Of a DNA stretch of 64,000 nucleotides, positions 1 through 64,000 are shown in pieces. Positions within the stretch are counted from its first letter, which is position 1; each line of letters begins with the position of its first letter. The notes beneath the pieces were generated by a model. It was not told where the DNA came from. It saw nothing but the letters and a program-made list of their open reading frames with translations, and made no database searches. The position numbers and the translations under genes were made by a program. Source of the DNA: a virus; IMG/VR virus record IMGVR_UViG_3300027749_000051, positions 61,155 to 125,154 of that record; one strand, 5' to 3'.

Positions 1-93
1 ATGTTTAGACTTTCGTTTTTTAATTTTTAAAGAACTACCTATATAAACCTTATTATTTATGATGTTAGTTATTTTATATATTCCACATCCCAT
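1..93 (-). CDS. GIY-YIG homing endonuclease, N-terminal part (runs off window start)
   Basis: Manual translation of the minus strand from ATG at 93 gives MGCGIYKITNIINNKVYIGSSLKIKKRKSKH, with the GIY...YIG motif. Not in ORF track. Confidence 0.85.
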   Translation of the reverse strand, partial: MGCGIYKITNIINNKVYIGSSLKIKKRKSKH

Positions 94-158
94 AATAATA
101 AGTATTCTCTTTATTGAAATATAGAGATAAATGACTATTTATTAAATAAAAAACACTC

Positions 159-1901
159 ATGAATTTTTTAGAATTATTAAAAGAAGGTAAAGTTGAGGAC
201 TTTAAAGAGAAGTATGGTAGGAAATTTTCGACAGATCATCTCAATAAAATTACATCCTCAGTTCCGAAGAAATACTTGGAATGGGTTGGAAAAGTTATTG
301 ATGATGTTAATTTTGATGAGAATATTCAAAAATTAGTTGATGGTATTAATAAATTTGAAAAGCATTCAACGAATCTTCCATTAACGGATATCAACCAATA
401 TAAAAGTTTAGATCAACTTCTTAAAGGAATTTCTGATTATGAGAATAAGCCAAGAAGAGATTTTAAACAAGTTAAGGGTGGAATTGTTGTTTATGATGAT
501 GGAAGATACTTTGTTGTAAACCCATCAGATCATGAGACATCGTGTTATTATGGTAAAGGAACGAAGTGGTGTACAGCTGCGGATAGTGATATTCATTTTA
601 AACAATTTAATGAAGATGGTAAGTTATTTTACATTTTAGATAGGAGTAAACCAACAAATGATCCGACATATAAAGTTGCCTTATTAAAGAAGTTTGATGG
701 TAATGAAACTTTTTATGATGCAAAAGATGAAACATTTAATGTTAGTAACGCAAAGATATTATTTGGAACTGATGTTTATGATAAGATTATGGGTTCAGTT
801 AACGATTATTTGAAACAAGAATTTTCAGAACAACTGAAGATATATGGTGATAAAGAATTGGCAAAAAAAGAAAAAGAAAGAATTGAAAAGCTAAGACAAC
901 GAAGAATACTTTTGGAAAAAGAGGTTGCCGCTCAGTTAAGAAGAGATAATTTTGAATGGGAGTTAGGCCCTGATTGTCCTGAAGTGGGATTGAAGGCACA
1001 TGCTTTATTAAAGTCTTTGGACGATCTTGGTGAGGTTGAAGCAAGAACATCTGAAGATAATCAGGAAATATCTAAAATTAAAACTCAAATTGAAGGATTA
1101 CAAAATGAGGGTGGAGATAACACAGAAGAAATTGAAGAATTAGAACAAGAATTGGAGGAGTTAATAAATAAGATTGATGTTTATAATATTATTCCAATAG
1201 GATCTTATTATGATACAACAGAGTTTGAGGTTATAAATTCCTCAGTAGATGGTAATACATATGCAGTTGGTGATGAGGGTGAGATCGATTCAAGTGCTTA
1301 TGAAAGTGTTGAGCAATTAGTTGACGATATTGGATATGAAGGATTCAGTAGAAATTTTGTTATGAATTATTTGGATACTGATGCAATTGAGGGCACTGCT
1401 GAGGATATCTATAACCAAGATGTTTATAATTGTCCTGAATGTTATCTTTCTGAAGATCAAAGAATGTTATCAAGAGAACAAGAGAGTGAGATTGATCGTC
1501 TTGAAAATAGAGCTGAAAAACTTAAGGCAACAATCGAGCAACTTAAAAAAGAAAAGGCTCAACATGATAATGAACTAATTGATGAGAAGATTGAAGAACT
1601 AACTGATTTAATTGATGAGATTGAAACAGAGATTGAAGAAATACGTAATGATCCTGATGGGGACTGGCCTGATGATTTATTAGAGGAAGCAATTAAAGAT
1701 AGAGTTAGTGAAGCGATGGATGATCCAGAATCGTTTTTGAATGAGATGGGATTTTCATTTAGTGATTATATTGACAAAGATGAGTTTATAAAGGCGGTTA
1801 TTGATGAGGATGGATATGCACATACATTAGCTAGATATGATGGAAGCGCCGATGAGGTTTCGGTTAATGGTGTATCTTTTTATGTGATGAGAATTGATTA
1901 A
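159..1901 (+). CDS. Hypothetical 580-aa protein with YYGKGTKWC motif and very acidic coiled-coil C-terminal half
   Basis: Long ORF; D/E-rich heptad segments; no function recognised. Confidence 0.8.
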   Translation: MNFLELLKEGKVEDFKEKYGRKFSTDHLNKITSSVPKKYLEWVGKVIDDVNFDENIQKLVDGINKFEKHSTNLPLTDINQYKSLDQLLKGISDYENKPRRDFKQVKGGIVVYDDGRYFVVNPSDHETSCYYGKGTKWCTAADSDIHFKQFNEDGKLFYILDRSKPTNDPTYKVALLKKFDGNETFYDAKDETFNVSNAKILFGTDVYDKIMGSVNDYLKQEFSEQLKIYGDKELAKKEKERIEKLRQRRILLEKEVAAQLRRDNFEWELGPDCPEVGLKAHALLKSLDDLGEVEARTSEDNQEISKIKTQIEGLQNEGGDNTEEIEELEQELEELINKIDVYNIIPIGSYYDTTEFEVINSSVDGNTYAVGDEGEIDSSAYESVEQLVDDIGYEGFSRNFVMNYLDTDAIEGTAEDIYNQDVYNCPECYLSEDQRMLSREQESEIDRLENRAEKLKATIEQLKKEKAQHDNELIDEKIEELTDLIDEIETEIEEIRNDPDGDWPDDLLEEAIKDRVSEAMDDPESFLNEMGFSFSDYIDKDEFIKAVIDEDGYAHTLARYDGSADEVSVNGVSFYVMRID

Positions 1902-1928
1902 TGATTTGATTAAGTTTATTATTATGAT

Positions 1929-2705
1929 ATGGGAAGAAAAAAGAAAATATTATTCAAATTAAGCCCCGAGTGGATGCTCAAAGCACCAGTTGATTTTGAA
2001 TATAACAAATATACTTTGTTGGACTATTTGCAGAAGTGTGAGAAAAGGTTTGATAAGTTAGAGATTTATCCTGACTTTGTTGAGTTATCTTTACATCTTG
2101 CTAATCTACAATCTTTGGCGAAAGAGAATACTTTACTACTAACTAATAAGAAGTTTGAGTCCTGTGATGATGAGATCTTATTACGAGAGTTGGTTCCAAA
2201 GAAAACCCGAGATTTAACGAAGGAAGAAGAAGATGAGTTAGAGAAAACAATTAAGTTCTCTGGTAACAAATTGTTTGATGCGTTTAATATTGCGAAATCA
2301 ATATGGAATCTGGCATATGATAATTTGGATGTCTTCATTAAGAAGAATCGGAAGTTCTTGGATAGTGGATGTGGATTTATTTATTTCTACAAAAAAAGTG
2401 AAAGCCTTTTATATGTTTGGGAATATGAAATAAAGAAACAAAAGGGTGAAACATATGTTGAGAAGACTTATCTAAGACCATTATATACAGGACCATCCGA
2501 AGAAACATTAAACACAATCATTGATAGTTTCTCCACATGGAAAGATAAGACTGGATGTAAAACTCTACCGATATTCGAATTAAGATCATCACAAGACTTT
2601 CCAATGGAAGAAACTTTAATCCCAATAATGAAACGGAAAATTATGTCATATGTTATTCAATCTGGAAATGTTGAAAAGGTTAATAATTTTGACACTAACA
2701 ATTAA
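1929..2705 (+). CDS. Hypothetical protein
   Basis: 258-aa ORF co-oriented with neighbours. Confidence 0.75.
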   Translation: MGRKKKILFKLSPEWMLKAPVDFEYNKYTLLDYLQKCEKRFDKLEIYPDFVELSLHLANLQSLAKENTLLLTNKKFESCDDEILLRELVPKKTRDLTKEEEDELEKTIKFSGNKLFDAFNIAKSIWNLAYDNLDVFIKKNRKFLDSGCGFIYFYKKSESLLYVWEYEIKKQKGETYVEKTYLRPLYTGPSEETLNTIIDSFSTWKDKTGCKTLPIFELRSSQDFPMEETLIPIMKRKIMSYVIQSGNVEKVNNFDTNN

Positions 2706-2724
2706 TTTATTAATTATTTAAATT

Positions 2725-2991
2725 ATGAAATCAAGATTAATTATTTTGGCGTTTATTACAATTCTATTCAGTTCTTGTTATGTGATGGATATTCCATCGT
2801 ATAACTCTTATCCGTCTTACCATAGTTATTATAGTTATCCGTCTTACCATAGTTATTATGGTTATAATCGAGGAAGGATAATTTCACGAGGTCATGTAGA
2901 ACATTATGGTGGAGGTGGTCATTATAACGGAAGTAATTATCACGGAGGTGGTAGTACTCGAGGATATAATATCCAAAGTAGAAGAAAATAA
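2725..2991 (+). CDS. Small predicted lipoprotein with Tyr/Ser/His- and Gly-rich low-complexity tail
   Basis: Hydrophobic signal peptide ending LFSSC (lipobox-like); internal YPSYHSYY repeat. Confidence 0.65.
   Translation: MKSRLIILAFITILFSSCYVMDIPSYNSYPSYHSYYSYPSYHSYYGYNRGRIISRGHVEHYGGGGHYNGSNYHGGGSTRGYNIQSRRK
2808..2861 (+). repeat. 27-bp tandem duplication (2 copies, 1 mismatch)
   Basis: TTATCCGTCTTACCATAGTTATTATAG followed by TTATCCGTCTTACCATAGTTATTATGG. Confidence 0.9.
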
Positions 2992-2996
2992 ATTGA

Positions 2997-3024
2997 AATC
3001 CACTAGACTTAGTGGATTTTTTTT
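2997..3024 (+). terminator. Intrinsic terminator
   Basis: AATCCACTA-GACT-TAGTGGATT followed by T run. Confidence 0.8.
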
Positions 3025-3069
3025 ATTATAATTGTAGATAAATAAACTTAACATGGAGGAAAGAAAACG

Positions 3070-3294
3070 ATGAAATGTATTAGATTGATTGGATGGGGTG
3101 TTAATGCTGACGCCAAAGAAATTCTAAGAGTTAAAGACTCAGAAGCAGAATTAAAAGTTAGAACTAAAGAATGGGAATATATTCCTAAGAATGTGTGGAA
3201 ACTTGAGGGACGAGTTGTTAGAAGTTCTAAACAAGAAGAAACTGAAGTTGTTGAAAAACATACTAAAGCATCAAATAAGAAAAAGAAGAAATGA
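3070..3294 (+). CDS. Small basic hypothetical protein
   Basis: 74-aa ORF; stop overlaps next ATG (ATGA). Confidence 0.65.
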   Translation: MKCIRLIGWGVNADAKEILRVKDSEAELKVRTKEWEYIPKNVWKLEGRVVRSSKQEETEVVEKHTKASNKKKKK

Positions 3295-3416
3295 AAAAGT
3301 TCTTAAAGAAGATCGAGTTTTTTATTGACTATTATTTTACATGGATGTTGTATAATGGTCGTAAAACTGATGACTATAATAACTATATGATAAAAAAATG
3401 GGGGAACATGAAATGA
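3291..3416 (+). CDS. 41-aa hypothetical protein
   Basis: Manual: MKKFLKKIEFFIDYYFTWMLYNGRKTDDYNNYMIKKWGNMK; ATGA overlaps with both neighbours. Not in ORF track. Confidence 0.6.
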   Translation: MKKFLKKIEFFIDYYFTWMLYNGRKTDDYNNYMIKKWGNMK

Positions 3417-3634
3417 CAGAAGAAATGGTAGATCATCCAAATCACTATGGGGGAGATAGTCCTTATGAAGTGATTAAAGTGTGTGAGGCTTGGGAGTTAG
3501 ATAATGACGCTTATCTATTCAATGTGGTAAAATATATTGCAAGAGCCGGTAAAAAAGATGTGGAGAAAGAGTTGGAAGATTTAAAGAAAGCATCATTCTA
3601 TTTGGATAGAAAAATAAAAAACTTAGAGAAATGA
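3413..3634 (+). CDS. DUF3310-family phage protein
   Basis: VDHPNHY...FNVVKYIARAGKK...EDLKKASFYL signature; start moved to ATG 3413 by overlap. Confidence 0.85.
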   Translation: MTEEMVDHPNHYGGDSPYEVIKVCEAWELDNDAYLFNVVKYIARAGKKDVEKELEDLKKASFYLDRKIKNLEK

Positions 3635-4068
3635 TTTTTTGGCTTACTGGTCAGCCAGGTTCAGGAAAAACAACTTTGGCTAAATGGATTTATGCGTCTA
3701 TTCTTAATAAAAAAGTAATAGTAGATGGTGATGATATTAGAGAAATATTCGAGAATAAAGATTATAGTGAACAAGGAAGAAGAAAGAATGTTGAGCTAGC
3801 GCAGAACATTGCATTATTTTTACATAATAAAGGTGTTGATGTTATTGTTTCAGTTGTCTCTCCGTATAGGGATCAAAGAGAAAGTTTCAAAGAAAGACTG
3901 AAAGATAATATTACAGAACTTTATATTCATTGTGATGATGAACGAGGAAGAGAAAAATACCATGTCTTAAATTATGAACCACCAATTGATAATTTCATGG
4001 ATGTTGATACCACAAATGACGATGACTTTACAAGCTTTCAATTAATAAGAGAAAAATTAAAAATATGA
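3631..4068 (+). CDS. cysC: Adenylylsulfate (APS) kinase
   Basis: MIFWLTGQPGSGKTT P-loop, DGDDIR, VSVVSPY, HVLNYEPP. Confidence 0.85.
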   Translation: MIFWLTGQPGSGKTTLAKWIYASILNKKVIVDGDDIREIFENKDYSEQGRRKNVELAQNIALFLHNKGVDVIVSVVSPYRDQRESFKERLKDNITELYIHCDDERGREKYHVLNYEPPIDNFMDVDTTNDDDFTSFQLIREKLKI

Positions 4069-4925
4069 GAAAATTAGAAGATATTACAAATACCGTCATT
4101 AATGGAGATTGTGTTGAGGTAATGAAGGAACTTCCTGAATCTACAGTAGATCTGGTTGTGACATCACCTCCATATAATGTTGGGATTGATTACGATACTC
4201 ACTATGACAGACTAGAGATGGATGACTATTGGAATTGGACTGAGAAATGGTTATCCGAATCTTATAGATTGTTAAAAGATGATGGGAGAATTGCTATCAA
4301 TATTCCATATGAAGTGAATGTTCAGACTAGAGGTGGTAGAGTATTATTTATGGCTGAGTTCTGGCAAGTGATGAAGAAGGTAGGATTTAATTTCTTCGGA
4401 CTGATTGACCTTGATGAAGTTTCACCACATAGAAGTAAGACTACCGCTTGGGGATCGTGGATGTCGCCTTCCTCACCATATATCTACAATCCAAAGGAAT
4501 GTGTAATCTTGGCGTATAAGAAGAATCAAATTAAAAAGATTAAGGGTGAACCACAATGGGTTGGTAAACCTGTTAATTTGGAGTTAGAAGATGGGTCAAT
4601 AAAGAAAAAAATTGTTTATCAGGAAGATCATAAGAAAGAGTTTATGGAACTTGTTTATGGGCAATGGAATTACTTTGCAGATACCAAACAGATGACCAAA
4701 GCGACCTTTTCAATGGATATTCCATCAAAGGCGATCAAGATCCTTACTTATAGAAATGATGTTGTTTTAGACCCTTTCTGTGGATCTGGTACTAGTTTAG
4801 TTGCCGCTGAAGTGGAGGGCAGACGATGGATTGGAATAGAACTAAGTGATAATTATTCCAAAGTCGCCAAGGAACGAGTCCAATCTTTTGTGGATAATAA
4901 AAAACAATTGAAATTAGAGTTATAA
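4065..4925 (+). CDS. DNA methyltransferase, N4-C/N6-A, beta class
   Basis: INGDC...VTSPPY (motif IV) precedes VLDPFCGSGTS (motif I) and WIGIE. Confidence 0.92.
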   Translation: MRKLEDITNTVINGDCVEVMKELPESTVDLVVTSPPYNVGIDYDTHYDRLEMDDYWNWTEKWLSESYRLLKDDGRIAINIPYEVNVQTRGGRVLFMAEFWQVMKKVGFNFFGLIDLDEVSPHRSKTTAWGSWMSPSSPYIYNPKECVILAYKKNQIKKIKGEPQWVGKPVNLELEDGSIKKKIVYQEDHKKEFMELVYGQWNYFADTKQMTKATFSMDIPSKAIKILTYRNDVVLDPFCGSGTSLVAAEVEGRRWIGIELSDNYSKVAKERVQSFVDNKKQLKLEL

Positions 4926-4962
4926 AAAAAGGGTTTCAACACCCTTTTTTTATGCGGATAGA

Positions 4963-4970
4963 TATTTATA
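4963..4970 (+). promoter_or_regulatory. TATTTATA putative phage-specific promoter element (one of about 20 copies)
   Basis: Motif recurs shortly upstream of many start codons on the coding strand (e.g. 23560, 40748, 41796, 47013, 52964, 57200, 63768). Confidence 0.6.
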
Positions 4971-4991
4971 AACAAACTTAAGTATAATATT

Positions 4992-5363
4992 ATGAAAGAA
5001 GAATTAATTTTAGAACTAGTCCAAATACAAAATCAGTTTAGATTTTTACATTGGCAAACTTTTGGAGATGCTAAGCATAGGGCTTATGATATGATTTACA
5101 AATCATTAGGAAAACTTATTGATAAGTTCGCAGAGGCTTTGATGGGTAAACAAGGGAGGTTTGAATTTGATTCTGAATTTTCAATATTATTTCAAGATAT
5201 AAAAACTATTAGTGTTCAAGATTTTGTTGACTCAATAACAGAATTTTTGGTTGGAATGACGGATAAACTTGATTCAAGATATGACACCGACTTATTAAAC
5301 ATAAGAGATGAGATGTTAGGTGATATCAACCAACTAAAATACTTATTAACTTTAAAATATTAA
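4992..5363 (+). CDS. Ferritin-like phage protein (DUF5856-like)
   Basis: LHWQT...HRAY...IDKFAE...DLLNIRDEMLGDINQLKYLLTL four-helix pattern. Confidence 0.7.
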   Translation: MKEELILELVQIQNQFRFLHWQTFGDAKHRAYDMIYKSLGKLIDKFAEALMGKQGRFEFDSEFSILFQDIKTISVQDFVDSITEFLVGMTDKLDSRYDTDLLNIRDEMLGDINQLKYLLTLKY

Positions 5364-5365
5364 TT

Positions 5366-5713
5366 ATGTCACAGAAAATTATTAGATTAACCGAAGCGGA
5401 TTTAAATCGAATTGTAAAAAAAATTATTAAAGAAAGTGATTTTGAGCATGAAAATTTGATTAGAGGTATTCAGAAATTTTTAAATGAGAAATTAAAGACT
5501 AGGTTAAAAATTGATGGAAAAACAGGACCAAATTCAGACACTGAGAAAGCAATCTCGAAATACCAACTAATGATTGGTGTTTATCCTGTGGATGGTATAT
5601 GGGGTGAAATAACAGAGAGTAAGATGCCTAAAAGAGATGTACAAAGACTTAAAGATCTTATTGCCGAAGAGGGGGGAATTATTGATACCTTCTTAAATAA
5701 TATAGGTTTATAA
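5366..5713 (+). CDS. Peptidoglycan-binding domain protein with shared N-terminal leader
   Basis: IQKFLN...LKIDGKTGPNS...AISKYQ...VDGIWG PG-binding pattern; leader IIRLTEADLNRIVKKIIKE. Confidence 0.75.
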   Translation: MSQKIIRLTEADLNRIVKKIIKESDFEHENLIRGIQKFLNEKLKTRLKIDGKTGPNSDTEKAISKYQLMIGVYPVDGIWGEITESKMPKRDVQRLKDLIAEEGGIIDTFLNNIGL

Positions 5714-7128
5714 TGAAAAAACTAATCAGTGAGACAGGTCTACGCGACATTTCTGCTTTAAGGAAGAGATATCCTAAGGCAGAAATTTATTTTCATCAGG
5801 ATCTTGATGGGGTGGCAACTGCATTAGGGATGAAGAAATATCTTGAGGACAATGGTATTAAAGTTGTCGATGCCCATATTATTCAATATGGAGATAAGGA
5901 GTTTTCAATTAAAAAGAATGATGCTCAAGGAGACACGATGCCTGTCTTAGTTGATTTTGCTCACGGTAAACCAATGTTTGTTATTCATACTGACCATCAC
6001 GACAAACAAGTCGGAGTGGAAAAAGATACTTCAAAACATTTTGGTAGTGCTCGTTCAAATGTTGAGACCATTTCACAAATAGTTTCTCCAAAGGATTTGT
6101 TTCCAAATCCTGATATCCTTTTAATTAGTACTGTTGACTCAGCAGATTTTGCCAAGTATGATTTAACACCTGACGATGTTGTTAATTATCTATATAGAAT
6201 AGATAAGGAGGTACCTCTACAAAAGAATAAGATGTTGTTAGGGTTAGTGATTAATAAATTGTTATTGGCGTTTAAGAACAAACCAGGATTTTTAGAAAGT
6301 TTAGTGATGAATTCAGAACCTTCTCTATTATCCATCTTAAATAATATTAAGAAATGGATGAGAGAAACTAAATCACCAGGTCCTGAAGAACTTCAGAAAA
6401 ATGCTGAAGATTATAGGGAGACAATGAAAACTTATCCAAAACAAAAAGTAAGTGATGGAATAATTTATCAATATGGTGGTGGAAGAATGATTAAGCCAGG
6501 ATCTTATGATAGGTATACTGCATTCCGTAATAATCCTGATGCAGATTTTTTAATTATGGCTTGGCCTATGGGATTACTTCAGGCATCTTGTAATCCATTT
6601 AAAAAAGATCGTGAATTAAAAGGAGTTAATCTTGGAGAAATTGCCCAAGAAGTTTTAGGTAGATGGGAATCACAACTTAAAACAAGAAGCATACCTTTAT
6701 CAACAATAAAATGGATTAGCGAGACTGGTGTTAACCCTGAAAGTGTCGGATTTACTTTCAAAGACTTTGACGCATTGTATGGTGGTAAGTTTATGTTTAT
6801 GGATGGTGGCGAAAAGGCGTTGAAGAAAATTGAAGAGATTATGGATAAGCCATTCACAGATTTAACCGAAGATGAAAAAAATCTTTTAGATAAGATTGGG
6901 ATTAATGCTTGGGAATTAATTCAGGCAGGTTCAGGGGGACATAAATGTATTACCAACATTTCGGGACTAAATTATTTAGGTAGAGCTAAACGACCACCAC
7001 AAGGTTCATATCGTTATGACCCGGAAAGAGAAGACGCGGCTTATATCAAATTCCTTAAAACATTGGCGTCTGAATTTGAGAAAAAACTAAAAGAAAAGAT
7101 TAACGAATCAAAAGAAAAAGTAGAATAA
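5713..7128 (+). CDS. DHH-like phosphoesterase
   Basis: HQDLDG, LVDF, TDHHD motifs and C-terminal GSGGH. Confidence 0.7.
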   Translation: MKKLISETGLRDISALRKRYPKAEIYFHQDLDGVATALGMKKYLEDNGIKVVDAHIIQYGDKEFSIKKNDAQGDTMPVLVDFAHGKPMFVIHTDHHDKQVGVEKDTSKHFGSARSNVETISQIVSPKDLFPNPDILLISTVDSADFAKYDLTPDDVVNYLYRIDKEVPLQKNKMLLGLVINKLLLAFKNKPGFLESLVMNSEPSLLSILNNIKKWMRETKSPGPEELQKNAEDYRETMKTYPKQKVSDGIIYQYGGGRMIKPGSYDRYTAFRNNPDADFLIMAWPMGLLQASCNPFKKDRELKGVNLGEIAQEVLGRWESQLKTRSIPLSTIKWISETGVNPESVGFTFKDFDALYGGKFMFMDGGEKALKKIEEIMDKPFTDLTEDEKNLLDKIGINAWELIQAGSGGHKCITNISGLNYLGRAKRPPQGSYRYDPEREDAAYIKFLKTLASEFEKKLKEKINESKEKVE

Positions 7129-7156
7129 AAAATAGATTTGTGGTGGACATAAATGA

Positions 7157-8650
7157 ATGATTTACTATATTTATAGTAAATCATTTTTTATGCTAAAAAC
7201 AATAGAATTAACTTTTAATATTGCAGGAAATGTTGGGAATTATTATAAAGAAAATAATATAGATATTAAATATAATAGTATTAATACTATACCAATTGAG
7301 AAAGTAAATCCTGATAGTCATTTAATGGTTGACGCCATTTGTGATGTTTGTGGTAAAGAGACTAAAGTACAATATAGAAGATATAATAAATCTATTAAAA
7401 ATGGGGGATATTACTCTTGTTCGTCTAAATGTGGAAAGAATAAGACAATAGAGACTAATATTGTTAAGTACGGGTCAAATTCATACTTTGAAAGTAATGA
7501 GTTTAAAGATAAATCAAAGAAAACATTTTTAACTAAATGGGGGGTAGATCATTTTAGACGAAGCGATCAATGGAAAGTTGAAAATAGTATTGCGGAAATT
7601 GAAAAACGAAAAAAAACAATATTTGATACATTTATCGGTGAAAATCCAAAAATTATTGGGCAAGATGGTGATAATTTTATAATTAGTTGTGAGATTCATG
7701 GGCAGTCAACAATACCTAAATCTATATTTGCAAATAGAAAAATAATTGGAACCGAATTTTGTACCATTTGTAAACCGATTGAATCTAATATTTCAGGAAA
7801 AGAAGTATTGTTGAAAAAGTTGATTTCTGAAATATATGATGGAAAAATTATTATTGGATATAAAATTGAACGAAAAGAAATTGATATCTTTTTACCTGAC
7901 ATTAATATTGGGTTTGAATTTAATGGGTTAAGATGGCACTCTGAATTATTTAAAGAAAAAGAATACCATATTAATAAGACTAATTTATGTAAATTGCATG
8001 GAATACGACTAATTCATATATTTGAAGATGATTTTGATTTTAAATTAGATATCGTTAAATCAATAATATCTAATGTTATTGGGAAAAGCGAAATAATTCC
8101 AGCAAGGAAAACAACAATTAAAAGAATAAATGAAAAGGATATTGTTAAAATATTTTTAAATGAAAATCATCTTCAAGGATTTGTTAACACGAATATTAAT
8201 TATGGGTTATATTATGACGGTGAATTAGTTAGTTTAATGACCTTCTCAAAATTAAGAAAAATTTTTAAAAATAAAATATTGGATAATAGTTATGAACTAG
8301 TGAGATTTTGTAATAAAATTGGTATCGGGGTTATAGGTGGGGCTTCAAAATTATTTAAGAATTTTTTAATTGAATATAATCCTAAAGATGTGATATCTTA
8401 TTGTGATATTTCTTGGGCGACTGGAGATTTGTATAAGAGATTAGGATTTGATTCTTTATGTATAACTCCACCAAATTATTATTATGTTATTAATAGAAAC
8501 CGAGAAAATAGAATAAAATATCAAAAACATAAATTGGTTAAACTCGGGTATGATGAAAATATGACCGAATCTAAAATTATGAATAGTAGGGGGTATTTTA
8601 GAATCTATAATTGTGGAAATGAGAAATACATTTATAAAAATACGAATTAA
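7157..8650 (+). mobile_element. Putative free-standing homing endonuclease (Zn ribbon + PD-(D/E)xK domain + C-terminal extension)
   Basis: CDVC, CTIC zinc motifs; EIDIFLPDINIGFEFNGLRWHS nuclease motif; lower GC than neighbours. Confidence 0.7.
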
Positions 8651-8997
8651 TCAACTACATAACGGACAGAGTCACCTGTTTTAATCTCAAGGTTTTCACA
8701 GGTACCACCTTCGACTTCAAGAACAATATTACCATAACCACAATAAGTTTTACAATCTTTGGTGTCACAAGGGGGACAATTATGATGTATTTTTGTGATT
8801 ATGTGATCTTTAATGATAATTATATCAAGAGAGGTTATACAATTTTTCATATAAAAACATTGTTTATCTCCGCCCATTAAAAATAATAGTCCGTCAAAAG
8901 AATTATCAAAAGTCTTTCCCATCATACCGATTGATTGGGACTTTTTATCGGTAAGTGTTTTGACATTAAAAATATTTTTATTAATTTTAACTCTCAT
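8647..8997 (-). CDS. DUF192-family protein
   Basis: GMMGKTF...GLLF...FYMKNCITSLDIIII...VLEVEGG pattern. Confidence 0.8.
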   Translation of the reverse strand: MRVKINKNIFNVKTLTDKKSQSIGMMGKTFDNSFDGLLFLMGGDKQCFYMKNCITSLDIIIIKDHIITKIHHNCPPCDTKDCKTYCGYGNIVLEVEGGTCENLEIKTGDSVRYVVD

Positions 8998-9010
8998 AAC
9001 AATAAATACA

Positions 9011-9427
9011 ATGGAAATTAAAAGGAGCTCAGGTGTTCTTGTAAAGTGTGAAGATAAAGTTCTTCTTTGTAAAAGAAATAAGGAAAAAACTTTTCCAGGA
9101 ATGTGGTCTATACCTGGAGGAGGAATGGAAGAGGGAGAATCATCTAAAGAATGCGCTAAGAGAGAGTTCTTTGAGGAGACCTCAGTTGATATTGATGATG
9201 ATGATTTGGAGTTTATTGGTATAATTCCTTGTTATCGCAAAGAATGGAAGGAAATTAAAGGATATATGTATGTTTATCTTTTAGTAGTTGATGAAGAAAT
9301 TATACCAGATCTTGAAATGGCTATGGATGGTTTTGAACACACCGCTTGTGATTATTTTAAGTTATCTGAAATTGATCCATTGACGACAGGAGACAACCTT
9401 TATAATTTAATTAAAACTACAATTTAA
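9011..9427 (+). CDS. NUDIX hydrolase
   Basis: GGGMEEGESSKECAKREFFEETSV Nudix box; start placed at ATG 9011 to avoid overlap with divergent gene. Confidence 0.9.
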   Translation: MEIKRSSGVLVKCEDKVLLCKRNKEKTFPGMWSIPGGGMEEGESSKECAKREFFEETSVDIDDDDLEFIGIIPCYRKEWKEIKGYMYVYLLVVDEEIIPDLEMAMDGFEHTACDYFKLSEIDPLTTGDNLYNLIKTTI

Positions 9428-9444
9428 ATAAAATAGAGTAATAA

Positions 9445-9476
9445 TTTGTTTATTTAAAATATGTTTTATATCTTTG
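9445..9476 (+). promoter_or_regulatory. Bacteroidota sigmaA-type promoter (-33 TTTG / -7 TAnnTTTG)
   Basis: TTTG 9445-9448, 20-nt spacer, TATCTTTG 9469-9476. Confidence 0.75.
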
Positions 9477-9494
9477 TAGTCTAAAATAAACGAT

Positions 9495-9776
9495 ATGAAC
9501 TTACCACAACACAACATCAAGATTCAACACGAGACATTCGGTATTCTTTTGAATGAAACTTTCGTAGATCCAATTCAGTTTAAATTATTCTTAAAAATGG
9601 TTCAAGGATGTTTGGAACTTAAGAATGATCTTACATTCTTTAATGGTGTTGATTTTTTGGTTCATATCCCTTTTAAGCATCTAACGAACTCAATTATTGT
9701 TACTAATGTAGACACATATACATTAGCGGATCATTTGATTAACAAATCAAAGGTTGAGGCGTTAGAAACAAGATAA
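9495..9776 (+). CDS. Hypothetical protein
   Basis: 93-aa ORF between promoter and terminator. Confidence 0.75.
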   Translation: MNLPQHNIKIQHETFGILLNETFVDPIQFKLFLKMVQGCLELKNDLTFFNGVDFLVHIPFKHLTNSIIVTNVDTYTLADHLINKSKVEALETR

Positions 9777-9835
9777 TTTCAAGTTTCCAAGTTCGTTAAA
9801 TTTGGTGGTGGAAGGCTGTCGACCGACTAGCCCCA

Positions 9836-9865
9836 AGAGAGAGACTTCGGTCTCTTTCTTTTTTA
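9836..9865 (+). terminator. Intrinsic terminator (TTCG loop)
   Basis: AGAGAGAGAC-TTCG-GTCTCTTTCT plus T run. Confidence 0.85.
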
Positions 9866-10717
9866 TTCAATATATTCTTCAATATTTATGGAGTTAAAAT
9901 TTCCGGTAATTCTCATTGATTTATCAAACTCTAAAGTTGGTTCATCATCAAAAAAATTGCAATACATTTCACCACTTTTAACCTCTGGTATAAAAATATG
10001 ATGGTCTTCAAATGACTTTAATATGATATATTGGGATGACATAGATTCGAATCGTTGAAATGACATAACAGGATTTAATGTGTCTTCTTCTAATTCACAT
10101 TTATTTTTTAGATTAGTGTTCCAAGTGGCAATAAAATAACTTGTGTATTCGTGTTCGTTAGTTTCGATTTCACCAGTGCCCTCACATCTTTCACATTCTA
10201 CCCATCCTTCATCGCATTTTTTATTAGTACAGTCGTATTCTCCTTCTCCTCCACATCTAGGGCAAGTTTCTTCTCCTGTCCCACGACAGTTATTACACTT
10301 TTCATCGTCATCGTGAGGATCGGTTCCGTCGCCGCCACAATATTCGCATTCAACAACACCATTACCATGACAATATTCACAATCATTTGTTCCACTTCTT
10401 CCACAATGGGAACAATCATGTGAGCCTTGTCCGTCACATCTTTGACATTCAGTTGTATAAAAGTCTTCATTTCGTGTGAATAGATTCGCAAATGATATTT
10501 GATTTAATAATTTATCTGCGAGAATAAAATCGTTTTGTGTTTTAAGTGAATAAATATAAAATACTAATTTTACAATATTTTCTGCGCCTAAAAGGGAAAA
10601 ATATACTTTTTGGGATTCTAATAATGGGATTATATCATAATAGATCTCTTGAACAGTATTTGACTTAGGGATCGTATCTTCAATTTTGGACGCTATTTTT
10701 TTAATTCTTTCGTTCAT
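9863..10717 (-). CDS. Protein with tandem DnaJ-type CxxCxGxG zinc-finger repeats, no J domain
   Basis: CQRCDGQG, CSHCGRSG, CEYCHGNG, CEYCGGDG, CNNCRGTG, CPRCGGEG, CTNKKCDEG, CERCEGTG. Confidence 0.8.
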   Translation of the reverse strand: MNERIKKIASKIEDTIPKSNTVQEIYYDIIPLLESQKVYFSLLGAENIVKLVFYIYSLKTQNDFILADKLLNQISFANLFTRNEDFYTTECQRCDGQGSHDCSHCGRSGTNDCEYCHGNGVVECEYCGGDGTDPHDDDEKCNNCRGTGEETCPRCGGEGEYDCTNKKCDEGWVECERCEGTGEIETNEHEYTSYFIATWNTNLKNKCELEEDTLNPVMSFQRFESMSSQYIILKSFEDHHIFIPEVKSGEMYCNFFDDEPTLEFDKSMRITGNFNSINIEEYIE

Positions 10718-11070
10718 AATTTTAAAAATTGGTATTCAGGATGAATGTCGTCTTGTGATTTTATACCTAAGAATGAGAGTTTATAGGTATCTAGTATCAT
10801 GTCTTTTAGATCTTCTTGGGCATCATACATTTCAAAATAGTATTTGAAATCATCATCGTCGTAAGAGCCATTCTTAATAGAATAGTTTCTGACTAAAAAC
10901 TTCATTGTAATATCTTTCTCTCCTTTGTATTCTCCCATATTGGCATTTAATAATAATAAATAAAAATCTAAATGTATTTGTCTACTCTCCCATGCAAAAC
11001 TTTTTATTATTTTGAAGTGATGGACATCCGATCCACTTAATTTGTTTAATATACTTGTTACGTCAGTCAT
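10714..11070 (-). CDS. Hypothetical protein
   Basis: 118-aa ORF overlapping downstream start by 4 nt. Confidence 0.65.
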   Translation of the reverse strand: MTDVTSILNKLSGSDVHHFKIIKSFAWESRQIHLDFYLLLLNANMGEYKGEKDITMKFLVRNYSIKNGSYDDDDFKYYFEMYDAQEDLKDMILDTYKLSFLGIKSQDDIHPEYQFLKL

Positions 11071-11121
11071 TCTAATAAATAGATTTATTTTTTATTTTAT
11101 TCCAGTTATACTTTAGTTATT

Positions 11122-11700
11122 ATGGCGCAAGATAATCAAATTTTAAACATTTCCGAAAAATATAAATATATTTGGTGGGGGCCAGAAAGAACTGGAAGTA
11201 GAACCGTTGCAGAAGTGTTAAGTTATTTCGATTTCAAGCGAGGGGGAATGCCCATATATCAAGCCGGACAACATGATTACAGACATACATGTTATATGCC
11301 TGATAGTGTTAAAGATTATGGATTAATATGTAGTGCTCGTAATCCATATGCCAGGACATTATCTATCTTTACTACATTATTTCCCTCATATACTGACAAG
11401 AGCGTAGATGGGTTTAAGAAGTTCATAAAATATGATCTTAATGGACATGAATTACTTCGAATGATTACTAGCCCAACTTTTACAAAAATACCTGATTATA
11501 TAATCAGACTTGAACACTTAAAAGAAGATTTTATGAAATTACCATTTTTAAGAGATGTTTTATCGGAGAGACATATAGATATGATGATTCAACATGGTAA
11601 GGAAATGGTGAAATGGGAAGACTATTATGATGATGAAACAAAAGAAATTGTCTATGGATTTACAAAACATCATTTTAATATGTTTAAATATGAAAAATAA
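11122..11700 (+). CDS. Sulfotransferase family 2-like protein (paralog of 61039)
   Basis: PERTGSRT, ARNPYARTLS, PDYIIRLE...EDF, YYDDETKEIV patterns. Confidence 0.65.
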   Translation: MAQDNQILNISEKYKYIWWGPERTGSRTVAEVLSYFDFKRGGMPIYQAGQHDYRHTCYMPDSVKDYGLICSARNPYARTLSIFTTLFPSYTDKSVDGFKKFIKYDLNGHELLRMITSPTFTKIPDYIIRLEHLKEDFMKLPFLRDVLSERHIDMMIQHGKEMVKWEDYYDDETKEIVYGFTKHHFNMFKYEK

Positions 11701-11732
11701 TTTGGTAGATTAAAATAAGTTATATATCTTTG
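11701..11732 (+). promoter_or_regulatory. Bacteroidota sigmaA-type promoter
   Basis: TTTG 11701-11704, 20-nt spacer, TATCTTTG 11725-11732. Confidence 0.75.
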
Positions 11733-11758
11733 TTGAACAAACAAAAACAAAAAGACAT

Positions 11759-12232
11759 ATGACAACTACAGCGACCCCATCGATTATCAAAGTTAGTAAT
11801 GATTCAGTATTAGCCGGAGATGTATTTCACGGAAGTTTCAAGACCTCAGTTAAAGGTAAAGATTTAACAATTATTGTTTCGAATCACCTTAAAGATGTTG
11901 AGGCGAAATATGACTTCCGTGTGGCTACAAAATGTAAGGCGGGATTTATTACAATCTCCGATTGTGAGAATAGTTCGGTTAATATTATCAAAGGATTTAA
12001 GAAAAACGCATTGGTTAATATCCAAGTTAAAAAGACTTACGATAGTGGAAAGTGTTTATGGTTTGATGTATTTACCACAAAGAATAATAAATGGTACTCA
12101 ATCGATAAGACTTTCCTTGATGTTCTTACGGTGGGTGATATGAGAACATCATTTCCTGACATGTGTGATATGAAATTGTGGGAAATGGTTGGGGCTAAGA
12201 CTTGGGCTGACAAAGCTTTCACTAACAACTAA
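11759..12232 (+). CDS. Hypothetical protein
   Basis: 157-aa ORF between promoter and terminator. Confidence 0.75.
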   Translation: MTTTATPSIIKVSNDSVLAGDVFHGSFKTSVKGKDLTIIVSNHLKDVEAKYDFRVATKCKAGFITISDCENSSVNIIKGFKKNALVNIQVKKTYDSGKCLWFDVFTTKNNKWYSIDKTFLDVLTVGDMRTSFPDMCDMKLWEMVGAKTWADKAFTNN

Positions 12233-12237
12233 TAATT

Positions 12238-12259
12238 AATCCCCGAAAGGGGATTTTTT
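12238..12259 (+). terminator. Intrinsic terminator (GAAA loop)
   Basis: AATCCCC-GAAA-GGGGATT plus T run. Confidence 0.85.
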
Positions 12260-12270
12260 ATTAGTGGATA

Positions 12271-12301
12271 TTTGTTAATTGATAAAAGTTGTTTATCTTT
12301 G
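12271..12301 (+). promoter_or_regulatory. Bacteroidota sigmaA-type promoter
   Basis: TTTG 12271-12274, 19-nt spacer, TATCTTTG 12294-12301. Confidence 0.75.
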
Positions 12302-12324
12302 TAGAAACAAAAACACTAAAAGAT

Positions 12325-13068
12325 ATGACAACTACCACCACAATTCAAAGAGTTAGCAATTACCAAGGTAATAACTCATTTATTCTTAAAATGAAAGACG
12401 CAGTTTCAAAGTGGGGAAGGCTGACTCCAAAGCAATTAGAGTCAGTTGAGAAATGTTTGAACTCCGAAGTTAAGTCGGTTGATATGGAGAATCTTCCTGA
12501 GGACATCAAGAGGATTGTGAATTATGACGGGGTGAATACTTTTGTTAATGAGATTGCTTCTAAGTTTAAAAAGTATGGTACTTTGACTGAGAAACAGATC
12601 TCCGCAGCGGTTAAGTCAATTATTAAGGAGGAAGACAAAGAAAAAACTATTCGAGTTAATTGGCCTACTCCTGGCGAAACAATTATCGTTGGTCGTAATG
12701 TGGGTCAACAGTTGAAAGAGACATATGGTTTAGAGTTTAATCCAACCTTATTGGATGTTACAAGATTGTTGGCGGTTAGTCCAAAGGCTGTTAAGTTTGC
12801 TGGTAAGATGACTATTAACAGAGCAAAAGTTTGTTTGTGTTGTTCTAAGACTCTTACAGATGAGTTTTCAATGTTGACCAATGTTGGTCCTATCTGTTCT
12901 AAGTATATGAAGGTTCCATACATCACAGATCGTTCTCAGGTAAATGAATTTCGTGAGAGATATTTGAAACGAGTTGAGGAGATCGGTGAGATGGAATTTT
13001 GGGTCCCAAGAAAACAGATCAAAAAATGGGAGGGCAGTACAGAATCAATCTTAAGAGTACTGAGATAA
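12325..13068 (+). CDS. Hypothetical protein with DUF6011-like Cys motif
   Basis: CLCCSKTLTDEFSMLTNVGPICSK; start moved to ATG (MTTTTTI). Confidence 0.7.
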   Translation: MTTTTTIQRVSNYQGNNSFILKMKDAVSKWGRLTPKQLESVEKCLNSEVKSVDMENLPEDIKRIVNYDGVNTFVNEIASKFKKYGTLTEKQISAAVKSIIKEEDKEKTIRVNWPTPGETIIVGRNVGQQLKETYGLEFNPTLLDVTRLLAVSPKAVKFAGKMTINRAKVCLCCSKTLTDEFSMLTNVGPICSKYMKVPYITDRSQVNEFRERYLKRVEEIGEMEFWVPRKQIKKWEGSTESILRVLR

Positions 13069-13079
13069 TAAAGAGTGTG

Positions 13080-13173
13080 GATCGGATGGCGGAATTGGTA
13101 GACGCTATACGTAGATAACAACCGATATTTTAGAGGGCGTGTTATTATACAGGTTCGAACCCTGTTCCGATCA
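13080..13173 (+). ncRNA. tRNA-like RNA 1 (Leu-type D arm, canonical T arm, 26-nt anticodon-position loop)
   Basis: Acceptor GATCGGA/TCCGATC+A; D arm GCG-GAATTGGTAGA-CGC; T arm ACAGG-TTCGAAC-CCTGT; stem ATACG/CGTGT closes a 26-nt loop; no encoded CCA. Confidence 0.75.
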
Positions 13174-13191
13174 CTTTAAAATAGTATTAAT

Positions 13192-13292
13192 AGTTAGGTG
13201 GCGGAATTGGTTAGACGCTGACCACAATAAGATAGGTTTACAATATGGTCTTAAAGTTACTTATCATACAGGTTCGAATCCTGTCCTGACTA
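13192..13292 (+). ncRNA. tRNA-like RNA 2 (Leu-type D arm, canonical T arm, 21-nt anticodon-position loop, long variable region)
   Basis: Acceptor AGTTAGG/CCTGACT+A; D arm GCG-GAATTGGTTAGA-CGC; stem GACCA/TGGTC closes a 21-nt loop; T arm ACAGG-TTCGAAT-CCTGT. Confidence 0.75.
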
Positions 13293-13361
13293 CAAATATT
13301 TAGTTAAGTATAGTTTTAGAACAATTTGTTCATATGTTTAAAAAAAAATAAAGGGGAGAAA

Positions 13362-13865
13362 ATGACATCACAGTTAAAAGAAATGATTGAAACAGGGAGG
13401 ATCTCTGTTGTTCAAGTTGCGGAATCAATAAAGAGGGATAAGAAACCCTCTAAAGATAGTAAAATCTCTGATTCAGAGAAGAAAAAGTTTTGGACTATCT
13501 TTAAGAAAAAAACCAATAAAAAAATTGATTCATCATTATTTCCTGAGTCACAACGGGAAAAAATGATTAATGATGTCATGGATAATTTTGATTTTGAAAG
13601 ATGTCATTTGGCTATGAAGGCATTAGATTGGTATTGGATTGGTGTTGGAGTTCCAACGGTTGAAATGCTACAGGACTCTGCGTTAGATAGAATCTTTTCG
13701 GCGATCAAAGGACTATCGTCAAGTAATGGTAAACTCCCTAAGAACTCACAATACTTTTCACAAAGTGGTGGATTAAAGGCAACTGCTTGGAGAAATAAAC
13801 GAGGTGTGGTTGAGAGTATTCGGTTGGAATTTATTTTATCTGAATCCAACTCTGATTTAGTTTGA
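13362..13865 (+). CDS. Hypothetical protein
   Basis: ORF from ATG (MTSQLKE); C-terminal FDFERCHLAMKALDWYW segment. Confidence 0.7.
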   Translation: MTSQLKEMIETGRISVVQVAESIKRDKKPSKDSKISDSEKKKFWTIFKKKTNKKIDSSLFPESQREKMINDVMDNFDFERCHLAMKALDWYWIGVGVPTVEMLQDSALDRIFSAIKGLSSSNGKLPKNSQYFSQSGGLKATAWRNKRGVVESIRLEFILSESNSDLV

Positions 13866-13878
13866 TATTATTATATTG

Positions 13879-15126
13879 ATGAAGACTAAAAAACCAAGTG
13901 CTATCGTTTACGGATGGGATAGAGAAGGTGAAGAGATTTTAGTGTCTGATGTTTATTTTGAAGAGTCATTATTTGATGATGTTATTGTTTATTCTTTACC
14001 ATACCGAGATACGGTTGTTGAGGATTATTCTAAGTATCAACCAGATTTGATAATTTCAATAAACAAAGATATTAATATTCCTCACTACCAACTTGGGAGA
14101 TTACATATTCATCTTGATAACCTTGATGGTGATAATGTCTTGGCGAATATTATTGTTTGTCAATCTGTCTTTAGAAATTGTGAAGTAATTAGGTCCAGGT
14201 TCTCTATTTTCACTCCAGTTTATAAAACAGGTGAACGTATTCGCCGAACTTATGATGGTCTTAAAAATCAGATATGGACCAACTGGGAGTGGGTTATTGT
14301 TGATGATTCTCCTGATGAAGAAACTTGGGAAATCTTAAAAGAAATCTCAGATAAAGATTATCGGGTTAAATTAAATCGAGTCTATCCATTAACGGGCGGC
14401 AATGTTGGATTAGCGAAACATAGGGCGGCAATGTTATGTGATGGTGATTGGTTAGTGGAATTGGATCATGATGATTATCTAACTTCTGAATGTCTTTCAA
14501 CATGTAATGATGCGATTGAGAAGTTTCCTGATGGGAAGTTCTTATATACAAATTGTTCAGAAATATATGATGATGGGGAACCAAAATATTATGACCATGA
14601 CTGGTCTGGTAATTGGTATGGTAGACATGATAACTATTTTGATTTTGGTTATGCCGGACATGAGTGGGTTAATGTTGATGGGGAAAATATATTGGGACAT
14701 TTTTATCCTGATGTTAACCCATTAACAATCCGATTTAATATCAGTATGCCTAATCATGCTAGAATGTGGGAAAGGAATTTCTACCATGAAATTGGTGGAC
14801 ATAACAAAAAAACTCCTGTTGCTGATGATCTGGAAATTATTGTTCGAAGTTTTTTAAAAACACGGATGATTCATGTGAAAAAAGTGTTATATTTTCAATA
14901 TAACAATAGGAATAGTACTGTTGATAATAACGCGAATGATATAAACCGAAGAGCCAGATTAATTAGGGATTATTATGATGTCGCAATTCACAATCGAATT
15001 ACTGAACTTGGATTTCATGACTGGAATTGGATTGAAGAAGAAGGACATTCACAAAAGTTTCAAAACAAAGCTCCCATCAGAAAGTATTTTGATGAAGAAG
15101 AAGTAATGAATTACATTTATGAGTAA
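13879..15126 (+). CDS. Glycosyltransferase family 2
   Basis: FSIFTPVYKT...WEWVIVDDSPD...WLVELDHDD...ADDLE. Confidence 0.9.
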   Translation: MKTKKPSAIVYGWDREGEEILVSDVYFEESLFDDVIVYSLPYRDTVVEDYSKYQPDLIISINKDINIPHYQLGRLHIHLDNLDGDNVLANIIVCQSVFRNCEVIRSRFSIFTPVYKTGERIRRTYDGLKNQIWTNWEWVIVDDSPDEETWEILKEISDKDYRVKLNRVYPLTGGNVGLAKHRAAMLCDGDWLVELDHDDYLTSECLSTCNDAIEKFPDGKFLYTNCSEIYDDGEPKYYDHDWSGNWYGRHDNYFDFGYAGHEWVNVDGENILGHFYPDVNPLTIRFNISMPNHARMWERNFYHEIGGHNKKTPVADDLEIIVRSFLKTRMIHVKKVLYFQYNNRNSTVDNNANDINRRARLIRDYYDVAIHNRITELGFHDWNWIEEEGHSQKFQNKAPIRKYFDEEEVMNYIYE

Positions 15127-16294
15127 AAAAACAAAAATTTGTTTGAATGCGATGGTTGGTAATGAAGCGCCGACCATCATGAGAATGCTGGAGTCTGTGG
15201 CTTCATATATTGACTATTGGGTGATCCAATGTAATGGTAAGGAAGACAATACCAAAGAAATAATTGAGAACTTTTTCCAAGAAAAAGGAATTCCTGGTTT
15301 TACATATGTAATTGATTGGAATTTTCCAGGTTGGAATAGAGATCATACATTACAAACTTGTTTGAGTGCAGATCATGGATGTGATTGGATATTGAGAATG
15401 GATGCCGATGAAACTTTGGCAGTTGATAATGATTTTGATTGGAGTATCTTGGATGATATTTCAGTTGACAGTTATAATATCACCGCTCAGGCTGGTCAAA
15501 CTAAATATTTTAGAACATGGTTTTGGAATGCAAAAAGACCGTGGTTCTTTCAACACGATAAACGACATGAAACAATTCATTTACCAGAAATTGGTGAGGA
15601 TTTCCAAAGATTCGACATGCCATACGGGTTTAGACATATGGTCTCACAGGATGGTCAGACATGGTATGTTCCAAGAAAATTCTTGAGAGATGCATTAGAG
15701 TTGGAGATTGATAAAGTTGTTGGAAATAAAGTGTTAGAGGATCATTATCATCTTTGGTATTTGGCGAAAAGTTATTCTGATTCATATGGTAATCCTGATG
15801 AGTTACCATTTGGTAAAGATCATTCTGACGAATATGCAAGAAGATCTATTTGGTATTATGAGATGTTTCTAAAGAAATCTCATAAGTGGGATGGTAGTGG
15901 TGTTCCAGAACGACAAGATGAAATGGCATACTATGCTTTGATTATGATGGGTATTGCTCATGGATTTATAGGTAATTTAGATAAGTCTTATAAATGTTTC
16001 AGAGACGCCGAGTTATTCTGTTCAGGACGAAACGAACATTTACTTTATCTTGCTTTGGAATTAGAAAAACAAAAAAAATATATTGATATTCTTCCAATTA
16101 TTGAGGAGATGTGTAATCCTGAAAAAGTTAATCCATTTCCAAATAGAACATTCTTAATCGAAGATAGAGCTTATATGAATACAAGTAATTTCTTGAATGA
16201 ATATAAAGAAAAAATTGAAAATGGGTGTAAAGAAAAAACTGAGATAACATCAAAACCATTTATTTTTAAGAGCGTTAAGTTTGACTTTAAATGA
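15119..16294 (+). CDS. Glycosyltransferase family 2 with TPR-like C-terminus
   Basis: ICLNAMVGNE...RMDADE (DxD)...HETI; helical Tyr/Ala-rich tail. Confidence 0.85.
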   Translation: MSKKTKICLNAMVGNEAPTIMRMLESVASYIDYWVIQCNGKEDNTKEIIENFFQEKGIPGFTYVIDWNFPGWNRDHTLQTCLSADHGCDWILRMDADETLAVDNDFDWSILDDISVDSYNITAQAGQTKYFRTWFWNAKRPWFFQHDKRHETIHLPEIGEDFQRFDMPYGFRHMVSQDGQTWYVPRKFLRDALELEIDKVVGNKVLEDHYHLWYLAKSYSDSYGNPDELPFGKDHSDEYARRSIWYYEMFLKKSHKWDGSGVPERQDEMAYYALIMMGIAHGFIGNLDKSYKCFRDAELFCSGRNEHLLYLALELEKQKKYIDILPIIEEMCNPEKVNPFPNRTFLIEDRAYMNTSNFLNEYKEKIENGCKEKTEITSKPFIFKSVKFDFK

Positions 16295-17397
16295 TTTTAA
16301 TGAATAAAAATATATATGATTATCTTATCGTTGGCGCTGGAGTTTTTGGTTCGGTTTGTGCCTATGAACTTACCAAAAAAGGGAAAAAATGTTTAGTAAT
16401 TGATAAACGAAAAGTTATAGGGGGAAATTGTTATACTGAAAATATAAATGGTATTCATGTTCACAAATATGGTGCACATATATTTCATACAAACGATAAA
16501 CATTTATGGGATTATGTTAATCAATTTGCAACATTTAAACCTTTTATTAATAGTCCGATTGCGAACTACAAGGGAGAGATTTATGCTCTCCCTTTTAATA
16601 TGTGGACATTTAATAAATTATGGGGTGTTACTACACCTGAGGACGCAAAACAAAAAATAGATAGTCAAAAATACAATGGAGAGGTGACTAATCTTGAAGA
16701 GCAAGCCTTATCAATGGTTGGAAAAGATGTGTATGAGAAACTAATCAAAGGGTATACTGAAAAACAATGGAATAAATCTGCAACAGAACTCCCGCCATCT
16801 ATTATTAAAAGATTGCCAGTTCGATTCACTTGGGACAATAATTATTTCAATGACAAGTATCAGGGAATACCTATTGACGGATATACACAGATATTTGAAA
16901 AGATGCTTGAGAATGTTGATGTAACACTTGGTATTGATTATTTTGAGGATAAAGAATATTTGGATTCTCTTGCTGATAAAGTAATCTATACTGGACCAAT
17001 AGATAAGTTTTTTGATTATAAGTTTGGAAGACTTGAATATAAAAGTTTAAGATGGGAAACACAAGTTTTAGAAACAGATAATTTCCAAGGTAATCCTGTT
17101 GTTAATTATACTGATTCTGAAGTACCATATACCCGAATATTAGAACATAAATGGTTTGACCATCAGAACCAAAAGGGAACTGTTATTAGTTATGAATACC
17201 CAATGGAATATACTAAAGAAACTGAACCGTATTATCCTATAAGGGATGAAAATAATATTGAAATATATGAAAAATATTATTCAGAGGCAAAGAATCTTGA
17301 TAAGTATATTTTTGGAGGAAGATTAGGAACTTATGTTTATTACGATATGCATCAAGTTATTGATCAAGCACTCAATACGATAAAAGATATTAATTGA
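16291..17397 (+). CDS. glf: UDP-galactopyranose mutase
   Basis: YDYLIVGAGVFG, GGNCY, HKYGAHIFHT, YTRILEHKWF, GRLGTYVYYDMHQVI. Confidence 0.97.
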   Translation: MILMNKNIYDYLIVGAGVFGSVCAYELTKKGKKCLVIDKRKVIGGNCYTENINGIHVHKYGAHIFHTNDKHLWDYVNQFATFKPFINSPIANYKGEIYALPFNMWTFNKLWGVTTPEDAKQKIDSQKYNGEVTNLEEQALSMVGKDVYEKLIKGYTEKQWNKSATELPPSIIKRLPVRFTWDNNYFNDKYQGIPIDGYTQIFEKMLENVDVTLGIDYFEDKEYLDSLADKVIYTGPIDKFFDYKFGRLEYKSLRWETQVLETDNFQGNPVVNYTDSEVPYTRILEHKWFDHQNQKGTVISYEYPMEYTKETEPYYPIRDENNIEIYEKYYSEAKNLDKYIFGGRLGTYVYYDMHQVIDQALNTIKDIN

Positions 17398-17411
17398 TAT
17401 ATTTATATCTA

Positions 17412-17813
17412 ATGAAAGTTAGTATAAAGAAAAACGGAGACTGTCTTAAGAATGAGGATATGCCAGTTATTAAAGAATTTGTTAAATTCTTAAAAACACA
17501 ATTATCTTTAACGGATGATGTCCATATTACCCTTGTGGACAAAAGAATATCTCCAATGACTACTGGAGTAAGACTTGGTAAACATCGTATTAATGTGTTA
17601 GCCAAAGATAGAATGTTAATCGATATACTTCGTACTATTGCACATGAATGGGTTCATGAGTATCAACATCAGAAAATGGGATTAAAGGACACTGATAAGA
17701 TACAGGATATTGGAGGACCCGAAGAGAATATGTGTAATATATTATCAGGAATCTTCATTAAAAAGTTTCAAAAGAATAATCCTGAGTTTGAACACCAAAT
17801 CTATCACGAATAA
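17412..17813 (+). CDS. HExxH metallopeptidase-like protein
   Basis: LRTIAHEWVHEYQH...EENMC. Confidence 0.6.
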   Translation: MKVSIKKNGDCLKNEDMPVIKEFVKFLKTQLSLTDDVHITLVDKRISPMTTGVRLGKHRINVLAKDRMLIDILRTIAHEWVHEYQHQKMGLKDTDKIQDIGGPEENMCNILSGIFIKKFQKNNPEFEHQIYHE

Positions 17814-17830
17814 TTTATCATAGGTATTGA

Positions 17831-17860
17831 TTGTCACAATAATGTAATTGTTTTGTAATC
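17831..17860 (+). promoter_or_regulatory. Pho-box-like direct repeats
   Basis: TGTCAC (17832), TGTAAT (17843), TGTAAT (17854) at exact 11-bp spacing, directly upstream of porin-pstS. Confidence 0.65.
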
Positions 17861-17914
17861 GCTTTACATGGATACAAACATCTTTATTGTTAAATAAACA
17901 ATTAAAATTATCTT

Positions 17915-19282
17915 ATGAAAAAACTACAATTATTATTTCTTGCATTGTTTTTTGGTATTGTGTTTAATTTAAGTGCACAAGAACAAACAACAAGTGAAAA
18001 GTTAACCGAACTAAATGACAGGGTTAATGGACTATCTGAAAGGATTGCAACTAACGAATCTGACTTATCTAAATTAACTAAGATTAAGGTTTCAGGTTAC
18101 ATTCAATCTCAGTATCAAAACTTTGAAACTCCCTCCTTACTTTCTAAATCTCAAAACTATTTTTCACTTAGAAGAGTTAGAGTAAAATTTACTTATGAAG
18201 CGCTTGATGGTGTAAAATTTGTTTTACAACCTGATTTTGCTCCGGGTGGTCTTTCCTTAAAAGACGCTTATGTGGTAGTAAATGACCATTGGACTAAATC
18301 GTTTAGTTTATGGGGTGGAAAGTTCAACAGACCAAATTATGAAGTTGAATATTCGTCAAGTCAGAGAGAATTACCTGAGCGTTCATTAGTTATTAGAACA
18401 TTATATCCTGGTGAGCGTGCGATAGGTACAAAATTAGAATTTAATCCTACAACTATACCACTTCATGTTCAGTTTGCCGTTCTAAATGGTAGTGATGGTT
18501 TAACTATTGCAAACAATGCTGGTGTTAATCTTAATGCTACTGACAATATTGACTATGATAATTTCAAAGATATTATGGCTCGTATAACATACAACCTTAG
18601 TCTTGGAAGTTTTGGTGGATTAGATTTCGGTGGACATGGATATTTTGGATCGTTAAAATCAAATTCTACTAGAACATTAAATGGTGACTATTCAACACTA
18701 ACTAATACTAAAATTGGAAATTCAATTGGTAGAAATTGGTTAGGTGGAGAATTTCAATTATTTGCTGATGTGTTAGGTGGTTTATCGGTTAAAGGAGAAT
18801 ATATCGCTGGTAAAAATGCGACTATCGGATATGCTGCGGTTCCTGCCGCAGGTAGTGTTGCAGCAATCCCTGAGGTATCAAATTTCCAAAATAACTTCAA
18901 TGGTGGATATCTTTATTTCATTAAAAACTTAGGTAAGAGAAATCAGATTGCATTTAGATATGATTACTATGACCCTAATACAAATATATCAGGAAAAGAT
19001 GTTACAATAATAGGATTTACAAGTACTGATGCAACCTTGAAATCAAAGTTAAGTGGTAAGGGAGATCTTGCAACAACTACATATGGATTTGCGTTACATC
19101 ATTATTATGATGATAATATTAGAATCACAATTGGGTATGATATTGTTCAAAATGAAAAAGTTGGAACTGTTGGGAAAGTTGTTGATAACTATACCACATC
19201 TACAGGAGCACCAATTAAAGCTGATTGGAGTAATATTATTAACCAGAATGTATTAACAATAAGAATTCAAGCTAAATTTTAA
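17915..19282 (+). CDS. Outer-membrane porin, probably phosphate-selective (OprO/OprP-like)
   Basis: Signal peptide, N-terminal coiled coil, FSLRRVRVKF, LKDAYV, RYDYYDPN, terminal Phe; directly upstream of pstS. Confidence 0.8.
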   Translation: MKKLQLLFLALFFGIVFNLSAQEQTTSEKLTELNDRVNGLSERIATNESDLSKLTKIKVSGYIQSQYQNFETPSLLSKSQNYFSLRRVRVKFTYEALDGVKFVLQPDFAPGGLSLKDAYVVVNDHWTKSFSLWGGKFNRPNYEVEYSSSQRELPERSLVIRTLYPGERAIGTKLEFNPTTIPLHVQFAVLNGSDGLTIANNAGVNLNATDNIDYDNFKDIMARITYNLSLGSFGGLDFGGHGYFGSLKSNSTRTLNGDYSTLTNTKIGNSIGRNWLGGEFQLFADVLGGLSVKGEYIAGKNATIGYAAVPAAGSVAAIPEVSNFQNNFNGGYLYFIKNLGKRNQIAFRYDYYDPNTNISGKDVTIIGFTSTDATLKSKLSGKGDLATTTYGFALHHYYDDNIRITIGYDIVQNEKVGTVGKVVDNYTTSTGAPIKADWSNIINQNVLTIRIQAKF

Positions 19283-19288
19283 GATAAT

Positions 19289-20119
19289 ATGAAAAAATTA
19301 AATATTTTAATTACAGCGGTTGTACTATTCATTAGTTCAATAGCGTTTATCGCGGCACCAGAAAGAATTACTATTAAAGGTTCTGATACTATGGTTATCT
19401 TGGCACAACGATGGGCTGAGGTTTATATGAAATCTAATAGTAACGTGGCTCTTCAAGTTACTGGAGGTGGATCAGGGATTGGTATATCGGCATTGATTAA
19501 TGGATCTACTGATATTGCTAATGCTAGTCGTAAAATGAAACCAACTGAGAAGGATAAACTTAAATCAAGATACAATACTTTAGGTGTTGAAGTTGCTTGT
19601 GCTAAAGATGGCATTACGATTTATCTAAATCCTGCAAATAAAGTTAAAGAATTATCAATCGAACAATTAAGTAAGATTTATAAAGGTGAGATAACCAATT
19701 GGAAAGAAGTTGGTGGAAACAATCAACCTATTAAACTTTATGGTAGAGAAAATAGTTCAGGTACATATGTGTTCTTTCAAGAAAATGTTGTAAAGGGAGA
19801 CTACTCACCAAGTTGTCAGACACTACCAGGTACGTCTGCCGTTGTAAATGCGGTCACAAAAGATGAAAATGGTATTGGATATGGTGGAGCAGCTTACGCT
19901 GAAGGAATCGCTATATGTGGGGTAAAGAAAGACAATAATAGTAAATCATTTAAACCGACATCTGAAACTATTAAGACTGGCGATTACCCTATTACAAGAT
20001 ATTTATTTATGTATCTTCGTAATAGACCTACAGGTGAAACTAAAAAATACATTGATTGGATTTTAGGTACTGAAGGACAAAAGTTAGTTGTTGATTTAGG
20101 GTATTTTCCTGTAAAATAA
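19289..20119 (+). CDS. pstS: Phosphate-binding protein
   Basis: IKGSDTMV, TGGGSGIGI, DIANASR, YGRENSSGT, YPITRYLFMY. Confidence 0.95.
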   Translation: MKKLNILITAVVLFISSIAFIAAPERITIKGSDTMVILAQRWAEVYMKSNSNVALQVTGGGSGIGISALINGSTDIANASRKMKPTEKDKLKSRYNTLGVEVACAKDGITIYLNPANKVKELSIEQLSKIYKGEITNWKEVGGNNQPIKLYGRENSSGTYVFFQENVVKGDYSPSCQTLPGTSAVVNAVTKDENGIGYGGAAYAEGIAICGVKKDNNSKSFKPTSETIKTGDYPITRYLFMYLRNRPTGETKKYIDWILGTEGQKLVVDLGYFPVK

Positions 20120-20135
20120 TACAACATCTATAAAT

Positions 20136-20169
20136 AAAAAAAGGAGGTAATATATTACTTCCTTTTTTT
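20136..20169. terminator. Bidirectional intrinsic terminator
   Basis: A run-GGAGGTAA-TATA-TTACTTCC-T run between convergent genes. Confidence 0.85.
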
Positions 20170-20172
20170 ATG

Positions 20173-20484
20173 CTAACAATTACCGGTTAAAGTGTTAATA
20201 GAAACTACGACACCCATTTCACTGAATATCTTTTGAATGGTGTCATCCATAAACCTATGATAGTCTTTCCTTGAGAAAGTTCCGTCTAATAACATTTTAC
20301 GGTTTAAGTAACATAGAACAATGGTATCATTTCCTGTTTCGTAAGTGTATTGTTGTACATCTACATCACAGATTGCTGGGAAATTAAACGCAGCTAGTTC
20401 AATAACAATTGATTTGATTGAGGAGAGGTTTTCATTACTTTCACAAGTAATTCTTCGTGTTTTTTTGAGTTGTTTTTCGGGCAT
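20173..20484 (-). CDS. Hypothetical protein
   Basis: 103-aa ORF ending at terminator. Confidence 0.6.
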   Translation of the reverse strand: MPEKQLKKTRRITCESNENLSSIKSIVIELAAFNFPAICDVDVQQYTYETGNDTIVLCYLNRKMLLDGTFSRKDYHRFMDDTIQKIFSEMGVVVSINTLTGNC

Positions 20485-20566
20485 GACAAGATGATTTTAT
20501 AAGGATTAATGTAGTACAATATTAATCAAAATAACTAAATTAAACAACATATAATGTTAAAAGAAT

Positions 20567-20746
20567 ATGAACAAAGAAAATAGAATAGATGGAATTTATA
20601 TTCCGATAAAGGTTGGTGATATTATTTATAGTGGAAGATTTAAAAATAAAAAAACAACTGTAAAAACTATTGGTAGTGATGAATATGGAATGCCTACTAT
20701 TAATGGAAAAAGAGTATTAACCTTTCGAATTATAAAGAAAGATTAA
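20567..20746 (+). CDS. 59-aa hypothetical protein
   Basis: Manual: MNKENRIDGIYIPIKVGDIFYSGRFKNKKTTVKTIGSDEYGMPTINGKRVLTFRIIKKD. Not in ORF track. Confidence 0.7.
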   Translation: MNKENRIDGIYIPIKVGDIIYSGRFKNKKTTVKTIGSDEYGMPTINGKRVLTFRIIKKD

Positions 20747-20758
20747 TACTCTTTTTGA

Positions 20759-20971
20759 TTATGGTTGTAACTTTTTTATTATTTCAGTTATTCCATCACT
20801 TCCAAATTTATACCTTTTATAGAGGGCATGTTTGTCTTCCTTGTACCAAACTTCAAATCCTGTGTCATCCATAACAACACTAAGAATTTCGCCTGTGTTT
20901 GATGAGAAAGTTATCGGAGATTCAGACTCTCCGATAACAAAGTTTCCGTATTTGTCTACATCTATTTTCAT
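20759..20971 (-). CDS. Hypothetical protein
   Basis: 70-aa ORF directly downstream of metK. Confidence 0.6.
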   Translation of the reverse strand: MKIDVDKYGNFVIGESESPITFSSNTGEILSVVMDDTGFEVWYKEDKHALYKRYKFGSDGITEIIKKLQP

Positions 20972-20978
20972 TACAGAT

Positions 20979-21962
20979 CTACTTCCAGTTAAAATTGTTT
21001 CCCATATGTCCCCACATTGCAGTTTCAGAGTATATTGGGTTTTTTAGGTCCAAATGTTTGATGATACCCTGTGGTGATAAATCGTATTTGTTTAATCCTA
21101 GTGGTAGTGTTGCGATGTTAAACTCAATACCATCAATTATTGATGTGGATTGTAAAGGTTGGTCATATCCGATTGCGTATGATAATTGGACAAATACTTC
21201 TTTTGCTGATGGATATGCTTTTAATAGATCTACAGCTACTTTACGAGCCATATATGCTGCACTTCTATCTACTTTTGTTGCGTCCTTACCACTAAATGCT
21301 CCTCCGCCAATCGGGATCCTTGGTCCATAGTTATCCACGGCAAGTTTTCTACCAGTAACACCAGCATCGGCGTCAAATCCGCCCATATTCCAATCACCAG
21401 CAGGATTACAATGTAGTGCCTCGATTCTATAACCTTCAGTTGAACAGAAATCTTTACATAAAGTTTCTAATTCTTCTTTTGGTGCGTTTTGGAAAGAACA
21501 CACTACTCTAACACTACGATTTTCTTGGTCTAATGTGATTTGTGTTTTACCATCGTAAGGGTATTGTTCGTATACCACTTTATTCAACTTTCTTGCCAGA
21601 TAATATTCTTGTGGTACTAACTCTTCATTCTCATTACATGCATAACCAATCATAATTCCTTGGTCACCAGCACCACCAACATCAACACCTTGAGCGATCT
21701 CAGGTGATTGTTTTACTAAGTTAATGATAACATCATCAACATTGGCGATTTCTTTAACGATCTCTCTAATTTTTTCATCTGAAATTTTGTATTCAGATGT
21801 TACTTCACCTGTGATGAATACTTTGGAGTGACCTCCACAGGTTTCAACGGCACATCTTGATTGTGGGTCGTTTTTTAAATGGTCATCCAAGATTGCGTCT
21901 GAGATTCTATCACAAAGCTTATCAGGATGTTTCGGGGATACAAATTCTGCTGTTCTAATCAT
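20979..21962 (-). CDS. metK: S-adenosylmethionine synthetase
   Basis: EFVSPKHPDKLCDRISDAILD, GAGDQG, DGKTQ, DAGVTGRKL, GGGAFSGKDATKVDRSAAY. Confidence 0.97.
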   Translation of the reverse strand: MIRTAEFVSPKHPDKLCDRISDAILDDHLKNDPQSRCAVETCGGHSKVFITGEVTSEYKISDEKIREIVKEIANVDDVIINLVKQSPEIAQGVDVGGAGDQGIMIGYACNENEELVPQEYYLARKLNKVVYEQYPYDGKTQITLDQENRSVRVVCSFQNAPKEELETLCKDFCSTEGYRIEALHCNPAGDWNMGGFDADAGVTGRKLAVDNYGPRIPIGGGAFSGKDATKVDRSAAYMARKVAVDLLKAYPSAKEVFVQLSYAIGYDQPLQSTSIIDGIEFNIATLPLGLNKYDLSPQGIIKHLDLKNPIYSETAMWGHMGNNFNWK

Positions 21963-22004
21963 ATCAATTTTATTTTATTTTATGTTCTATTTTTAAGTAT
22001 AATA

Positions 22005-22034
22005 AAAAAGGATGTCAAACTCAAGTTGACATCC
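22005..22034 (-). terminator. Intrinsic terminator after ahcY
   Basis: GGATGTCAA-loop-TTGACATCC followed by T run on minus strand. Confidence 0.75.
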
Positions 22035-22058
22035 TCTTAATATTTGTGTTAATTGTTA

Positions 22059-23468
22059 TTAATATCGATATTCGTCTTTTTTGTAAGGACCATTAACATC
22101 GACTCCAAGATATTCTGACTGATCTGGTGTTAAGGTTGTTAACTTGATTCCTAATTGACCAATATGTAATCTTGCCACTTCTTCATCCAAATGTTTTGGT
22201 AATGTGTGAACACCTACAGGGTAATCATTTGTCGCCAATTCAATTTGAGCTAAGACTTGGTTGGTGAATGAGGTACTCATTACAAAAGATGGGTGACCTG
22301 TTGCACACCCTAAGTTAACTAATCTACCTTCAGCCAATAGATAGATTGAGTGTCCATCTTCGAAAGTATATTTATCAACCTGTGGTTTGATATTTGTTCT
22401 GATAACAGTTTTATCAGAATGTAATTTTTCTACTTGGATCTCATTATCGAAATGTCCGATATTACAAACAATTGCCTCATCCTTCATTTGTGACATGTGT
22501 TCCAATGTAATAACATCTTTATTACCTGTTGTGGTTACATAGATATTACCAACAGATAATGAATCTTCAATTGTCTGTACTTGGAACCCTTCCATTGATG
22601 CTTGTAATGCGCAGATGGGGTCAATCTCAGTTATGATAACTCGTGCTCCATAACTCTTCATAGACTTCGCACATCCTTTGCCAACATCACCATATCCTGC
22701 AATTACAACAACTTTACCAGCGATCATAACATCTGTTGCTCGTTTGATTCCATCAGCAAGTGATTCACGACAACCATATAAGTTATCGAATTTGGATTTG
22801 GTTACAGAGTCATTAACATTAAATGCTGGGAACAATAGTTTATCGTTTTCATACATTTGATATAATCTATGTACACCTGTTGTTGTTTCTTCAGATACTC
22901 CAATAATTCCTTCAACCGCATTTTCCCATCGTTCATTGTTAGATGATAGAATTTCTTTTAGAATATGGTTAAACTCATATTCGTCTTCACCATTGGTTGG
23001 AAGATCTAAGATGTTTGGATCTTTTTCAGCATCATACCCACGATGGATCATTAATGTTGCGTCGCCACCATCATCAACAATTAAGTTTGGCCCTTCACCA
23101 TTAGGAAATTCCAATGCTTTAGCGGTACACCACCAATATTCTTCTAATGTTTCACCTTTCCATGCAAAAACAGGAATACCTGCTTCAGCAATGGCTGCGG
23201 CAGCATGATCTTGTGTTGAGAAAATATTACAACTACACCATCTAACATCTGCTCCAAGTTCTTTTAATGTTTCAATTAACACTGCAGTTTGGATTGTCAT
23301 ATGTAATGACCCAGTAATTTTGTGTCCTGATAAAGGTTTAGTTTTACCATATTTCTCACGAAGAGACATAAGTCCTGGCATTTCTTTTTCTGCAATCTTA
23401 ATTTCTTTTCTTCCGTATTCTGCAAGATTAATATCTGCTACGGCATAGTCTGTAAATTCCATATTCAT
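22059..23468 (-). CDS. ahcY: S-adenosylhomocysteine hydrolase
   Basis: [68 protein letters not shown]. Confidence 0.98.
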
Positions 23469-23581
23469 TTTATTATTTAATTTATTGTGTTGTTTATAAT
23501 ATATAATCGAACTTATGATTTTATTAAATAATTTAAAGAATAATTTAATAAAATAGTTGTATTTATAGATAAACTATATCT

Positions 23582-23764
23582 ATGAAAACATTAATAATTA
23601 TTGTGCTTATTATTGCAATTGTTGCTTTAATTAGCTTTGCTGTTTATGCGGTTCGAGATCATAAAGATGAGATATCCGATATTATTAAAGATGAAGAACG
23701 GATAGTTAAAATCGCAATTAAGGAAAAGATAAAGAATATATTTAAAAAAATCTTTAATAAGTAA
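23582..23764 (+). CDS. Small membrane protein
   Basis: N-terminal hydrophobic helix; TATTTATA at 23560; terminator at 23768. Confidence 0.7.
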   Translation: MKTLIIIVLIIAIVALISFAVYAVRDHKDEISDIIKDEERIVKIAIKEKIKNIFKKIFNK

Positions 23765-23767
23765 AAG

Positions 23768-23790
23768 AATCCCCACTTGGGGATTTTTTT
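23768..23790. terminator. Intrinsic terminator between convergent genes
   Basis: AATCCCC-ACTT-GGGGATT plus T run. Confidence 0.8.
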
Positions 23791-23793
23791 ATT

Positions 23794-24168
23794 TTATTGA
23801 TATTGTTCGTAACTCTTTTCTTCAGTTAAGTTAGACCCTGTCAATTCATTTATTTGTCGTTTGACTTCAGATCGTTTATCGTTAATGAAATAAACTGATC
23901 TTGCGGTTTGAATGAAATCGTCACCAAAATCTTTTGATCTTTCTAGATCTCTGATATGGTCTTCAATGTCCCATAGTTGATTGTTTATCTTATACAATTC
24001 TTGGTAAAGAGGGTGAGTCTTCTCAATGATTGTGGCTACTGCAGAGTCCAATATTAAAAACTCTTTTTGTAGGTTTGTTAGTTTATCTACATTTGAGATA
24101 CGACTAATTTTAATTTCTATAATAGATAGTTTATCTACTATTTCTCCGTTTGATACTTCAATATTCAT
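23794..24168 (-). CDS. DUF6165-like phage protein
   Basis: IEVSNGEIVDKLSIIEIK...LWDIEDHIR...ARSVYFINDKRS...IN...EEKSY. Confidence 0.8.
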   Translation of the reverse strand: MNIEVSNGEIVDKLSIIEIKISRISNVDKLTNLQKEFLILDSAVATIIEKTHPLYQELYKINNQLWDIEDHIRDLERSKDFGDDFIQTARSVYFINDKRSEVKRQINELTGSNLTEEKSYEQYQ

Positions 24169-24172
24169 TTTA

Positions 24173-24703
24173 CTATGTTTTAGATTTATGATTTAATATT
24201 TCTTCAACCTTATAATCTTCCCAACTGCCAGCATCTATAGTTTTTTCTACCTTATGATTAAGGACATCTTCTATATCAGTTTCAGGAAAATTAAATACAA
24301 CCACAGGTTTTTCTATTTTATAATCGAGGACATTATCTATGTTACGGTTATCTCTGCCTTGGAAAGATAAAGTTTTTTCTACCTTATGATTGAGGACATC
24401 TTCTACTTCCGATTCATCTATAATATTTCTATGTCGAGGTGTATCTACTTTATAATTAAGGATATCTTCTACAAAAGAGGATAGGATAGGTTCAAACTCA
24501 TTTCGTTCCATTGAAAATATGGTAAAAAAATCAGAGAAAAACCACCATCTCCAATACAAGATTCCTCGTTTTTTATATTCTAAATACCAATACTTATTTT
24601 CTCTGTCAATAATCCATATGGAGTCTTCATATGGAATTATCTCAGTATGTTTCAGATCATTATATAGTTTATCAAATATTATTTTCTTTAATCTGGGGTT
24701 CAT
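24173..24703 (-). CDS. Array-fused family protein, copy A (W/F-rich domain + 5 in-frame repeats)
   Basis: WIIDRENKYWY...LYWRWWFFSDFF domain followed by 22-aa-periodic VEDxLNxKV. Confidence 0.85.
   Translation of the reverse strand: MNPRLKKIIFDKLYNDLKHTEIIPYEDSIWIIDRENKYWYLEYKKRGILYWRWWFFSDFFTIFSMERNEFEPILSSFVEDILNYKVDTPRHRNIIDESEVEDVLNHKVEKTLSFQGRDNRNIDNVLDYKIEKPVVVFNFPETDIEDVLNHKVEKTIDAGSWEDYKVEEILNHKSKT
24174..24473 (-). CRISPR. CRISPR-like mini-array A inside CDS (5 degenerate 36-nt repeats, 4 spacers of 30 nt)
   Basis: Repeats at 24438-24473, 24372-24407, 24306-24341, 24240-24275, 24174-24209; exact 66-nt period. Confidence 0.55.
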
Positions 24704-24704
24704 T

Positions 24705-25254
24705 TTAATTAAGTATATTATCTACTTTAACAGGCCATGGGCAATAATCTGCTTTTGCTGTATTTACCTTATGATTCAGTACATCGTCCAATATTTTGTA
24801 GTTCTCAACCAATGATTTCATAGATGTTTCTCCATTATGGTTAAGTACATCTGCCGTCGGGTTTACGAATCCGCAATAACCGATCTTAGTTGCATCTACC
24901 TTATGATTAAGGATGTCTTCCTCTTTAGTGTAACCTGTTGTGTTTCGCCAAGTAGATATTGTTACTTTAGGGTTAAGGATGTCTTTCACCACTGGTGTTT
25001 GCGAATCGTTTGTAAAAAAGGATTTACTTACCTTATGATTAAGGATGTTTTCCACCTTAAGATGAGTAAGAAAATCTATACCATTAGATGTACTTACCTT
25101 ATGATTAAGGATGACTTCCACCGATGCGATGGCTGGACCAACACCAGTATCGGATGTGTTTACCTTATAATTAAGGATGTCTTCCACCAATGCAGAGAAA
25201 GCATTTGAAAGAAGAACAGATGTGCCTACCTTATGATTAAGGATGTCTTCCACC
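24705..25254 (-). CRISPR. CRISPR-like mini-array B inside CDS (8 repeats + partial, 8 spacers of 30 nt)
   Basis: Repeats start (+ strand) at 25219, 25153, 25087, 25021, 24955, 24889, 24823, 24757; first is GGTGGAAGACATCCTTAATCATAAGGTAGGCACATC in gene sense; degeneracy rises distally. Confidence 0.7.
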
Positions 25255-25484
25255 ATAGAAGTTAGAAATGGTTTATACTCATTTTGTTCCAATGAGAATA
25301 GTTGGAAAAAATTATTGAAAAACTCCCATCTCCACCATAATGTTCCTGATTTTTCAAATTCAAAATACCAGTACTTTTCTTTTCTATCAATAAACCATAT
25401 CGCATTATTATATGGGATTATCTCCACATGTTTCAGATCGTTATATAGTTTATCTAATATAATTTTTTTTAATCTCTCGTTCAT
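24705..25484 (-). CDS. Array-fused family protein, copy B (8 full + 1 partial repeats)
   Basis: Same N-terminal domain; 22-aa periodic tail to the stop codon. Confidence 0.85.
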   Translation of the reverse strand: MNERLKKIILDKLYNDLKHVEIIPYNNAIWFIDRKEKYWYFEFEKSGTLWWRWEFFNNFFQLFSLEQNEYKPFLTSMVEDILNHKVGTSVLLSNAFSALVEDILNYKVNTSDTGVGPAIASVEVILNHKVSTSNGIDFLTHLKVENILNHKVSKSFFTNDSQTPVVKDILNPKVTISTWRNTTGYTKEEDILNHKVDATKIGYCGFVNPTADVLNHNGETSMKSLVENYKILDDVLNHKVNTAKADYCPWPVKVDNILN

Positions 25485-25487
25485 AGT

Positions 25488-25955
25488 TTATATTTTATTT
25501 ACCTTACGATTTAAGATTCTTTCTACCAATCCTTCAGGTGGAACTTCATCAAAGAATGTTGTTTTTACCTTACGATTTAAGATGTCTTCCACCCAGCCTT
25601 TGGCTTTACCTATGAAATTATTTGATGTATCTACCTTACGATTTAAGATGTCTTCCACCGGGTCGATCGATTGATATTCCCCATTGAAAGATGTATCTAC
25701 CTTACGATTTAAGATGTCTTCCACCATATCTCGTATAAGTGGCTCATACTCATCTCGTTCCAATGAAAACAGGTAGAAAAAATTATTGAAAAACTCCCAT
25801 CTCCACCACAGAGTTCCATTTTTATTCAATTTAAAGTACCAGTATTTTTCATTTGGATCTATTGCCCATATATTGCCATCATCGACAATAATTTCGGAGC
25901 CCTTCATATCGTTCAAAAGTTTATCAAATATTATTTTCTTTATCCTGTCGTTCAT
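25488..25955 (-). CDS. Array-fused family protein, copy C (4 repeats)
   Basis: WAIDPNEKYWYF...GTLWWRWEFFNNFF; VEDILNRKV x3 plus VERILNRKV. Confidence 0.85.
   Translation of the reverse strand: MNDRIKKIIFDKLLNDMKGSEIIVDDGNIWAIDPNEKYWYFKLNKNGTLWWRWEFFNNFFYLFSLERDEYEPLIRDMVEDILNRKVDTSFNGEYQSIDPVEDILNRKVDTSNNFIGKAKGWVEDILNRKVKTTFFDEVPPEGLVERILNRKVNKI
25492..25725 (-). CRISPR. CRISPR-like mini-array C inside CDS (4 repeats, 3 spacers of 30 nt)
   Basis: GGTGGAAGACATCTTAAATCGTAAGGTAGATACATC identical at 25690-25725 and 25624-25659; variants at 25558-25593 and 25492-25527. Confidence 0.75.
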
Positions 25956-25974
25956 ATCATCTAAATTATCTTGG

Positions 25975-26005
25975 CAAAGATATTAAAAAAGATTAATACA
26001 ACAAA
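25975..26005 (-). promoter_or_regulatory. Bacteroidota sigmaA-type promoter driving the C-B-A operon
   Basis: Minus strand TTTG (26002-26005), 19-nt spacer, TATCTTTG (25975-25982). Confidence 0.7.
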
Positions 26006-26043
26006 ATATTTTCAAGGATATTGTGTGATTGAATTAATTTTAT

Positions 26044-26051
26044 TATCTTTG
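26044..26051 (+). promoter_or_regulatory. Divergent TAnnTTTG -7 element
   Basis: TATCTTTG upstream of the 26092-28114 gene run. Confidence 0.6.
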
Positions 26052-26091
26052 TGGAATAGAAAGTAAGTTATTAAATTAAAAGTTAAATAAT

Positions 26092-26253
26092 ATGTGGGTT
26101 AAGAAGAAGATTTTGGATCATTGGACTTATATTGAAAGAAAGACCAAAGTATTTGTTAGACGGGATTATCGTAATAACACCGTTGTGATTAATTTTATGG
26201 AAGGTGGTCCTTGTACTTTATATACTTATAAAGGTGAATGGATTGCGGGTTAA
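26092..26253 (+). CDS. 53-aa hypothetical protein
   Basis: Manual: MWVKKKILDHWTYIERKTKVFVRRDYRNNTVVINFMEGGPCTLYTYKGEWIAG. Confidence 0.55.
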   Translation: MWVKKKILDHWTYIERKTKVFVRRDYRNNTVVINFMEGGPCTLYTYKGEWIAG

Positions 26254-26274
26254 AAAAGAATTGGAGGAAAAGAA

Positions 26275-26826
26275 ATGAGCGGAGGACACTTTGATTACAA
26301 ACAAAACGAAATCGGTTATATTGCCGATGAGATAGAAAGCACCATTGAAAGAAATGGTAAGGAAAAGACCCAAGAGGAATTAAGAGATGAAGGATGGTGT
26401 AATTCTGAATTTCATAATCAATATCCTGAAGATAAATTTCACTATAAATATCCGGATGATGTTATTGAGAAATTTAAAGAGGCTGTTAATTTATTAAGAA
26501 AAGCACAAATCTATGCTCACAGAATTGATAGGTTATTATCAGGAGATGATGGAGAAGAATCATTTATTAAACGATTAAATGATGAATTGGATAAAATTGA
26601 GATTCCACTACCAAATGACGCGTTAATAGAGGCGGCACAACGATATAAGGAAAATGTTAGTGCAGGAGCGCTTACATCATCTAGTAATGGTTTAACATTG
26701 TCACCATCAACTATTAGTGGAATATGGAGTAGTAGCACTACTACTTGGAAAGGTGGTTATGTCACAAATAACTTTGAATCTTATTATATGGGTGAGAATG
26801 GTAATAAACATATAAATAATAAATGA
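26275..26826 (+). CDS. Hypothetical phage protein (MSGGHFDY N-terminus)
   Basis: 183-aa ORF; YAHRIDRLLSGDDGEESF motif. Confidence 0.75.
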   Translation: MSGGHFDYKQNEIGYIADEIESTIERNGKEKTQEELRDEGWCNSEFHNQYPEDKFHYKYPDDVIEKFKEAVNLLRKAQIYAHRIDRLLSGDDGEESFIKRLNDELDKIEIPLPNDALIEAAQRYKENVSAGALTSSSNGLTLSPSTISGIWSSSTTTWKGGYVTNNFESYYMGENGNKHINNK

Positions 26827-27281
26827 AAACTCAGAAAGAATATCCTGAGACACACTTCAGGAGCAGTGAGGCGGAAAGAATTCACAATGAGGGTTATGAA
26901 CTGATGCTCATTAATAATACTTTACCTTTTAACAACAGACCAGTTCTCGGAGATGCAAAACACGGATTTGTTAGTATGAGTTGGGATGCTTGGCATAAGA
27001 ATAGGGATAGTATGAGACTTAAACGACTTACCAATCCTCAACTCCTCAACGGAGAAATTAAGAATGATAGAATCGTTTCATTATATAAAGGATGTAAGGT
27101 TCATCTAATGAATAAGGGTGGGACATACATTGTTAAATCATATGATAATGAGGTGGCTGTGATCACTTGTCAGAGATGGGTTAACCAGAAAGAATGGGGA
27201 CAAAGATACAGAGATACCTTAACAGTTCCAAGAAGTGAAATAAAATGTCATTATGGGGGAACAAAATACGGCAAGTTGTAA
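26823..27281 (+). CDS. Hypothetical protein
   Basis: 152-aa ORF, ATGA overlap. Confidence 0.7.
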   Translation: MKTQKEYPETHFRSSEAERIHNEGYELMLINNTLPFNNRPVLGDAKHGFVSMSWDAWHKNRDSMRLKRLTNPQLLNGEIKNDRIVSLYKGCKVHLMNKGGTYIVKSYDNEVAVITCQRWVNQKEWGQRYRDTLTVPRSEIKCHYGGTKYGKL

Positions 27282-27325
27282 TATTTTTATTATATTTGTA
27301 TAATTAATCATTAAATCTTTTAGAT

Positions 27326-27577
27326 ATGACCGAATCGGACAGTGCTATTTTAGAAACACTTATTACAAAGTTATTAGAAGGAGTTGAATTAGAATCAAAA
27401 ACAGAAACCGCGATTGGATATCACGGAAGTTCACAGGGAGAAGAGATTACTTATACGATACATTATAATCCGTATCGTAGGACTTGGGAACCAAAAGAGT
27501 TTGCCTTAATGGGGCATGTGTTCTCAAAAATTAAACCAATAATCTTAAAAATTATAAATAAAGATGGGAATGTTTGA
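27326..27577 (+). CDS. Hypothetical protein
   Basis: 83-aa ORF after TATATTTG (27291). Confidence 0.65.
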   Translation: MTESDSAILETLITKLLEGVELESKTETAIGYHGSSQGEEITYTIHYNPYRRTWEPKEFALMGHVFSKIKPIILKIINKDGNV

Positions 27578-27947
27578 TACACTTTACATCAATATAGACA
27601 AATTGCCTATATCTGATAAGGAAAAAGAAACTATCGGCAATGATACCGAATGGCAGACCAAATCTTTTGATTGCGTCTTAACGGAGATATACATAACCGA
27701 TCAGAACGAATTAAAGATCAATCGATGGAATTATGAGGATGTTCCATTGGAAGACAGACCAAATCCACTTAAAGAAGGAATACTTGGATTTATGGGAAGC
27801 CTGAGAAGAGCCAATGAGAGATTGGAAATAATGTCTTATAATGGATATGTTAACTTTTATGGTAAAGGAGGAGATGATTGGTATGAGTTTAATGCCAAGT
27901 TTATTGATGGACTACTTCAAGGGATTGAGGGTGGAAAAATAGTTTAA
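27564..27947 (+). CDS. Hypothetical phage protein (MGMFDTL N-terminus)
   Basis: WQTKSFDCVL...WYEFNAKFIDG. Confidence 0.75.
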   Translation: MGMFDTLYINIDKLPISDKEKETIGNDTEWQTKSFDCVLTEIYITDQNELKINRWNYEDVPLEDRPNPLKEGILGFMGSLRRANERLEIMSYNGYVNFYGKGGDDWYEFNAKFIDGLLQGIEGGKIV

Positions 27948-27952
27948 GGTTG

Positions 27953-28114
27953 ATGAAGCATAGTTTTTGGAGGATATGGGCAAAATCATTAGGGGAGAAA
28001 ACAGGAGAGACCGATGAGGAAGCAGATAGAGTTGCGATGGTTAGAACAATAATCTTAATGGTATACATTATAACCAATTTAGTTATAATCGCAGGAATAA
28101 TTAGACACTGGTAA
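27953..28114 (+). CDS. 53-aa membrane protein of a myophage-type family
   Basis: Manual: MKHSFWRIWAKSLGEKTGETDEEADRVAMVRTIILMVYIITNLVIIAGIIRHW. Confidence 0.7.
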   Translation: MKHSFWRIWAKSLGEKTGETDEEADRVAMVRTIILMVYIITNLVIIAGIIRHW

Positions 28115-28143
28115 TTAACCCTCACCCAAAAGGTGGGGGTTAA

Positions 28144-28407
28144 TTATGAGATAACTTTAACTGGCAACTTATATCCTTTTTTGAACCAAGCGGATATAAC
28201 AATAAGGATTACATTATCAATGTAACCTTTTCCAAACTTCTTATTCAACTCGGACCTAACTATATCACTACAATACATTGTTGAGGTCTTAATATCAAAT
28301 AAGAAATACTCGTTATGCCAGGTCTGCTCAACCTTATCATAGTAAAGGTATGGGAACCCAAATTTATCATCTATGAATTTAACTATGTGTTTTTCTATTG
28401 TTGTCAT
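28144..28407 (-). CDS. Hypothetical protein
   Basis: 87-aa ORF ending at hairpin 28118-28140. Confidence 0.6.
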   Translation of the reverse strand: MTTIEKHIVKFIDDKFGFPYLYYDKVEQTWHNEYFLFDIKTSTMYCSDIVRSELNKKFGKGYIDNVILIVISAWFKKGYKLPVKVIS

Positions 28408-28434
28408 ATATACAAATATAATATATTTATTAAT

Positions 28435-28956
28435 ATGAACTTACAAGAAAACATACACAGGATTAAGGAAATGATGGGGATTAATGAAAAGCATGATCTC
28501 CTGAATAAACCTATCAAAGATATTATAGACCAAGTGGGAGGATATGGAACAGGATTCAACACCGATGAAGACGCCATAGAAGAAATAGAATATGTGGTAT
28601 CAAGTGATTTTCCTGAAGGTCTGAATAACATTCCAACTAAAGTAATCTTATATAGAGTTATATTATTGGAAGATGGTAAATCCATTAACGAGGATCAGGT
28701 TGGGGAACATTTCATTTCGGATACAAGACATATAGATAGATCGTTCTTGGAAAAGATAGATATATGGGACAATTGGGATGCGGACAATTCCAAGTTATGG
28801 TTACTACAATGTGAAACGGATGGGGATAATATAGATATAGAAAGAACATTAGGTAATAGAGTTCAATATCCTCGTGAGAATGAATTCACCCTGAAGAACG
28901 ATAAAAAGATTAGGTTGATAAAGAAAAAGATACTTAATAAAGAACAGCTTAGATGA
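28435..28956 (+). CDS. Putative ADP-ribosyltransferase-fold protein with MxLQENIxRIK leader
   Basis: LYRV...HFISD...RENEF resembles the R-S-E triad; start moved to ATG 28435 after TATTTAT. Confidence 0.45.
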   Translation: MNLQENIHRIKEMMGINEKHDLLNKPIKDIIDQVGGYGTGFNTDEDAIEEIEYVVSSDFPEGLNNIPTKVILYRVILLEDGKSINEDQVGEHFISDTRHIDRSFLEKIDIWDNWDADNSKLWLLQCETDGDNIDIERTLGNRVQYPRENEFTLKNDKKIRLIKKKILNKEQLR

Positions 28957-29483
28957 AATACATAATTACTGAGAGACAATATAGAGTGATATCCGAAGAA
29001 GTTAATCCTCGCATCAAAGAAATTATCTTCAATAAGTTATTGAATGATATGAAGGGTGTTGAGATTATTGAAGATAATGGTAGCATATGGGCAATAGATC
29101 CTGATGAGAAATACTGGTACTTTGAGTTGCAAGAAAACGGAACTTTATGGTGGAGATGGGGATTTTTCAATAATTTTTTCAAGTTATTTTCAATAGAAAG
29201 AAATGAGTTTGAACCACTTATGCGTGAACTGGTGGAAGACATCTTGAATCGCAAGGTAGTCACATCACTTCTAGTGCAATTCCTTGGTGACCTAATGGTG
29301 GAAGACATCTTGAATCGCAAGGTAGTCACATCCCACAGCGGACAGATTCACGTCCAAAGCCAGGTGGAAGACATCTTGAATCGCAAGGTAGTCACATCTA
29401 GTGGGCATGACCAAAGATTAACAATGTCAATAAAAGACATATTAAATCGTAGGAATAAGATAACCAAAGATGAGAACTTTTAA
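28953..29483 (+). CDS. Array-fused family protein, copy D (MKYIITE leader)
   Basis: Leader + W/F-rich domain + VEDILNRKVVTS x3. Confidence 0.9.
   Translation: MKYIITERQYRVISEEVNPRIKEIIFNKLLNDMKGVEIIEDNGSIWAIDPDEKYWYFELQENGTLWWRWGFFNNFFKLFSIERNEFEPLMRELVEDILNRKVVTSLLVQFLGDLMVEDILNRKVVTSHSGQIHVQSQVEDILNRKVVTSSGHDQRLTMSIKDILNRRNKITKDENF
29231..29464 (+). CRISPR. CRISPR-like mini-array D inside CDS (3 identical 36-nt repeats + degenerate terminal repeat, 3 spacers of 30 nt)
   Basis: GGTGGAAGACATCTTGAATCGCAAGGTAGTCACATC at 29231, 29297, 29363; degenerate copy at 29429. Confidence 0.8.
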
Positions 29484-29486
29484 GAT

Positions 29487-29804
29487 ATGAAACTACAAGA
29501 GAACATAGACAGAATTAAACAAGTGATGGGAGTTATCAATGAAGATAAACCATCAATCCATATTTTACGGAGATTACCTCAAATAGAGAGGGCATTAAAT
29601 CAGACATTATATTATTTATCTCCTTGTGAATATGATGATGTGGAATATTATACTGAACATGTATTACACCAACTTAGGGAATATTTTGAAGATTATGAAG
29701 AAGAAGAAGAGGTTGAACCTTTTGCGGCAACAAATTATGTTGCAGAATATTTATCATCTGAAATAGAAGAATATTACGATGACCGTAAAACAGAATGTGA
29801 ATAA
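29487..29804 (+). CDS. Acidic hypothetical protein with MKLQENIDRIKQVMG leader
   Basis: Leader identical to 29869 and 30581. Confidence 0.75.
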   Translation: MKLQENIDRIKQVMGVINEDKPSIHILRRLPQIERALNQTLYYLSPCEYDDVEYYTEHVLHQLREYFEDYEEEEEVEPFAATNYVAEYLSSEIEEYYDDRKTECE

Positions 29805-29868
29805 TAAAGAATATTCACTTAGACATAAACTATACAATATCAAATAAATCTATACAATATTTTTTATA

Positions 29869-30558
29869 ATGAAACTACAAGAGAATATAGATAGGATAAA
29901 ACAAGTGATGGGGATTATTACAGAATCACGACCAGGATTTTGTTTACCGAAAGATTATACTCCAGGAACAAAATATGGAAGGGATGAGTTAGCTAAGATG
30001 TTTGTATGTTTTACAAAAGATCCGAAGAAGTTTCCATTATTGGCGGTTAAGGAATGGTTATTTCCACAATTACCTGGTGGAGGATTTACGCCCCAAGATC
30101 CAATGAGTATGAGTTATGGTCAACCATATACTTTTACTATGGAAAGAATGGCAAAAGTAGAAGATAAAAATACAAGAAATATCACAGTCGGAATAAAAAC
30201 CATTGACCCAACTCAATTACCTGATGAAACAAAAAGATGGTTTAGTATAAAACAAAAATCTCCAGGATTTCAAGATAGATTTGACTATCAGATAAATAAG
30301 ATAAGGGAGAATGACTATGATACTACAGTTATAACACCTCAAGATGAGCCTATGGTTTTTGAGGTTATAAATAGAAAGTTATATATTCAAGAAGGGTGGC
30401 ATAGGTTAATGGCGATCTTAATGTTATTGGAGAAGGGGGAAATAATTCCTGATCAGGCTAAAGTATATGCTGTAACTGTATTTAGATCTCCCGATTTTAA
30501 GTTAAAAATAGTGGATAAACCAGAAGGCCTTTTTGAAAACATAAGAAATTACCAATAA
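29869..30558 (+). CDS. ParB/sulfiredoxin-like domain protein with leader
   Basis: EPMVFEV...LYIQEGWHRLMA resembles the ParB-N DGHHR motif. Confidence 0.55.
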   Translation: MKLQENIDRIKQVMGIITESRPGFCLPKDYTPGTKYGRDELAKMFVCFTKDPKKFPLLAVKEWLFPQLPGGGFTPQDPMSMSYGQPYTFTMERMAKVEDKNTRNITVGIKTIDPTQLPDETKRWFSIKQKSPGFQDRFDYQINKIRENDYDTTVITPQDEPMVFEVINRKLYIQEGWHRLMAILMLLEKGEIIPDQAKVYAVTVFRSPDFKLKIVDKPEGLFENIRNYQ

Positions 30559-30580
30559 TAACCAAGATAGATTTATAACA

Positions 30581-31060
30581 ATGAAACTACAAGAGAATAT
30601 AGATAGGATAAAACAAGTGATGGGGATTAATGAAACCTTTGACGCAGGGGTGGAACCAACTCTTAGAGACACCTATAACGAAGATGGGGCAAAAGTATAT
30701 TCATACATCCTTCCGTCAAAGAAAGATGAAAAAGATTACATCATCAACTTAAAGTTCTATAAGGAGTTTAAGGACCCGAAAATCAAAGATACATATAAAG
30801 ATGTTATGGTAATAGATTTTAATCTTGGGGCAGGGACTTATTACAATACCAACCTTAATGAAGTATTTTATATCTTTGCTTCAATCAATAAACTTATAGA
30901 GAAGTATAAGAAGAAGTTCCAATATCTTATGGGTTATTCAAACAAAGATAGATTGTCCTTATATAAGAAAGCATTGTCAAGAGCAAATTATTTGGAACTG
31001 GTAGATGAGGGATCACATCATATCATATATAAGAACAAAGATTATTCACGATGGTTCTAA
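30581..31060 (+). CDS. Hypothetical protein with leader
   Basis: MKLQENIDRIKQVMGINE leader. Confidence 0.75.
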   Translation: MKLQENIDRIKQVMGINETFDAGVEPTLRDTYNEDGAKVYSYILPSKKDEKDYIINLKFYKEFKDPKIKDTYKDVMVIDFNLGAGTYYNTNLNEVFYIFASINKLIEKYKKKFQYLMGYSNKDRLSLYKKALSRANYLELVDEGSHHIIYKNKDYSRWF

Positions 31061-31070
31061 ACCATACAAG

Positions 31071-31097
31071 ACCTCACCTAATAAGTGGGGTTTTTTT
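31071..31097 (+). terminator. Intrinsic terminator of the repeated ACCYCA...GTGGGGTTTT family
   Basis: AAGACCTCACCTAATAAGTGGGG (23 nt) is identical at 31068 and 34612. Confidence 0.85.
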
Positions 31098-31196
31098 ATT
31101 AAAAATAATTACGCAATTTTCCTAGCTAGGAGTTGACTGGTAAAAAATAATTTCATATCATTGTAATATAATTAAACATTAAAAATATTAGAAGAT

Positions 31197-31604
31197 ATGA
31201 ATGAAATAGAAAAAATTATTAGAAAACATCAGGATGAGTTTAACGCAATGGTAATGAGTTTTGTTATGGGGAAAAAAAATAAACAAAATAAGTCCCCGAA
31301 GACTATGTATGAGTTATGTGTGATGGGTAAGGTCTATAGGAACGAGAAGTTTGTGGATACCTATAAAGAGTTTTTAAGAAACATTTTAGCCGTTCACTCA
31401 TATGATACCATTTCTGATGCATTAAATGGATTTGTTAAAAGAGATCCACAAGAATTAGCTCCGTGTAGTCGTGACAAGGGTTGTGTTGTTATGTTAAAGG
31501 AAGATATATTCTTATCCACATACAGCTCCACAGAAATGAAGAAAAATCATATTAAGAAAATATGTGATAGTCTTAACCTTCCTTATAGTTTCAGTAAAAT
31601 GTAA
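31197..31604 (+). CDS. Hypothetical protein
   Basis: 135-aa ORF followed by terminator. Confidence 0.7.
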   Translation: MNEIEKIIRKHQDEFNAMVMSFVMGKKNKQNKSPKTMYELCVMGKVYRNEKFVDTYKEFLRNILAVHSYDTISDALNGFVKRDPQELAPCSRDKGCVVMLKEDIFLSTYSSTEMKKNHIKKICDSLNLPYSFSKM

Positions 31605-31676
31605 TAGTTCTTTACCTCACCATAACGGTGGGGTTTTTTTATTGATTAAAATTGATTAATTTTTATATTATGAAAT

Positions 31677-32627
31677 ATGAAAGATTTAATTTTTATCAGT
31701 GCTTATTGTCCAACCGAGGAACAAGAAAGGGCTCTTGAAAGGTGTGTTAATCATGTATTAGAATGTGGGAAACACATTGTCTTAGTTTCTCACACACATG
31801 TGCCAATCCATATTCAAAAAAAATGCCAATACTACGTTTATGATTATAACAATGAAATTTCAGACGATTATAATTTGTTAGGACATCATCATTTTAAGTT
31901 TGGAAATAACAGAATACAATCAAGATTCTTCAACAAATATTTTTATGGTTTCGCCATATATAGAATGTTCGCAATAGCATGTCAAATTGCGATAAATTTT
32001 GGATATCAAAATATTCATCACATTGAATATGATGGTCAGTTGTTAGATAAAAATTTAATTGATGAAAATAGTAAACACCTTGAAGAATATGATTCTGTAA
32101 TATACACAGATAACGGTAAAGAAGATGGGTTTCTTTTTGGTTCTTTCAAATCTTTGAAAGTAAGTTCATTACCTGAGAATTTGAAAAACTATAACAAAGA
32201 GTTTATTGATACTGAAATGAGAATAATTGAGCCAAAACAATTAGAGGTTTTTACAAAAAATCTATTCCTAAATTCAGGAAAAGTATTGTTTAAGAATGAA
32301 CTAACGGATGATAGATTTAAAAGGGGAGATAGAGTTTTTCATCGGAACTTACACTTTACTCTGTATTACAATGCATCAGATAGAACCTTAAACATTTTTT
32401 ATAACTCTGTTAAAGACTCATCGGAAAAAATTATTGTTATAGTCAATAAAACAACAATGGTTAATATACAAACCAAACCTTATCATTGGCATACAAAACC
32501 GTTGGGTATTTTTGACGAGATTAATCATGTAAGAGTGGACAATTCAGAAAAAATTATTTATGATAAAACCTTTGATAGCCAATTTAGAGAGGTATTCAAA
32601 ATAAAGTCATACATCGTTAGTGAATAA
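31677..32627 (+). CDS. Hypothetical protein, possibly glycosyltransferase-like
   Basis: First gene of a three-gene overlapping operon; HHIEYD DxD-like motif. Confidence 0.6.
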   Translation: MKDLIFISAYCPTEEQERALERCVNHVLECGKHIVLVSHTHVPIHIQKKCQYYVYDYNNEISDDYNLLGHHHFKFGNNRIQSRFFNKYFYGFAIYRMFAIACQIAINFGYQNIHHIEYDGQLLDKNLIDENSKHLEEYDSVIYTDNGKEDGFLFGSFKSLKVSSLPENLKNYNKEFIDTEMRIIEPKQLEVFTKNLFLNSGKVLFKNELTDDRFKRGDRVFHRNLHFTLYYNASDRTLNIFYNSVKDSSEKIIVIVNKTTMVNIQTKPYHWHTKPLGIFDEINHVRVDNSEKIIYDKTFDSQFREVFKIKSYIVSE

Positions 32628-33444
32628 GATAATCAATTTTACTCCAACAGGAACACAAACCACAAGGGACAATTCCTTAGCTCCATTATTACCGAATGAA
32701 ATAATAGAGGAAGTTCATAGCGCGAATGAGGTGGGGATTTCAATTGTACATCTACATGCAAGAGATGAAGAGACAAATAACACTTACAAGAAAGAAGTGT
32801 ATCAAAAGATTATAGAAGGGATAAAAAAACATTGTCCTGACTTGTTGATTTGTGTTTCATTAACGGGAAGAAACTTCCCTGAGTTAGAGAAAAGAGCCGA
32901 GGTATTACAATTAAAACCTGATATGGGCTCGCTAACCATGTCATCATTAAACTTTCCATCAGGGGCATCAATTAATCAACCTGAGACCATCTTATCTTTA
33001 ATAAACGAGATGGACAAATATGGTGTACAACCTGAGATAGAATGTTTTGACGCAGGAATGTTAAACTATACAAATTACATTATTTCAAAGAACATATTAA
33101 AGCCACCATATCACATCAATGTTATATTAGGAAACATATACAATGGGCAATGTGATTTTGGGACCTTATCATCAATTAAATCTAATCTACCAGCAAATTC
33201 ATATACTTGTTTGGGTGGTATAGGCTCTCAACAACTAAAGAGTACCACATATGGATTATTAGATTTCGATGGTATTAGAATCGGGATAGAGGATAATCTA
33301 TATTACAAAGATAAGGAAAAAACAACAAACATAGATCTATTAAAAAGGGCACATAGGATAATGAATGAATTAGATATGACACATTATACATCAAACGAAT
33401 TGAGACAAAAAGGATATGGAAACAAACTTATTAATATTAGGTAA
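32620..33444 (+). CDS. kce: 3-keto-5-aminohexanoate cleavage enzyme family (BKACE/DUF849)
   Basis: PTG...PLLPNEIIEE, IVHLHARD, PDMGSLTMSSLNF, PEIECFD, RIGIEDN. Confidence 0.88.
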   Translation: MNKIINFTPTGTQTTRDNSLAPLLPNEIIEEVHSANEVGISIVHLHARDEETNNTYKKEVYQKIIEGIKKHCPDLLICVSLTGRNFPELEKRAEVLQLKPDMGSLTMSSLNFPSGASINQPETILSLINEMDKYGVQPEIECFDAGMLNYTNYIISKNILKPPYHINVILGNIYNGQCDFGTLSSIKSNLPANSYTCLGGIGSQQLKSTTYGLLDFDGIRIGIEDNLYYKDKEKTTNIDLLKRAHRIMNELDMTHYTSNELRQKGYGNKLINIR

Positions 33445-34060
33445 GGGGGATAATATCATTACAATGGTATTGGATAATTTATATTCAAATGACTTCACGC
33501 CCAATATTACAATATACAACAATTTGGATTTACCAATACTAAGTCCATTTGACCATTATGATTTTAATGTGGAAGTTTTGAATGATGTTGAGGTTAACAA
33601 ATACGATTCGCTTGTTCTCGGAGTATATCAACCTCAATACAAGATAAAGATAATACAAACATTAAATCCTGACATTAACAAGTTTATCAATATTATTCAT
33701 AGTGGATTAGATATGTCCAAGATGAGTAAATTAGGTTATGGGGTATTAATTAATTCCAAAGTATCGATCGCAGCACATACAACCATAGGTAATTTTGTCT
33801 CCATCAATAGACATGTCTCCATAGGTCATCATACAAATATAGGTGACTATTGTTCAATCAACCCTGGTACCAACATTGGGGGAAATGTAACCATAGGTGA
33901 AGGTACAACAATAGGGATGGGGGCTAATGTATTACATCATGTAAAGATAGGAAAGAATACCATCATAGGCGCGGGATCAGTTGTAACAAAAGATATTCCC
34001 GATAATGTGGTTGCATATGGATCACCTTGTAAAATCGTAAGAGATAACCTCACCAAATAA
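33416..34060 (+). CDS. NeuD/PglD-like sugar O-acetyltransferase
   Basis: Hexapeptide repeats, IGHHT, IGAGSVVTKDIPDNVVAYGSPCK. Confidence 0.9.
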   Translation: METNLLILGKGDNIITMVLDNLYSNDFTPNITIYNNLDLPILSPFDHYDFNVEVLNDVEVNKYDSLVLGVYQPQYKIKIIQTLNPDINKFINIIHSGLDMSKMSKLGYGVLINSKVSIAAHTTIGNFVSINRHVSIGHHTNIGDYCSINPGTNIGGNVTIGEGTTIGMGANVLHHVKIGKNTIIGAGSVVTKDIPDNVVAYGSPCKIVRDNLTK

Positions 34061-34155
34061 TCGGTGGGGTTTTTTATTTATAAAACATTTGGATAAGTGG
34101 AATATATTATATAGATTTGTGGGATATTATTAACAATTTAAAAAAACAGATTATT

Positions 34156-34581
34156 ATGATTCACGAAAGAATTATTTTTAAGGGAAATCCCTCTCAAATA
34201 CCAAACATTGGTTACTACCTTCTATGTATAATTTTGGCTCCATTATTGGGGTTGGGTGTAATAATGTTTCTTGTTAGATATTTGGAAACAAGATTCACTA
34301 AATTTGAAATTACGAATGAACGAGTTATTCAACAAAATGGTGTCCTTTCAAGAAGAACAAATGAAACTGAATTGTATAGAGTTAAAGATATCATATTAGA
34401 TGAACCATTCTTTTTAAGGATTTTTGGTCTATCTAATATTTTAATAGTTACATCGGATAGAACTTCTCCACTTATCTTAGTAAACGCTATCGAAAATGGT
34501 GGTATAATAAGACGAGAATTGCGTGAGGCGGTAGAATTAAGAAGAGATAAGAAAGGTGTAAGAGAAATGGATTTCAGATAA
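34156..34581 (+). CDS. PH-domain (bPH_2/DUF304) membrane protein
   Basis: TM segment then FEITNERVIQQNGVLSRRTNETELYRVKDI...RIFGLSNI. Confidence 0.85.
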   Translation: MIHERIIFKGNPSQIPNIGYYLLCIILAPLLGLGVIMFLVRYLETRFTKFEITNERVIQQNGVLSRRTNETELYRVKDIILDEPFFLRIFGLSNILIVTSDRTSPLILVNAIENGGIIRRELREAVELRRDKKGVREMDFR

Positions 34582-34662
34582 AATCTGTATATAGCTCTGA
34601 ATGTTTTATATAAGACCTCACCTAATAAGTGGGGGTTTTTATTGTATATTAAATAATTTAGT

Positions 34663-34670
34663 TATCTTTG
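34663..34670 (+). promoter_or_regulatory. TAnnTTTG -7 element
   Basis: TATCTTTG 4 nt before the next ATG. Confidence 0.55.
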
Positions 34671-34674
34671 TGTC

Positions 34675-35151
34675 ATGCAAACATTCTTACCATATTCAGA
34701 TATTAGGAAGTCACTAAAGGTTCTTGACAATAAGCGGCTTGGGAAGCAGCGGGTTGAGGCATTTCAGATTATTAACGCCATACTTGGAAGACCCAAGTTG
34801 GACGGAACACCATATAAAGGTTGGTTAAACCATCCGTGTTCTGTTATGTGGAAAAATCATACCCCATTACTCAAAGTATATCTGAACGCCTGTATTGATG
34901 AATGGATTGATCGGGGGTTTCATAATACAATGTCAAAGGAAATTATTGATGAATCTATTACTTATCCTGAATGGTTCGGAAATGAGAAGTTCCACAATTC
35001 ACATAAGTCCAATCTATTAAAGAAGGAACCTGATTTTTATTCCAAGTATGATTGGCAGGTGGATCCAAGTAATCCATATGTATGGGAGGATAAGAATGGT
35101 AAGTGGTATGAGCAACACTCAGGACAGAAGGGTAAAGTATATTATGAATAA
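34675..35151 (+). CDS. Pyrimidine-dimer DNA glycosylase / MSMEG_6728 family (DenV-like)
   Basis: MQTFLPY...LDNKRLGKQRVEAFQI...HPCSVMW...HKSNLLKK. Confidence 0.88.
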   Translation: MQTFLPYSDIRKSLKVLDNKRLGKQRVEAFQIINAILGRPKLDGTPYKGWLNHPCSVMWKNHTPLLKVYLNACIDEWIDRGFHNTMSKEIIDESITYPEWFGNEKFHNSHKSNLLKKEPDFYSKYDWQVDPSNPYVWEDKNGKWYEQHSGQKGKVYYE

Positions 35152-36022
35152 AAGGGGTCGGGGATTAACGACAGCCACATAATGATAGAAGACCTCACTA
35201 TAATAATGGTGGGGTTTTTATTTATCTATAATGTGTCTCTAATCTCCTCACTCTCGGGACAACACCAATTCACTACACTATCGTTCCGTGAATGTCCCTT
35301 CATTCGTCGTTTAAATCCACATTATTTATTGTAATACCCATTACTGTAATCTACATTACATTATATTTCCCCCGCCAAATATCATCCCCCTTCTAACGAG
35401 AAGACCTGTGAGGTGGTGTGTTATGGGTGGGTGAGATGATATATAAACAATATCCTAAAGGATAAATAATAACATATCATAGTTATCACCCATTACATTC
35501 CCTTATGTTTTATATCACTCTAGTCAGGATAAACCTGACAATAACGATATGATTAATATTCCCTTTTAGGTGTCACCATATGAGGGGTCTTCGTTATTGG
35601 GGGTGTATTATAACCCACTCGTTGAAGTCGTCTAAAATGGTCTATATCTCTCGTTGAAGGATATTATAGGTTCGTTACACTCACTCCCCCCACACCTAAC
35701 TTAATCATACTTTTTTCGCTAGGTTTTCTATATAGTGAATAATATACCCCTCACACTATCGTCAGGGGGAATAAATCCATCTCACATATATGTAGGACAC
35801 AATTATGTCATAATATGTCACAGAATGTCAGGAACTAAAGTAGGGGAAAAAGTATGTAGGGGATTATCCCCATGCGAACGCGTCCCCTGACATTCTGTCA
35901 ATTCCAAATAATTCCCCCTAAAGTTATTAACAATCCCACATTTTTTTATGAACTGACATAGTGTCACGACCATATCCCCAACTATAATGACTTGATTTTA
36001 TTGTGTTCCAATACTACTATTT
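35152..36022. other. ~870-bp non-coding region with TGACA/TGTCA motifs; candidate origin, packaging or regulatory region
   Basis: No ORF of 60 aa or more; TGTCA at 35806, 35816, 35826; TGACA-N3-TGTCA at 35888 and 35954. Confidence 0.45.
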
Positions 36023-36289
36023 ATGGGTATGGAGAATATGAATTTCATTTTAACGATAATGGGGCCTTACAGGATAAGGGTTGTTATCCACGATATAGTA
36101 GATGGTGAAGAGTTGGGGTCATTATATTTTGAGAAGGCTAAGTTAAGTTTCCAACGAAAACCCATTACAATGGATGGTTGGGGATGTGTTGAGGCGAAGA
36201 TAGAGAAGTTATTCGACAAGTACACTAGCATAACCCCTAAAGATATAGTGGCACATTGTCAGGATAAGATTAAAAAGGCGGGGTTATAG
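36023..36289 (+). CDS. Hypothetical protein
   Basis: 88-aa ORF. Confidence 0.6.
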   Translation: MGMENMNFILTIMGPYRIRVVIHDIVDGEELGSLYFEKAKLSFQRKPITMDGWGCVEAKIEKLFDKYTSITPKDIVAHCQDKIKKAGL

Positions 36290-36517
36290 TTGTCAACTAA
36301 TGATAAATTAGCACAAACTACTCTAAATGAAAAAAAATCCTTAACGCTTTTTTTATTTCGTAGTTAATATTCTATTAGTTCCCCAACTATAAGTGCCGTG
36401 GAGTCTACCCTCTGCGACTGACAAGCCGAACCCCTCACCTAATTCTGTTGTGATGTAACAAAGGTACTGATTCCTTTTGACATTACCAAATTATAATGAC
36501 GATATATTTATATTATT

Positions 36518-36934
36518 ATGGCACATTTTAGAGAGTTAACCAAACAAGAGTTAGATAATAACTATGAGTATAAAGTAGTTAAGAAAGTATTGTTAAGAGA
36601 GTTCCCCTTCATTAAATCTATTGATGTGAATGAGGATAAGTTAAATGAGTATTCCATCATTTCTCTCGACCTAACTATCGATCCCCAAATGATAACAGAT
36701 GAATATGGTTGGGAGCTAACATCTTGGGCCAAAGCATCATTGGATAGAAATGAACCATATGAAGCATTGTTATTATCCATTATGTTTGATGCAACCAGAG
36801 AGATGGTTAAGAGATCAATCGAAACCCCAATGGAAAATATAATAAAACAAATTCATGAGACACCTGTCATACCCCAAGAACTTAAACTAAGGAATAGATC
36901 GTTTATGATTGGGGAGTATATTGCATTACCATAG
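36518..36934 (+). CDS. Hypothetical protein
   Basis: 138-aa ORF after TATTTAT. Confidence 0.7.
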   Translation: MAHFRELTKQELDNNYEYKVVKKVLLREFPFIKSIDVNEDKLNEYSIISLDLTIDPQMITDEYGWELTSWAKASLDRNEPYEALLLSIMFDATREMVKRSIETPMENIIKQIHETPVIPQELKLRNRSFMIGEYIALP

Positions 36935-36972
36935 TTGTATATTTATACATTCTAAATAACCCCCACGCATAA

Positions 36973-37521
36973 CTATTTCTTTTTTGGCCGATTAACCCTC
37001 GCATAACTTAACTTACTCCTCCACTCTTCACTAAAGGGGGATCTCTTCTTTCCTAACTTAGCCTGTCTCATTTTCTCCTTAGTCTCTTCTGTGATTGGGG
37101 GACAAGGTTTATTTTTTAAACCTTTCTCTTTCCTGTCTTTATGGGATTGTCTCATTTTTTCCTTGGTCTCCTCACTGTGTAAAACTCCCCTCCTTGATAT
37201 AGCATATGCAATACGAGCAGATTCTAACGCCCTTGAACTTGGTGACCACATCATACCACACTTTCTTGTCTTCCTAGCATTATACCCATACGCTAAGACA
37301 TGGAATGCAGCAGCTAATCCCCTATTCTCGGGGTGGTTTATATGTAATATACGATGACATATAAAGTGCTCTCTATATGTTAACTCTACCATATTCTCCT
37401 TCGTGTCTTCCCCTCCTAAACACTTGGGGGTGATGTGATGAACCTCTCGGTATATTCCTTTCTGTATAACTCTATCACGAGCCCTGTCTATAATCTGTTG
37501 ATAAATGGATTGCCAATTCAT
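36973..37521 (-). mobile_element. HNH homing endonuclease with NUMOD3-like repeats
   Basis: EVHHITPKCLGG...NMVELTYREHFICH; HSEETKEKMRQ and ITEETKEKMRQAKLG. Confidence 0.9.
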
Positions 37522-37548
37522 AGTAATATAATATATAATAAATATCAC

Positions 37549-37980
37549 ATACTTTGGTTTTTAATAGGCATTATGTTAAGTGGACATATTGTCATATGGC
37601 TCATCACCATATCTAATGGAGATCATATAACATATCTATATGATCCATAAGGTTATAACATATGATCTATATGGGAGGGGAGGATGTTAATAAGATGTTG
37701 ATAACTCCCCCCCATTACCCCCTGTCACCCCCCTCCTCCCTTCCCTACTTGCTTGTATCCCCCCTCCATTATACTGACAAATCGTCATATGGGGGGATAA
37801 TAGTCCATATTTAGGAAAAAAATTTTTGGGTAAAAAATGGGTCATTTTCCCCTCCTGTAATTGGGGAGTAGTTGTTACCCTTGTTTATTGGATGGGTGTA
37901 AGTGTTACCCTTGTTTCCAGAACACGACCCCTTGTTTTGGATGGGTGTCTATATGTCTTCTAAAAATTTTGGAAAAAAAA
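37549..37980. repeat. Non-coding block with C/G homopolymers, A/T tracts and short direct repeats
   Basis: GTTACCCTTGTTT x2, TTGGATGGGTGT x2, TGACA-AAT-CGTCA at 37775, AAAAAAATTTTT tracts. Confidence 0.55.
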
Positions 37981-38544
37981 TTAGGAATTATGGAGTTTGA
38001 GTACATTTTGGGAGAAGGTTATAAGTTCTTCAATGGTTGCATTATTTTTTATTGTATTAGCAAAGAAGGATATAACTTGGACATTTTCTTTGATATAACC
38101 TTTTGAGGAATCTATCCTATCAATTGAGAAATAATTTGGTAATCCCCTATCTTCAGTTTGAGTGGAGATTTTTATGTTGAGGTATGGGCAATATTCGGGG
38201 ATGGTTATATCTTCAACGGAAATGTTAAACTCTCTATTACTTTTTTTTGAATTATCTTTTGCTCTATACCAAATAATATATTCGGGGGATTTCTTTGGTA
38301 TATGTATTTGTTTATCTTTTCCCCCATCGTTTGGTAGTTCTCTTTTTCTTTTCAATGTATCCCAATAAGAGAAATCGTTATTTCCGATTTGGTTGTATAT
38401 TATTTGTTGTTCTTCGGTCATTGGATCTCCTGATTGTGGTAGTATTCCTTTTTGTCTTAGAGCGGCTCTAACTTTTTCTCTTCTTTTTTGTTCTGTTCTT
38501 TTCTCAGGATTTTCTTTTCTCCAAATGTAAGGTCTATATGCCAT
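37981..38544 (-). mobile_element. HNH-type homing endonuclease
   Basis: CPYL...SIDRIDSSKGYIKENVQVISFFANTIK. Confidence 0.85.
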
Positions 38545-38696
38545 AATGAATATTGTTTATATGTAAGTATGGTTATAAATGGGGGATATGTAAATAATAT
38601 TTATTATATTTGTGGGGGACATATCATATGCCGGAATCGTGAAATGATCCCCAACCCCTTTTATTTATTTTGAATATTTATATATAAAATAAAACT

Positions 38697-39287
38697 ATGA
38701 GTAAAGAAATGAGAGAACAAATAAATAAGGTTAAGAATTGGAAACAATTTTTGAATGAAAACCTTTCAGGATATCAATTAAATATTATCTTAGATAAGAT
38801 AAGTGAATTTGGTATAGATTCATTATCAAACCACGAAAAAACTCTTTTAAAATCATATAGTGATAAATCAATTGATGTTAAAAAAGAAATTGAAAAACAT
38901 ATCAATAAATACCAAACATCAAAAAATATCATCAAAACAATACCACTACAAGTAGATGATGAAGAATTTAATAAAAATATTGGTAGATATGTAAAATTCA
39001 AAAAACAAAAGGAATGGCGTAAATTAGGATTACTTGTAAATATGGGTATGATATTTGAAATTGTGGATGTTCAGAAACATTGGGGATATGTTGATGGTAA
39101 ATATATTCCAAATAAAATTGGATACAGAATTGCTGAAGTTGGCGAGGAAAGGGATTTTGGACGAGTTGGTGATATTGATGAAATAGAATTTGTGAATATT
39201 ACAGAAAACGAAGCGATTAATATAAATAAAGAAATTCATTCAAATTTTGAAAAAGGCATATTTCCAAAATGGTATTATAAATCGTAA
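38697..39287 (+). CDS. Hypothetical protein with leader ending FLNE
   Basis: MSKEMREQINKVKNWKQFLNE; TATTTATA upstream. Confidence 0.75.
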   Translation: MSKEMREQINKVKNWKQFLNENLSGYQLNIILDKISEFGIDSLSNHEKTLLKSYSDKSIDVKKEIEKHINKYQTSKNIIKTIPLQVDDEEFNKNIGRYVKFKKQKEWRKLGLLVNMGMIFEIVDVQKHWGYVDGKYIPNKIGYRIAEVGEERDFGRVGDIDEIEFVNITENEAININKEIHSNFEKGIFPKWYYKS

Positions 39288-39346
39288 AATGTGCGTGGGA
39301 ATTTTAAAATAGAATATACCGGATAAAAATAAATACAGTAAAATTT

Positions 39347-39592
39347 ATGGAAAAAATTATAAAAGACGCAACTGAAAAATTGAAAAACGGAACTATCACT
39401 AAAGATGAAGCTGATAAAATTTTATTGGATTTATTTAGTGTTATGCCTTCGTTGCCTACCGAAAAAGAGTTTAAAAATGAAGCAGAGAAAAACGCTTCAA
39501 ATTATAAATGGGCAGAAGGAAATTACAAGGATGGAATAGAACATGGATTTTTAAACGGATGTTATTATTGCACAAATTTTAAAAGGCAATGA
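39347..39592 (+). CDS. Hypothetical protein
   Basis: 81-aa ORF. Confidence 0.6.
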   Translation: MEKIIKDATEKLKNGTITKDEADKILLDLFSVMPSLPTEKEFKNEAEKNASNYKWAEGNYKDGIEHGFLNGCYYCTNFKRQ

Positions 39593-39965
39593 GGTATAAC
39601 TAATAAATAGGTCTGATAAACATAGACCTATACAAATGTAGTATTGTGTATAATGATTGGGGGACATATCATATGCCGGCATTGGAAATAATTCCCAACC
39701 CCTTTTTGTGGTTATGTCTTAATTGTCAAATTATCCCTTTACTTATTTAGGATGTCAGTGTGTTGTCTAAGGTTTCAGAATGTGACCTTAGAGAATATAA
39801 GGTTGGGGGAATTAATATTTTGATGTATATAAAATAACCTCAACATTGTTTGTCGTTCATATTATTGGAAATGTGATTATCAAAATGATTGGGGGATGTG
39901 TTGTATGCCGGAATCAAAAATAATCCCCAACCCCTTTTTTCTTGGGTATAGATATATTTATCAAT

Positions 39966-40475
39966 ATGAAATTTATAATAACAGAAAGTCAGTATAAATT
40001 GTTGGAGTCATTAATTTACGATGACGATATAAAAACGATTGAAGATTTTAAACATAGTATTTCCGATGAAGGTGAATATAAAGATATATTATCTGATATT
40101 ACCGTTGATGATGAATATAAAGACAAGATAAAAAAAGCATTAAATCGAATTAGGGAATTAGTATATTCTTCAGGTGATGACGATGGTATAAGTAATGTTG
40201 AAAAATCCTACGAAACAATTAATCTTGTCAATAGATTAAAGAGAATTAAAAAATTTTTAAATCACCCAATCTATATTAGCGAGTATAAGAATAAAAATGG
40301 TAAAGTTTATATTCAATCCAAAACCGCGGTTAAAGATAAGACCGGCAAGAACAAATGGATTAGTGCCTATGTTGGAGCATTAAAAGATTTTCCTGATGGT
40401 ATCAATTCATCGGATGCATTAATTAAGGGTAAAGCTTTAATGAGAAAAAAAATTGAATCACTATTTAATATATAG
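39966..40475 (+). CDS. Hypothetical protein with MKFIITESQY leader
   Basis: Start moved to ATG 39966. Confidence 0.75.
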   Translation: MKFIITESQYKLLESLIYDDDIKTIEDFKHSISDEGEYKDILSDITVDDEYKDKIKKALNRIRELVYSSGDDDGISNVEKSYETINLVNRLKRIKKFLNHPIYISEYKNKNGKVYIQSKTAVKDKTGKNKWISAYVGALKDFPDGINSSDALIKGKALMRKKIESLFNI

Positions 40476-40479
40476 TATT

Positions 40480-40510
40480 AACCCCATCTTATTCAGGTGG
40501 GGTTTTTTTA
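40480..40510. terminator. Bidirectional intrinsic terminator
   Basis: AACCCCATCT-TATTC-AGGTGGGGTT plus T run between convergent genes. Confidence 0.8.
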
Positions 40511-40675
40511 TGTTTGAGATATTGCATCTGTTGGACATACGACAGCGCAGGATCCGCAGTCGGAACAAATGTTTGGATCTATAATAAAGATGTCCCCTTC
40601 TGTTATTGCGTTTACGGGACATTCGCTTATGCATGATCCACAAGCTATACAATCATCTGATATTTGATATGACAT
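40508..40675 (-). CDS. 2[4Fe-4S] clostridial-type ferredoxin (55 aa)
   Basis: Manual: MSYQISDDCIACGSCISECPVNAITEGDIFIIDPNICSDCGSCAVVCPTDAISQT, two CxxCxxCxxxCP motifs; TATTTATA upstream on minus strand (40685-40692). Not in ORF track. Confidence 0.95.
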   Translation of the reverse strand: MSYQISDDCIACGSCISECPVNAITEGDIFIIDPNICSDCGSCAVVCPTDAISQT

Positions 40676-40761
40676 ATTTTTATTTATAAATATAGGTTAT
40701 ATGCCGGCATTGGAAATAATCCCCCACCCCTTTTTGCTGATGTTGAGTATTTATATGTAAT

Positions 40762-41142
40762 ATGAAATACATAATTACCGAAAATCAATATAGACTGATT
40801 AATGAAGAGGTTAGCCCTCGCCTGAAAGATTTTATTTTTAATAAGTTATTGGAAGATATGAAGGGAGCCGAACTTATTGAAGATAAATTTAGCACCATAT
40901 GGGCAATTGATCCTGACGAGAAGTACTGGTACTTTGTATTGCTAAAAGATGGTACTTTATGGTGGAGACCGGACTTTTTCCATAATTTCTTTAGGTTGTT
41001 TTCATTGGGACAAAAAGAATTTGAGCCACTTATACGAGATATGGTGGGAGACATCTTAAATCGCAAGGTAGGTAAATCAGGCGCTTTTGAATCCTTGCAT
41101 CCTCTTCAGGTGGGAGACATCTTAAATCGCAATAAGAAATGA
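40762..41142 (+). CDS. Array-fused family protein, copy E (leader, 2 repeats)
   Basis: MKYIITENQY leader, W/F-rich domain, VGDILNRK x2. Confidence 0.88.
   Translation: MKYIITENQYRLINEEVSPRLKDFIFNKLLEDMKGAELIEDKFSTIWAIDPDEKYWYFVLLKDGTLWWRPDFFHNFFRLFSLGQKEFEPLIRDMVGDILNRKVGKSGAFESLHPLQVGDILNRNKK
41043..41132 (+). CRISPR. CRISPR-like repeat-spacer-partial repeat E inside CDS
   Basis: GGTGGGAGACATCTTAAATCGCAAGGTAGGTAAATC (41043-41078), 30-nt spacer, 24-nt identical truncated repeat (41109-41132). Confidence 0.6.
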
Positions 41143-41414
41143 AATACATTATCACTGAAGACCAAAAAATAACACTTATGAATAAAAGTGATTGGAAAGA
41201 AGACAACAATAAACTTGCCAAAACATATTATTTTAAAAATTATAAAGAAGTTATGCCATTTGTTAATCAGGTAATGAAAATTGCAGATAAACAAAATCAT
41301 CATCCTGATATGACCGTTCATTATGATAATGTGAAATTATCTATTACTGACCACGATAAGGGTGGAGTATCCGAAAAATGTTTTAAATTTACCAATGCTG
41401 TTGATAAAATCTAA
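41139..41414 (+). CDS. phhB: Pterin-4-alpha-carbinolamine dehydratase with MKYIITE leader
   Basis: DW...LAKTYYFKNY...FVNQV...ADKQNHHPD...ITDHDKGGVSEK. Confidence 0.85.
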   Translation: MKYIITEDQKITLMNKSDWKEDNNKLAKTYYFKNYKEVMPFVNQVMKIADKQNHHPDMTVHYDNVKLSITDHDKGGVSEKCFKFTNAVDKI

Positions 41415-41420
41415 GAATTA

Positions 41421-41732
41421 ATGAAATACATTATCACTGAAGACCAATTAATTCGTAACGCCAAAAGAAGAGTATTATCATCTGTTGATGACTATTTTGA
41501 TAATACCCTAGAACATTATTTCCATCTTGGAAAATTATGCAAATCGTATCCAACCGCAGATGGCTTCTATGATGATGTAATCAAATCTTGCCTTGAAGTA
41601 ATTTATTGGAATTATGAGTACTGGGAATCAAATGGACCAGAATGGAAGACAATTGAAAAAATGATCTCCGATTATATCGAATCAGATTATAAAGATCATA
41701 TCTATCAATATTATAAATCAAAATGTAACTAA
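41421..41732 (+). CDS. Hypothetical protein with MKYIITE leader
   Basis: First 27 nt identical to those of 41139. Confidence 0.75.
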   Translation: MKYIITEDQLIRNAKRRVLSSVDDYFDNTLEHYFHLGKLCKSYPTADGFYDDVIKSCLEVIYWNYEYWESNGPEWKTIEKMISDYIESDYKDHIYQYYKSKCN

Positions 41733-41810
41733 TCCCCCTGTCTAAAGATTGGGGGTTTTTTATATGACGAAGTCAGAATTAATCCTTACCCTTTATATTT
41801 ATAATAAGAT

Positions 41811-42782
41811 ATGCCAACAATAGTTATAAAATCAGGAACAACTGCCATTGCAGGGGCAACCGTTTATGGAAGTTTTAGTTACTTCTCAGGTGATACAACC
41901 CATGACTTGGGACCAACAAGTTCAACGGGTTTTTATTCAGGTATTGATGCACCAGTTGGTGGATATACTGTCTATGGTCTTGGTGGATCAAATAGTATTA
42001 CAATGAGGGTTGCAACAAGTGGTGCCGAGTTAAACAGTATTCTAATACAAGATGGAGCAACAGGATCAACTTTATCACAAAATCTTACATGGGGATCAAG
42101 TACCGGATTGGTATTTATTAATAGTGGATCAACTACAGTTATTACAAGTGGATTAACTTTAAACTTGGATGCGGGTGATCCTGCAAGTTATCCTGGAACA
42201 GGAACAACATGGACTGATTTAAGTGGCAGCGGGAATACTGGAACATTAGTAGGCGGTCCAACTTTTACTTCCGCTAATGGTGGAAGTATTATACTTAATG
42301 GTTCAACTAATTATGTGAGTTGTGGGACTGGTTTAACTTCTTCAAGTGTGTTTACCTATTCTTTCTGGATTTATCCTACAACAAGCGCCACTCCTAGAAC
42401 TTTGGTAGGAAATGGTAGTAATGTCGCAGGACCTCAAATGAGACTTGGAAACGCAAATAAAATAGAATTAAATGCGCAAAACACAGCATTGATAGGAACC
42501 TCAACTGGAACAGTACCTACTTCAGGTTGGACTTTTGCAACAGTAACATACACAGGAACTGATTATGCATTTTATATCAATGGATCCCAAAGTGGTACAG
42601 GTAGTAATACAAAAAATTTAGTTGTTACCGCTGTTACATGGATTGGAGCAAGAAGTTTTGGTCCTAGTTTACTTGAATTGTTTACAGGAAATATTGCAAT
42701 GGCTTTAAAATACAATCGTGTTCTTTCATCAGCAGAAGTCCTACAAAACTATAATTCAACAAAAGCACGATTTGGATTGTAA
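41811..42782 (+). CDS. LamG/concanavalin-A-like domain protein (probable virion protein)
   Basis: LNLDAGDPASYPGTGTTWTDLSG...YINGS...YNRVLSSAEVLQNYNSTKARFGL. Confidence 0.85.
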   Translation: MPTIVIKSGTTAIAGATVYGSFSYFSGDTTHDLGPTSSTGFYSGIDAPVGGYTVYGLGGSNSITMRVATSGAELNSILIQDGATGSTLSQNLTWGSSTGLVFINSGSTTVITSGLTLNLDAGDPASYPGTGTTWTDLSGSGNTGTLVGGPTFTSANGGSIILNGSTNYVSCGTGLTSSSVFTYSFWIYPTTSATPRTLVGNGSNVAGPQMRLGNANKIELNAQNTALIGTSTGTVPTSGWTFATVTYTGTDYAFYINGSQSGTGSNTKNLVVTAVTWIGARSFGPSLLELFTGNIAMALKYNRVLSSAEVLQNYNSTKARFGL

Positions 42783-42877
42783 TTAAAATAATTCATTCCC
42801 CATCTCGTACCCCCTTTTCTTTATGATTTAATTTAATTATATTTTGTCTGTGTGGCAAAAATTAAAACTATAAACAT

Positions 42878-43189
42878 ATGGAAACAGTAATTTTGGTATC
42901 AGTTTTATCAACCATAGGTGTAGTCGCGGTTCTTTTGAGTGTTGTGATTGCGTTTGTGAAGTTGAAAGGTAAGGTTGATGTTGTAGAACATAATAATCAG
43001 ATAAGATCAATCTATGATGGCATGGATAGAAATAATCAATCTCGTTATATTAAAGAAGATAAATTGGAAGAACAGATTGGACGGGTGCAAATCGAATTAA
43101 ATGCGGAGATTCAATCATTGAATAAGTTGTTAGATTCAAGATGTGATAAATTAGATTCAAAAATAAAATCATTATCCGCCGAATTATAG
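42878..43189 (+). CDS. Membrane-anchored coiled-coil protein
   Basis: N-terminal TM helix, heptad C-terminus. Confidence 0.7.
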   Translation: METVILVSVLSTIGVVAVLLSVVIAFVKLKGKVDVVEHNNQIRSIYDGMDRNNQSRYIKEDKLEEQIGRVQIELNAEIQSLNKLLDSRCDKLDSKIKSLSAEL

Positions 43190-43276
43190 GCGAGATAATA
43201 TAAACAATTTGCCACATATTAACCCCATCTTCATAGGTGGGGTTTTTTATTACAAAAAAACAAATATTTATATTAG

Positions 43277-44047
43277 ATGGATAATAGATTACAAGAAATA
43301 TTTAACAAGTATAATGTTACCGAAAAGAACAATTCTATTGGTAATTTAAAAAAACTTGAGAAAACAATATCTGAACTTCAAAAGTTAGATAAGGTATTGT
43401 TATTAACATGCTCAAATAGATATAACTGGGATCCAAATAATATTGATATTCCCAAATCAACAATTCTTGCAATGGTAATCGATGAATATCTAAATGATAA
43501 ATCGGTTCTAATTGATGTTCCTGAATTACATATTACACCCTGTGAAGGAAATGTCTCAAGGAAAGATGGTAATTCTTGCGGATTGTTGAAAGCCAAATTA
43601 AAAGATAAAAATAAAAACCCAACAGGTAATCATAGATGTTGGGCGAGTCTCAATGATAAAAATGATGAACTTTGGAAAATATCTAAAGAATTATTTGAAT
43701 CAAATGCTGTCATATTTTTTACATCAATAAGATGGGGTCAAGCAAATATGTACTACCAAAAATTAATTGAACGGTTAACTTGGATTGAGAATAGATATAC
43801 GACTTTGGGAGAATCAAATCTTGTTGAGAATATACAAAGTGGGTTTATTTGTAGTGGACAAAATTGGAAGGGTATGGATGTTGTTGATACTCAGAAAAAA
43901 GTTCATGCATTTTATGGATTTAAACCAAATAATAATTTTTATTGGAATTGGCAATTTACAGATAAAAGTACGGATGAATCTAAAGAATCGTATAAAGAAG
44001 CATTTCCAAGTTTTGTGAAAAAATTTGATTTAAATAAGTTATTATAA
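43277..44047 (+). CDS. Flavodoxin-like / NADPH-dependent FMN reductase family protein
   Basis: LLLTCSNR...KST, ITPCEG...CG...C, SNAVIFFTSIRWG...QKLIERL. Confidence 0.7.
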   Translation: MDNRLQEIFNKYNVTEKNNSIGNLKKLEKTISELQKLDKVLLLTCSNRYNWDPNNIDIPKSTILAMVIDEYLNDKSVLIDVPELHITPCEGNVSRKDGNSCGLLKAKLKDKNKNPTGNHRCWASLNDKNDELWKISKELFESNAVIFFTSIRWGQANMYYQKLIERLTWIENRYTTLGESNLVENIQSGFICSGQNWKGMDVVDTQKKVHAFYGFKPNNNFYWNWQFTDKSTDESKESYKEAFPSFVKKFDLNKLL

Positions 44048-44051
44048 TAAT

Positions 44052-44915
44052 ATGAAATACATTATAACCAAAGACCAATATAGATTGATTAATGAAGAGG
44101 TTAATCCAAGATTGAAGGAGATTATCTTCAAGAAGCTATTAAATGATCTGAAGGATGTTGAAATTATTGAAGATCCTGAAAATGGAGATATATGGGCCAT
44201 TGATCCTGAAAAAAAATATTGGTATTTTCAATTGAAAAAAAGCGGACTTTTATGGTGGAGATGGGATTTTTTCAATAATTTTTTCAGGGTGTTTTCAATG
44301 GAACAAAAACAATATGAACCACTTATAAGATCTATGGTGGAAGACCTATTAAATCGTAAGGTAGTCACATCTGTTAAGACAGGTGCTAAAGAGGTTGAGG
44401 TGGTGGAAGACCTATTAAATCGTAAGGTAGGCACATCTGATGGACGTAATTCTGTTCTTAAGGCTAAGGTGGAAGACCTATTAAATCGTAAGGTAGGCAC
44501 ATCCTATTTTAAATGGTCCAATAATGATGATCTGGTGGAAGACCTATTAAATCGTAAGGTAGGATCATCACTTAAAGAAGATTTGGCGGTATGGTTTGGA
44601 ACAAAGAAAAAACCAAAAGGTAGCAAACAACCTGCAGGACCTTGGGTTAATATATGTCGTAAAGATAAAGACGGAAAACATCCTCCTTGTGGTAGATCTG
44701 AAGCAAGTGATAAGGGATATCCAAAATGTCGTGCGGCTGGTGTTGCAGGTAAGATGAGCGACTCAGAAAAAAAATCGGCTTGTCAACAAAAAAGAAAAGC
44801 AGAAAAATCACATTCTAAATCAGGAACTGGAAACAAACCTAAGATGACTCATTATGAACCAAAAAATGAGCAATTACATCCTATTATTAGAAGATCAATA
44901 AGAGAATCTCTTTAA
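44052..44915 (+). CDS. Array-fused family protein, copy F, with extra Cys/Lys-rich C-terminal domain
   Basis: Leader + domain + VEDLLNRKV x4, then WFG...GPWVNIC...HPPCGR...YPKCR domain. Confidence 0.88.
   Translation: MKYIITKDQYRLINEEVNPRLKEIIFKKLLNDLKDVEIIEDPENGDIWAIDPEKKYWYFQLKKSGLLWWRWDFFNNFFRVFSMEQKQYEPLIRSMVEDLLNRKVVTSVKTGAKEVEVVEDLLNRKVGTSDGRNSVLKAKVEDLLNRKVGTSYFKWSNNDDLVEDLLNRKVGSSLKEDLAVWFGTKKKPKGSKQPAGPWVNICRKDKDGKHPPCGRSEASDKGYPKCRAAGVAGKMSDSEKKSACQQKRKAEKSHSKSGTGNKPKMTHYEPKNEQLHPIIRRSIRESL
44336..44569 (+). CRISPR. CRISPR-like mini-array F inside CDS (4 repeats, 3 spacers of 30 nt)
   Basis: GGTGGAAGACCTATTAAATCGTAAGGTAG(T/G)CACATC at 44336, 44402, 44468; variant ending GGATCATC at 44534. 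Confidence 0.8.
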
Positions 44916-44925
44916 TATTGTTGAA

Positions 44926-45195
44926 TTAACAATATGCTCCAGAACAATGTCTATTTCCATCAAGCCCTTTAATTCTACCTTGACATACTTGAACGGCGTA
45001 GCCATTACTGTAAGCTGAGGGGTAGACTTTAAACTTAGCCTTCGCAGCTGCTTTACCTCTCGCACAAAGTTTAGTTCCTGACTTTTTCCTACTTTCCTGA
45101 ATGTCTTCAGATTGTCCTTTGATTTGTTCTTCTAAAACTTTTTTTACTAAAGATGAAATATCTTTTTCAGTTAACCTAATTACTTTAGTTCCCAT
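44926..45195 (-). CDS. Small basic protein with PSAY motif (DUF5872-like) and IRLTE leader
   Basis: KLCARGKAAAKAKFKVYPSAYSNGYAVQVC. Confidence 0.7.
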   Translation of the reverse strand: MGTKVIRLTEKDISSLVKKVLEEQIKGQSEDIQESRKKSGTKLCARGKAAAKAKFKVYPSAYSNGYAVQVCQGRIKGLDGNRHCSGAYC

Positions 45196-45269
45196 ATTAT
45201 TAATATATTTAAATAAATATCGTAGAGTTAACTATTGTAGTTACGATATATTTATATATAAACTAAAAT

Positions 45270-45443
45270 ATGAAACATTTATTAAACGATTTATCAGAAC
45301 TGGAGAAGAATAGTATCCGTGAACAACATACAGGAGGAATGAAAGTTATGACCGAGAATTTCTCAAGGTTATTAAACTCAAAGTCTGGAGATGTTAAGAC
45401 ATTGGTTGAAGAACAAGCTAAACCCGACAAGGAAAATTTGTAA
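45270..45443 (+). CDS. 57-aa hypothetical protein
   Basis: Manual: MKHLLNDLSELEKNSIREQHTGGMKVMTENFSRLLNSKSGDVKTLVEEQAKPDKENL; TATTTATA upstream, terminator downstream. Confidence 0.7.
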   Translation: MKHLLNDLSELEKNSIREQHTGGMKVMTENFSRLLNSKSGDVKTLVEEQAKPDKENL

Positions 45444-45456
45444 TCCAATTTAGTTA

Positions 45457-45485
45457 AAACCCCTCCCCATAAAGGTGGGGTTTTT
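45457..45485 (+). terminator. Intrinsic terminator (shared CCCTCCCCATAAAGG core)
   Basis: Near-identical hairpins at 45457, 46326 and 48104. Confidence 0.8.
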
Positions 45486-45510
45486 ATATAACAAAGTAAT
45501 TATATATAAG

Positions 45511-46326
45511 ATGAATAAAAGTTATAGTAAGATAAAACATATACAAGAGGTTAATCAAAAATTGGAAAAAATGTTTTTGATTGAGCAATCTGCAATATCA
45601 ACACCTCCCACAAGTATAACAAAACAAACGCAACCTTATGCTGGTAGTGATAGAGTTGCATCTATGGCCGCCAACCAAAAACAATTAAACCAACAAACTA
45701 TAGATATTAATACTTGGAAAGCCAAAGATGGTAAAACTACCTTTGATCAAGTAATGGAAAAATTCCGTGAAGGATTATATTCTGATACAGGAATTGCTAT
45801 TGAGCTTATTTTGGATTTTACAGGATTTGCGGCGCCTGCGGTTATTACCGCATTTGGAACCATGTTTGCATATGACGTATATCTTGCAACAGAAAAAGGA
45901 AATGTTAATTATCTTAATCTTATTGCAGATTTATTAGGAATTGTTTCTAGCGGAGCGATTTCTAAATTTTTATCACCAATCGTAAAAAGTGGAAAATCAT
46001 TTGCGAGAATTGAGGAGGCCATTGCATATATAAAATCGTCATCTGTAGGGGCAAAGATTCTTCCATATTTGAAAATGATTGAAACATCTATTGGAGTTAT
46101 TGGATCATGGATATCAAAAGGAATTACATGGATTGTGGAGAATACAAATATTAAAATGTTTAAATCTATTGAACCAAAAATTACTTCATTTTTTAGTGAC
46201 TTATCATCAGGTTTGGTAAAACAAGTTAAAGGAGAAGTTGAATGGCGTGTCAATAAAACTCCAACTGAATATTCTCACGAATTGTCTAAGGAAACACCCC
46301 TTACCCCAAATACGTCTCCCTCATAA
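45511..46326 (+). CDS. Hypothetical protein with MNKSYSKI leader and hydrophobic hairpin
   Basis: Leader shared with 50342; start moved to ATG 45511. Confidence 0.75.
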   Translation: MNKSYSKIKHIQEVNQKLEKMFLIEQSAISTPPTSITKQTQPYAGSDRVASMAANQKQLNQQTIDINTWKAKDGKTTFDQVMEKFREGLYSDTGIAIELILDFTGFAAPAVITAFGTMFAYDVYLATEKGNVNYLNLIADLLGIVSSGAISKFLSPIVKSGKSFARIEEAIAYIKSSSVGAKILPYLKMIETSIGVIGSWISKGITWIVENTNIKMFKSIEPKITSFFSDLSSGLVKQVKGEVEWRVNKTPTEYSHELSKETPLTPNTSPS

Positions 46327-46360
46327 AAACCCCTCCCCATAAAGGAGGGTTTTTTATGCG

Positions 46361-46912
46361 TTAAGGTCCTGTCCGAGTTAAAGTAAGGATCATTTTATAT
46401 TCTGGTCCGTTTTTTCCATATGGTGCAAAGTCCATACCTGATAACTGAATCCCTTCAGGTAAATCACTATCCACATGAAATGTTATTTTCCGATATGAGT
46501 TATCGTTAAGTGGGCTATAATCAAACTGAATTTTTCCAAGATCATAGTCATCATAACTATAAGGAACTCTATTATAGAATATTTCTTTTGGTGATTCACC
46601 ATATTGCCATCTGTCCCTCAACAATCCTGTTGTTGTTCTCATTACCCAATTCAGTCTAATTGTTGAATAGTCAAAGTCCATATAAAAGTCATTGACCTTT
46701 ATATAACTAAATGGGTGTGGTAAAAATGGATCCTTAAAGATGGCGTTAGATAGATAGACACTATCCTTTTGAAATGCATGCGATGTTGTTATGATAGTTA
46801 ATTTACTCACAACATATTTTCCGCTTAAGGTTAACTCAGTTGTCCCTGTGGTATATTTCTCACAAGAAATAAAAAGGAAGGGAAAGATTAAAAAGTATAT
46901 CAGTTTTTTCAT
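46361..46912 (-). CDS. Predicted lipoprotein
   Basis: MKKLIYFLIFPFLFISC lipobox. Confidence 0.75.
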   Translation of the reverse strand: MKKLIYFLIFPFLFISCEKYTTGTTELTLSGKYVVSKLTIITTSHAFQKDSVYLSNAIFKDPFLPHPFSYIKVNDFYMDFDYSTIRLNWVMRTTTGLLRDRWQYGESPKEIFYNRVPYSYDDYDLGKIQFDYSPLNDNSYRKITFHVDSDLPEGIQLSGMDFAPYGKNGPEYKMILTLTRTGP

Positions 46913-47026
46913 AACACAAATGTATAAAATATCAATGAAATAAAAAAATTATTTATGATATATTTTATGACGGCATCCAAATTAATCTTCAGCCCCTTTT
47001 GTGTATCTTGAGTATTTATATGTAAT

Positions 47027-48085
47027 ATGAAACAACTAATTAGACGCGTATTACGGGAACATACAAGAGAGATGGGTGAAGGAGGAAATAACCAAATGTT
47101 TATTAATGCCACTGCAGATGAAGTTAGACAAGAAGCAGAAAAATATAAGGGCGTAGGTAAGGGTTATGGTATAAACGCGTTTAATCGTGAGTCTAGTAGT
47201 GCTGCCGAGAGGGCTCGTGTACTAGGAATTTTTGATGAGATTGATAATGCTATTCGAAAACGCGATTTTTATAAAAATTTGAGTAAAGATGAAATAAATA
47301 AAATAAGAAAAGAAAAAAGATCAGACATAAATAAGCAAAACTATGAAAAAAGGAAAAAAACGAATGGTAAAATAAAATATGAAGAAGAATTTGTTGGGAA
47401 ACACTTTAAGATTCTACATAAAAATTGTTCGGTTGATGTTGAATTAAAAATTGATTTACCAAATGTAACTAGAGTAGTGTTCAACAGTTTATCCAATGCA
47501 AATAAGTTAGAAACTATATTAGATTTTGTGTTAAATAATTCTGATAGAAGTATTGATGATAATTTGTCAATAATTACGGATAATATGTTATTGACGTTTA
47601 TTGATAATATGGTCAAAAGTGATTTAGAATGTATTTTCCCTGTTTTAGAAAAGGGAACAAATAACATAATAATTGATAAAGGGAGTTTTATTGAAGTTAA
47701 AAACAAAGAATGGGGTAAGTCAGACTTTTTATGCGAGGTTTTTAAACCTGATAGTAAATCTAAATTCTTAAAACGGTTAAAACAGAAATATGGTGATCAT
47801 AATATTACAAATTATATTGATATGTTAAATACGTTATTAGTTAATAAATTACCTGAAGACTCCGGAAACAAAGTAATTGGGGATATTAGAAAGAATACCT
47901 TTGGGGTCTTTTTCGGTGACTATGTTTTTGTTAAAATGGAGAATATTACATTGAAATGGAAACCTATTGGTTATGCAAGGAAGACAAGGATTGCAATCAA
48001 CTATACGGTTGATGCAGATGCTAAAAAATATAAGTTAAATCTAACTAAAACGGATATAAATGATATTGATGCAGTTAGTCATTAA
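47027..48085 (+). CDS. Hypothetical protein with MKQLIRRVLRE leader
   Basis: 352-aa ORF; upstream 25 nt identical to those of copy E. Confidence 0.75.
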   Translation: MKQLIRRVLREHTREMGEGGNNQMFINATADEVRQEAEKYKGVGKGYGINAFNRESSSAAERARVLGIFDEIDNAIRKRDFYKNLSKDEINKIRKEKRSDINKQNYEKRKKTNGKIKYEEEFVGKHFKILHKNCSVDVELKIDLPNVTRVVFNSLSNANKLETILDFVLNNSDRSIDDNLSIITDNMLLTFIDNMVKSDLECIFPVLEKGTNNIIIDKGSFIEVKNKEWGKSDFLCEVFKPDSKSKFLKRLKQKYGDHNITNYIDMLNTLLVNKLPEDSGNKVIGDIRKNTFGVFFGDYVFVKMENITLKWKPIGYARKTRIAINYTVDADAKKYKLNLTKTDINDIDAVSH

Positions 48086-48166
48086 TTGGAAACTTAATAA
48101 TCTAAACCCTCCCCATAAAGGAGGATTTTACTTTACATTAATTGTATTAATTGATATTTTTAATAT

Positions 48167-48418
48167 ATGAAAGAATCAATAATAAAGATGCATTCTAAAA
48201 TTTCCAGTTGGTTATCTAATTTATATAATATTGACACCGAATCAAATGATTTATTATGTGAGAAATGGAATAAAGAAGACGCCATCAAACGTAAGAATAA
48301 TTTTATGAATGAATTAAGAAATAATCATATGGTCTCTATCACCAATTTGGAGTGGGTTGAAAAAGAATTGGATAAAAGAATTATTGAACAAGAGACCGAA
48401 AGATTAAATAAAATGTAA
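48167..48418 (+). CDS. Hypothetical protein
   Basis: 83-aa ORF. Confidence 0.6.
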   Translation: MKESIIKMHSKISSWLSNLYNIDTESNDLLCEKWNKEDAIKRKNNFMNELRNNHMVSITNLEWVEKELDKRIIEQETERLNKM

Positions 48419-48421
48419 ATT

Positions 48422-48646
48422 ATGGATAGAAATTTAATTGAGTTAACAAATGAAGATATAAATCTGACAATTATTGAGAATAATATTCTTTTACAAACAA
48501 CAGGTAATACAGATGTAATCTTTGAAAAAAAAGTAATGGACACCTTAATACAAGAATATTTGAATATTTCTGTTTTTGGTGTTAAATCGGATGAGGCTTG
48601 TGGTTGTGGGCATCACAAGATCTGTGGTTGTGGAGACAACAAGTAA
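48422..48646 (+). CDS. Hypothetical protein with Cys/His-rich tail
   Basis: CGCGHHKICGC; terminator at 48658-48692. Confidence 0.6.
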   Translation: MDRNLIELTNEDINLTIIENNILLQTTGNTDVIFEKKVMDTLIQEYLNISVFGVKSDEACGCGHHKICGCGDNK

Positions 48647-48733
48647 TATGAAAAATTAAAGGGATGAACTTAATATAGTGAATCCCTTTTTTTATGACTT
48701 CTTTTTATTATCTTTATAGAAAATAAATTATAG

Positions 48734-49393
48734 ATGTCAGACAAGTTTTCAGATTCAATTGGTAGGCTGTTAGGATTGCGTTATAAGTCGCATCCTTGGC
48801 ATGGTGTTCACATTGGTGTTAATGCTCCCGAGAGTGTTACAGCGTTTATTGAGGTGGTCCCAACGGACACCGTTAAGTATGAAATAGATAAAAGCACAGG
48901 TTATCTAAAGATAGATAGACCACAACAATTCTCAAATGTTGTTCCAGCATTATATGGATTTATCCCACAAACATATTGCGGAAAATTGGTTGCCAATGTA
49001 TGCAGTCAAAAAAATGGGATGGAAGAAATCAAGGGTGATGAAGACCCATTGGATATTATTGTTTTAACTGAGAAATCAATTCATCATGGAGATATCTTGG
49101 TAACTGCAAGACCAATTGGAGGATTTAGAATGATTGATGGTGATGAAGCCGATGATAAAATTATTGCGGTATTAAATAATGATTTTATATATGGGAAATT
49201 TGAAGACATTGATGATATTCCAGAAACAATCCTTAATCGACTTAAACATTATTTCACCACATATAAGGATTTACCGGGTGAAAAGAAAAACGCAACGATT
49301 ACTCATGTGTATAATAAAAAAGAAGCCCATGAGATTATTGGATTATCGATTGAGGACTATAACCAAAAGTTTGATAACATCGGAGATTTCTAA
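48734..49393 (+). CDS. ppa: Family I inorganic pyrophosphatase
   Basis: HPWHG, KYEIDK, LKIDR, YGFIPQTY, GDEDPLDI, DGDEADDKIIAV. Confidence 0.95.
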   Translation: MSDKFSDSIGRLLGLRYKSHPWHGVHIGVNAPESVTAFIEVVPTDTVKYEIDKSTGYLKIDRPQQFSNVVPALYGFIPQTYCGKLVANVCSQKNGMEEIKGDEDPLDIIVLTEKSIHHGDILVTARPIGGFRMIDGDEADDKIIAVLNNDFIYGKFEDIDDIPETILNRLKHYFTTYKDLPGEKKNATITHVYNKKEAHEIIGLSIEDYNQKFDNIGDF

Positions 49394-49563
49394 TGATTAA
49401 AGTTTATAAAGCGGTATATACTCACAAATGGTCGTTTCATTGGATCCCTTCAATCCAATTGTATAGTGAATCACATTCATTAACTCCTCAATCTATGAAT
49501 GGACTATATTTCTCAATCCAATTTGCTAAATGGGAATTTGTTATAGGATTTTATAACAAATAA
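49393..49563 (+). CDS. 56-aa hypothetical protein
   Basis: Manual: MIKVYKAVYTHKWSFHWIPSIQLYSESHSLTPQSMNGLYFSIQFAKWEFVIGFYNK; overlaps ppa stop (TAATG). Confidence 0.5.
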   Translation: MIKVYKAVYTHKWSFHWIPSIQLYSESHSLTPQSMNGLYFSIQFAKWEFVIGFYNK

Positions 49564-49600
49564 AAAAGACCTTCTACTAATTAAAGTGGAAGGTCTTTTT
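49562..49600. terminator. Bidirectional intrinsic terminator
   Basis: AAAAAAGACCTTCTAC-loop-GTGGAAGGTCTTTTT. Confidence 0.85.
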
Positions 49601-49617
49601 GTTTTGATTTAGGTTTG

Positions 49618-50211
49618 TTATTTCTTGTGAGATTTAACTTTTGAAATGGCGGTTTCCAATTCAGTTTTAATTGAGGTTGCCTTTTCTTTTGACGCTTTTA
49701 ATTTTGCGTTTGCTCCAAGTAAATCATTTGAAGAGATAAGTGTTTTTGATTCACTAATAGATGTTTCAACAACTGAAACTTCTGTTGTAATTGCTGCTAA
49801 CGCTTCTTTTCCGTCTTTACCCTTTGGTGCTTTTGATAACAATTCTTTATCGGTTGCAACCAATTCTGTTAATGAGATAATCAAAGTTTCGTTTTCTTTA
49901 ATTACTTCAGCCTCTTTCGCTTTAGACTTAGCTTTAACCTCAATTGCAAGATTGTTAACACCTGTTAACGATAGTTTAGAGGTTTTGTATGTCTTAAACC
50001 ATTTAGCCTTTTCAGATGCAAGAGTAATCTCGGTTTTTTGTAGAGAATCTACTAACGCTTTATATGCTTCAGGAACATATACATCAGCGCCAGCAACCTT
50101 TGCTGACTGAACCGATAGTTTAGTAATTTCAAACTCCTCAAGTGGGAATTTAGCACAAGATGTTAATAACACCATTGAAACCATAACAACAAATAATAAT
50201 TTTCTTTTCAT
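49618..50211 (-). CDS. Predicted lipoprotein with Ala/Lys/Glu-rich helical repeats (DUF4398-like)
   Basis: LLTSC lipobox; AGADVYVPEAY. Confidence 0.75.
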   Translation of the reverse strand: MKRKLLFVVMVSMVLLTSCAKFPLEEFEITKLSVQSAKVAGADVYVPEAYKALVDSLQKTEITLASEKAKWFKTYKTSKLSLTGVNNLAIEVKAKSKAKEAEVIKENETLIISLTELVATDKELLSKAPKGKDGKEALAAITTEVSVVETSISESKTLISSNDLLGANAKLKASKEKATSIKTELETAISKVKSHKK

Positions 50212-50341
50212 TTTGGATTTTAATTTTAATTTATTTTATTTTACAAACATAGATAAATACTTCGATATTACAAAGGATTCGTCTGAAAAAAATAATTAAT
50301 TTCTTTCCCCCTATTAACATATTTATATATAAAATATTACT

Positions 50342-51025
50342 ATGAATCGTAGCTACAGCAAAATTAGACACATGATGGAATCCAATATTAGATTGGAAAA
50401 ACGATTATTATCGGAACAAGCCGCAACAAACCCAACATCTACCAATGACAAGGCAATTGCCTTGGAAGCGTTAGATAACTTATCCAAAAATAACTTGGGA
50501 TATAAAAGTAAGTTTAAACCTGGATATCTTAACATTATCGGTGGTGTTGAAAAAGTTATTAATAGTTCTAACTCTGTTGGAACACATGCTGTTAGAATGA
50601 CACAATATTTGGTTTCGGACAAACCCGCAAATTATTCTAATGTAGATGTTCTTATCAGTGCATCAGGAGATAATGCTGTAAAAGATTTAACCGCAGATGA
50701 TCTTATTGGTTTAATTAACAATGGAGGAGCAACAGTGGATAAAATACGAACAACTGAGAGTCCATTTGACGCATCAGCAGCTTACATTTTCTTGACATTA
50801 ACTGAGACAGAAAAATTAACCCCACAAAATGCTCTTGCATTAATGAAATCGGTTAATCCAAATATCACGGACTCCATTTATAATGGAATTACAGAAAAAT
50901 GGCAAGCTGCAACCAGTACTGCAGATAAGGATTATTATAAAAAATTATCAGAAGTAATTCGTCCACAGGCGGCACCGGCGACACCTACTGCGCCATCAAC
51001 AGGAACACAAATTGCTCAAAAATAA
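50342..51025 (+). CDS. Hypothetical protein with MNRSYSKI leader
   Basis: Leader ends LLSE; PT-rich tail. Confidence 0.75.
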   Translation: MNRSYSKIRHMMESNIRLEKRLLSEQAATNPTSTNDKAIALEALDNLSKNNLGYKSKFKPGYLNIIGGVEKVINSSNSVGTHAVRMTQYLVSDKPANYSNVDVLISASGDNAVKDLTADDLIGLINNGGATVDKIRTTESPFDASAAYIFLTLTETEKLTPQNALALMKSVNPNITDSIYNGITEKWQAATSTADKDYYKKLSEVIRPQAAPATPTAPSTGTQIAQK

Positions 51026-51031
51026 TTTATT

Positions 51032-51319
51032 ATGGGAACATTAAGTTTTTTAGTTGCGAATTCGAATACATTGGAGTCAGTTTCAACTTTAACTCCATCA
51101 GTAACAATTTATGCCGAAGATTTGGGATTATGCCAATATTGTATTGATATAACAGAATCTTGTTGGGCATGTCTTACAACATCTCAACAAGTTTTTAATG
51201 ACGAAGCATTAACCTCTTCTGTAAGTGATGGATATTATTTGTTAAACTATTCAAACGGAAGTAATGCTGTTTGGTATATTGTCGGAGGATACCCGCAAGA
51301 AAGTAATTTTCTTAATTAA
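51032..51319 (+). CDS. Hypothetical protein
   Basis: 95-aa ORF with CxxC motifs. Confidence 0.65.
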   Translation: MGTLSFLVANSNTLESVSTLTPSVTIYAEDLGLCQYCIDITESCWACLTTSQQVFNDEALTSSVSDGYYLLNYSNGSNAVWYIVGGYPQESNFLN

Positions 51320-51333
51320 GGGATTCACCTTAT

Positions 51334-51677
51334 ATGAAATACCTTATAAGAGAAAACCAGCGTAGTAATGTCATAGATAAGTTTATCACACATTTGTTTG
51401 ATAGATATAGAAAGATTACACCTGAAGAAGATCCTAACATGACTTGGTGGTAGATGACGATGATATTATTATTTTAGAATTAAATGAGTTTGCCCCCTAT
51501 AATCAGTTTCATGTTGACGATAAGGTGTTTACGACAATTCAAAGAATGTTATCTCTTGATTATCTTGATGTTAAACGACATATTGGGTTTTGGATCCGAA
51601 AACATTTGGGAATAGAATATTGTGAGCCTTTAATTAGATTTGGGTCGGAAAAGATACCCCGACAATACCGAAAATAA
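51334..51677 (+). pseudogene. Frameshifted MKYLIRE-leader gene (two overlapping ORFs)
   Basis: 51334-51453 (MKYLIRENQRSNVIDKF...) ends in TAG; 51444-51677 continues in another frame and resembles the 54249 protein. Confidence 0.5.
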
Positions 51678-51701
51678 TATATTTATAATTAAACTTTTAT
51701 C

Positions 51702-51812
51702 ATGGGAAAGAAACGAGAAACGGTAAGAAAAGGAACAAGTCGGAAGTCATTAAATAAAGCTTCCAAACAAACAAAACTGAATAACATAGTTTTAAAGAAA
51801 TTCGGTTTTTAA
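51702..51812 (+). CDS. 36-aa basic peptide
   Basis: Manual: MGKKRETVRKGTSRKSLNKASKQTKLNNIVLKKFGF, between TATTTATA and a terminator. Confidence 0.55.
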   Translation: MGKKRETVRKGTSRKSLNKASKQTKLNNIVLKKFGF

Positions 51813-51817
51813 TTTAT

Positions 51818-51845
51818 AACCCTCATCTGAAAAGATGAGGGTTTT
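51818..51845 (+). terminator. Intrinsic terminator (GAAA loop)
   Basis: AACCCTCATCT-GAAA-AGATGAGGGTT. Confidence 0.85.
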
Positions 51846-51883
51846 CTTATTTATAATTCTATTTATATTAAACTAAAAAACTT

Positions 51884-52918
51884 ATGAAAAAAAATAAAAT
51901 AAATTATTCGCCTTTTAATTGCCCGTTATCAGGTATAACGAGTATTCAAGGTATTAGAGGTGTTGATGATTCACCAAATGTATATGTGTCAGGCACATTG
52001 ACTGACACAGCAAATGGTACCGCTGTAGGTCTCATTTACGATGGTCCTTTGACTTGTAATGGTAGTTTGGGTACTTGGTATCAATATTCATTTACAAGTC
52101 CTGATTTCGACGATGTGTTCAACACATCTTGTTACGGGCCAAATAATCTTGAAGACGGAGAAATCCAATTTGTTGGTTCATATAAAAGAACTTCCACAGG
52201 TCAAAATGCTTTGGGTATGTTATATGAAGGTCCATTGGATGGTAGTGGAACTTATACAACTATTTCACCAGATGAAGGAAATACTAAAAATGTATATGTT
52301 CATAGTGTTATGGGTGGATTCGCAGTTGGAAACTACGACACAGAATTATTTAATGGATTCTCATTTATCTACGATATTGAGAACGAAACATTTAACTATG
52401 TAAATCTTCCCGATTCCTATTCAACAACCCTTTACGGAATATGGCACAATGGTGGAACAAGTTACACAATCTGTGGTGGACACTTAAACATCGGTGTTAA
52501 ACAAATCAGTAAGGCATTTTTGGCAGATTATAATTCAGAAACAAATGAAGTTACAAATGTAAAAGATTATCAAGGACAAAATGAACCTTTGGACACAACT
52601 CTCACACATTTTGAAGGAATCACAGTTGGAGGAAAAAACTCTTATAATTTGGCCGCAGGATTTGCCAACACTGAAAATGGCGGAGGCGCAGCATTTGCCA
52701 AAATTAAAAGAAATTCAGATGGAACATTCGGTGAAGCAGAATGGGTTACATTGGCTTACCCAAGTTCAGATGTTAAGATGTCAACTTCAGACACAGTATA
52801 CAAAAATAAGATACTGGGAATTACTGTTGGTAATTCTGGTAGTTTCTCTTACTTGGCAGAAATACTTTTTAAAAAGAAGAAATCATTTTTATGTAAATTA
52901 TTCAGTTGTTTTAAATAA
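51884..52918 (+). CDS. Hypothetical Gly/Thr/Tyr-rich beta-repeat protein
   Basis: 344-aa ORF with repeated G-x-x-Y-D/E-G segments. Confidence 0.75.
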   Translation: MKKNKINYSPFNCPLSGITSIQGIRGVDDSPNVYVSGTLTDTANGTAVGLIYDGPLTCNGSLGTWYQYSFTSPDFDDVFNTSCYGPNNLEDGEIQFVGSYKRTSTGQNALGMLYEGPLDGSGTYTTISPDEGNTKNVYVHSVMGGFAVGNYDTELFNGFSFIYDIENETFNYVNLPDSYSTTLYGIWHNGGTSYTICGGHLNIGVKQISKAFLADYNSETNEVTNVKDYQGQNEPLDTTLTHFEGITVGGKNSYNLAAGFANTENGGGAAFAKIKRNSDGTFGEAEWVTLAYPSSDVKMSTSDTVYKNKILGITVGNSGSFSYLAEILFKKKKSFLCKLFSCFK

Positions 52919-52924
52919 AATCTT

Positions 52925-52953
52925 AAACCCCTCCCTAATAAGAGGGGTTTTTT
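52925..52953 (+). terminator. Intrinsic terminator
   Basis: AAACCCCTC-loop-GAGGGGTTT plus T run. Confidence 0.85.
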
Positions 52954-52984
52954 ATTTCCCATATATTTATAATGATATACTTTA

Positions 52985-53629
52985 ATGAAATCAATTCAAA
53001 TAACCGAATCACAACTTAATAATCTTGTTAAGGAAATCTTATCAGAAGATGTTAATCCAAAACTTGCAAAGATCGCAATGGGTAAGCTCTATGATGACAT
53101 TAAAGATGCCGAGGTTATTCCATATAGAAGTTCCGTTTGGATTATTGATAGAAAGAATAAGTATTGGTATATCGAATATAGAGATGGTGGAGCAATGTAT
53201 TGGAGACGGGATTTCTTCCAAGATTTTTTCAATATGTTCTCAATGAAGGATAAGGATTTTGAGCCTCTTTTAGTCACCATGATGGAAGATATTTTAAATA
53301 ATTATAAAGACATTTTAAAAAATATTGAGAAACCAGAATATACATCAGTAGAAGATGACCTCCGAAAAAATAATGGGGACACATTTATTTCACCCACATC
53401 TTTAGGGTATAACACAGGTTATGAAGATATCCCCAATCAGAAGGTAAAATCATCAGATCCATCATATAATAGAGAAACTCATACGGTGGGGAGCATTCTG
53501 AAAAATAATACAACCTCACCAAAAACAGATGTGGAAGATGTTCTAAAACATAAAGTAAAAACCCCAATGCCAGGATTTTTATCCTCAACTAATCCTTTGG
53601 ATAAAGTCCTAAAATCAACAGAACAATGA
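52985..53629 (+). CDS. Array-fused family protein, copy G (decayed repeats)
   Basis: Domain WIIDRKNKYWY...YWRRDFFQDFF; repeat relics at 53281, 53347, 53419, 53485, 53530, 53596 (spacing 66, 72, 66, 45, 66). Confidence 0.8.
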   Translation: MKSIQITESQLNNLVKEILSEDVNPKLAKIAMGKLYDDIKDAEVIPYRSSVWIIDRKNKYWYIEYRDGGAMYWRRDFFQDFFNMFSMKDKDFEPLLVTMMEDILNNYKDILKNIEKPEYTSVEDDLRKNNGDTFISPTSLGYNTGYEDIPNQKVKSSDPSYNRETHTVGSILKNNTTSPKTDVEDVLKHKVKTPMPGFLSSTNPLDKVLKSTEQ

Positions 53630-54252
53630 AATACATTATAACCGAAGAACAATATAATCTTATATTAGAGAACGAAGAAGGAAAACCATTCAAAAGTGTT
53701 GTTAAAAACATTTGTGATAGTGAAAAGTTCTGCAGTGCTCAAGGTAAAATTACCTTCGGTCAATTAAAAGCAATTGTTGATTCAGCGACAACTGAAAGAT
53801 TTATGAAATCTCTTGGTGAAGGAGGATATAAGGCAACCCTTCGTCTTATCCCATTTTTCTTACCTCAACTATCCATTGCAGGTTTCGTTGGATCCAGCAT
53901 TAGGGCAATTGATAAATTATTAAAGCCAACCATAACGGAAACAACAAAATATAAAACATGGTGGGGAAAAGTTATTATGAAAGTGTTTAATCTTGTTGAA
54001 GGAGAATTAAACTTAACAGATCCTTTCTCAAGAATATTTTTTATATCTGATGGTTTAATGACCATTATGGATGACAAGTTTAAACGAGCATTCGCTCGAC
54101 ACATTGCAGATATTGCAAGTGAAAAATCTGATAGTGAAGAAGTACCTGAGTTTTTTGTTGAAAATGAATTGAGAAAATGGATTAATGAGAAGTTTTTATT
54201 AAACCCACCATTACCACCAAAAACATACGAAGAAGAAGATTACACAATATGA
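53626..54252 (+). CDS. Hypothetical protein with MKYIITE leader
   Basis: 208-aa ORF, ATGA overlaps. Confidence 0.75.
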   Translation: MKYIITEEQYNLILENEEGKPFKSVVKNICDSEKFCSAQGKITFGQLKAIVDSATTERFMKSLGEGGYKATLRLIPFFLPQLSIAGFVGSSIRAIDKLLKPTITETTKYKTWWGKVIMKVFNLVEGELNLTDPFSRIFFISDGLMTIMDDKFKRAFARHIADIASEKSDSEEVPEFFVENELRKWINEKFLLNPPLPPKTYEEEDYTI

Positions 54253-54608
54253 AATACATTATAACCAAAGGACAACTACATAAAATTGCTTATCAACTAT
54301 TGGATGATCAGTTAAAGAATAATGGTGGATTTGAAGAAAACGAAGATTATGGTAATCATCGTTTTTCATTAGAAGATAAGAATGGAGATAGAATAATATC
54401 GGCAATCCATTATTCTGAAGAAAATGGAAGAGGAGAGACTCATGCATTTATTGGATGGAGGCTTATTCACACGATGTCTAAATTATTTTCAATTCGTCCA
54501 ACAAAAGCCGTTGATATTATTGGAGATTGGTTAAGTGAAACATTAAATCTTGAGATAGATGAGATTGATTTTGACAACACACATAAACCAGATAGTGACG
54601 ATTATTAA
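54249..54608 (+). CDS. Hypothetical protein with MKYIIT leader
   Basis: 119-aa ORF. Confidence 0.75.
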   Translation: MKYIITKGQLHKIAYQLLDDQLKNNGGFEENEDYGNHRFSLEDKNGDRIISAIHYSEENGRGETHAFIGWRLIHTMSKLFSIRPTKAVDIIGDWLSETLNLEIDEIDFDNTHKPDSDDY

Positions 54609-54988
54609 TGAAATACATTATAACTGAAAAACAACACCATCAGATTAGCGATAGAATAATTGATATTGCAATGGATAAACTTTATGATGATCTTAAAGTC
54701 GTAAAAATTATCCCATATCGCGGAGATGTCTGGTTTATTGACCCGAATACAAAAGAATGGTATTTTAAATATGGGCAAGATGAGGATGGAAGAAATGGAG
54801 TCTTAACCTATAGAGCAGACATTTTTGAAAACTTTTTCAGGATATTCTCAATGATGTTATCAGATTATGAACCCCTCTTAATTGATTTGGTTTTTAATGT
54901 GGTTGAAGAACCAATAGTGGATGTCCAAATTAGTAGATCAAACAAATCCCAAGAAGTTAATGATGTTCTTGACTCAATTAAGAAATAA
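54608..54988 (+). CDS. Array-fused family protein, copy H (domain only, no clear repeats)
   Basis: KLYDDLK...IIPY...WFIDPNTKEWYF...FENFFRIFSM...YEPLL. Confidence 0.75.
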   Translation: MKYIITEKQHHQISDRIIDIAMDKLYDDLKVVKIIPYRGDVWFIDPNTKEWYFKYGQDEDGRNGVLTYRADIFENFFRIFSMMLSDYEPLLIDLVFNVVEEPIVDVQISRSNKSQEVNDVLDSIKK

Positions 54989-55366
54989 TTAAGAATACTT
55001 CTGACTATTTTTTGCCATTTCAATCAAACTTCTTAAACAAGATAATTCTGTATCTGTATGTGCTTCAGATTCTCTATTTATGGGGTAACTTTTTTGTCCT
55101 TTATCCACTGTTTTTGAGATAAAAAACCCACAAATCCCATTAGATTGTATCGAAATCTCCGAAAATATCCTGTATTTTTCCTTAAAAAATAAGAATGATT
55201 GTTGAAAAGTAGGAGCAAAAACCCCATTTTCTTCTAAAATAAGGGTATTTTCATCGTTTTTTAGTAGTCCTTGAGGGTCATAAACCGCCTCACAAGGGTC
55301 ATTAAAACCAAGATTTTTCAGGGAAATAGCCTCCTGATAGGGTATAAATTCGGTATTTTCGGTCAT
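54989..55366 (-). CDS. Hypothetical phage protein
   Basis: EFIPYQEAISLKNLGF...APTFQQ...TELSCLRSLIEM. Confidence 0.75.
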   Translation of the reverse strand: MTENTEFIPYQEAISLKNLGFNDPCEAVYDPQGLLKNDENTLILEENGVFAPTFQQSFLFFKEKYRIFSEISIQSNGICGFFISKTVDKGQKSYPINRESEAHTDTELSCLRSLIEMAKNSQKYS

Positions 55367-55372
55367 ATTTTA

Positions 55373-55537
55373 TTAATTATTTCGGTTCATACACTTAGCA
55401 AGCAATAGTTCAGAGTGAAGTTCTCTCATTCTAACATTAAGTCCTTCAATCTCTTCTTTCAGAGTTTCAATTTTCTTTTTTAAATCTTCATTTTCTTTAA
55501 TGAGATTTAACCATTCTTCAGTTCTCATATGATCCAT
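55373..55537 (-). CDS. 54-aa coiled-coil protein
   Basis: Manual: MDHMRTEEWLNLIKENEDLKKKIETLKEEIEGLNVRMRELHSELLLAKCMNRNN. Confidence 0.6.
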   Translation of the reverse strand: MDHMRTEEWLNLIKENEDLKKKIETLKEEIEGLNVRMRELHSELLLAKCMNRNN

Positions 55538-55540
55538 AAT

Positions 55541-55798
55541 TTAAATAGCGATTGTGGTGTGATTAAAATTCCAGATCCTTACAAGTCTATCATATTGTTC
55601 AGTTGGGATATATCCTTTTAATGGAGTCCAATTCATAACACAAGATGAATGGACAATGCCATGTTCAGTATCAAATATCCAATAGTTATCGTCTTCGTCC
55701 TCAAGAACACCAACAAGTCTGACAACTTCAAATAGATCCAGTACTAATGTGTCTTTATAAAATTTTAATTCTTTTTGTAATTCGTTAAGTGTTGCCAT
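55541..55798 (-). CDS. Hypothetical protein
   Basis: 85-aa ORF in minus-strand operon. Confidence 0.7.
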   Translation of the reverse strand: MATLNELQKELKFYKDTLVLDLFEVVRLVGVLEDEDDNYWIFDTEHGIVHSSCVMNWTPLKGYIPTEQYDRLVRIWNFNHTTIAI

Positions 55799-55807
55799 AT
55801 TTGAAAT

Positions 55808-56176
55808 TTATTCTGTTACGGTGTGAGTAATATTAAATGTCGAACAATTATTTGTGTTATCGGAATAATCATAGAATCTATCTACAATACTTTTGATATT
55901 TTTTACTCCGACAGGATTTAAAGAATGAACATTAATTTTTGGAAGAGCAATTTTGTCATCCATAGATTTTTCAATTAACCATTTCGCGGCGTCATATCCT
56001 GTCATCTCTTTTGTATTGTTATTCGGTAGACCCAAGTCATGATCTAATGAGATAATGTCAATATTATTTAAACCAATCCTATTAACTAAATCAATTAATT
56101 TATCATAATCTTTAACAACAACCCAATCTTTTTTTGTTGGGATTCTGATATCGTCTAAATAAATCTTAACAGCCAT
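55808..56176 (-). CDS. Cyclic-phosphate-processing receiver-like domain protein
   Basis: IYLDDIR, ISLDHDLG, TGYDAAKWL, VHSLNPVG. Confidence 0.8.
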   Translation of the reverse strand: MAVKIYLDDIRIPTKKDWVVVKDYDKLIDLVNRIGLNNIDIISLDHDLGLPNNNTKEMTGYDAAKWLIEKSMDDKIALPKINVHSLNPVGVKNIKSIVDRFYDYSDNTNNCSTFNITHTVTE

Positions 56177-56177
56177 T

Positions 56178-56393
56178 TTAATTATCTAATTTAGTTTTAA
56201 GTTCGGGTAATTTAGGTAAGGGCATCCAATAGTAGGGAACAGTCCAATCTTTTTCTCCTTTAAATTTTCCGTTAAGTCGAATATAACTAACAGAAACAGT
56301 ATAGGTCATGGTCTTTAAATTTTTTGTTCCATAGATAACCAACACATTTTCTTTAATCTGTGGTAATTTTTCTTTAACACTAATCCATTCCAT
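56178..56393 (-). CDS. DUF551-family phage protein
   Basis: MEWISVKEKLP...YWMPLPKLP. Confidence 0.85.
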   Translation of the reverse strand: MEWISVKEKLPQIKENVLVIYGTKNLKTMTYTVSVSYIRLNGKFKGEKDWTVPYYWMPLPKLPELKTKLDN

Positions 56394-56420
56394 TACAATT
56401 AAATATTTTTCTTAACCAAA

Positions 56421-56864
56421 TTATCTTGTAAAATTACTATAACTTGGTGTTGTAGGTTTATATTCTGTCCCCCATAAATCAGAGGTAATCATAAGATCCG
56501 CAGAATGTCTATTACAAGCCACAGGGATATTATGAATTCGGCATTGTCTTAATAACATTTGGATATCCGCCTCATGTGGATTTGCTGACAGGTCATCAAT
56601 TAAGAAAACACATAAGTCAATCTTTCCCTCAACAACCATTGCAGCAATCTGTGCGTCTCCTCCCAAGGGTCCCGAATTCATCTTAATTACATGTGGAGTA
56701 TGACCCTTGAGATATAATGCATTTTCTACCAATCCTCCGGTGGTACCAGTGCATGCCAATTTATTTTCAACCAAAGTTGCTGCGTTATGTTTAACCCATT
56801 CAATCATATCTCCCTTTCTTGAATCGTGTGCAATCAATGATATGGTCTTATTTTTTATGTTCAT
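56421..56864 (-). CDS. mgsA: Methylglyoxal synthase
   Basis: LIAHDSRK, TGTTG, SGPLGGDAQI, PHEADIQMLLR, NIPVACN. Confidence 0.95.
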   Translation of the reverse strand: MNIKNKTISLIAHDSRKGDMIEWVKHNAATLVENKLACTGTTGGLVENALYLKGHTPHVIKMNSGPLGGDAQIAAMVVEGKIDLCVFLIDDLSANPHEADIQMLLRQCRIHNIPVACNRHSADLMITSDLWGTEYKPTTPSYSNFTR

Positions 56865-57112
56865 AATAAATCTTTTATATAATTTTTATTTAACTTATTT
56901 AATTCTGTGTATGGTATTCTGGTAATTTTTATATTATTAGTGACGCAATAACGGTTTTTAAATATATCAATTTCTTGCACCCTTTTCAATTTTTTTTCTC
57001 CACCCCACCTTTTAACTGCAGTAAAATGTTGCTTTCCATCATACTCTATTACGCATTTTATATTATCAACCTCATCAAAAATAACAAAATCGAAAACTGG
57101 AGTGCCGCTCAT
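56861..57112 (-). CDS. Truncated PD-(D/E)xK (DUF559/Vsr-like) endonuclease fragment
   Basis: FDFVI...IEYDGKQHF...DIFKNRYC...ITRIPY; lacks N-terminal DNA-binding region. Confidence 0.65.
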   Translation of the reverse strand: MSGTPVFDFVIFDEVDNIKCVIEYDGKQHFTAVKRWGGEKKLKRVQEIDIFKNRYCVTNNIKITRIPYTELNKLNKNYIKDLL

Positions 57113-57136
57113 TTCATTTTTTAAAATTTGTTTCTA

Positions 57137-57144
57137 CAAAGATA
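57137..57144 (-). promoter_or_regulatory. TAnnTTTG -7 element for the minus-strand operon
   Basis: CAAAGATA on + strand (TATCTTTG on -). Confidence 0.6.
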
Positions 57145-57210
57145 AGGATAATATCTTATAAAAACAAATAATGACGACAAGAAAAGTTTTGCGTCTTCAT
57201 ATTTATAGAC

Positions 57211-57513
57211 ATGAAAATACTAATTAAAGAATCGTCAATTAATCAAATAATCGACCAAATCTTAGATGATGAATTTGGTAATTTAGAAATGGAACAGAGA
57301 GGGCCAAGAGTTTATTTCATTGGTAATGATGGAGATGAAAACTTTTTTATAAACTCCAATGGAGTTTTGGTTTTCCAAGATAAGTCCGTTTATAATAGAA
57401 TTAAAGATGTTTTTGGATTCAGACATGACGAAGTAAAGAGATCATTAGAAAATTACTTCAAAGAGAAATATGACATTGATATTCGTAATGTGACTTCCTT
57501 TTCTCCAGAATAA
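57211..57513 (+). CDS. Hypothetical protein with MKILIKES leader
   Basis: TATTTATA at 57200. Confidence 0.75.
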   Translation: MKILIKESSINQIIDQILDDEFGNLEMEQRGPRVYFIGNDGDENFFINSNGVLVFQDKSVYNRIKDVFGFRHDEVKRSLENYFKEKYDIDIRNVTSFSPE

Positions 57514-57560
57514 CTTATATTAGAGAGGAAATCATTTACTATAAACTTAAAAAAAAACAG

Positions 57561-58280
57561 ATGGCGGATAACGAATCAGTAAAACATAAAGAGTTGACAG
57601 AAAATATTAAGAACTCTAAACAATCACAAAATAAAGCACCAATCAAATTTCAACTACAATTAAACGAAGAACAAAAACAAGCAAAAGAAAAGATTATAAA
57701 TAATGCAATTACCATCCTAAGTGGTAAAGCGGGTTCAGGAAAAACATTGGTCGCCTGTCAGGCGGCATTAGATTTTTTATTCAAAAAACAAGTTAATAAT
57801 ATCATCATTACAAGACCAACGGTAAGCAAAGAAGAAATCGGATTCCTACCTGGTGACCTAAGAGAAAAGATGGAGCCGTGGATGCAACCAATCTATTCAA
57901 ATTTCTATCAGTTATATAATAAAGAAAAGATAGATGCAATTATCTCCAATGGATCTATTGAAATCGTCCCATTAGCATTTATGCGTGGTAGAACATTCTT
58001 AGATAGTTTTATTATTGTAGATGAGGCACAGAACTGCACACACGACCAAATGGAAATGATCACATCTCGATTAGGTATAAGAAGTAAAATGGTGGTATGT
58101 GGAGACACACATCAAGTCGATCTAAAATACAAAGGTGACAGTGGATTTAAGTTTTTACTTTCGGCGGCAAGACGAGTTAAGGATATGGAATCTATGACAT
58201 TACTACAGAATCATAGACACGCAGTGGTTGATGCATTATTAGACGAATACGAAAACTTTAAGGAACAAAACAAATCGTAA
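57561..58280 (+). CDS. phoH: PhoH-like ATPase
   Basis: GKAGSGKT, RPTV, IGFLPGDLREKMEPW, FMRGRTF, DEAQN, GDTHQVD. Confidence 0.95.
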   Translation: MADNESVKHKELTENIKNSKQSQNKAPIKFQLQLNEEQKQAKEKIINNAITILSGKAGSGKTLVACQAALDFLFKKQVNNIIITRPTVSKEEIGFLPGDLREKMEPWMQPIYSNFYQLYNKEKIDAIISNGSIEIVPLAFMRGRTFLDSFIIVDEAQNCTHDQMEMITSRLGIRSKMVVCGDTHQVDLKYKGDSGFKFLLSAARRVKDMESMTLLQNHRHAVVDALLDEYENFKEQNKS

Positions 58281-58381
58281 ATGAAGAAATAGGACTTATC
58301 GGGGATGTTGCTTTATTCCATACACATAATATGGATTACTGGATATATATAGTATATTAGATTAAATAAAGATCTTTCACT

Positions 58382-58690
58382 ATGATGACACCAGAAGATA
58401 AAGATTTTGATAAAATCGTTACAGAGTTATTTAACTCATTGGGTAACGAAATTATTGAGGAAAAAACAGGATCCGATAAGTTTAACTTCGTTGTTAAAAC
58501 AATAAACGGAGAAAATCAAGGATGGACATGGATTATTCAAGTCCATTCAGATAGACCTCTGCCAAAAAATTTAAAGTCCACAGACATTGCCTCAATACAA
58601 TCTAAAATTAAAGGTATTCTTAATAAAGCAGGCTACGAGTGGGGCACTGATACTATTGTTAAGTTTATGAATGTTCTGAAGAACAAATAG
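58382..58690 (+). CDS. Hypothetical protein
   Basis: 102-aa ORF. Confidence 0.6.
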   Translation: MMTPEDKDFDKIVTELFNSLGNEIIEEKTGSDKFNFVVKTINGENQGWTWIIQVHSDRPLPKNLKSTDIASIQSKIKGILNKAGYEWGTDTIVKFMNVLKNK

Positions 58691-58702
58691 ATATTTATTA
58701 TT

Positions 58703-58894
58703 ATGGAAGGATACGATAGAGATAGATTATACCCAAAGGAATTCGTGATTCGAGAATTGAGAATTGGTCCTAAACATTTAAGGAAATACATTGATAATTT
58801 ACCCGAGATACCTTGTAGAAATAGTGATGGAAAAGAAACTACTTGTACAAGGATTCCTGAAGTAATTTATGTATATTTAACAGGAAGATATTAA
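58703..58894 (+). CDS. Hypothetical protein
   Basis: 63-aa ORF after TATTTAT. Confidence 0.65.
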   Translation: MEGYDRDRLYPKEFVIRELRIGPKHLRKYIDNLPEIPCRNSDGKETTCTRIPEVIYVYLTGRY

Positions 58895-58896
58895 TT

Positions 58897-59580
58897 ATGA
58901 AAAAGAAATTTATAGTAAGACTAACAGAGCAAGATTTAGTTAGTTTAATTCGTAAACAACTAACTGGTGATGATAGTGATGTGGACGACACTAATGTAGA
59001 TGATGGTAGTGGAGAGACAGATGTCGATATTAAAAACGCAATATCTTCAGATGGGTCATCAAGTAAACTTGATTTGAAAACAGATGAAGGATATAAGGCA
59101 TATGAAACGATCGCCGATAAATTTATTAGTAGTAGGTCATCGAATCTATTAGGAATTACCGGATCTATGTTAGCAGATGCTGCAAAAAACACATTTAGTA
59201 AATATGGTAGTTATGTTCCTCCAGAGTTAGCCTTAGCTCAATTAGCAATGGAAGGCGGATTTTCAAGTAATGCCGACGCAAAACCAATACGAACCAAAAA
59301 TCCATTTAATGTTGGTAATGTTGATAAGGGTAGTACAATTGAACATAGTTCTGTTCAAGATGGTATACAATCCTATTATGATTTAATGGGTAAGAATTAT
59401 TTATCGGGAGGAAAAACCGCGTCTGATCTATTATCTAACTTTGTAAATAAGAGTGGTAATAGATACGCAACTAATCCTAACTATGAAAGTTCATTAAAAC
59501 AAATTGCAGGACAGGCGCAAAGAATGTCGGAACCTGTTTACGCCTCCTTAGGAATTAAATCAGATGAGAACATCGCTTAA
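58897..59580 (+). CDS. Glucosaminidase-like (GH73) peptidoglycan hydrolase with IVRLTE leader
   Basis: LALAQLAMEGG, KNPFNVG, YATNPNYE. Confidence 0.75.
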   Translation: MKKKFIVRLTEQDLVSLIRKQLTGDDSDVDDTNVDDGSGETDVDIKNAISSDGSSSKLDLKTDEGYKAYETIADKFISSRSSNLLGITGSMLADAAKNTFSKYGSYVPPELALAQLAMEGGFSSNADAKPIRTKNPFNVGNVDKGSTIEHSSVQDGIQSYYDLMGKNYLSGGKTASDLLSNFVNKSGNRYATNPNYESSLKQIAGQAQRMSEPVYASLGIKSDENIA

Positions 59581-59771
59581 TTTTTTTTGAAAAAATGAAA
59601 ATTACGTTTTATTCTATGGGATTTAGTATTAGTTCATTCTTTCTTAATATTTGTATAAAAAATAATAAGTGGAAAATGGCGGAGAAAATAGTTCAATTTA
59701 GGAAATTTCATTTGGCTAAGCCGATGAGAAAAACTCTTAAGTTAGTTGATTAACATTTATAAAAAAAATAT

Positions 59772-60041
59772 ATGGCAAAGATATTATTAAAAGAGTCTGA
59801 ATTGATAAAGTTGATTGAAACCGCAATGGATTTGGATATCTATAATCAGCCAATGACAACAGCAGCAGATAACGGAAATATGGATATTGAGGATGCTGTG
59901 GAAGATATTATATCCAAAATGGAAGAATTGTTATCCATGTTAAAGGGAGGTAAACAAATTCATAGCGAATTAAAGTCTCGAATATATAAACATTTAGACG
60001 GAATTAATAATGTATTTTCAAATATTAAATACGGAGATTGA
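59772..60041 (+). CDS. Hypothetical protein with KILLKESEL leader
   Basis: 89-aa ORF. Confidence 0.7.
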   Translation: MAKILLKESELIKLIETAMDLDIYNQPMTTAADNGNMDIEDAVEDIISKMEELLSMLKGGKQIHSELKSRIYKHLDGINNVFSNIKYGD

Positions 60042-60083
60042 TTTACTCTTAATAATTTTAACATAAATTAAAAGAAAAACACT

Positions 60084-60278
60084 ATGGCAACATTTAGCAA
60101 CGAGGAAAAAGCAAAATTATATAATGACCTGCTTTTTAAGTATCAAAAAATTTCTGAGCAAGTAAGACAGATTAAAGCGAAAAATTTTGAAGTTTCACTT
60201 GAGGACCAAAAACAAATCAATCTACTTGAGTCGCAAATGAAAAGAATATTTAGCGACACACAAAGACTTTATTCGTAA
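60084..60278 (+). CDS. Hypothetical protein
   Basis: 64-aa ORF. Confidence 0.7.
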   Translation: MATFSNEEKAKLYNDLLFKYQKISEQVRQIKAKNFEVSLEDQKQINLLESQMKRIFSDTQRLYS

Positions 60279-60301
60279 AGTTTAAAAGAGATTAAAAAAT
60301 T

Positions 60302-60333
60302 AAAAACCCCCCTTACAATGTGAGGGGGTTTTT
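60302..60333. terminator. Bidirectional intrinsic terminator
   Basis: AAAAACCCCCCTTAC-loop-TGAGGGGGTTTTT between convergent genes. Confidence 0.8.
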
Positions 60334-60336
60334 ATT

Positions 60337-61002
60337 TTACTTGAATTTAAATCCTGTTAGTTTTGTGACATCTGCCACAGAAACCTTGTGAGCCACCAAA
60401 CCAACTTGTTTTTCATCTTTGTTATCAAAGATGTAAGCCTGATACTCTTTTGTTTTCACGATGTAAATGACTTTCCAACACTTTGAAGGGATTGAAGTTG
60501 TTCCGAATTTTTCGTCAACGCCAACTGATCCAGCCCAAACATGAACTGAATCATTGTCTAATGCGAGTTGTCTTTCCAATGTTTCCAATGTTTTCCAATC
60601 CCCAGCGTTTAATGCATGGTATTGAGGCGTCATATTAGAGAAATAAAAACATTCTGTTAATACACCAGCTCCATTACATTCATTACTTGCGGCAGGACTC
60701 ATATGTCCTCTGTCAAACCCTTTAAGACCTTTGTCTTTATGGGTTTTATTTGCCAAGTCATAGTCTGCCTGAAGTTTTGTTTCAGACACTAATTGTGGGT
60801 CTGGTTGAAATTGGTCTTTCCTTGGTAATGGATTTGGACAACCATCTTTCGCCTTTGTTTCCCACCACTCCACCAAAACAGGGTAATGTTTTGATTTACT
60901 GAAAACAGTAACATAATTTGCATGTTTAATTCTAATTGTGTCTTGAGAATAAGACACTACACTTAAAAGTGTTAAGCCTAAAATGAGTAATAATTTTTTC
61001 AT
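60337..61002 (-). CDS. Secreted DNA/RNA non-specific endonuclease (NucA-like)
   Basis: Signal peptide MKKLLLILGL..., DRGHMSPA, FYFSNMTPQ, NAGDWKTLE. Confidence 0.92.
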   Translation of the reverse strand: MKKLLLILGLTLLSVVSYSQDTIRIKHANYVTVFSKSKHYPVLVEWWETKAKDGCPNPLPRKDQFQPDPQLVSETKLQADYDLANKTHKDKGLKGFDRGHMSPAASNECNGAGVLTECFYFSNMTPQYHALNAGDWKTLETLERQLALDNDSVHVWAGSVGVDEKFGTTSIPSKCWKVIYIVKTKEYQAYIFDNKDEKQVGLVAHKVSVADVTKLTGFKFK

Positions 61003-61038
61003 ATTGATAAATACCACTTATGTCTTTATTATTACCTT

Positions 61039-61764
61039 ATGAACATTTCTCATGAACATAAAATAATATGGTGGGCTCCTGAAAGATGTGCAACAAAGGC
61101 CACCGCACACATTCTTACTCATTTTGGATTTAAATTTTATTATAACGACGATGAGGAGGAAAAAAATCCTTTAGGTGACATTTATCAATCGCACAATATT
61201 GACATACCGGAGAAATACAAAGATTACCAAATTATTTGTAATATCAGGAACCCATATAGTAGAGTATTAGGTCTTTATACCGCATTTACCAATGTTGGGA
61301 GAAGTTTGGTATATTCCAAAGATAGACATACCTTCTTTATGGAACGATATGAACAATTTTTACGAGAGCTTTTTTTATTTAAGACAATAAAAAAAAGATT
61401 TGGATTTGATGAGAAGGAAGAAAAAGTGTTTCTAAAAGATTACATATCAAAATATAATTTTGAAGAAAGAATCCCCGACATTTTTATTAGAATGGAAAAT
61501 ATGGAAGAAGATCTGGGTAAATTACCATTTATTCGTGAAAGTGAATTATGGAAATCAGGATATATCCACGATTATATATTAAAAAACCCACATATTAACA
61601 ATAAACCATATAAGTTTAATACCATCTATACCACAGAATCTGCTAACCGAGTATTTAATTATTATAAGAAACACTTTTTTCTTTGTGGATACGACCCATT
61701 TTCTTTTACAAATAAGGATCTAACAAATGATGAAAAGATGAATTTTTTACATGTAGTATTATAA
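61039..61764 (+). CDS. Sulfotransferase family 2-like protein (paralog of 11122)
   Basis: WWAPERCAT, RNPYSRVL, PDIFIRMENMEEDL. Confidence 0.65.
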   Translation: MNISHEHKIIWWAPERCATKATAHILTHFGFKFYYNDDEEEKNPLGDIYQSHNIDIPEKYKDYQIICNIRNPYSRVLGLYTAFTNVGRSLVYSKDRHTFFMERYEQFLRELFLFKTIKKRFGFDEKEEKVFLKDYISKYNFEERIPDIFIRMENMEEDLGKLPFIRESELWKSGYIHDYILKNPHINNKPYKFNTIYTTESANRVFNYYKKHFFLCGYDPFSFTNKDLTNDEKMNFLHVVL

Positions 61765-61784
61765 TTATTAATATATTTATTAGT

Positions 61785-62285
61785 ATGAACAAAAGATTTG
61801 AACTTACAGAATCGGACAGAAATACAATTAAGAAATTGTATTTAACCGAGCAACCACAAAAGCCTCAAGACGATAGAAAATTTTGTCATGGAGGAAACAC
61901 CAAGACTTTAGATGAGATTATGGGCGACGATGAATCCGAAGATTATATCGATGGGGTTCAGATACGGAAAAATGGTGTTAAAGGTTTAGTTGACAAACTT
62001 GAACTTTTAAAAACAATAAGACTTCATCCCAAGATTTCTGACGGAGGAGAACATTTGGCACATAATATAATGAGTCATCTTAAAGAATTCAGACCTTACA
62101 ACTACTTTGATGAAACAAAGAGTGAATGTAATAATGCCATGGATAAAATTATCGAACTCTATAAAGAGAATGATCATGGTGAAGAGTTGGTTAAAGATAT
62201 TGAAAAAGTTTATGCTCTTCAGAATGTATCAAATAGAGCTAAGGAATTTTTAAAGCATGGATTGGGAATGATTAAAGGACATTAA
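61785..62285 (+). CDS. Hypothetical protein with FELTESDR leader
   Basis: 166-aa ORF after TATTTAT. Confidence 0.75.
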   Translation: MNKRFELTESDRNTIKKLYLTEQPQKPQDDRKFCHGGNTKTLDEIMGDDESEDYIDGVQIRKNGVKGLVDKLELLKTIRLHPKISDGGEHLAHNIMSHLKEFRPYNYFDETKSECNNAMDKIIELYKENDHGEELVKDIEKVYALQNVSNRAKEFLKHGLGMIKGH

Positions 62286-62457
62286 TCTTTAAAAAAATGA
62301 GATTTAAAAATCACTAGAACTAGTATAATAGTAATAGTGATTTTTTTTTATTAGTTATTTTATTTTTTTATTATTCTTCTTTAGAAGAATAATTATTGTC
62401 CTCTTCGGGAAAGTTCTCTTTCCAATAAAAAAATATATTTATCTTAAAACAAAATTA

Positions 62458-62793
62458 ATGGAAAGTTCAATTTGGACAGTTATTATTAGTGTTGCCACAG
62501 TTGCAACATCTGCAAGCGCGTGGAGATTCTACGAAAAAAGGGCGATACGAAAAGAAAAAGATGAAGATTTTATTCGTCTTGATTGTAAAGATAGAATTAG
62601 TAGATTAGAGGGACTCCTCAAAGATGCCGGAAAAGAAAAAGAAGAAATGAGAAAGACAATCCTGAAATTAACTGAACAAGTTGCATCATTGGCTATCAAA
62701 GTTGAATTCTTACACAAGGAAAACACTGAATTACATAAGGCGGTTACTAAAATGTCAGTAACAAAATCCACCACAAAAAAGTCGCCAAAATAA
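62458..62793 (+). CDS. Membrane-anchored coiled-coil protein (holin- or spanin-like topology)
   Basis: N-terminal hydrophobic helix, heptad C-terminus. Confidence 0.65.
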   Translation: MESSIWTVIISVATVATSASAWRFYEKRAIRKEKDEDFIRLDCKDRISRLEGLLKDAGKEKEEMRKTILKLTEQVASLAIKVEFLHKENTELHKAVTKMSVTKSTTKKSPK

Positions 62794-62817
62794 AAACCCT
62801 CATAAGAGGGTTTTTTT
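62792..62817. terminator. Bidirectional intrinsic terminator
   Basis: AAAAACCCTC-ATAA-GAGGGTTTTT. Confidence 0.85.
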
Positions 62818-63104
62818 CATACATCAAATCTGATATATGTTTGAATGGTATGACGGGGATAAAAATAAAATAAGATATCCTGAATTAATATCTCCGCAAG
62901 TTTAGTATCTAAAACTTCTTCAGTAATATTTCCACCCAAAATAATAACACCCTCAAGTAAAAGTGATTTTGATTTAATACCTTCACTAATAGAGTTAATC
63001 TTAATCTTAGTTCCCAATCCATAAACTTCTTGAATTGCGTCCTTATGAGATTCATTGATCTGAGTTTCAATAAGCCGAAAAATCCTTTGTTTTCTATCTA
63101 GCAT
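62817..63104 (-). CDS. Hypothetical protein
   Basis: 95-aa ORF. Confidence 0.65.
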   Translation of the reverse strand: MLDRKQRIFRLIETQINESHKDAIQEVYGLGTKIKINSISEGIKSKSLLLEGVIILGGNITEEVLDTKLAEILIQDILFYFYPRHTIQTYIRFDV

Positions 63105-63140
63105 ATTACAAATATATTAGATAAATAATAAAATTATAGA

Positions 63141-63272
63141 TTATCTCCCTTGTCCACGATAAGCTTTTGGTTTGGGACTATGTTTGTTCCAAGATTTTTT
63201 TGCAACACCTACTTTAGCTTTCCCAAAAATCTGTTTTTGAGCCCCACCCATGTCTTTCTGTTTTTTTGCCAT
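63141..63272 (-). CDS. 43-aa basic peptide
   Basis: MAKKQKDMGG...KAYRGQGR; TATTTATA upstream on minus strand. Confidence 0.65.
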   Translation of the reverse strand: MAKKQKDMGGAQKQIFGKAKVGVAKKSWNKHSPKPKAYRGQGR

Positions 63273-63346
63273 AATAAAGATTTTATCTTTATAAATATTT
63301 TTACTTTTATTTTCCAATATCATTAGGAAATACAAAAAAAGTGTCC

Positions 63347-63354
63347 TATCTTTG
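63347..63354 (+). promoter_or_regulatory. TAnnTTTG -7 element upstream of the tRNA
   Basis: TATCTTTG. Confidence 0.6.
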
Positions 63355-63387
63355 TAGAGGATTTAAGGGTAAGATATTAAATCTTTC

Positions 63388-63460
63388 GGTTGGGTAGCTC
63401 AGAGAGTAGAGCAATGTCTTAAAGAAACATGTGCCAGGGGTGCAATTCCTCTCCCAACCA
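63388..63460 (+). tRNA. Atypical tRNA-Phe-like gene with AAA anticodon
   Basis: GGTTGGG/CCCAACC+A; GCTC-AGAGAGTA-GAGC; ATGTC-TTAAAGA-AACAT (C.A mismatch); variable loop GTGCC; AGGGG-TGCAATT-CCTCT; 73 nt, no encoded CCA. Confidence 0.75.
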
Positions 63461-63737
63461 CGTATATGAGGTAAGGTTTTTTAATGGTGGTTGTTCGTGA
63501 TACCTACAAAATTTTTTGTCCTCTTTAAAAAAATAAAAAATCTAACATAAAATCACGGAGGATTAAAGAGAGTGGTGACTTATCTCAAACCCGCCTTAAG
63601 GGTTAAAATAACCTAACCGTTTTGACGTTATCGGTGAACTATAAAAAAAACGAAGTACGGGGACAAATACCTGTACTTATGGGAAATGGTAATGTATTCC
63701 AGTCAAACAAGTTTACTTTCGTAAATTGTTAAAGTAT

Positions 63738-63766
63738 GAGGGGGGAGAGAAATCTTTCCCCTCTTT
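63738..63766 (+). terminator. Hairpin, probable terminator
   Basis: GAGGGG...CCCCTC followed by TTT. Confidence 0.55.
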
Positions 63767-63793
63767 GTATTTATAGGTATAATACATTTAACT

Positions 63794-64000
63794 ATGAACG
63801 GATTTCTATTAGCAATCAAAAGTTTGTTTTCAGATGAGAAGGGAGTTGTCTCGATGAAAAGACTTTGCGGACTTATGTGTGTTGTCACACTTTGTGCCGT
63901 ATTATGTCACAATAGTTTTAGTGATGGACATGTTGAACCATCGGCAACATTGGTAGATGCGGTAGCTATGTTAGCATTCGGTTGTTTAGGACTCTCCTCA
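63794..64000 (+). CDS. Membrane protein, holin-like (partial; runs off window end)
   Basis: Manual: MNGFLLAIKSLFSDEKGVVSMKRLCGLMCVVTLCAVL...AVAMLAFGCLGLSS; two hydrophobic segments. Confidence 0.65.
   Translation, partial: MNGFLLAIKSLFSDEKGVVSMKRLCGLMCVVTLCAVLCHNSFSDGHVEPSATLVDAVAMLAFGCLGLSS

Follow-up and report, generated by a model that had tools for sequence, protein, structure and literature searches.

The window analysed here, a 64,000-nucleotide stretch of viral DNA, carries a family of eight paralogous genes (copies A to H) that share an N-terminal domain of approximately 80-90 amino acids. The initial annotation had listed eight related open reading frames in this region, and all eight are indeed present and align as one family, in which 23 columns are invariant and the other copies are 37-62% identical to copy C. 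When the entire 125-kb record was searched, no further members turned up outside the window. In copies A to F, the N-terminal domain continues, in the same reading frame, into an array of repeats; copies G and H contain only decayed, irregular repeats. The features of the locus, with the N-terminal domains of copies A, B, D, E and F delineated by paralog alignment and that of copy C by alignment and AlphaFold2, are the following:

25975..26005, minus strand: promoter-like site of the Bacteroidota type (TTTG-N19-TAnnTTTG), immediately upstream of copy C and directed into C-B-A
25726..25955, minus strand: copy C, N-terminal domain (the 'leader' side of the array)
25488..25725, minus strand: copy C, array of 4 repeats and 3 spacers, last repeat degenerate, then stop
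25255..25484, minus strand: copy B, N-terminal domain
24705..25254, minus strand: copy B, array of 9 repeats and 8 spacers, stepwise repeat decay towards the 3' end
24474..24703, minus strand: copy A, N-terminal domain
24173..24473, minus strand: copy A, array of 5 repeats and 4 spacers, with greater repeat divergence (an older array)
28953..29230, plus strand: copy D, MKYIITE extension and N-terminal domain
29231..29483, plus strand: copy D, array of 3 repeats that are identical when read in the 36-nt register, then a fourth, degenerate one; 3 spacers and a short tail
40762..41042, plus strand: copy E, N-terminal domain
41043..41142, plus strand: copy E, array of 2 repeats and 1 spacer; the stop cuts the second repeat
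44052..44335, plus strand: copy F, N-terminal domain
44336..44569, plus strand: copy F, array of 4 repeats and 3 spacers
44570..44915, plus strand: copy F, C-terminal Lys/Cys-rich domain, in frame past the array (phrog_23735 match)
52985..53629, plus strand: copy G, N-terminal domain and decayed, irregularly spaced repeats
54608..54988, plus strand: copy H, N-terminal domain and repeat traces only

The repeat units of copies A to F are spaced exactly 66 nt apart, and, as the initial annotation maintained, each of the 22 spacers is 30 nt long and free of stop codons. The DNA sequences of repeats from one gene differ little or not at all, even at synonymous sites, and the terminal repeat is degenerate in each of the six arrays. 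A G almost always precedes the Val codon, and the twelfth codon of the repeat is unconstrained at its third position; the 36-nt repeat therefore begins one base ahead of the codon boundary and is followed by the 30-nt spacer. The originally assigned lengths stand, and the codon-aligned register has to be shifted by one base. Equally, no array runs past its stop codon, given that the repeats located downstream of stops all belong to the next paralog. Constant-length direct repeats alternating with constant-length unique spacers are the generic geometry of CRISPR arrays, and this geometry extends to other phage contigs, where, in 55 unique genes, 238 of the 262 spacers are 30 nt long, the rest are multiples of 3, and no repeats lie beyond the stop.

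Altogether, the family comprises 348 representative clusters, and in this wider set, 116 of 155 unit distances follow the 22-residue period. The carriers are jumbo tailed phages that probably infect Bacteroidota; the presence of a terminase in related records attests to their phage nature, and the Bacteroidota-type promoter motif occurs 11 times in the window, with 2.15 occurrences expected. The majority of the genes in these phages belong to no known family, and the neighbours that do have Pfam or PHROG matches are neither proteases nor cyclases.

Translation, constraint and turnover of the arrays

Several observations bear out the earlier proposal that the arrays are translated. A random 30-mer of this genome is stop-free with a probability of 0.543, which for 22 consecutive spacers yields p=1.5e-6. 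Changes in shared spacers are distributed 7/7/22 among the three codon positions, and the codon changes include 20 synonymous and 15 non-synonymous ones, with only 22% expected to be synonymous; such a bias towards the third position shows selection at the protein level. Furthermore, residues 197-257 of copy F match phrog_23735 (E=1.1e-8), showing that translation goes on beyond the array. In the N-terminal domain, the protein sequence is conserved while the DNA has undergone many synonymous changes, and AlphaFold2 predicts with high confidence (pLDDT >90) that, in residues 1-90 of copy C, this domain and the first repeat helix fold jointly. By common understanding, CRISPR arrays do not code for protein, and CRISPR-like repeats within open reading frames are routinely masked or dropped as false positives; in this respect, the arrays described here depart from CRISPR in being coding.

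The composition of the spacers changes with age. Young spacers are flat in composition and GC-richer, unlike phage coding DNA (0.40 GC for spacers overall vs 0.32 for the phage), and older spacers drift to the phage codon composition, with GC3 declining from 0.379 to 0.342 to 0.297. The repeats show a different kind of constraint: 40 of the 43 Val codons are GTG, against a background of 14%, and 31 of the 33 Lys codons are AAG, against 32%, with the first spacer base being free. The fixation of rare synonymous codons shows that the repeat is constrained at the nucleotide level, too.

Turnover was traced in seven ortholog groups of arrays from other contigs. Orthologous arrays differ in whole 66-nt units, and new units appear mostly at the end adjacent to the N-terminal domain: in the spacer maps, far-end spacers are common to the orthologs, strain-specific ones adjoin the N-terminal domain, and internal deletions occur. 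Array-unique spacers occupy 9 of 26 first positions, 15 of 101 internal positions and 1 of 26 last positions (permutation p=0.002), and, with increasing distance from the N-terminal domain, identity to repeat 1 drops from 0.94 to 0.69. The polarity typical of CRISPR, namely, gain at the leader end, a conserved trailer and a degenerate terminal repeat, is thus apparent, accompanied by internal novelties. Because 15 of the 25 strain-specific spacers are internal, array growth is not strictly polar, and mosaic arrays exist as well, for example, 75-52-65-66-57-58. The comparison of orthologs that the initial annotation had called for, polarised gain as opposed to gradual divergence of spacers, came out in favor of polarised gain, with gradual divergence absent.

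The distribution of spacer identities has two modes: shared spacers are at least 96% identical, whereas distinct ones are 27% identical on average and 53% at most, which is the chance level, and the 158 distinct spacers retain no residual similarity to one another. The units of an ordinary tandem repeat are homologous over their full length and drift apart little by little; in these arrays, the spacer halves are at chance level and the repeat halves are identical, in line with the earlier contention that whole-unit tandem duplication did not produce them.

Likeness to type VI-B repeats and other known systems

By sequence comparison, the phage repeat appears to be closest to the repeats of type VI-B (Cas13b) systems. 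The latter are 36 nt long with GUUG...CAAC ends (10.1101/092577), and the spacers of VI-B arrays in Flavobacterium measure 30 bp (PMC5395568); in F. columnare, transcription of VI-B arrays starts on the leader side and proceeds into the repeats, and new spacers are gained in trans through the II-C Cas1/2 (PMC8092290). The phage arrays combine a 36-nt repeat with a spacer of about 30 nt, in the crRNA-sense orientation downstream of the leader, and the phage repeats start with GGTG and end with CAAC (CATC in this window). The best match, 27/36 (75%), is to a VI-B-type repeat of a genome that also encodes Cas13b, and is found in the crRNA-sense orientation only. The resemblance to VI-B repeats extends to approximately 55-75% of bases. 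On average, phage and bacterial VI-B repeats share 18-22/36 positions, compared to 26-33/36 among the bacterial repeats themselves, and the phage consensus agrees with 16 of the 23 invariant bacterial columns; reverse complements and II-C or V-A repeats score 10-17/36 against the phage repeats. Eight bacterial VI-B repeats have an invariant U-rich loop, which the phage consensus lacks; in the phage frame, this loop would give a TGA stop. Predicted folds of the repeat RNA are weak (mean z -0.56), with no consensus structure and, in many repeats, a weak terminal stem. A degenerate repeat pattern retrieved no bacterial arrays from 185,579 species genomes.

The phage arrays share with the VI-B loci of Bacteroidota the repeat and spacer lengths, leader-to-array transcription, an AAGGTA block, growth at the leader end, a degenerate terminal repeat and a locus devoid of adaptation genes, and the repeat ends appear to be of a similar G-TG...CAAC type. 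They differ from these loci in being phage-borne, located inside an open reading frame and translated, with a protein domain for a leader, and in lacking the U-rich loop, a nearby cas13b and detected protospacers. Neither the partial record that includes the window nor any of four related phage records, of which two are complete, yielded a Cas1, and Cas13b was not found in the partial record or in three related ones. Protospacers were detected neither in the loci and the genome itself nor in five whole related phage records, nor with 150 spacers compared to approximately 1 Mb of related phage genomes, where the best matches spanned 14-20 nt, nor, for one young spacer, in a metagenome collection. 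For the foreign origin of the spacers suggested in the initial annotation, these searches, which covered a small part of sequence space, provided no match.

The same annotation raised the possibility that the mRNA doubles as a pre-crRNA or a decoy, an idea that fits the VI-B-like size, spacing, orientation and partial base identity of the repeats but sits poorly with the missing U-rich loop and the weak folds. Taken to its limit, the RNA would be the point of these genes: the transcripts would be phage pre-crRNAs or Racr-like decoys that load or titrate host Cas13b, with translation being incidental, for instance, a means of RNA protection. The nucleotide-level constraint on the repeat and the many repeat copies per genome are compatible with such a role, and repeat mimicry is a known phage strategy (PMC10651486). 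However, the third-position bias in the spacers speaks of selection on the protein, and the spacers match no related phage, unlike those of known viral mini-arrays, which target related viruses (PMC11656645); we therefore regard a purely RNA-based role as unlikely.

The mini-arrays and Racr elements resemble the present arrays in being phage-borne CRISPR-type repeats without cas genes and with a presumed dependence on host proteins, but the known ones are non-coding, and the mini-arrays have 1-2 spacers and host-identical repeats, compared to up to eight spacers and several arrays per genome here. In the published survey of such viral mimics, which contains no type VI examples, open reading frames had been masked ahead of the search (PMC10651486).

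Probable insertion of spacers into a translated phage gene

It appears fairly probable that the arrays originate by CRISPR-type insertion into a translated phage gene, presumably catalyzed by host Cas1-Cas2 acting in trans. Under this scenario, an integrase of the Cas1-Cas2 kind would duplicate the repeat proximal to the N-terminal domain, on the leader side, and insert 30 bp of unrelated DNA; given that the phage records examined contain no Cas1, the enzyme most likely is that of the host. Recombination between repeats would also remove or swap units, and the far end would decay. As a 66-bp unit amounts to 22 whole codons, it leaves the frame intact, and only stop-free insertions would survive selection. 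The product would consist of the N-terminal domain followed by units of a short helix, encoded by the repeat, and a 10-residue variable loop, encoded by the spacer, with the fixed loops coming under purifying selection. The last point counts against the scenario, inasmuch as loops of random origin would not be expected to come under purifying selection. There is a laboratory parallel: according to the account in 10.1101/148544, Nivala et al. 2018 observed neo-CRISPR arrays that formed by off-target integration in E. coli overexpressing Cas1-Cas2. So far as that account goes, arrays are born and grow there, too, at sites outside CRISPR loci that look like a leader-repeat junction; the phage arrays differ in belonging to a conserved, widespread gene family and in being held in frame under selection.

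The arrays could instead represent an ordinary 22-residue helix-loop protein repeat, in which gene conversion homogenises the repeats, recombination at the repeats shuffles loop cassettes between paralogs and strains, and the likeness to VI-B is coincidental or very ancient. Translation and loop constraint, the mosaic arrays with their many internal strain-specific spacers, the partial nature of the VI-B similarity, without the U-rich loop, and the failure to find a cas gene or a protospacer all are in keeping with such a history. Recombination, however, cannot make new sequence, yet the distinct spacers are mutually unrelated, and neither their fixed length of 30 nt, nor the concentration of novelty at the leader end and the decay of repeats with distance from it, nor the composition of the young spacers, nor the rare synonymous codons fixed in the repeat favor this explanation, which we deem improbable. 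Still less probable is insertion by an integrase that the phage itself encodes and that is not related to Cas1: this would accord with the failure to find Cas1 in the phage records examined and with the abundance of phage genes without known family, but no candidate for such an enzyme was identified, and the 36/30 geometry matches that of host class 2 arrays, as the repeat ends also appear to do. Finally, an artefact of gene calling, whereby a non-coding CRISPR array with a frame-maintaining 66-nt period is open by chance, was rejected as having a negligible probability in view of the 22 open spacers, the lack of repeats beyond the stop in all 55 genes, the coding-type substitutions, the synonymous changes in the conserved N-terminal domain and the domain that follows the array in copy F.

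At the protein level, an architectural analogy might be found in multi-core RiPP precursors of the cyanobactin PatE type, multi-copy genes that encode a leader and conserved recognition segments flanking hypervariable short cores. The arrangement is similar, an N-terminal leader followed by conserved flanks around variable segments; however, the leader in the phage proteins is a folded 80-residue domain, and there are no maturation enzymes among the neighbours with Pfam or PHROG matches. We know of no counterpart in RiPP precursors to the CRISPR-like dynamics at the DNA level and, to our knowledge, no CRISPR array or protein repeat is both CRISPR-like in turnover and open and translated.

With regard to function, our best guess is a fast-diversifying phage protein involved in host interaction or counter-defence, and the array mRNA may, in addition, engage a host Cas13b system. 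More tentatively, CRISPR-type integration might serve these phages as an engine of protein diversification, whereby random 10-residue loops are written and useful ones are kept, resulting in a heritable, fast-evolving peptide repertoire, the mRNA of which perhaps acts on host Cas13b.

A large family of phage genes thus combines the spacer turnover dynamics of CRISPR with a coding-type substitution pattern. If an integrase writes the variable loops, these genes would exemplify a new route to protein diversity and a new viral use of CRISPR adaptation. The family also points to an interplay of phages with the type II-C and VI-B systems of Bacteroidota and would provide a natural case of DNA serving at once as an integration target, a protein-coding sequence and, perhaps, the source of an RNA ligand.

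An in-frame array family in jumbo phage genomes

The array pattern is genuine and widespread, and chance falls far short of explaining it. All eight ORFs proposed as paralogs (copies A-H) were recovered at the claimed sites as members of one family, and every family copy of the source record, a 125-kb IMG/VR entry with an estimated completeness of 42% (CheckV), falls within the window, its second half (GC content 0.326). In copies A-F, an N-terminal domain of ~77 residues (the N-domain) is followed by units spaced exactly 66 nt apart, each consisting of a 36-nt repeat and a 30-nt spacer. As claimed, all 22 spacers are 30 nt long and open; given the open probability of a random 30-mer from the same genome (p=0.543), 22 open spacers have p=1.5e-6. 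The repeats of one gene are identical or nearly so, synonymous sites included, and differ between genes, the final repeat being degenerate in every array. The repeat register is offset by one base from the codon frame: the repeat takes in the base preceding the Val codon and leaves the third base of codon 12 to the spacer. No repeat lies past a stop codon, in the window or at the other loci, the exceptions being repeats of the next paralog.

Copies D-H have an added extension of the MKYIITE type. The same start peptide (MKYIITE, then D/E/K and Q) is found on at least eight ORFs, several of them otherwise unrelated, and resembles a common 5' module, which could act in recombination or supply shared translation signals:

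28953, 40762, 41139, 41421, 44052, 53626, 54249 and 54608, plus strand, starts of ORFs with the MKYIITE peptide

A second common start, MKLQENIDRIKQVMG, is present on two adjacent ORFs (29487-29804 and 29869-30558) and recurs internally, as MNLQENIHRIKEMMG, within a third (28315-28956).

An exhaustive profile search recovered 348 representative clusters at E<=1e-3, 142 of them at E<=1e-10; the proteins listed from it share the same build, with 116 of 155 unit distances exactly 22 residues. A viral-contig scan with a single protein gave no match, whereas an alignment-based scan succeeded, and two viral-contig scans yielded 49 loci with 55 unique genes. Most spacers of these genes are 30 nt long (238/262), and the lengths of the remainder, mostly in old distal parts, are multiples of three. 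Searches with the N-domain found no family in Pfam, PHROGs or the ESM Atlas, and searches of cultured phages by DNA and by protein found no relative; against the PDB (Foldseek, VIA-align), the best Z was at most 4.9, and the weak, mostly winged-helix-like matches were set aside.

The other window genes include a DNA methyltransferase, an SbcC-like protein and a virion-protein-like ORF, along with the following:

7157-8650, plus strand, large HNH/homing endonuclease (phrog_3339, E=2e-103) amid phage replication-type genes
20979-23468, minus strand, and 13876-19282, plus strand, auxiliary metabolic genes: SAM synthetase adjoining SAH hydrolase (a methyl-cycle pair) and, further on, two GT2 glycosyltransferases, a UDP-galactopyranose mutase and a porin-like ORF

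The related records span 209-326 kb, and two are rated 100% complete. They encode a large terminase (Terminase_6N was found, Terminase_6C was not) and the search for an NCLDV capsid in them was negative; they are therefore jumbo tailed phages. In one record rated 100% complete (G003), family copies lie at both contig ends (3690-4046 and 307854-309177, loci L094 and L109), which probably means that the genome is circularly permuted and the family cluster straddles its junction.

Spacer turnover between strains

The distinct spacers (82, later 158) have a mean pairwise identity of 27% and a maximum of 53%, which is the chance level, and those common to several arrays are at least 96% identical, with no intermediate identities, which rules out that duplicated units diverged gradually. 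The initial annotation had named such divergence among orthologs, together with a lack of polarised insertion, of protospacer matches and of processed RNAs, as the outcome that would indicate an ordinary protein repeat; what we found instead was gain of whole units, biased to the N-domain end, and the tests that could have reduced the pattern to an ordinary protein repeat failed. At chance-level identity, tandem duplication followed by point mutation is rejected, and so is a diversity-generating retroelement, given that the spacers share no common template.

Seven ortholog groups were formed by arrays from different samples, and within a group the differences consist of whole units. In one group, an array with spacers 44-31-32-33-35-36-37 (numbers identify distinct spacers) compares with one that lacks 44 and has an extra 34, and with another that reads 44-31-32-59-36-37. 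Spacers at the end distal to the N-domain are common to all members of a group, whereas those next to the N-domain are strain-specific: array-unique spacers occupy 9/26 first, 15/101 internal and 1/26 last positions (permutation p=0.002). With distance from the N-domain, repeats lose identity to repeat 1 steadily, going from 0.94 to 0.69. Recombination or ectopic insertion is also at work, as shown by mosaic arrays and by novel spacers at internal positions.

Constraint on the arrays as protein and as nucleic acid

The claim that the arrays are translated is supported by the pattern of spacer substitution and by read-through in copy F. Between strains, codon changes in shared spacers are 20 synonymous and 15 non-synonymous, against a random expectation of 22% synonymous, and changes fall 7, 7 and 22 times on codon positions 1, 2 and 3. 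Spacer GC is 0.40 versus 0.32 for the phages. In the youngest spacers, base composition hardly varies over codon positions (GC3 0.379); GC3 falls to 0.342 in middle and 0.297 in the oldest spacers, approaching phage codon usage (GC3 0.246 in the window's genome); judged by composition, this trend looks like foreign or random DNA slowly adjusted while being read as protein. In copy F, the frame stays open past the array and goes on to encode a C-terminal domain that has its own PHROG family:

44570-44915, plus strand, C-terminal tail of copy F (matches phrog_23735)

The next ORF (44926-45195, minus strand), convergent with copy F, is likewise Lys/Cys-rich and may carry a small domain related to this tail. 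In an AlphaFold2 model built from a 97-sequence alignment, residues 1-90, including the helix of the first repeat, have pLDDT above 90, and the later repeats are modelled, with low confidence, as short helices with loops between them.

The repeat is also constrained as nucleic acid, as codon choice at 45 distinct junctions between leader and repeat shows. GTG is the first Val codon in 40/43 (background 14%), with GTT, the genome's commonest Val codon, nearly missing, and the Lys codon is AAG in 31/33 (background 32%); the spacer-owned third base of codon 12 is freely variable. On the leader side of every array, ~49-57 nt upstream of the first repeat, a conserved T-run codes for an invariant Phe-Phe of the N-domain, for example:

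25775-25782, minus strand, Phe-Phe T-run

Poly(T)/poly(A) tracts occur at similar leader distances in II-C and VI-B (PMC8092290), a likeness that may be coincidence.

Likely kinship with CRISPR types and a proposed origin

The motif TTTG-N18-20-TAnnTTTG, a promoter motif typical of Bacteroidota, is five-fold enriched in the window (11 sites versus 2.15 expected; 0/100 shuffles reached 11), which suggests transcription units dependent on the polymerase of a Bacteroidota host:

9445, 11701, 12271, 25975, 57137 and six others, promoter-motif sites

Five sites have TATCTTTG in common, and one lies immediately upstream of copy C. A -33 TTG element is mentioned in PMC8092290.

In type VI-B arrays, the repeats are 36 nt long, begin and end in GUUG...CAAC and have a U-rich loop (10.1101/092577); in Flavobacterium, the spacers of such arrays are 30 bp (PMC5395568). 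The F. columnare VI-B array comes without adaptation genes, gains spacers via II-C Cas1/2 in trans, is transcribed from leader to array, and has a motif in common with II-C at the leader-distal repeat end (PMC8092290). A pattern search of 401, then 121, Bacteroidota genomes recovered VI-B-type arrays, one adjoining a Cas13b gene (E=6e-224) and a second with Cas13b on another contig of the same genome.

Table. Identical bases out of 36
Phage vs VI-B-type repeats, sense (mRNA), mean: 18-22
Phage vs VI-B-type repeats, sense (mRNA), best: 27
Phage vs VI-B-type repeats, reverse complement: 15-19
Phage repeats vs a II-C or a V-A repeat: 10-14
Random 36-mers, best of 12,000: 21

Eight bacterial repeats have 23 invariant columns, 16 of which carry the same base in the phage consensus. 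However, the bacterial repeats have 26-33 positions in common with one another, and their invariant U-rich loop, which in the phage frame would make a TGA stop, is absent from the phage repeats. Predicted RNA folds of 26 repeat variants are weak (mean z -0.56), alifold gave no consensus structure for them, Rfam found no CRISPR-DR match in the arrays, and a degenerate phage-repeat pattern had only single chance matches in 185,579 species genomes. Given the partial identity, the missing loop, the weak folds and the lack of an array in the species genomes, kinship of the phage arrays with type VI-B is likely, not established.

Searches for Cas1 were negative in the window's partial record and in four related phage records, of which two are complete; Cas13b was likewise not found in the partial record or in three of the related ones. 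The proposed search of spacers was run against related phage sequences, and there was no protospacer in the family loci, the window's own genome or five whole related phage records, nor for 150 spacers in ~1 Mb of related phage genomes. One young spacer searched against a metagenome collection returned only its own array, and no spacer from a bacterial genome that encodes Cas13b matched these phages, so that this genome is not supported as a host. Viral mini-arrays known so far carry the host's own repeat sequence and are mostly directed against related viruses (PMC11656645); neither feature was found for the phage arrays within the searches made. A survey of viral repeat mimics reports no type VI example (PMC10651486); ORFs were masked beforehand, which would have hidden a family of translated arrays. 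We came across no account of translated CRISPR-type arrays in the literature searched.

The best explanation is that a translated phage gene receives units by CRISPR-type insertion, with host Cas1-Cas2, working in trans, as the most likely agent; off-target Cas1-Cas2 integration is described as able to give rise to arrays (Nivala et al. 2018, as cited in 10.1101/148544). After insertion, selection would have kept the frame open and, later, the loops themselves. What the phage repeats retain, namely the two ends, the 36/30 ruler and the AAGGTA block, fits recognition by an adaptation complex better than Cas13b binding. The role that we favour for the family is that of a rapidly diversifying phage protein, an RNA-level effect on Cas13b being a weaker second possibility.

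Follow-up and report, generated by a model that had tools for sequence, protein, structure and literature searches.

A Cas-less CRISPR-type array in frame within a jumbo phage gene, probably extended by host-supplied spacer capture

Array B, a tract of nine 36-nt repeats and eight mutually unrelated 30-nt spacers in the genome of an uncultured lake jumbo phage, is likely to be a CRISPR-type array without Cas genes that sits inside a phage gene, is extended by Cas1-Cas2-like capture (probably supplied by the host) and is filtered for translatability. CRISPR arrays are generally regarded as the non-coding memory banks of cells, and to our knowledge those carried by phages have been described only as non-coding loci or as mini-arrays. 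Array B is coding sequence: it makes up the 3′ half of a gene and is in frame with it. Its CRISPR-like polarity is supported by large samples of homologous arrays, by a strain-level insertion at the growth junction and by a host-derived spacer in array B itself.

The window, meaning the whole 64,000-nt stretch of DNA analysed here, comes from a 125-kb virus record (∼42% complete, 32% GC) with eight paralogues of the array gene. Gene B is an uninterrupted open reading frame (ORF) on the minus strand. Residues 1–77 of its protein form an N-terminal domain; from residue 78 the chain consists of units of exactly 22 residues, each a 12-aa core of the type VEDILNHKVxTS followed by 10 aa that differ in every unit. 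Eight units are full, and a ninth repeat is truncated by the stop codon. The array lies within 24705–25254, and the exact 66-nt period over eight spacers claimed in a first-pass annotation of this DNA is borne out by the layout of 36-nt repeats and 30-nt spacers. The features of the locus, in the order in which they are read, are:

24705–25484, minus strand: gene B, a 259-aa ORF made up of the N-terminal domain and the in-frame array
25254–25484, minus strand: N-terminal domain, residues 1–77, in leader position; its last base, G (25254), abuts repeat 1
25218–25253, minus strand: repeat 1, the reference copy
25188–25217, minus strand: spacer 1, the youngest by position
25152–25187, minus strand: repeat 2, 33/36 identical to repeat 1
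25122–25151, minus strand: spacer 2, by sequence match (29/30) an antisense copy of a bacterial nuoL segment
24726–25121, minus strand: repeats 3–8 and spacers 3–8, alternating with a period of 66 nt; repeat identity 32, 31, 28, 29, 24 and 25 of 36
24705–24725, minus strand: terminal truncated repeat (six codons) and stop codon, with no repeat DNA beyond the stop

The other paralogues in the window are:

24173–24703, minus strand: paralogue A, domain and 4–5 decayed units; translationally abuts B
25488–25955, minus strand: paralogue C, domain, three units and a terminal repeat
28953–29483, plus strand: paralogue D, three identical repeats and three unrelated spacers
40762–41142, plus strand: paralogue E, a single spacer
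44052–44915, plus strand: paralogue F, three spacers followed by a tail of ∼110 aa rich in Lys and Cys
52985–53629, plus strand: distant paralogue with a decayed array
54608–54988, plus strand: distant paralogue, domain kept, array nearly gone

Genes A, B and C abut with spacings of 1–3 nt, so that a premature stop in one would uncouple downstream translation. The cluster has DUF6165, S-adenosylhomocysteine hydrolase (AdoHcyase) and S-adenosylmethionine (SAM) synthetase genes as neighbours; these lie directly downstream on the same strand (20979–24168, minus) and form a phage-borne methyl-cycle module. The Lys/Cys-rich tail of F (44580–44915, plus strand, ∼110 aa) recurs at the end of P0004, a 420-aa protein in which one domain-plus-array module directly follows another; the array family thus also exists in fused and duplicated form.

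Several further repeated elements were noted in the window. Unrelated small genes starting at 41139, 41421, 44052, 53626, 54249 and 54608 have the same first 7–9 residues (MKYIITE.Q type); they include three array genes and a pterin-4a-carbinolamine dehydratase gene (41139–41411), and have in common either an N-terminal tag or a 5′ DNA element. A second small-gene family has a common start region of ∼74 nt (28410–28483, 29462–29535, 29844–29917 and 30556–30629; repeat families D9 and D16), and one of its members begins 4 nt after the end of array gene D. An intergenic element of ∼56 nt occurs in five copies (38607–38662, 39652–39707, 39884–39939, 40680–40735 and 46946–47001; families D10 and D12), with G-rich and C-rich arms around ATATGCCGGCAT; AT-rich DNA comes next, conserved and located upstream of genes, and the element may act in regulation or as a promoter-terminator module. 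Nine or more hairpins, GC-rich and with similar stems, each followed by a T-run (family D8; among them 28114–28145, 31066–31097, 31609–31640, 45456–45487, 46326–46357 and 52924–52955), are probably intrinsic terminators punctuating the strings of small genes. A large HNH or homing endonuclease gene lies at 7157–8650 on the plus strand (phrog_3339, E 2e-103).

The array gene belongs to a family of 246 homologues (90% clustering, word-indexed search), all from metagenomes and uncultured phages, on contigs of up to 295 kb; a full HMM search yields 665 clusters at 50% identity. By tblastn the family is absent from cultured phages. Forty-five IMG/VR loci carry it, often as four or five tandem copies, and complete genomes hold domain-only relatives without arrays. 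The spacing of the repeats is nearly invariant: in ∼120 homologues, 444 of 454 repeat-to-repeat steps measure 22 aa. One lineage (the arrays of L010–L012, L014–L016 and L019–L021) has a frame-preserving 6-nt insertion in one repeat, giving a 14-residue core; the register is moved by two residues, and the adjoining spacers are still 30 nt. No family or fold match to the N-terminal domain was found with Pfam, Foldseek, VIA-align or the ESM Atlas. AlphaFold2 predicts residues 1–83 with a pLDDT of 82–92, the last helix of the domain taking in the first core.

Such a gene could encode an ordinary hypervariable tandem-repeat protein, its 22-residue units shuffled, lost and gained through recombination in the constant repeat DNA, among at least eight paralogues and among co-infecting phages; CRISPR machinery would play no part, and the likeness to CRISPR would be coincidental. 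The crowding of array paralogues, up to five in tandem per 20 kb, favours this explanation, which the prediction of the array part as disordered (pLDDT 30–40) argues against. We rate it as very unlikely on the evidence that follows.

In array B, repeats 1–8 are identical to repeat 1 at 36, 33, 32, 31, 28, 29, 24 and 25 of 36 positions, and identity falls with rank (Spearman rho −0.95, p 3e-4, with repeat 1 as reference). The first-pass annotation had described domain-proximal repeats as near consensus and distal ones as decayed; this holds over repeats 1–8, and the residue strings it quoted are correct, as is its remark that in arrays C, D and F the last repeat is the most divergent. A 27-nt pattern drawn from the repeat has 23 matches in the 64-kb window versus 0.01 expected from shuffles.

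The same annotation read this decay as leader-end, CRISPR-like growth, and homologous loci agree. In samples of roughly 120–170 homologous arrays, identity of the core to the array's own consensus, by rank from the domain, is 0.96, 0.94, 0.89, 0.81, 0.75, 0.62 and 0.48; at the DNA level the repeats decay with rank, the trend being negative in 50 of 52 arrays. The fraction of spacers seen in one protein only runs 0.59, 0.42, 0.37, 0.25, 0.26 and 0.12 over ranks 1–6. A metagenome scan with one young spacer found five sister arrays and nothing else. In 253 pairs of arrays with two or more spacers in common, the spacers not shared are proximal in 757 cases, internal in 257 and distal in 312, and the order of shared spacers is consistent in 748 comparisons versus 42 inverted (95% collinear).

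Growth at the junction can be seen between strains. Locus L102 has a single 66-nt unit that L101 lacks, inserted exactly where the last domain codon meets the old repeat 1, and the remaining ORF is ∼99% identical; the inserted unit is a copy of repeat 1, including its private variant, and a new 30-nt spacer with no other occurrence in IMG/VR. Together with two more such differences it makes three of five independent single-unit cases at rank 1, which are the proximal insertions that the first-pass annotation had proposed to look for. Variation of other kinds, including an internal duplication such as it named as counter-evidence, is present too: some differences are internal or distal, sister arrays show an internal replacement, and in one family a distal spacer has an internal duplicate. 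Recombination and loss or deletion thus act beside polar addition. The internal replacements, the order inversions (42/790) and the duplicated spacer count in favour of a recombining tandem-repeat protein. Recombination, however, makes no new 30-nt sequences, and the spacers are either near-identical or unrelated: 355 of 570 are distinct, and their pairwise distances are bimodal (at most three or at least six differences in 10), so that new spacers are not diverged copies of old ones. The spacer inserted in L102, found nowhere else in IMG/VR, likewise speaks against reshuffling of existing units. Constant repeat and spacer lengths (36 and 30 nt) with polar growth by duplication of the first repeat at the leader end are the properties of a CRISPR array.

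The suggestion that the 3′ end of the conserved domain serves as the leader stands for position and is not supported by the sequence. The domain abuts the growth junction. Synonymous variation in its last ten codons is of the ordinary kind, with nothing but the final G fixed; a sequence-specific leader was rejected, there being no extra synonymous constraint before the junction. The 20-mer that had been pointed out before repeat 1 in C and E is there (25726–25745, minus strand, and 41023–41042, plus strand, directly before repeat 1 in both) and is as expected where close paralogues code for identical residues.

A bacterial chromosome is, judged by sequence, the source of at least one insert. 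In array B, spacer 2 (25122–25151) is identical at 29 of 30 positions to nuoL in two genomes of Chitinophagaceae-like bacteria (G906 and G1195; E 3e-9 to 7e-7 per genome); the ends of the match are the spacer boundaries, and the flanks are unrelated. It matches nuoL in at least 25 of 301 genomes of one Bacteroidota family at 88–97%. The source gene encodes NADH-quinone oxidoreductase subunit L by Pfam, and the closest named relative of the G906 protein, at 92–95% identity, is from Lacibacter sp. (Chitinophagaceae). The sense strand of array B is antisense to nuoL. A bacterial gene copy with exact boundaries is hard to obtain by recombining the units of a phage protein. A Bacteroidota host is indicated by this source near Lacibacter and by the phage AdoHcyase, 76–79% identical to Bacteroidota enzymes.

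Two further antisense candidates are borderline: a 27-nt run matching rpmF straddles a spacer/repeat boundary, and a match of 25–26/30 to a transporter gene is within the range of chance; neither was accepted as a proven source. The other spacers had no match in the sequences searched. None matched phage DNA beyond shuffled controls in ∼1.5 Mb (including 830 kb of loci and three phage genomes), none matched cultured phages, and four young spacers had no match in IMG/VR. When the 27 spacers of L009 were searched against 400 Flavobacteriaceae, the sole hit was low-complexity DNA and was rejected. At 0.42, spacer GC exceeds both that of the phage (0.32) and that of stop-free random 30-mers drawn from it (0.334), which favours a foreign origin; an apparent fall of spacer GC with age disappeared once spacers were properly bounded.

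The frame is kept open throughout. The spacers have no stops in the coding frame, versus 0.37–0.89 stops per spacer in the other five frames, and the frame is open in all but one of ∼100 arrays. In the exception, L031 (3776–4252), one spacer contains a TAA, beyond which the terminal repeat is still in register; this array, the only one seen with an in-frame stop, looks recently broken. Save for L031, no array repeats occur beyond the stop codon in the ∼100 arrays. A crude dN/dS-like ratio, from small counts, is 0.44–0.58 for spacers versus 0.36 for the folded domain. These values disallow a claim that spacers are neutral and, being not far above the domain, leave a protein-level role of the cassettes possible. 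Both the nearly always open frame and the room that this ratio leaves for peptide-level selection would suit a hypervariable tandem-repeat protein.

The layout of the gene brings to mind peptide precursors as well. In cyanobactin and prochlorosin precursors, too, the N-terminal part is conserved and the flanks are constant, with hypervariable cassettes of one length between them, and hypervariable cassette proteins and multi-core precursors in general combine DNA-constant flanks with unrelated fixed-length cassettes and many paralogues per genome. The arrays could accordingly be multi-core precursors of ribosomally made, post-translationally modified peptides (RiPPs), with 10-residue cores, a 12-residue recognition sequence and a leader domain. 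Yet no maturase-like neighbour was found, no cassette position is conserved except the final G, which is a DNA-level feature, and in composition the cassettes agree better with translated random DNA (r 0.80) than with the phage proteome (r 0.69). An antisense nuoL cassette is also hard to square with a selected peptide. Unlike such precursors and cassette proteins, the arrays show polar insertion with target duplication, at least one foreign cassette and no linked modifying enzyme, and we regard a RiPP origin as highly improbable.

Constraint on the repeat acts at the DNA level: synonymous sites are fixed against the phage's codon bias. At their positions in the repeat GTG is used at 88–94%, AAG at 96%, GAA at 94–99% and ACA at 99–100%; in all, GTG, GAA, GAG, AAT, AAG and ACA are used at 88–100%, and four other third positions are free. 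In the window's own genes GTG makes up 13% of Val codons and AAG 28% of Lys codons, and G stands at 13.5% of third positions. Of 164 distinct spacers, 91% have G as their last base, itself a wobble position, which limits the last spacer residue to amino acids encoded by NNG.

The fixed sites resemble those of type VI-B CRISPR repeats. Reference repeats were those of Flavobacterium columnare, F. covae and F. branchiophilum (PMC5395568 Table 4; L056 and L057). Phage repeats match these at 18–23 of 36 positions in register, versus 9.3 ± 2.6 for shuffles (p ≤ 1e-4 for most phage repeats, ≤ 2e-3 for repeat 1 of array B). Among the third-codon positions 10 of 12 match, including all six that are fixed at ≥0.9; wobble positions fixed against codon bias and in agreement with VI-B repeats count against a coincidental likeness in a tandem-repeat protein. 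The 3′ block of the phage repeat is near-identical to VI-B in many variants. Overall it is only 50–64% identical to known VI-B repeats, and its 5′ end is GGTG, not GTTG. In the phage frame, real VI-B repeats have stop codons, so that the phage repeat looks like a stop-free recoding. Its predicted fold has the VI-B layout of an end stem and a central hairpin but is weaker (−4 to −9 kcal/mol, z not significant). The phage repeats match no CRISPR direct-repeat family in Rfam, and a search with one bridging pattern found no closer repeat in any bacterial genome among 185,579 species. Recognition of the phage repeat by any host Cas protein is putative.

Searches of five related phage records, of which two are 100% complete, gave no cas1, cas2 or reverse transcriptase (RVT_1) gene, and in the part of the proteins of two phage genomes that was scanned none of eight ORFs of 930–1213 aa matches a Cas effector model. 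The capture might instead be the work of an unrecognised phage-encoded integrase or recombinase with the repeat as its site. This would fit a repeat identical to no known host repeat, whose 12-nt 5′ block, AAGGT block and ACAAC block are kept across very divergent phage lineages, and it would fit the fact that most genes adjoining arrays have no known function. Against it, no integrase, recombinase, nuclease or other enzyme family consistently adjoins the arrays, the phage records searched hold no Cas1, Cas2 or reverse transcriptase, and we know of a 36-nt target duplication around a 30-nt insert only for Cas1-Cas2. We give a phage-encoded enzyme little credence.

Targeted hypermutation, by a diversity-generating retroelement or similar, would vary spacers in place, and the confinement of variability to defined 30-nt segments at the 3′ end of the gene is what it would produce. 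It is already contradicted and almost certainly wrong: the five records hold no reverse transcriptase, differences between spacers are all-or-none, neither graded nor adenine-specific, and units are inserted, not rewritten.

The closest known system is the type VI-B (Cas13b) array of F. columnare/covae, which is filled in trans by a type II-C Cas1-Cas2 module (Hoikkala et al. 2021, PMC8092290). Its new spacers are 28–32 bp, mostly 30, and derive in part from phage and in part from the host chromosome (PMC8092290). The phage arrays are like it in their 36-nt repeats and 30-nt spacers, in having no adaptation genes of their own, in transcription from leader to array with additions at the leader end, in the host-chromosome spacer of array B, and in the shared repeat positions (18–23/36) and end-stem and central-hairpin layout. 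The indicated host, from the AdoHcyase relatives and the nuoL source near Lacibacter, falls within Bacteroidota, where type VI-B occurs. Unlike the F. columnare array they are phage-borne, lie in frame in a gene for a protein, contain no stops in repeats or spacers, have no cas13b nearby, a GGTG 5′ end and a weaker hairpin, and occur as a gene family with up to eight arrays per phage genome.

Cas-less arrays in phages have precedents. Huge phages carry compact arrays without Cas1, Cas2 or Cas4 and often without effectors, with a median of six repeats; some spacers match presumed host bacteria, and use of host Cas proteins or an RNA-interference-like action has been proposed (Al-Shayeb et al. 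2020, PMC7162821). Array B is likewise a Cas-less array in a large phage with a spacer matching the putative host bacterium. In that account the arrays are non-coding loci with host-like repeats, whereas the present one is translated; the paper has nothing on in-frame translated arrays, a protein domain in leader position or selection against stops. Viral mini-arrays and solitary repeat units, or RNA anti-CRISPRs (Racrs), lack cas genes; their repeats imitate the CRISPR repeats of the host and are able to load its effectors or block them (Camara-Wilpert et al. 2023, PMC10651486; review PMC11656645). Mini-arrays have one or two spacers against related viruses and host-identical repeats, and Racrs are non-coding single repeats (PMC10651486, PMC11656645). 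The phage arrays share with them virus-borne CRISPR-type repeats without cas genes; they differ in that they can have as many as ten spacers, still grow at one end, have no match in related phages and are translated. No account of translated CRISPR-type arrays was found in the literature on Cas-less phage arrays, mini-arrays and RNA anti-CRISPRs. For the combination of growth at one end, a 30-nt bacterial gene copy and retained protein readability we found no published description in the papers searched.

The reading that we prefer is Cas1-Cas2-like capture filtered for translatability. The array grows by one 66-nt unit at a time at the domain junction, each addition consisting of a duplicated repeat 1 and a new 30-nt insert, and older units are pushed towards the stop codon, decaying as they go. 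The inserts would be written during infection by the Cas1-Cas2 integrase of the Bacteroidota host, on the model of the type II-C module that acts in trans on the Cas-less VI-B array of F. columnare. Selection would then retain only stop-free inserts of exactly 30 nt; from a range like that of F. columnare (28–32 bp, mostly 30) a frame filter would leave only the 30-nt class. The likely reason for such a filter would be the tightly packed, translationally coupled strings of genes, or a protein tail that matters. The repeat is held at the DNA level to a VI-B-like sequence, recoded free of stops.

What the arrays do for the phage is a matter of graded guesses. Tentatively, the mRNA may give crRNA-like units to a host effector of the Cas13b type, as decoys or as guides against host mRNAs. 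Somewhat doubtful is a role as a sink for host spacer integration, or the arrays may be a tolerated by-product of it. That the peptide cassettes serve to vary a disordered protein tail seems unlikely. A bolder proposal, to our mind probably wrong, is that the phage purposely uses the host adaptation module to write pieces of the host chromosome into translated genes, obtaining antisense guide-like units and new cassettes at once. The stored antisense pieces would be nuoL firmly, with rpmF and the transporter gene as weak candidates; the units would act through a host Cas13b-type effector or by direct antisense silencing of host mRNAs, and each capture would also add a 10-residue cassette to a phage protein. 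If true, this would be a heritable, phage-side adaptive record of its hosts.

The family (665 clusters at 50% identity) combines growth in CRISPR fashion, storage of host DNA and a protein reading frame that is held open. If it is host Cas1-Cas2 that writes the arrays, the adaptation machinery routinely edits phage genomes, DNA capture is a route to new peptide sequence, and the genomes of these phages are a readable log of their hosts, useful for assigning hosts to uncultured jumbo phages. If the units load Cas13b, they would represent a new strategy of counter-defence or host takeover, directed at the one CRISPR type to which jumbo phages are known to be exposed.

Follow-up and report, generated by a model that had tools for sequence, protein, structure and literature searches.

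Phage genes carrying in-frame arrays of type VI-B-like repeats and unique 30-nt spacers

Introduction

Among the described systems, those closest to the locus reported here are the type VI-B CRISPR arrays of Bacteroidota. In Flavobacterium columnare, a VI-B array that has no adaptation genes of its own is filled in trans by the Cas1-Cas2 proteins of a type II-C system, and the arrays of both systems have 36-bp repeats (PMC8092290). Compact arrays that have no adaptation genes also occur in huge phages, and some of them hold spacers directed against the host chromosome; these arrays are non-coding loci that lack Cas1, Cas2 and Cas4, often together with effectors (Al-Shayeb et al., 2020; PMC7162821). 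RNA anti-CRISPRs (Racrs, or solitary repeat units) of phages and plasmids form a third class: each is a single small RNA, encoded between genes and driven by a promoter, in which the structure of the CRISPR repeat it resembles is preserved (PMC10651486). The Racr survey masked open reading frames and found no mimics for type VI.

The arrays described in this work belong to a large, uncultured phage from a lake, represented by an IMG/VR record of 125 kb (~42% complete, 32–33% GC), of which we analyzed one stretch of 64 kb, hereafter the window. Like VI-B arrays of Bacteroidota, they combine 36-nt repeats with 30-nt spacers, and among spacers of other lengths 29 nt is the most frequent. The strand is the same, the termini are similar and a GGTA box lies three bases from the 3′ end of the repeat; further common traits are apparent growth at one end, a degenerate distal repeat and no adaptation genes beside the array. 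They depart from VI-B systems in several respects. The phage repeat has G in place of T as its second base, conserves neither the core nor the U-rich loop and does not covary; each array is embedded in a phage gene whose frame is kept open, and no match to cas13b was obtained in the phage. With the arrays of huge phages they have in common the large phage, the short arrays, the lack of adaptation genes and at least one spacer from a bacterial chromosome, but here every array is read as part of a gene family with several copies, in a frame from which stop codons are kept out. Like Racrs, they are phage-borne sequences that resemble a host CRISPR repeat; in contrast to Racrs, they are arrayed, intragenic and structurally weak, which places them outside that class.

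Results

A phage gene family with arrays behind a conserved domain

The window contains eight paralogous genes (A–H), each encoding a conserved N-domain of ~80 residues. Behind this domain, genes A–F consist of units of exactly 66 nt, composed of a 36-nt repeat and a 30-nt unique insert and thus of 22 codons, 12 for constant and 10 for variable residues. Unit-to-unit spacing in arrays A–F is exactly 66 nt without exception. Three of the genes lie on the minus strand. Gene A (24173–24703, 176 aa) has five decayed units after the N-domain and gene B (24705–25484, 259 aa) has nine, whose repeats match the first copy less well the farther they lie from it (identities of 36, 33, 33, 32, 28, 30, 25, and 25). 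The third is gene C, described below. On the plus strand, gene D (28953–29483, 176 aa) carries identical repeats at 29231, 29297, and 29363 and a degenerate fourth one, and gene E (40762–41142, 126 aa) has the N-domain and two units. In gene F (44052–44915, 287 aa) the N-domain is followed by four units (44336, 44402, 44468, and 44534) and an unrelated Lys/Cys-rich tail. Gene G (52985–53629, 214 aa) retains decayed, irregular repeat remnants behind its N-domain, while gene H (54608–54988, 126 aa) has a divergent N-domain and no clear array. The Lys/Cys-rich tail of gene F (44600–44915) matches PHROG 23735 (E 1e-8), a protein that stands alone in other phages.

In gene C (25488–25955, minus strand, 155 aa), the N-domain (~25726–25955) is followed by an in-frame array of four repeats that forms the 3′ half of the gene. 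Repeat 1 (25690–25725) adjoins the N-domain and also encodes its C-terminal helix; repeat 2 (25624–25659) is identical to it. Repeat 3 (25558–25593) differs from both copies at 3 of 36 positions, and the terminal repeat 4 (25492–25527) is degenerate, with 28/36 identity to repeat 1 and a stop codon directly after it. Three spacers of exactly 30 nt (25660–25689, 25594–25623, and 25528–25557), all read on the minus strand, are interleaved with repeats 2 and 3 over 25528–25689. The 36/30 geometry given in a preliminary description of this DNA is thereby confirmed, and the repeat it had quoted is the minus-strand (gene-sense) sequence of 25558–25593, copy 3 of array C.

No family was found in Pfam or PHROGs for the six genes tested. 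The gene family is common in viral metagenome contigs, some of them 140–310 kb long, and in-frame arrays are present in many jumbo-phage contigs without cas genes. In an AlphaFold2 model of the gene C product, the N-domain (residues 1–85) is predicted with a pLDDT of ~90 and most of the tail (residues 86–121) is disordered; the first repeat encodes the last helix of the confidently modeled domain. Searches with the predicted fold gave no match in the PDB (Foldseek), a best Z of 4.0 in VIA wide and no lead in the ESM Atlas. As modeled, the N-domain thus appears to be an orphan fold, and it always occupies the leader position of the array.

The repeat is a DNA-level block inside a translated sequence

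Comparison of units from the same gene showed identity of 0.62–1.00 at positions 1–36, wobble positions included, a fall to 0.23 at position 37 and values of ~0.28 on to position 66. The profile therefore defines a block of exactly 36 nt that starts one base before the codon frame. Of 47 well-formed repeats, 41 begin with G, though this base is the wobble position of a variable codon and G occupies 22% of third positions in the N-domains. The G at the start of the block is not explained by protein selection.

At the same time, the arrays are constrained by translation. In the gene frame, none of 50 spacers contains a stop codon, while in each of the other five frames 18–33 of the 50 do. Changes of the repeat between genes and between lineages are mostly synonymous (pS 0.60, pN 0.30, pN/pS 0.49), and its Leu and Val codons are exchanged among synonyms between lineages. 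Between lineages the repeat evolves as coding sequence, so that the peptide may account in part for the constancy of its ends. Both the translation of the repeats and the protein-level selection had been underplayed in the preliminary description. As in CRISPR arrays in general, the direct repeats are identical and the spacers unique and constant in length; a CRISPR locus, however, is non-coding and has a leader, whereas these arrays extend an open reading frame, with a protein domain in the leader position.

These data bear on the possibility that the genes encode an ordinary 22-residue tandem-repeat protein, changed by unequal recombination between paralogs or alleles, and that the likeness to VI-B repeats is due to chance. 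The constantly open frame, the peptide motif kept through synonymous changes between lineages and the use of the first repeat as a helix of the folded N-domain all agree with such a protein, and so do a core similarity to VI-B repeats that is near background and the lack of a match to Rfam CRISPR families (see below). Yet the conserved block is offset from the codons, with the wobble G inside it, and repeats of the same gene are identical even at synonymous sites while the inserts between them are unrelated. The spacers, as shown further below, add to this strain.

Likeness to true type VI-B repeats

For comparison with bacterial arrays we used a search signature derived from the ends of the phage repeat (a GGTA box, 3 free positions, ACAAC, 30 free positions, G-[G/T]-TG, 20 free positions, and the same 3′ end). 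A scan of one genome per prokaryote species returned at least 120 stretches, nearly all of them from Bacteroidota, including Segatella buccae ATCC 33574, Bergeyella zoohelcum ATCC 43767, and F. columnare ATCC 23463. A Cas13b protein (NCBIfam NF038190) adjoins the array in five of the seven bacterial loci tested. Two bacterial MAG contigs (L094, L123) have single GGTG-type signature matches, which may be mis-binned phage DNA or genuine bacterial arrays. The reference set of true repeats comprised 105 distinct sequences. Since the reference repeats were picked with a pattern taken from the phage repeat itself, the repeat ends are not usable a second time as evidence.

Two bacterial repeats had been cited in the preliminary description. 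That of B. zoohelcum proved exact (ATCC 43767, L097), and array D matches it at 22 of 36 positions without gaps. That of Segatella (Prevotella) buccae was slightly wrong at the 15th and 16th bases from its end, and its last 14 nt are indeed those of 25558–25593 (ATCC 33574, L046). This 14-mer is present in 9 of the 105 true repeats. The match falls partly in positions 29–31, which vary freely among true repeats, and it sits in an older, diverged copy, three positions off the first repeat of array C.

When compared with all 105 true repeats, the phage repeats reached best identities of 24–28/36, with means of ~20/36 in sense and ~16/36 in antisense orientation, and matches of the covariance model fell on the gene strand only. 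The gene sense is thus the crRNA sense, which settles an orientation that had earlier been called uncertain. When the 36-mers of the whole 125-kb record were scored with a position matrix of the 105 repeats, the phage repeats came out on top, 25558–25593 first among them (19.8 bits; genome mean −75, sd 15). Most of this score comes from the 13 positions fixed by the pattern; on the 23 unselected positions, 25558–25593 lies ~2.6 sd above the mean. At these free positions, two true repeats agree at 12.9 sites on average, a translated-type and a true repeat at 8.3, and a random phage 36-mer and a true repeat at 6.3 (sd 1.35). The covariance model (R1, 105 repeats) found its best match in the window at 25558–25593, with 15.5 bits and an E value of 1.1, and Rfam CRISPR families gave no match to the phage repeats at either gathering or lax thresholds.

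Repeat 25558–25593 carries seven of the eight bases of the GTTG/CAAC ends, which in VI-B repeats pair to a closing stem of 4 bp, the exception being base 2 (G, not T). Other copies in the window end in CATC, by which a G-U pair is restored. Starts with GGTG occur in 7 of 112 distinct bacterial repeats. A stop codon would interrupt 81 of the 105 true VI-B repeats if they were read in the gene frame of the array. In one relative, the second repeat of an array (L012/L014:5297–5332) starts with GTTGGAA, like a true VI-B repeat, and is read as Leu-Glu-Ser.

What the phage repeat has in common with VI-B repeats is its length of 36 nt, its 30-nt spacers, its strand, similar termini on both sides and the GGTA box close to the 3′ end; the core is weakly similar and the model reaches an E value of ~1, so the repeat is VI-B-like and not a member of the VI-B family. 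At the level of sequence comparison, we take the resemblance to be real in size, spacing, strand, termini and GGTA box and weak in the core. The proposal that the repeats derive from or mimic a VI-B repeat agrees with the first group of traits, and it finds no backing in the core, the U-rich loop or the significance of the model.

Folding and covariation of the repeats

As RNAalifold returned no consensus for the true repeats, their structure was set by hand, then checked for covariation and used in the covariance model. True repeats form a closing stem, an inner stem of 5 bp and a loop of six bases, with folding energies of −7 to −11 kcal/mol; 88.5% of the cells are paired and none of 500 shuffles reached the observed covariation. 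The repeat of array D has the same architecture (−9.2 kcal/mol, z −2.45) and so has that of array F. Copies 1 and 2 of array C adopt this fold weakly (−3.9 kcal/mol), while the best fold of 25558–25593 is a different structure (−3.1 kcal/mol, z −0.87), and this copy, like most phage copies, folds no better than shuffled sequences. The bulged hairpin of the preliminary description can therefore be recognized in array D and not in the copy it was meant to describe. Similarly, the inner stems of arrays C and D do differ, as had been noted, but in a set of 32 distinct phage repeats both pairing and covariation were no higher than in shuffled controls. The U-rich loop of the true repeats (a U-run at positions 18–20) was not kept in the phage repeats.

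The folding data bear on the idea that the arrays act at the level of RNA, with repeat hairpins on the mRNA soaking up host Cas13b or yielding guides against transcripts of the host or of rivals, a role with which translation may coexist. The repeats are in crRNA sense on the mRNA and those of arrays D and F fold like true ones. Spacer 1 of array D is antisense to a bacterial gene (see below) and would, if used as a guide, base-pair with the mRNA of that gene. Cas-inhibiting repeat mimics are, moreover, known for other types, and the survey that reported none for type VI masked coding regions (PMC10651486). Against this idea stand the lack of covariation in the 32 phage repeats, when true repeats covary clearly, the folds of most copies, 25558–25593 included, the missing U-rich loop and the E value of 1.1 in the covariance model; the antisense orientation concerns one spacer only, and no spacer of array C matches another phage, with chance-level matches only for arrays A–C. 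Because the structure is not conserved and no array C spacer matches another phage, we consider a Cas13b decoy or guide role possible but do not favor it, and an RNA mimic as the explanation of the arrays seems unlikely.

Origin of the spacers and history of the arrays

Spacers of the phage are unrelated to each other, with no repeated inserts and no self-matches elsewhere in the phage. Their GC content (38.5%) is above that of the phage (32.6%) and close to that of a bacterial contig (37.5%) from which one of them can be traced. Spacer 1 of array D (29267–29296, plus strand) is an exact 30-mer of the metagenome contig Ga0209829_10005340 (L138:3871–3900), where it lies in the last 22 codons of a gene for a protein with a 5′-nucleotidase C-terminal domain; the phage strand is antisense to this gene. 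Identity ends at the repeat borders, save for one shared 5′ base, and no repeats flank the site in the contig. Neighboring genes encode a metallophosphoesterase, a polysaccharide deacetylase and a TonB-dependent receptor with a CarboxypepD_reg domain, a context that looks Bacteroidota-like. From its sequence, we regard spacer 1 of array D as a captured piece of a bacterial chromosome; it is the one spacer of this phage that was traced to a source.

In array C, spacers 1 and 2 had no exact match in viral contigs and spacer 3 none in metagenome contigs, and arrays A–C (24173–25955) gave chance-level matches only against phage and plasmid records (E 0.5). Nothing in these searches points to guides against competitor phages, a use that had been suggested for the repeats. 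A search of the spacers against 401 Flavobacteriales genomes found none, in a weak test that scored few candidates per genome, and no spacers against the phage were found within 120 bacterial array loci.

Spacer lengths resemble those of true arrays. In translated-type arrays, 139 of 143 spacers are 30 nt long and three are 29 nt; the corresponding numbers for bacterial VI-B spacers are 678 and 86 of 795. A translated-type array with two consecutive 29-nt spacers (L210:9698–9830) has a stop codon in the frame of the family and looks broken by its off-size inserts.

The arrays are also polar. In orthologous arrays of related viral contigs, distal spacers are shared and the N-domain end differs, and repeats decay towards the distal end. 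Some of the differences between related arrays are internal, and these are explained by recombination as well as by integration.

Taken with the block described above, the spacers leave a tandem-repeat protein distinctly improbable as an explanation: one insert is an exact bacterial 30-mer whose identity ends at the repeat borders, the spacers have a GC content unlike that of the phage, the rare spacers of another length measure 29 nt, as they do in true arrays, and duplication would repeat inserts, of which none were seen.

A signature scan of viral contigs separated two classes of arrays, namely non-coding arrays with true GTTG repeats and GGTG arrays that are open in the frame of the family. 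One VI-B-like GTTG repeat recurs in non-coding arrays of many IMG/VR contigs (44.5 bits on the matrix, stops in all frames; loci L149, L158, L160, L167, L172, L182, L185, L187–L189, L200, L208, L220, and L224); phage or prophage records therefore also carry ordinary VI-B-like arrays. Further in-frame GGTG arrays were seen on one 640-kb viral contig (L193, L196, L213, and L176) and at L155, L156, L204, and L218. They encode a clearly different peptide between the same DNA ends, and the ends seem better conserved than the core.

Other features of the window

At least eight plus-strand ORFs, several of them otherwise unrelated, open with nearly the same nine residues (MKYIITE.Q; starts at 28953, 40762, 41139, 41421, 44052, 53626, 54249, and 54608). 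A second common opening, M.LQENI.RIK..MG, is found at 29487 and inside the ORF at 28315. ARAGORN called a tRNA-Phe with anticodon AAA at 63388–63461. With Rfam, a 101-nt tRNA-like element was detected at 13192–13292 (35 bits) that ARAGORN did not call; it adjoins a 29-nt direct repeat that resembles a T-arm (region 13142–13292). A block of auxiliary genes (13876–23468) encodes two family-2 glycosyltransferases, a UDP-galactopyranose mutase (16291–17397), a porin-like protein (17915–19282), and, on the minus strand, an S-adenosylhomocysteine hydrolase (22059–23468).

Discussion

On balance, we think it probable that the phage gene contains an in-frame CRISPR-type array that has grown by the uptake of 30-bp pieces of foreign DNA, with Cas1-Cas2 of the host as the integrase. 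The arrays would grow mainly at the N-domain end, each step taking up 30 bp of foreign bacterial DNA, and selection would then retain only those inserts that leave the frame open. The core of the repeat is coding sequence and not a VI-B hairpin, and its ends and its length would form a landing site for host Cas1-Cas2, an integrase of the type by which VI-B arrays are filled in trans. These two VI-B-like traits speak for the integrase, and the weakness of the hairpin speaks against tight binding of Cas13b. The data show the geometry of the arrays, their 36-nt block, the constraint from translation, their polarity and one bacterial fragment that was taken up; the identity of the integrating enzyme and the purpose of the variable tail are what we infer.

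Several observations bear on the choice of host enzymes. Neither a reverse transcriptase nor Cas1 was detected in the phage record (~42% complete), and Cas1 was not detected in four relatives, one of which is complete at 309 kb. A search for Cas13b (NF038190) gave no match in the phage record or the four relatives and likewise none in 14 control genomes, so that its absence is not established. Since no such machinery was detected in the phages, since the VI-B array of F. columnare offers a precedent for filling in trans (PMC8092290) and since huge phages carry arrays without adaptation genes (PMC7162821), we regard host Cas1-Cas2 acting in trans as the likeliest source of array growth. In F. 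jejuense, we found repeats of the usual size, ~47 nt.

A more specific version of this proposal, which we offer tentatively and rate at somewhat short of even, is that Cas1-Cas2 of a Bacteroidota host writes 30-bp pieces of host DNA into the phage genes at VI-B-like repeats, each piece adding a cassette of 10 residues, and that the transcript may in addition present Cas13b-like repeats to the effector of the host.

Growth of the CRISPR type might also be driven by an unrecognized enzyme of the phage itself, in which case the likeness to VI-B repeats would be convergent or ancestral. The occurrence of the arrays in many jumbo-phage contigs without cas genes and the orphan-fold N-domain that always takes the leader position would suit such an enzyme, but no integrase-like candidate was identified in the record (~42% complete), and the distribution of spacer lengths mirrors that of bacterial VI-B arrays. 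We judge a phage-encoded enzyme to have little likelihood. Two other candidates were considered. A diversity-generating retroelement is unlikely, as no reverse transcriptase was found in the record at its ~42% completeness, and a multi-core peptide precursor (RiPP-like) was dropped in view of the 36-nt block in the DNA and the bacterial 30-mer.

Arrays of this kind would escape any survey in which coding regions are masked, as in the Racr survey, or 'protein repeats' are discarded. If integration by host Cas1-Cas2 is the correct reading, the genome of the phage would be a substrate for the adaptation machinery of its host. A CRISPR-type array would then double as coding sequence and captured DNA would be turned into protein sequence, a route of protein diversification for which we found no precedent in the literature searched.

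Follow-up and report, generated by a model that had tools for sequence, protein, structure and literature searches.

Does a tract of identical 36-nt repeats and unrelated 30-nt spacers, read in frame as part of a phage protein, belong with CRISPR arrays or with protein repeats, and what put its units there? The window, i.e. the whole 64-kb stretch of DNA that was analysed, comes from a 125-kb contig of an uncultured lake jumbo phage (CheckV completeness 42%, GC content ~32%). The contig carries auxiliary metabolic genes, and most of the genes near the arrays have no known family. Eight paralogs in the window share an N-terminal domain of ~90 aa, and six of them (A–F) continue in frame into arrays. 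Those other than D are:

24173..25955, minus strand: tandem paralogs A, B and C, all of which run in frame into a terminal array of 36-nt repeats and 30-nt spacers
40762..41142, plus strand: paralog E (two repeat units, one spacer)
44052..44915, plus strand: paralog F, with the N-terminal domain, four repeat units and then a C-terminal region of ~114 aa

Gene D, whose array is our subject, is laid out as follows:

28953..29483, plus strand: open reading frame of gene D, 176 aa, with an N-terminal domain of ~92 aa, the in-frame array and a short tail
28953..29230, plus strand: coding part of the N-terminal domain, conserved (261/278 nt identical to a relative, L004)
29231..29266, plus strand: repeat 1 (36 nt), leader-proximal
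29267..29296, plus strand: spacer D1 (30 nt), newest by position, no source found
29297..29332, plus strand: repeat 2 (36 nt), same as repeat 1
29333..29362, plus strand: spacer D2 (30 nt), an exact match to Bacteroidia chromosomal DNA, within the 3' part of a helicase gene of the DEAD-box type
29363..29398, plus strand: repeat 3 (36 nt), same as repeats 1 and 2
29399..29428, plus strand: spacer D3 (30 nt), oldest, shared with L004 with one substitution
29429..29464, plus strand: degenerate terminal repeat, 20/36 against the repeat, identical in L004
29465..29483, plus strand: C-terminal tail and stop codon; L004 is 87 nt (29 codons) longer here

We give a probability of about 0.6 to the reading that array D is a CRISPR-type array lying in frame in a phage gene, to which a trans-acting integrase adds units of host DNA.

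The layout of array D combines features of a CRISPR array with those of a coding sequence. The three copies of the repeat, at 29231, 29297 and 29363, differ at no position, and no match was obtained in 100 shuffles; the three spacers are 30 nt each and mutually unrelated; and the fourth repeat is degenerate. The identical repeats, the unrelated spacers and the degenerate fourth repeat had been noticed in a sequence-only reading of the window and were confirmed. Near-identical repeats of 23–50 nt with unique spacers of uniform length are what is expected of CRISPR arrays in general, and a 36-nt repeat with 30-nt spacers is what is expected of type VI-B arrays in particular. However, CRISPR arrays are non-coding loci preceded by an AT-rich non-coding leader, whereas array D forms the 3' third of the open reading frame 28953–29483 and is entirely in frame; each of its 66-nt units (36 + 30) amounts to 22 codons, 12 for constant and 10 for variable residues, and the place of the leader is filled by the 3' end of the sequence that encodes the N-terminal domain. 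Protein D matches no Pfam family, and an Rfam search (E up to 10, positions 24000–30000) placed neither CRISPR-DR nor any other family on array D. The AlphaFold2 model of protein D is of low confidence (mean pLDDT 53.7) and a Foldseek search of the PDB with it returned nothing at E ≤ 0.001; the model therefore adds nothing to the argument.

Comparison with relatives shows that the array grows from one end. L004 (Ga0007801_10038915), ~94–96% identical to gene D and its surroundings (243/253 nt upstream), shares D3 and the terminal degenerate repeat with array D; on the leader side, it has a single spacer that is unrelated to D1 and D2. P0004 and P0008 share D3 at the protein level and show the same polarity, and the ortholog of array B in L007 has five trailer-side spacers in common with array B and differs in all three leader-side spacers. 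Across the family, adjacent repeats are identical in 44 of 130 first pairs, in 21 of 104 second pairs and in none of 16 seventh pairs. We therefore take growth at the N-domain end to be a property of the whole family. Growth at one end, older spacers held in common with relatives and a degenerate last repeat are all traits of CRISPR arrays. These comparisons show that new 66-nt units, each made of a 36-nt copy of the repeat and a 30-nt insert, join at the N-domain end. The earlier proposal of recent, CRISPR-like insertions at the end with identical repeats is thus borne out; homologous spacers in relatives that differ by substitutions only, which would have spoken against it, are not what L004 carries on the leader side.

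The spacers copy DNA from elsewhere, as CRISPR spacers do. When the 22-nt core of D2 was searched against one genome per prokaryote species (596 Gb), it matched two uncultured Bacteroidia metagenome-assembled genomes (MAGs) from different lakes, L084 (YR2_bin-1173) and L085 (LacPavin MAG_40_8). In both, the match is exactly 30/30, the flanks are unrelated and there is no microhomology; the chance expectation for an exact 30-mer in 596 Gb is ~1e-6. A gene that adjoins gyrB and whose 420-aa product has the Pfam domains DEAD and Helicase_C contains the D2 protospacer in its 3' part. D2 has the same sense as this helicase gene, but the phage reads it in another frame; D2 is therefore a copy at the level of DNA and not a case of protein homology. 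By this comparison we show that at least one insert, D2, is DNA cut and pasted from a Bacteroidia chromosome, that of the presumed host. The insertions had been called “template-independent”, and this did not hold, as the inserts are copies of existing host DNA.

Spacers of other arrays lead to the same bacterium. In a search of the two MAGs as whole genomes (G001 and G002), B1, B2 and C1 matched at 30/30, F1 at 29/30 and B3 at 27/30; the leader-side spacer of L004 matched G002 at 29/30; three leader-side spacers of L007 matched MAG DNA at 30/30; and among the spacers of L005, one match was exact, one was 29/30 and one was weaker. The protospacers lie in ordinary chromosomal genes on both strands (six sense, five antisense), and this lack of strand bias argues that the spacers were not selected as RNA guides. 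The GC content is 0.42 in the spacers, 0.40 in host DNA and 0.32 in the phage. No clear PAM emerged from the 11 protospacers (T at −3 in 8/11, not significant after multiple testing), and the upstream TTTA-N5 motif of the Flavobacterium columnare type is absent from them. The leader-side spacers would point to a single Bacteroidia species, present in two lakes, as the host, a call that rests on MAGs that may be incomplete.

Other spacers gave no such match. Older trailer-side spacers have none in the MAGs, and no source of D1 was found in its own genome, in cultured phages, in plasmids or in IMG/VR (22-mer core), nor in G001 and G002, the 26 genomes of their genus group or 12 related phage records. 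The best outside match of D3 is 24/30, in a hemL-like gene of members of the genus, and ~0.1–0.2 such matches are expected by chance. Array D had been singled out as the best locus for a protospacer search, which succeeded for D2, failed for D1 and reached only this level for D3. None of the three spacers matches elsewhere in the 125-kb phage genome; their exact 22-mer cores do not occur in IMG/VR; BLAST of array D against cultured phages and plasmids gave chance-level matches only; and a comparison of 328 family spacers with 421 kb of related phage loci gave no convincing source.

Protein and DNA searches recovered a family of 35 protein clusters, 95 confirmed metagenome stretches, of which the best 80 were analysed, and 25 IMG/VR loci. 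More than 100 loci have the same build, nearly all of them from lakes, with up to eight paralogs per 64 kb. In the family loci, the motifs are spaced by 22 aa in 428 of 471 cases, and 424 of 457 spacers are 30 nt long. A scan of the DNA that was blind to reading frame found 348 spacings of exactly 66 nt, multiples of three in 384 of 389 spacings and not one spacing of 65 or 67 nt; bacterial VI-B arrays, in contrast, do include 65- and 67-nt units. In the frame used, 299 of 301 unique 30-nt spacers are free of stop codons (null 0.56, from random host 30-mers), whereas the stop-free fraction of the same 301 spacers is 0.44–0.65 in the other five frames. The spacers therefore resemble random DNA filtered for one open frame, and the frame and stop statistics together show that translation through the arrays is under selection. 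These counts show that only inserts that are stop-free and keep the frame persist. In paralog F, the C-terminal region can be reached only by translation through the array.

Some members of the family behave as protein repeats do. The 22-residue period is in frame, and the 12-residue motif is kept in distant homologs, as in protein tandem repeats. L001, a distant relative with an N-terminal domain 34% identical, retains a related 12-residue motif; its repeats are ~80% identical in DNA and are spaced by 66, 69, 72, 81 and 84 nt. As the DNA repeats have diverged and the spacers vary by whole codons, this region of L001 evolves in the way of an ordinary protein repeat. P0023, P0024 and P0026 differ in the order of their units, so that shuffling of cassettes does occur.

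The repeat is also constrained in ways that its protein product does not require. The family consensus starts with GGTG and ends with ACAAC; 506 of 587 units have a G at position 1, a wobble position whose codon is otherwise free; and synonymous choices in the repeat oppose the AT bias of the genome (GTG in 75/80, GAG in 59/59, AAG in 48/51 and ACA in 53/54). Given these codon choices and the G at position 1, the repeat is under constraint at the level of nucleic acid besides that at the level of protein. The repeat varies freely at wobble positions 13, 16 and 28, and a test for a leader found no excess of synonymous conservation just 5' of the first repeat.

The lineage of the source bacterium holds CRISPR systems of both type VI-B (36-nt repeats, 30-nt spacers) and type II-C (30-nt spacers). 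A pattern made from the ends of the phage repeat found 36/30 arrays in 5 of the 201 genomes of the MAGs' GTDB family, with single matches in four further genomes and two matches of a reversed control pattern; in the genomes checked (G039 and G099), the arrays lie directly beside cas13b. Against one of these VI-B repeats, the D repeat matches at 23/36 positions; 12 of 14 agree at the 3' end and 4 of 5 at the 5' end, compared to 7 of 17 in between, and the similarity of the ends was partly imposed by the search pattern. Cas1, in a search independent of this pattern, was found in 14 of the 26 genomes of the genus group, and in one of them, G203, the cas9-cas1-cas2 locus is complete, its repeat being 47 nt long (GGTG...CACAAC) and its spacers exactly 30 nt. 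Neither source MAG, each of which may be incomplete, yielded Cas1, Cas9 or Cas13b, and no CRISPR locus was found in them. The 26 genus genomes likewise gave no Cas13b, with a model that recovered, as a positive control, the full-length genes in G039 and G099.

In our preferred reading, the units would be inserted by a Cas1–Cas2 integrase that has a 30-nt ruler and acts in trans. This integrase would most likely be the type II-C module of the host lineage, as for the VI-B arrays of F. columnare, and the phage repeat would offer it VI-B-like ends (a GGTG start and an end near CACAAC) and a length of 36 nt. It is Cas1–Cas2 that the exact 30-nt inserts, the exact duplication of a 36-nt repeat and the lack of microhomology at the junctions point to; inserts of exact length together with exact repeat duplication are the established signature of the Cas1–Cas2 ruler (PMC8092290). 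F. columnare provides the precedent: its VI-B array, which lacks cas1, is filled in trans by the Cas1 of a II-C system, and many of its spacers come from the host genome (PMC8092290). A difficulty for this reading, noted in that study too, is that an integrase with a 47-nt repeat of its own would have to duplicate one of 36 nt.

Array D resembles the type VI-B arrays of Bacteroidota in its 36/30 geometry, in its repeat ends and in that cas1 and cas2 are not adjacent; it resembles those of F. columnare also in its one-ended growth, its degenerate last repeat and the many spacers from the host genome. It is unlike them in several respects: it lies in a phage, inside an open reading frame, and is translated, with coding sequence as its leader; its repeat starts with GGTG (GTTG in VI-B) and, in D, ends with CATC (CAAC in VI-B), has no poly-U loop and has an unrelated middle; cas13b, adjacent to typical VI-B arrays, is neither near array D nor in the source MAGs; and, unlike in F. 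columnare, the upstream motif is missing. Of the cas genes that ordinarily share a genome with a CRISPR array, neither cas1 nor cas13b was found in the 125-kb phage contig, which is 42% complete. The view of array D as a CRISPR array is therefore right about how the array grows and falls short in that the array is a translated part of a gene with a coding “leader” and no cas gene nearby; as a whole, the earlier interpretation is partly supported.

It is possible, though we consider it unlikely, that the main role of the array lies in RNA, with crRNA-like pieces that would load Cas13b of the host and either target host transcripts or, like an RNA anti-CRISPR, crowd out its guides against phages, translation being secondary. 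The unit has the geometry of VI-B systems, in which 36 + 30 nt give a 66-nt crRNA (doi 10.1101/092577), and the repeat resembles, at its ends and in its 3' part, the cas13b-adjacent repeats of the host's family. Phage mimics of repeats (PMC10651486) and huge-phage arrays with host-matching spacers (PMC7162821) are known. The D repeat itself folds well, on the sense strand only: the hairpin, as previously described, is the minimum-free-energy (MFE) fold of this strand (−9.2 kcal/mol, z = −2.45), compared to −3.4 kcal/mol for the antisense strand. The hairpin is, however, a property of D's own version of the repeat and is not conserved in the family. Covariation analysis of 197 unique family repeats found no consensus structure, with a mean MFE of −3.85 kcal/mol vs. 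−3.45 kcal/mol for shuffles; the ends of the D repeat (GGUG...CAUC) can pair by way of one G-U, whereas the family consensus is GGUG...CAAC, in which pairs 1–36, 3–34 and 4–33 form in 73–90% of repeats and pair 2–35 in only 19%. Given this lack of conservation, the hairpin is weak evidence for a crRNA role, and the phage repeat has no poly-U loop. Moreover, Cas13b was found neither in the source MAGs nor in the genus genomes; the balance of sense and antisense among host-derived spacers indicates that complementarity to mRNA was not selected; and an RNA-only role does not explain the strong selection for an open frame.

That an enzyme of the phage itself, or some non-Cas mechanism, inserts the units in place of a host Cas1–Cas2 is, in our view, rather improbable. 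It would fit the failure to detect Cas1 in both source MAGs, the incompleteness of the phage contig and the many genes beside the arrays that have no known family. We infer the host integrase rather than see it, since no cas1 was found in the MAGs or phages searched. However, the phage side was covered with related genomes as well: besides the phage contig, which has neither Cas1 nor Cas13b, no Cas1 above threshold was found in 12 related IMG/VR phage records and no Cas13b in 10. These include a 309-kb record rated 100% complete and another, 82% complete, whose arrays have identical, active-looking repeats on the leader side. A weak Cas1 match (13 bits) in two related phages was rejected, as the open reading frame encodes an acidic coiled-coil protein. 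The ruler signature and the junctions without microhomology also speak for Cas1–Cas2 and against such an enzyme.

If a host integrase does add the units, what does the phage gain? The functions considered here are not mutually exclusive. We lean slightly towards a gain at the level of protein, in which each acquisition would lengthen and vary the tail by 12 constant and 10 random residues. Less probable, though not far-fetched, is that the array also, or instead, serves as a DNA or RNA mimic that would divert CRISPR components of the host; the ends of the D repeat resemble the VI-B and II-C repeats of the lineage, but its sequence is coding and no CRISPR locus was found in the source MAGs. The gene product presumably needs its tail, and the phage would tolerate or exploit the addition of modules driven by the integrase.

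We also doubt that the units are passive scars, left where the host integrase mis-integrates at a repeat-like C-terminal motif and tolerated without benefit as long as they are in frame and stop-free. A unit of 66 nt is 22 codons, and hence no canonical insertion can shift the frame; by drive alone, good substrates among the repeats would proliferate, which would leave young repeats conserved in nucleotide sequence and old ones decayed. In E. coli, off-target integration is known to give rise to new arrays. Such scars, however, would hardly account for a build conserved in so many loci and paralogs, nor for array-derived repeats that persist under protein-level constraint in distant relatives; and synonymous changes should have freed a harmful target from recognition, whereas the recognition-like ends persist.

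An ordinary protein tandem repeat, in which modules of 22 residues are duplicated, their variable halves diverge fast, recombination in the constant DNA shuffles them between phages and no outside DNA is captured, is very improbable. It would suit the evolution of L001, the varied unit order and the free wobble positions, but it does not predict the G at position 1 or codon choices against the AT bias. Nor does it predict that 30-nt stretches of bacterial chromosomal genes, taken from either strand and read in other frames, recur exactly or nearly so in D2 and in ten or more further leader-side spacers of this phage clade; the 30/30 host matches refute it as a complete explanation.

Several known systems share parts of this picture. 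Diversity-generating retroelements use a reverse transcriptase and template-directed mutagenesis of adenines within a region of fixed length. If the protein-level reading is true, the array D family resembles them in directing variation to one part of a protein; it differs in that whole 22-codon modules of foreign DNA are added. Huge phages carry compact arrays without Cas1, Cas2 or Cas4, sometimes with spacers from host chromosomes (PMC7162821), and array D is like these in belonging to a large uncultured phage, in being short, in lacking adaptation genes and in its spacers from the chromosome of the presumed host; whereas those arrays are non-coding and often lie beside cas effector genes, array D has no cas gene and is the in-frame 3' part of genes present in several copies. 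RNA anti-CRISPRs, solitary repeat units and viral mini-arrays (PMC10651486; PMC11656645) are likewise borne by phages and imitate the CRISPR repeats of hosts; however, all of these are non-coding RNAs of small size, in which fixed spacers are few or absent, whereas array D keeps acquiring spacers and is translated. A full-text literature search turned up no array that both grows in the CRISPR manner and is translated as part of a gene family.

Our analysis has several practical implications. The leader-side spacers would provide a direct, sequence-based assignment of hosts to uncultured lake jumbo phages. Array D would serve as a natural test case for the action of a type II integrase on a foreign 36-nt repeat, a question left open by the F. 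columnare study (PMC8092290). CRISPR finders that drop arrays inside open reading frames as false positives would miss arrays of this kind.

In conclusion, if our preferred reading is true, integration of CRISPR-type spacers is not limited to non-coding loci of immune memory: an integrase would write host DNA, in frame-preserving steps of 66 nt, into the coding sequence of a widespread family of phage genes. Only tentatively do we go further and suggest that a jumbo-phage gene family may use the CRISPR integrase of its host for protein diversity, the array being a protein tail built of 22-residue modules, each with 12 constant residues and 10 encoded by random host DNA. Our preferred reading would mean either a novel route to protein variation or a decoy of a novel type in counter-defence.

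Three metagenome proteins of the gene D family (P0002, P0003 and P0012) each consist of two family members joined in a single ORF, in the order N-domain, array, second N-domain, second array; in these fusions, the stop behind a short array of the type found in paralog E, another array-bearing gene of the window, was lost or is read through. Spacer length also varies within the family: a single spacer of 12 residues (36 nt) vs. the usual 10 occurs in one relative (P0021/P0002), and a few spacers across the family measure 27, 33 or 36 nt. Therefore, length variants do occur, and they do so only in whole-codon steps. In paralog F, the array is followed by a basic, Cys-containing C-terminal region (44571-44912), for which no Pfam family was found; this region is present nearly unaltered in the metagenome protein P0025, where the repeats ahead of it are degenerate.

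A second paralog family is interleaved with gene D. Four adjacent genes lie in window 28410-30629, with starts at ~28435, ~29487, ~29869 and ~30581. A start region of ~74 nt is conserved among all four, and their first ~15 residues are alike; beyond these shared N-terminal residues, the four genes are completely dissimilar, and none of them has a Pfam family.

Other features of the window, with bacterial counterparts
20979-23468, 16291-17397, 32620-33444 and 17915-19282: auxiliary metabolic genes and a weak porin O/P match
23794-24168, minus strand: DUF6165-family ORF
G002:C38:2910-2974 and G001:C16:8721-8782: counterparts of 24107-24171 in the two Bacteroidia MAGs
31071-31120 and 31614-31663: a terminator-like element, GC stem then T run, present twice

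The auxiliary metabolic genes comprise a SAM synthetase gene adjoining a SAH hydrolase gene, as well as a gene for a beta-keto acid cleavage enzyme and one for UDP-galactopyranose mutase, the latter together with two glycosyltransferase genes of family GT2; the match to the porin O/P family is weak. The terminator-like copies, 543 nt apart, share 74% identity across 50 nt. At 63388-63461, ARAGORN predicted a tRNA-Phe whose anticodon, AAA, is unusual.

The 5' end of the DUF6165-family ORF (24107-24171, 65 nt) has 82-85% identity to DNA of both MAGs with an exact match to spacer D2 (G001 and G002); this gene is therefore common to the phage and its presumed host.
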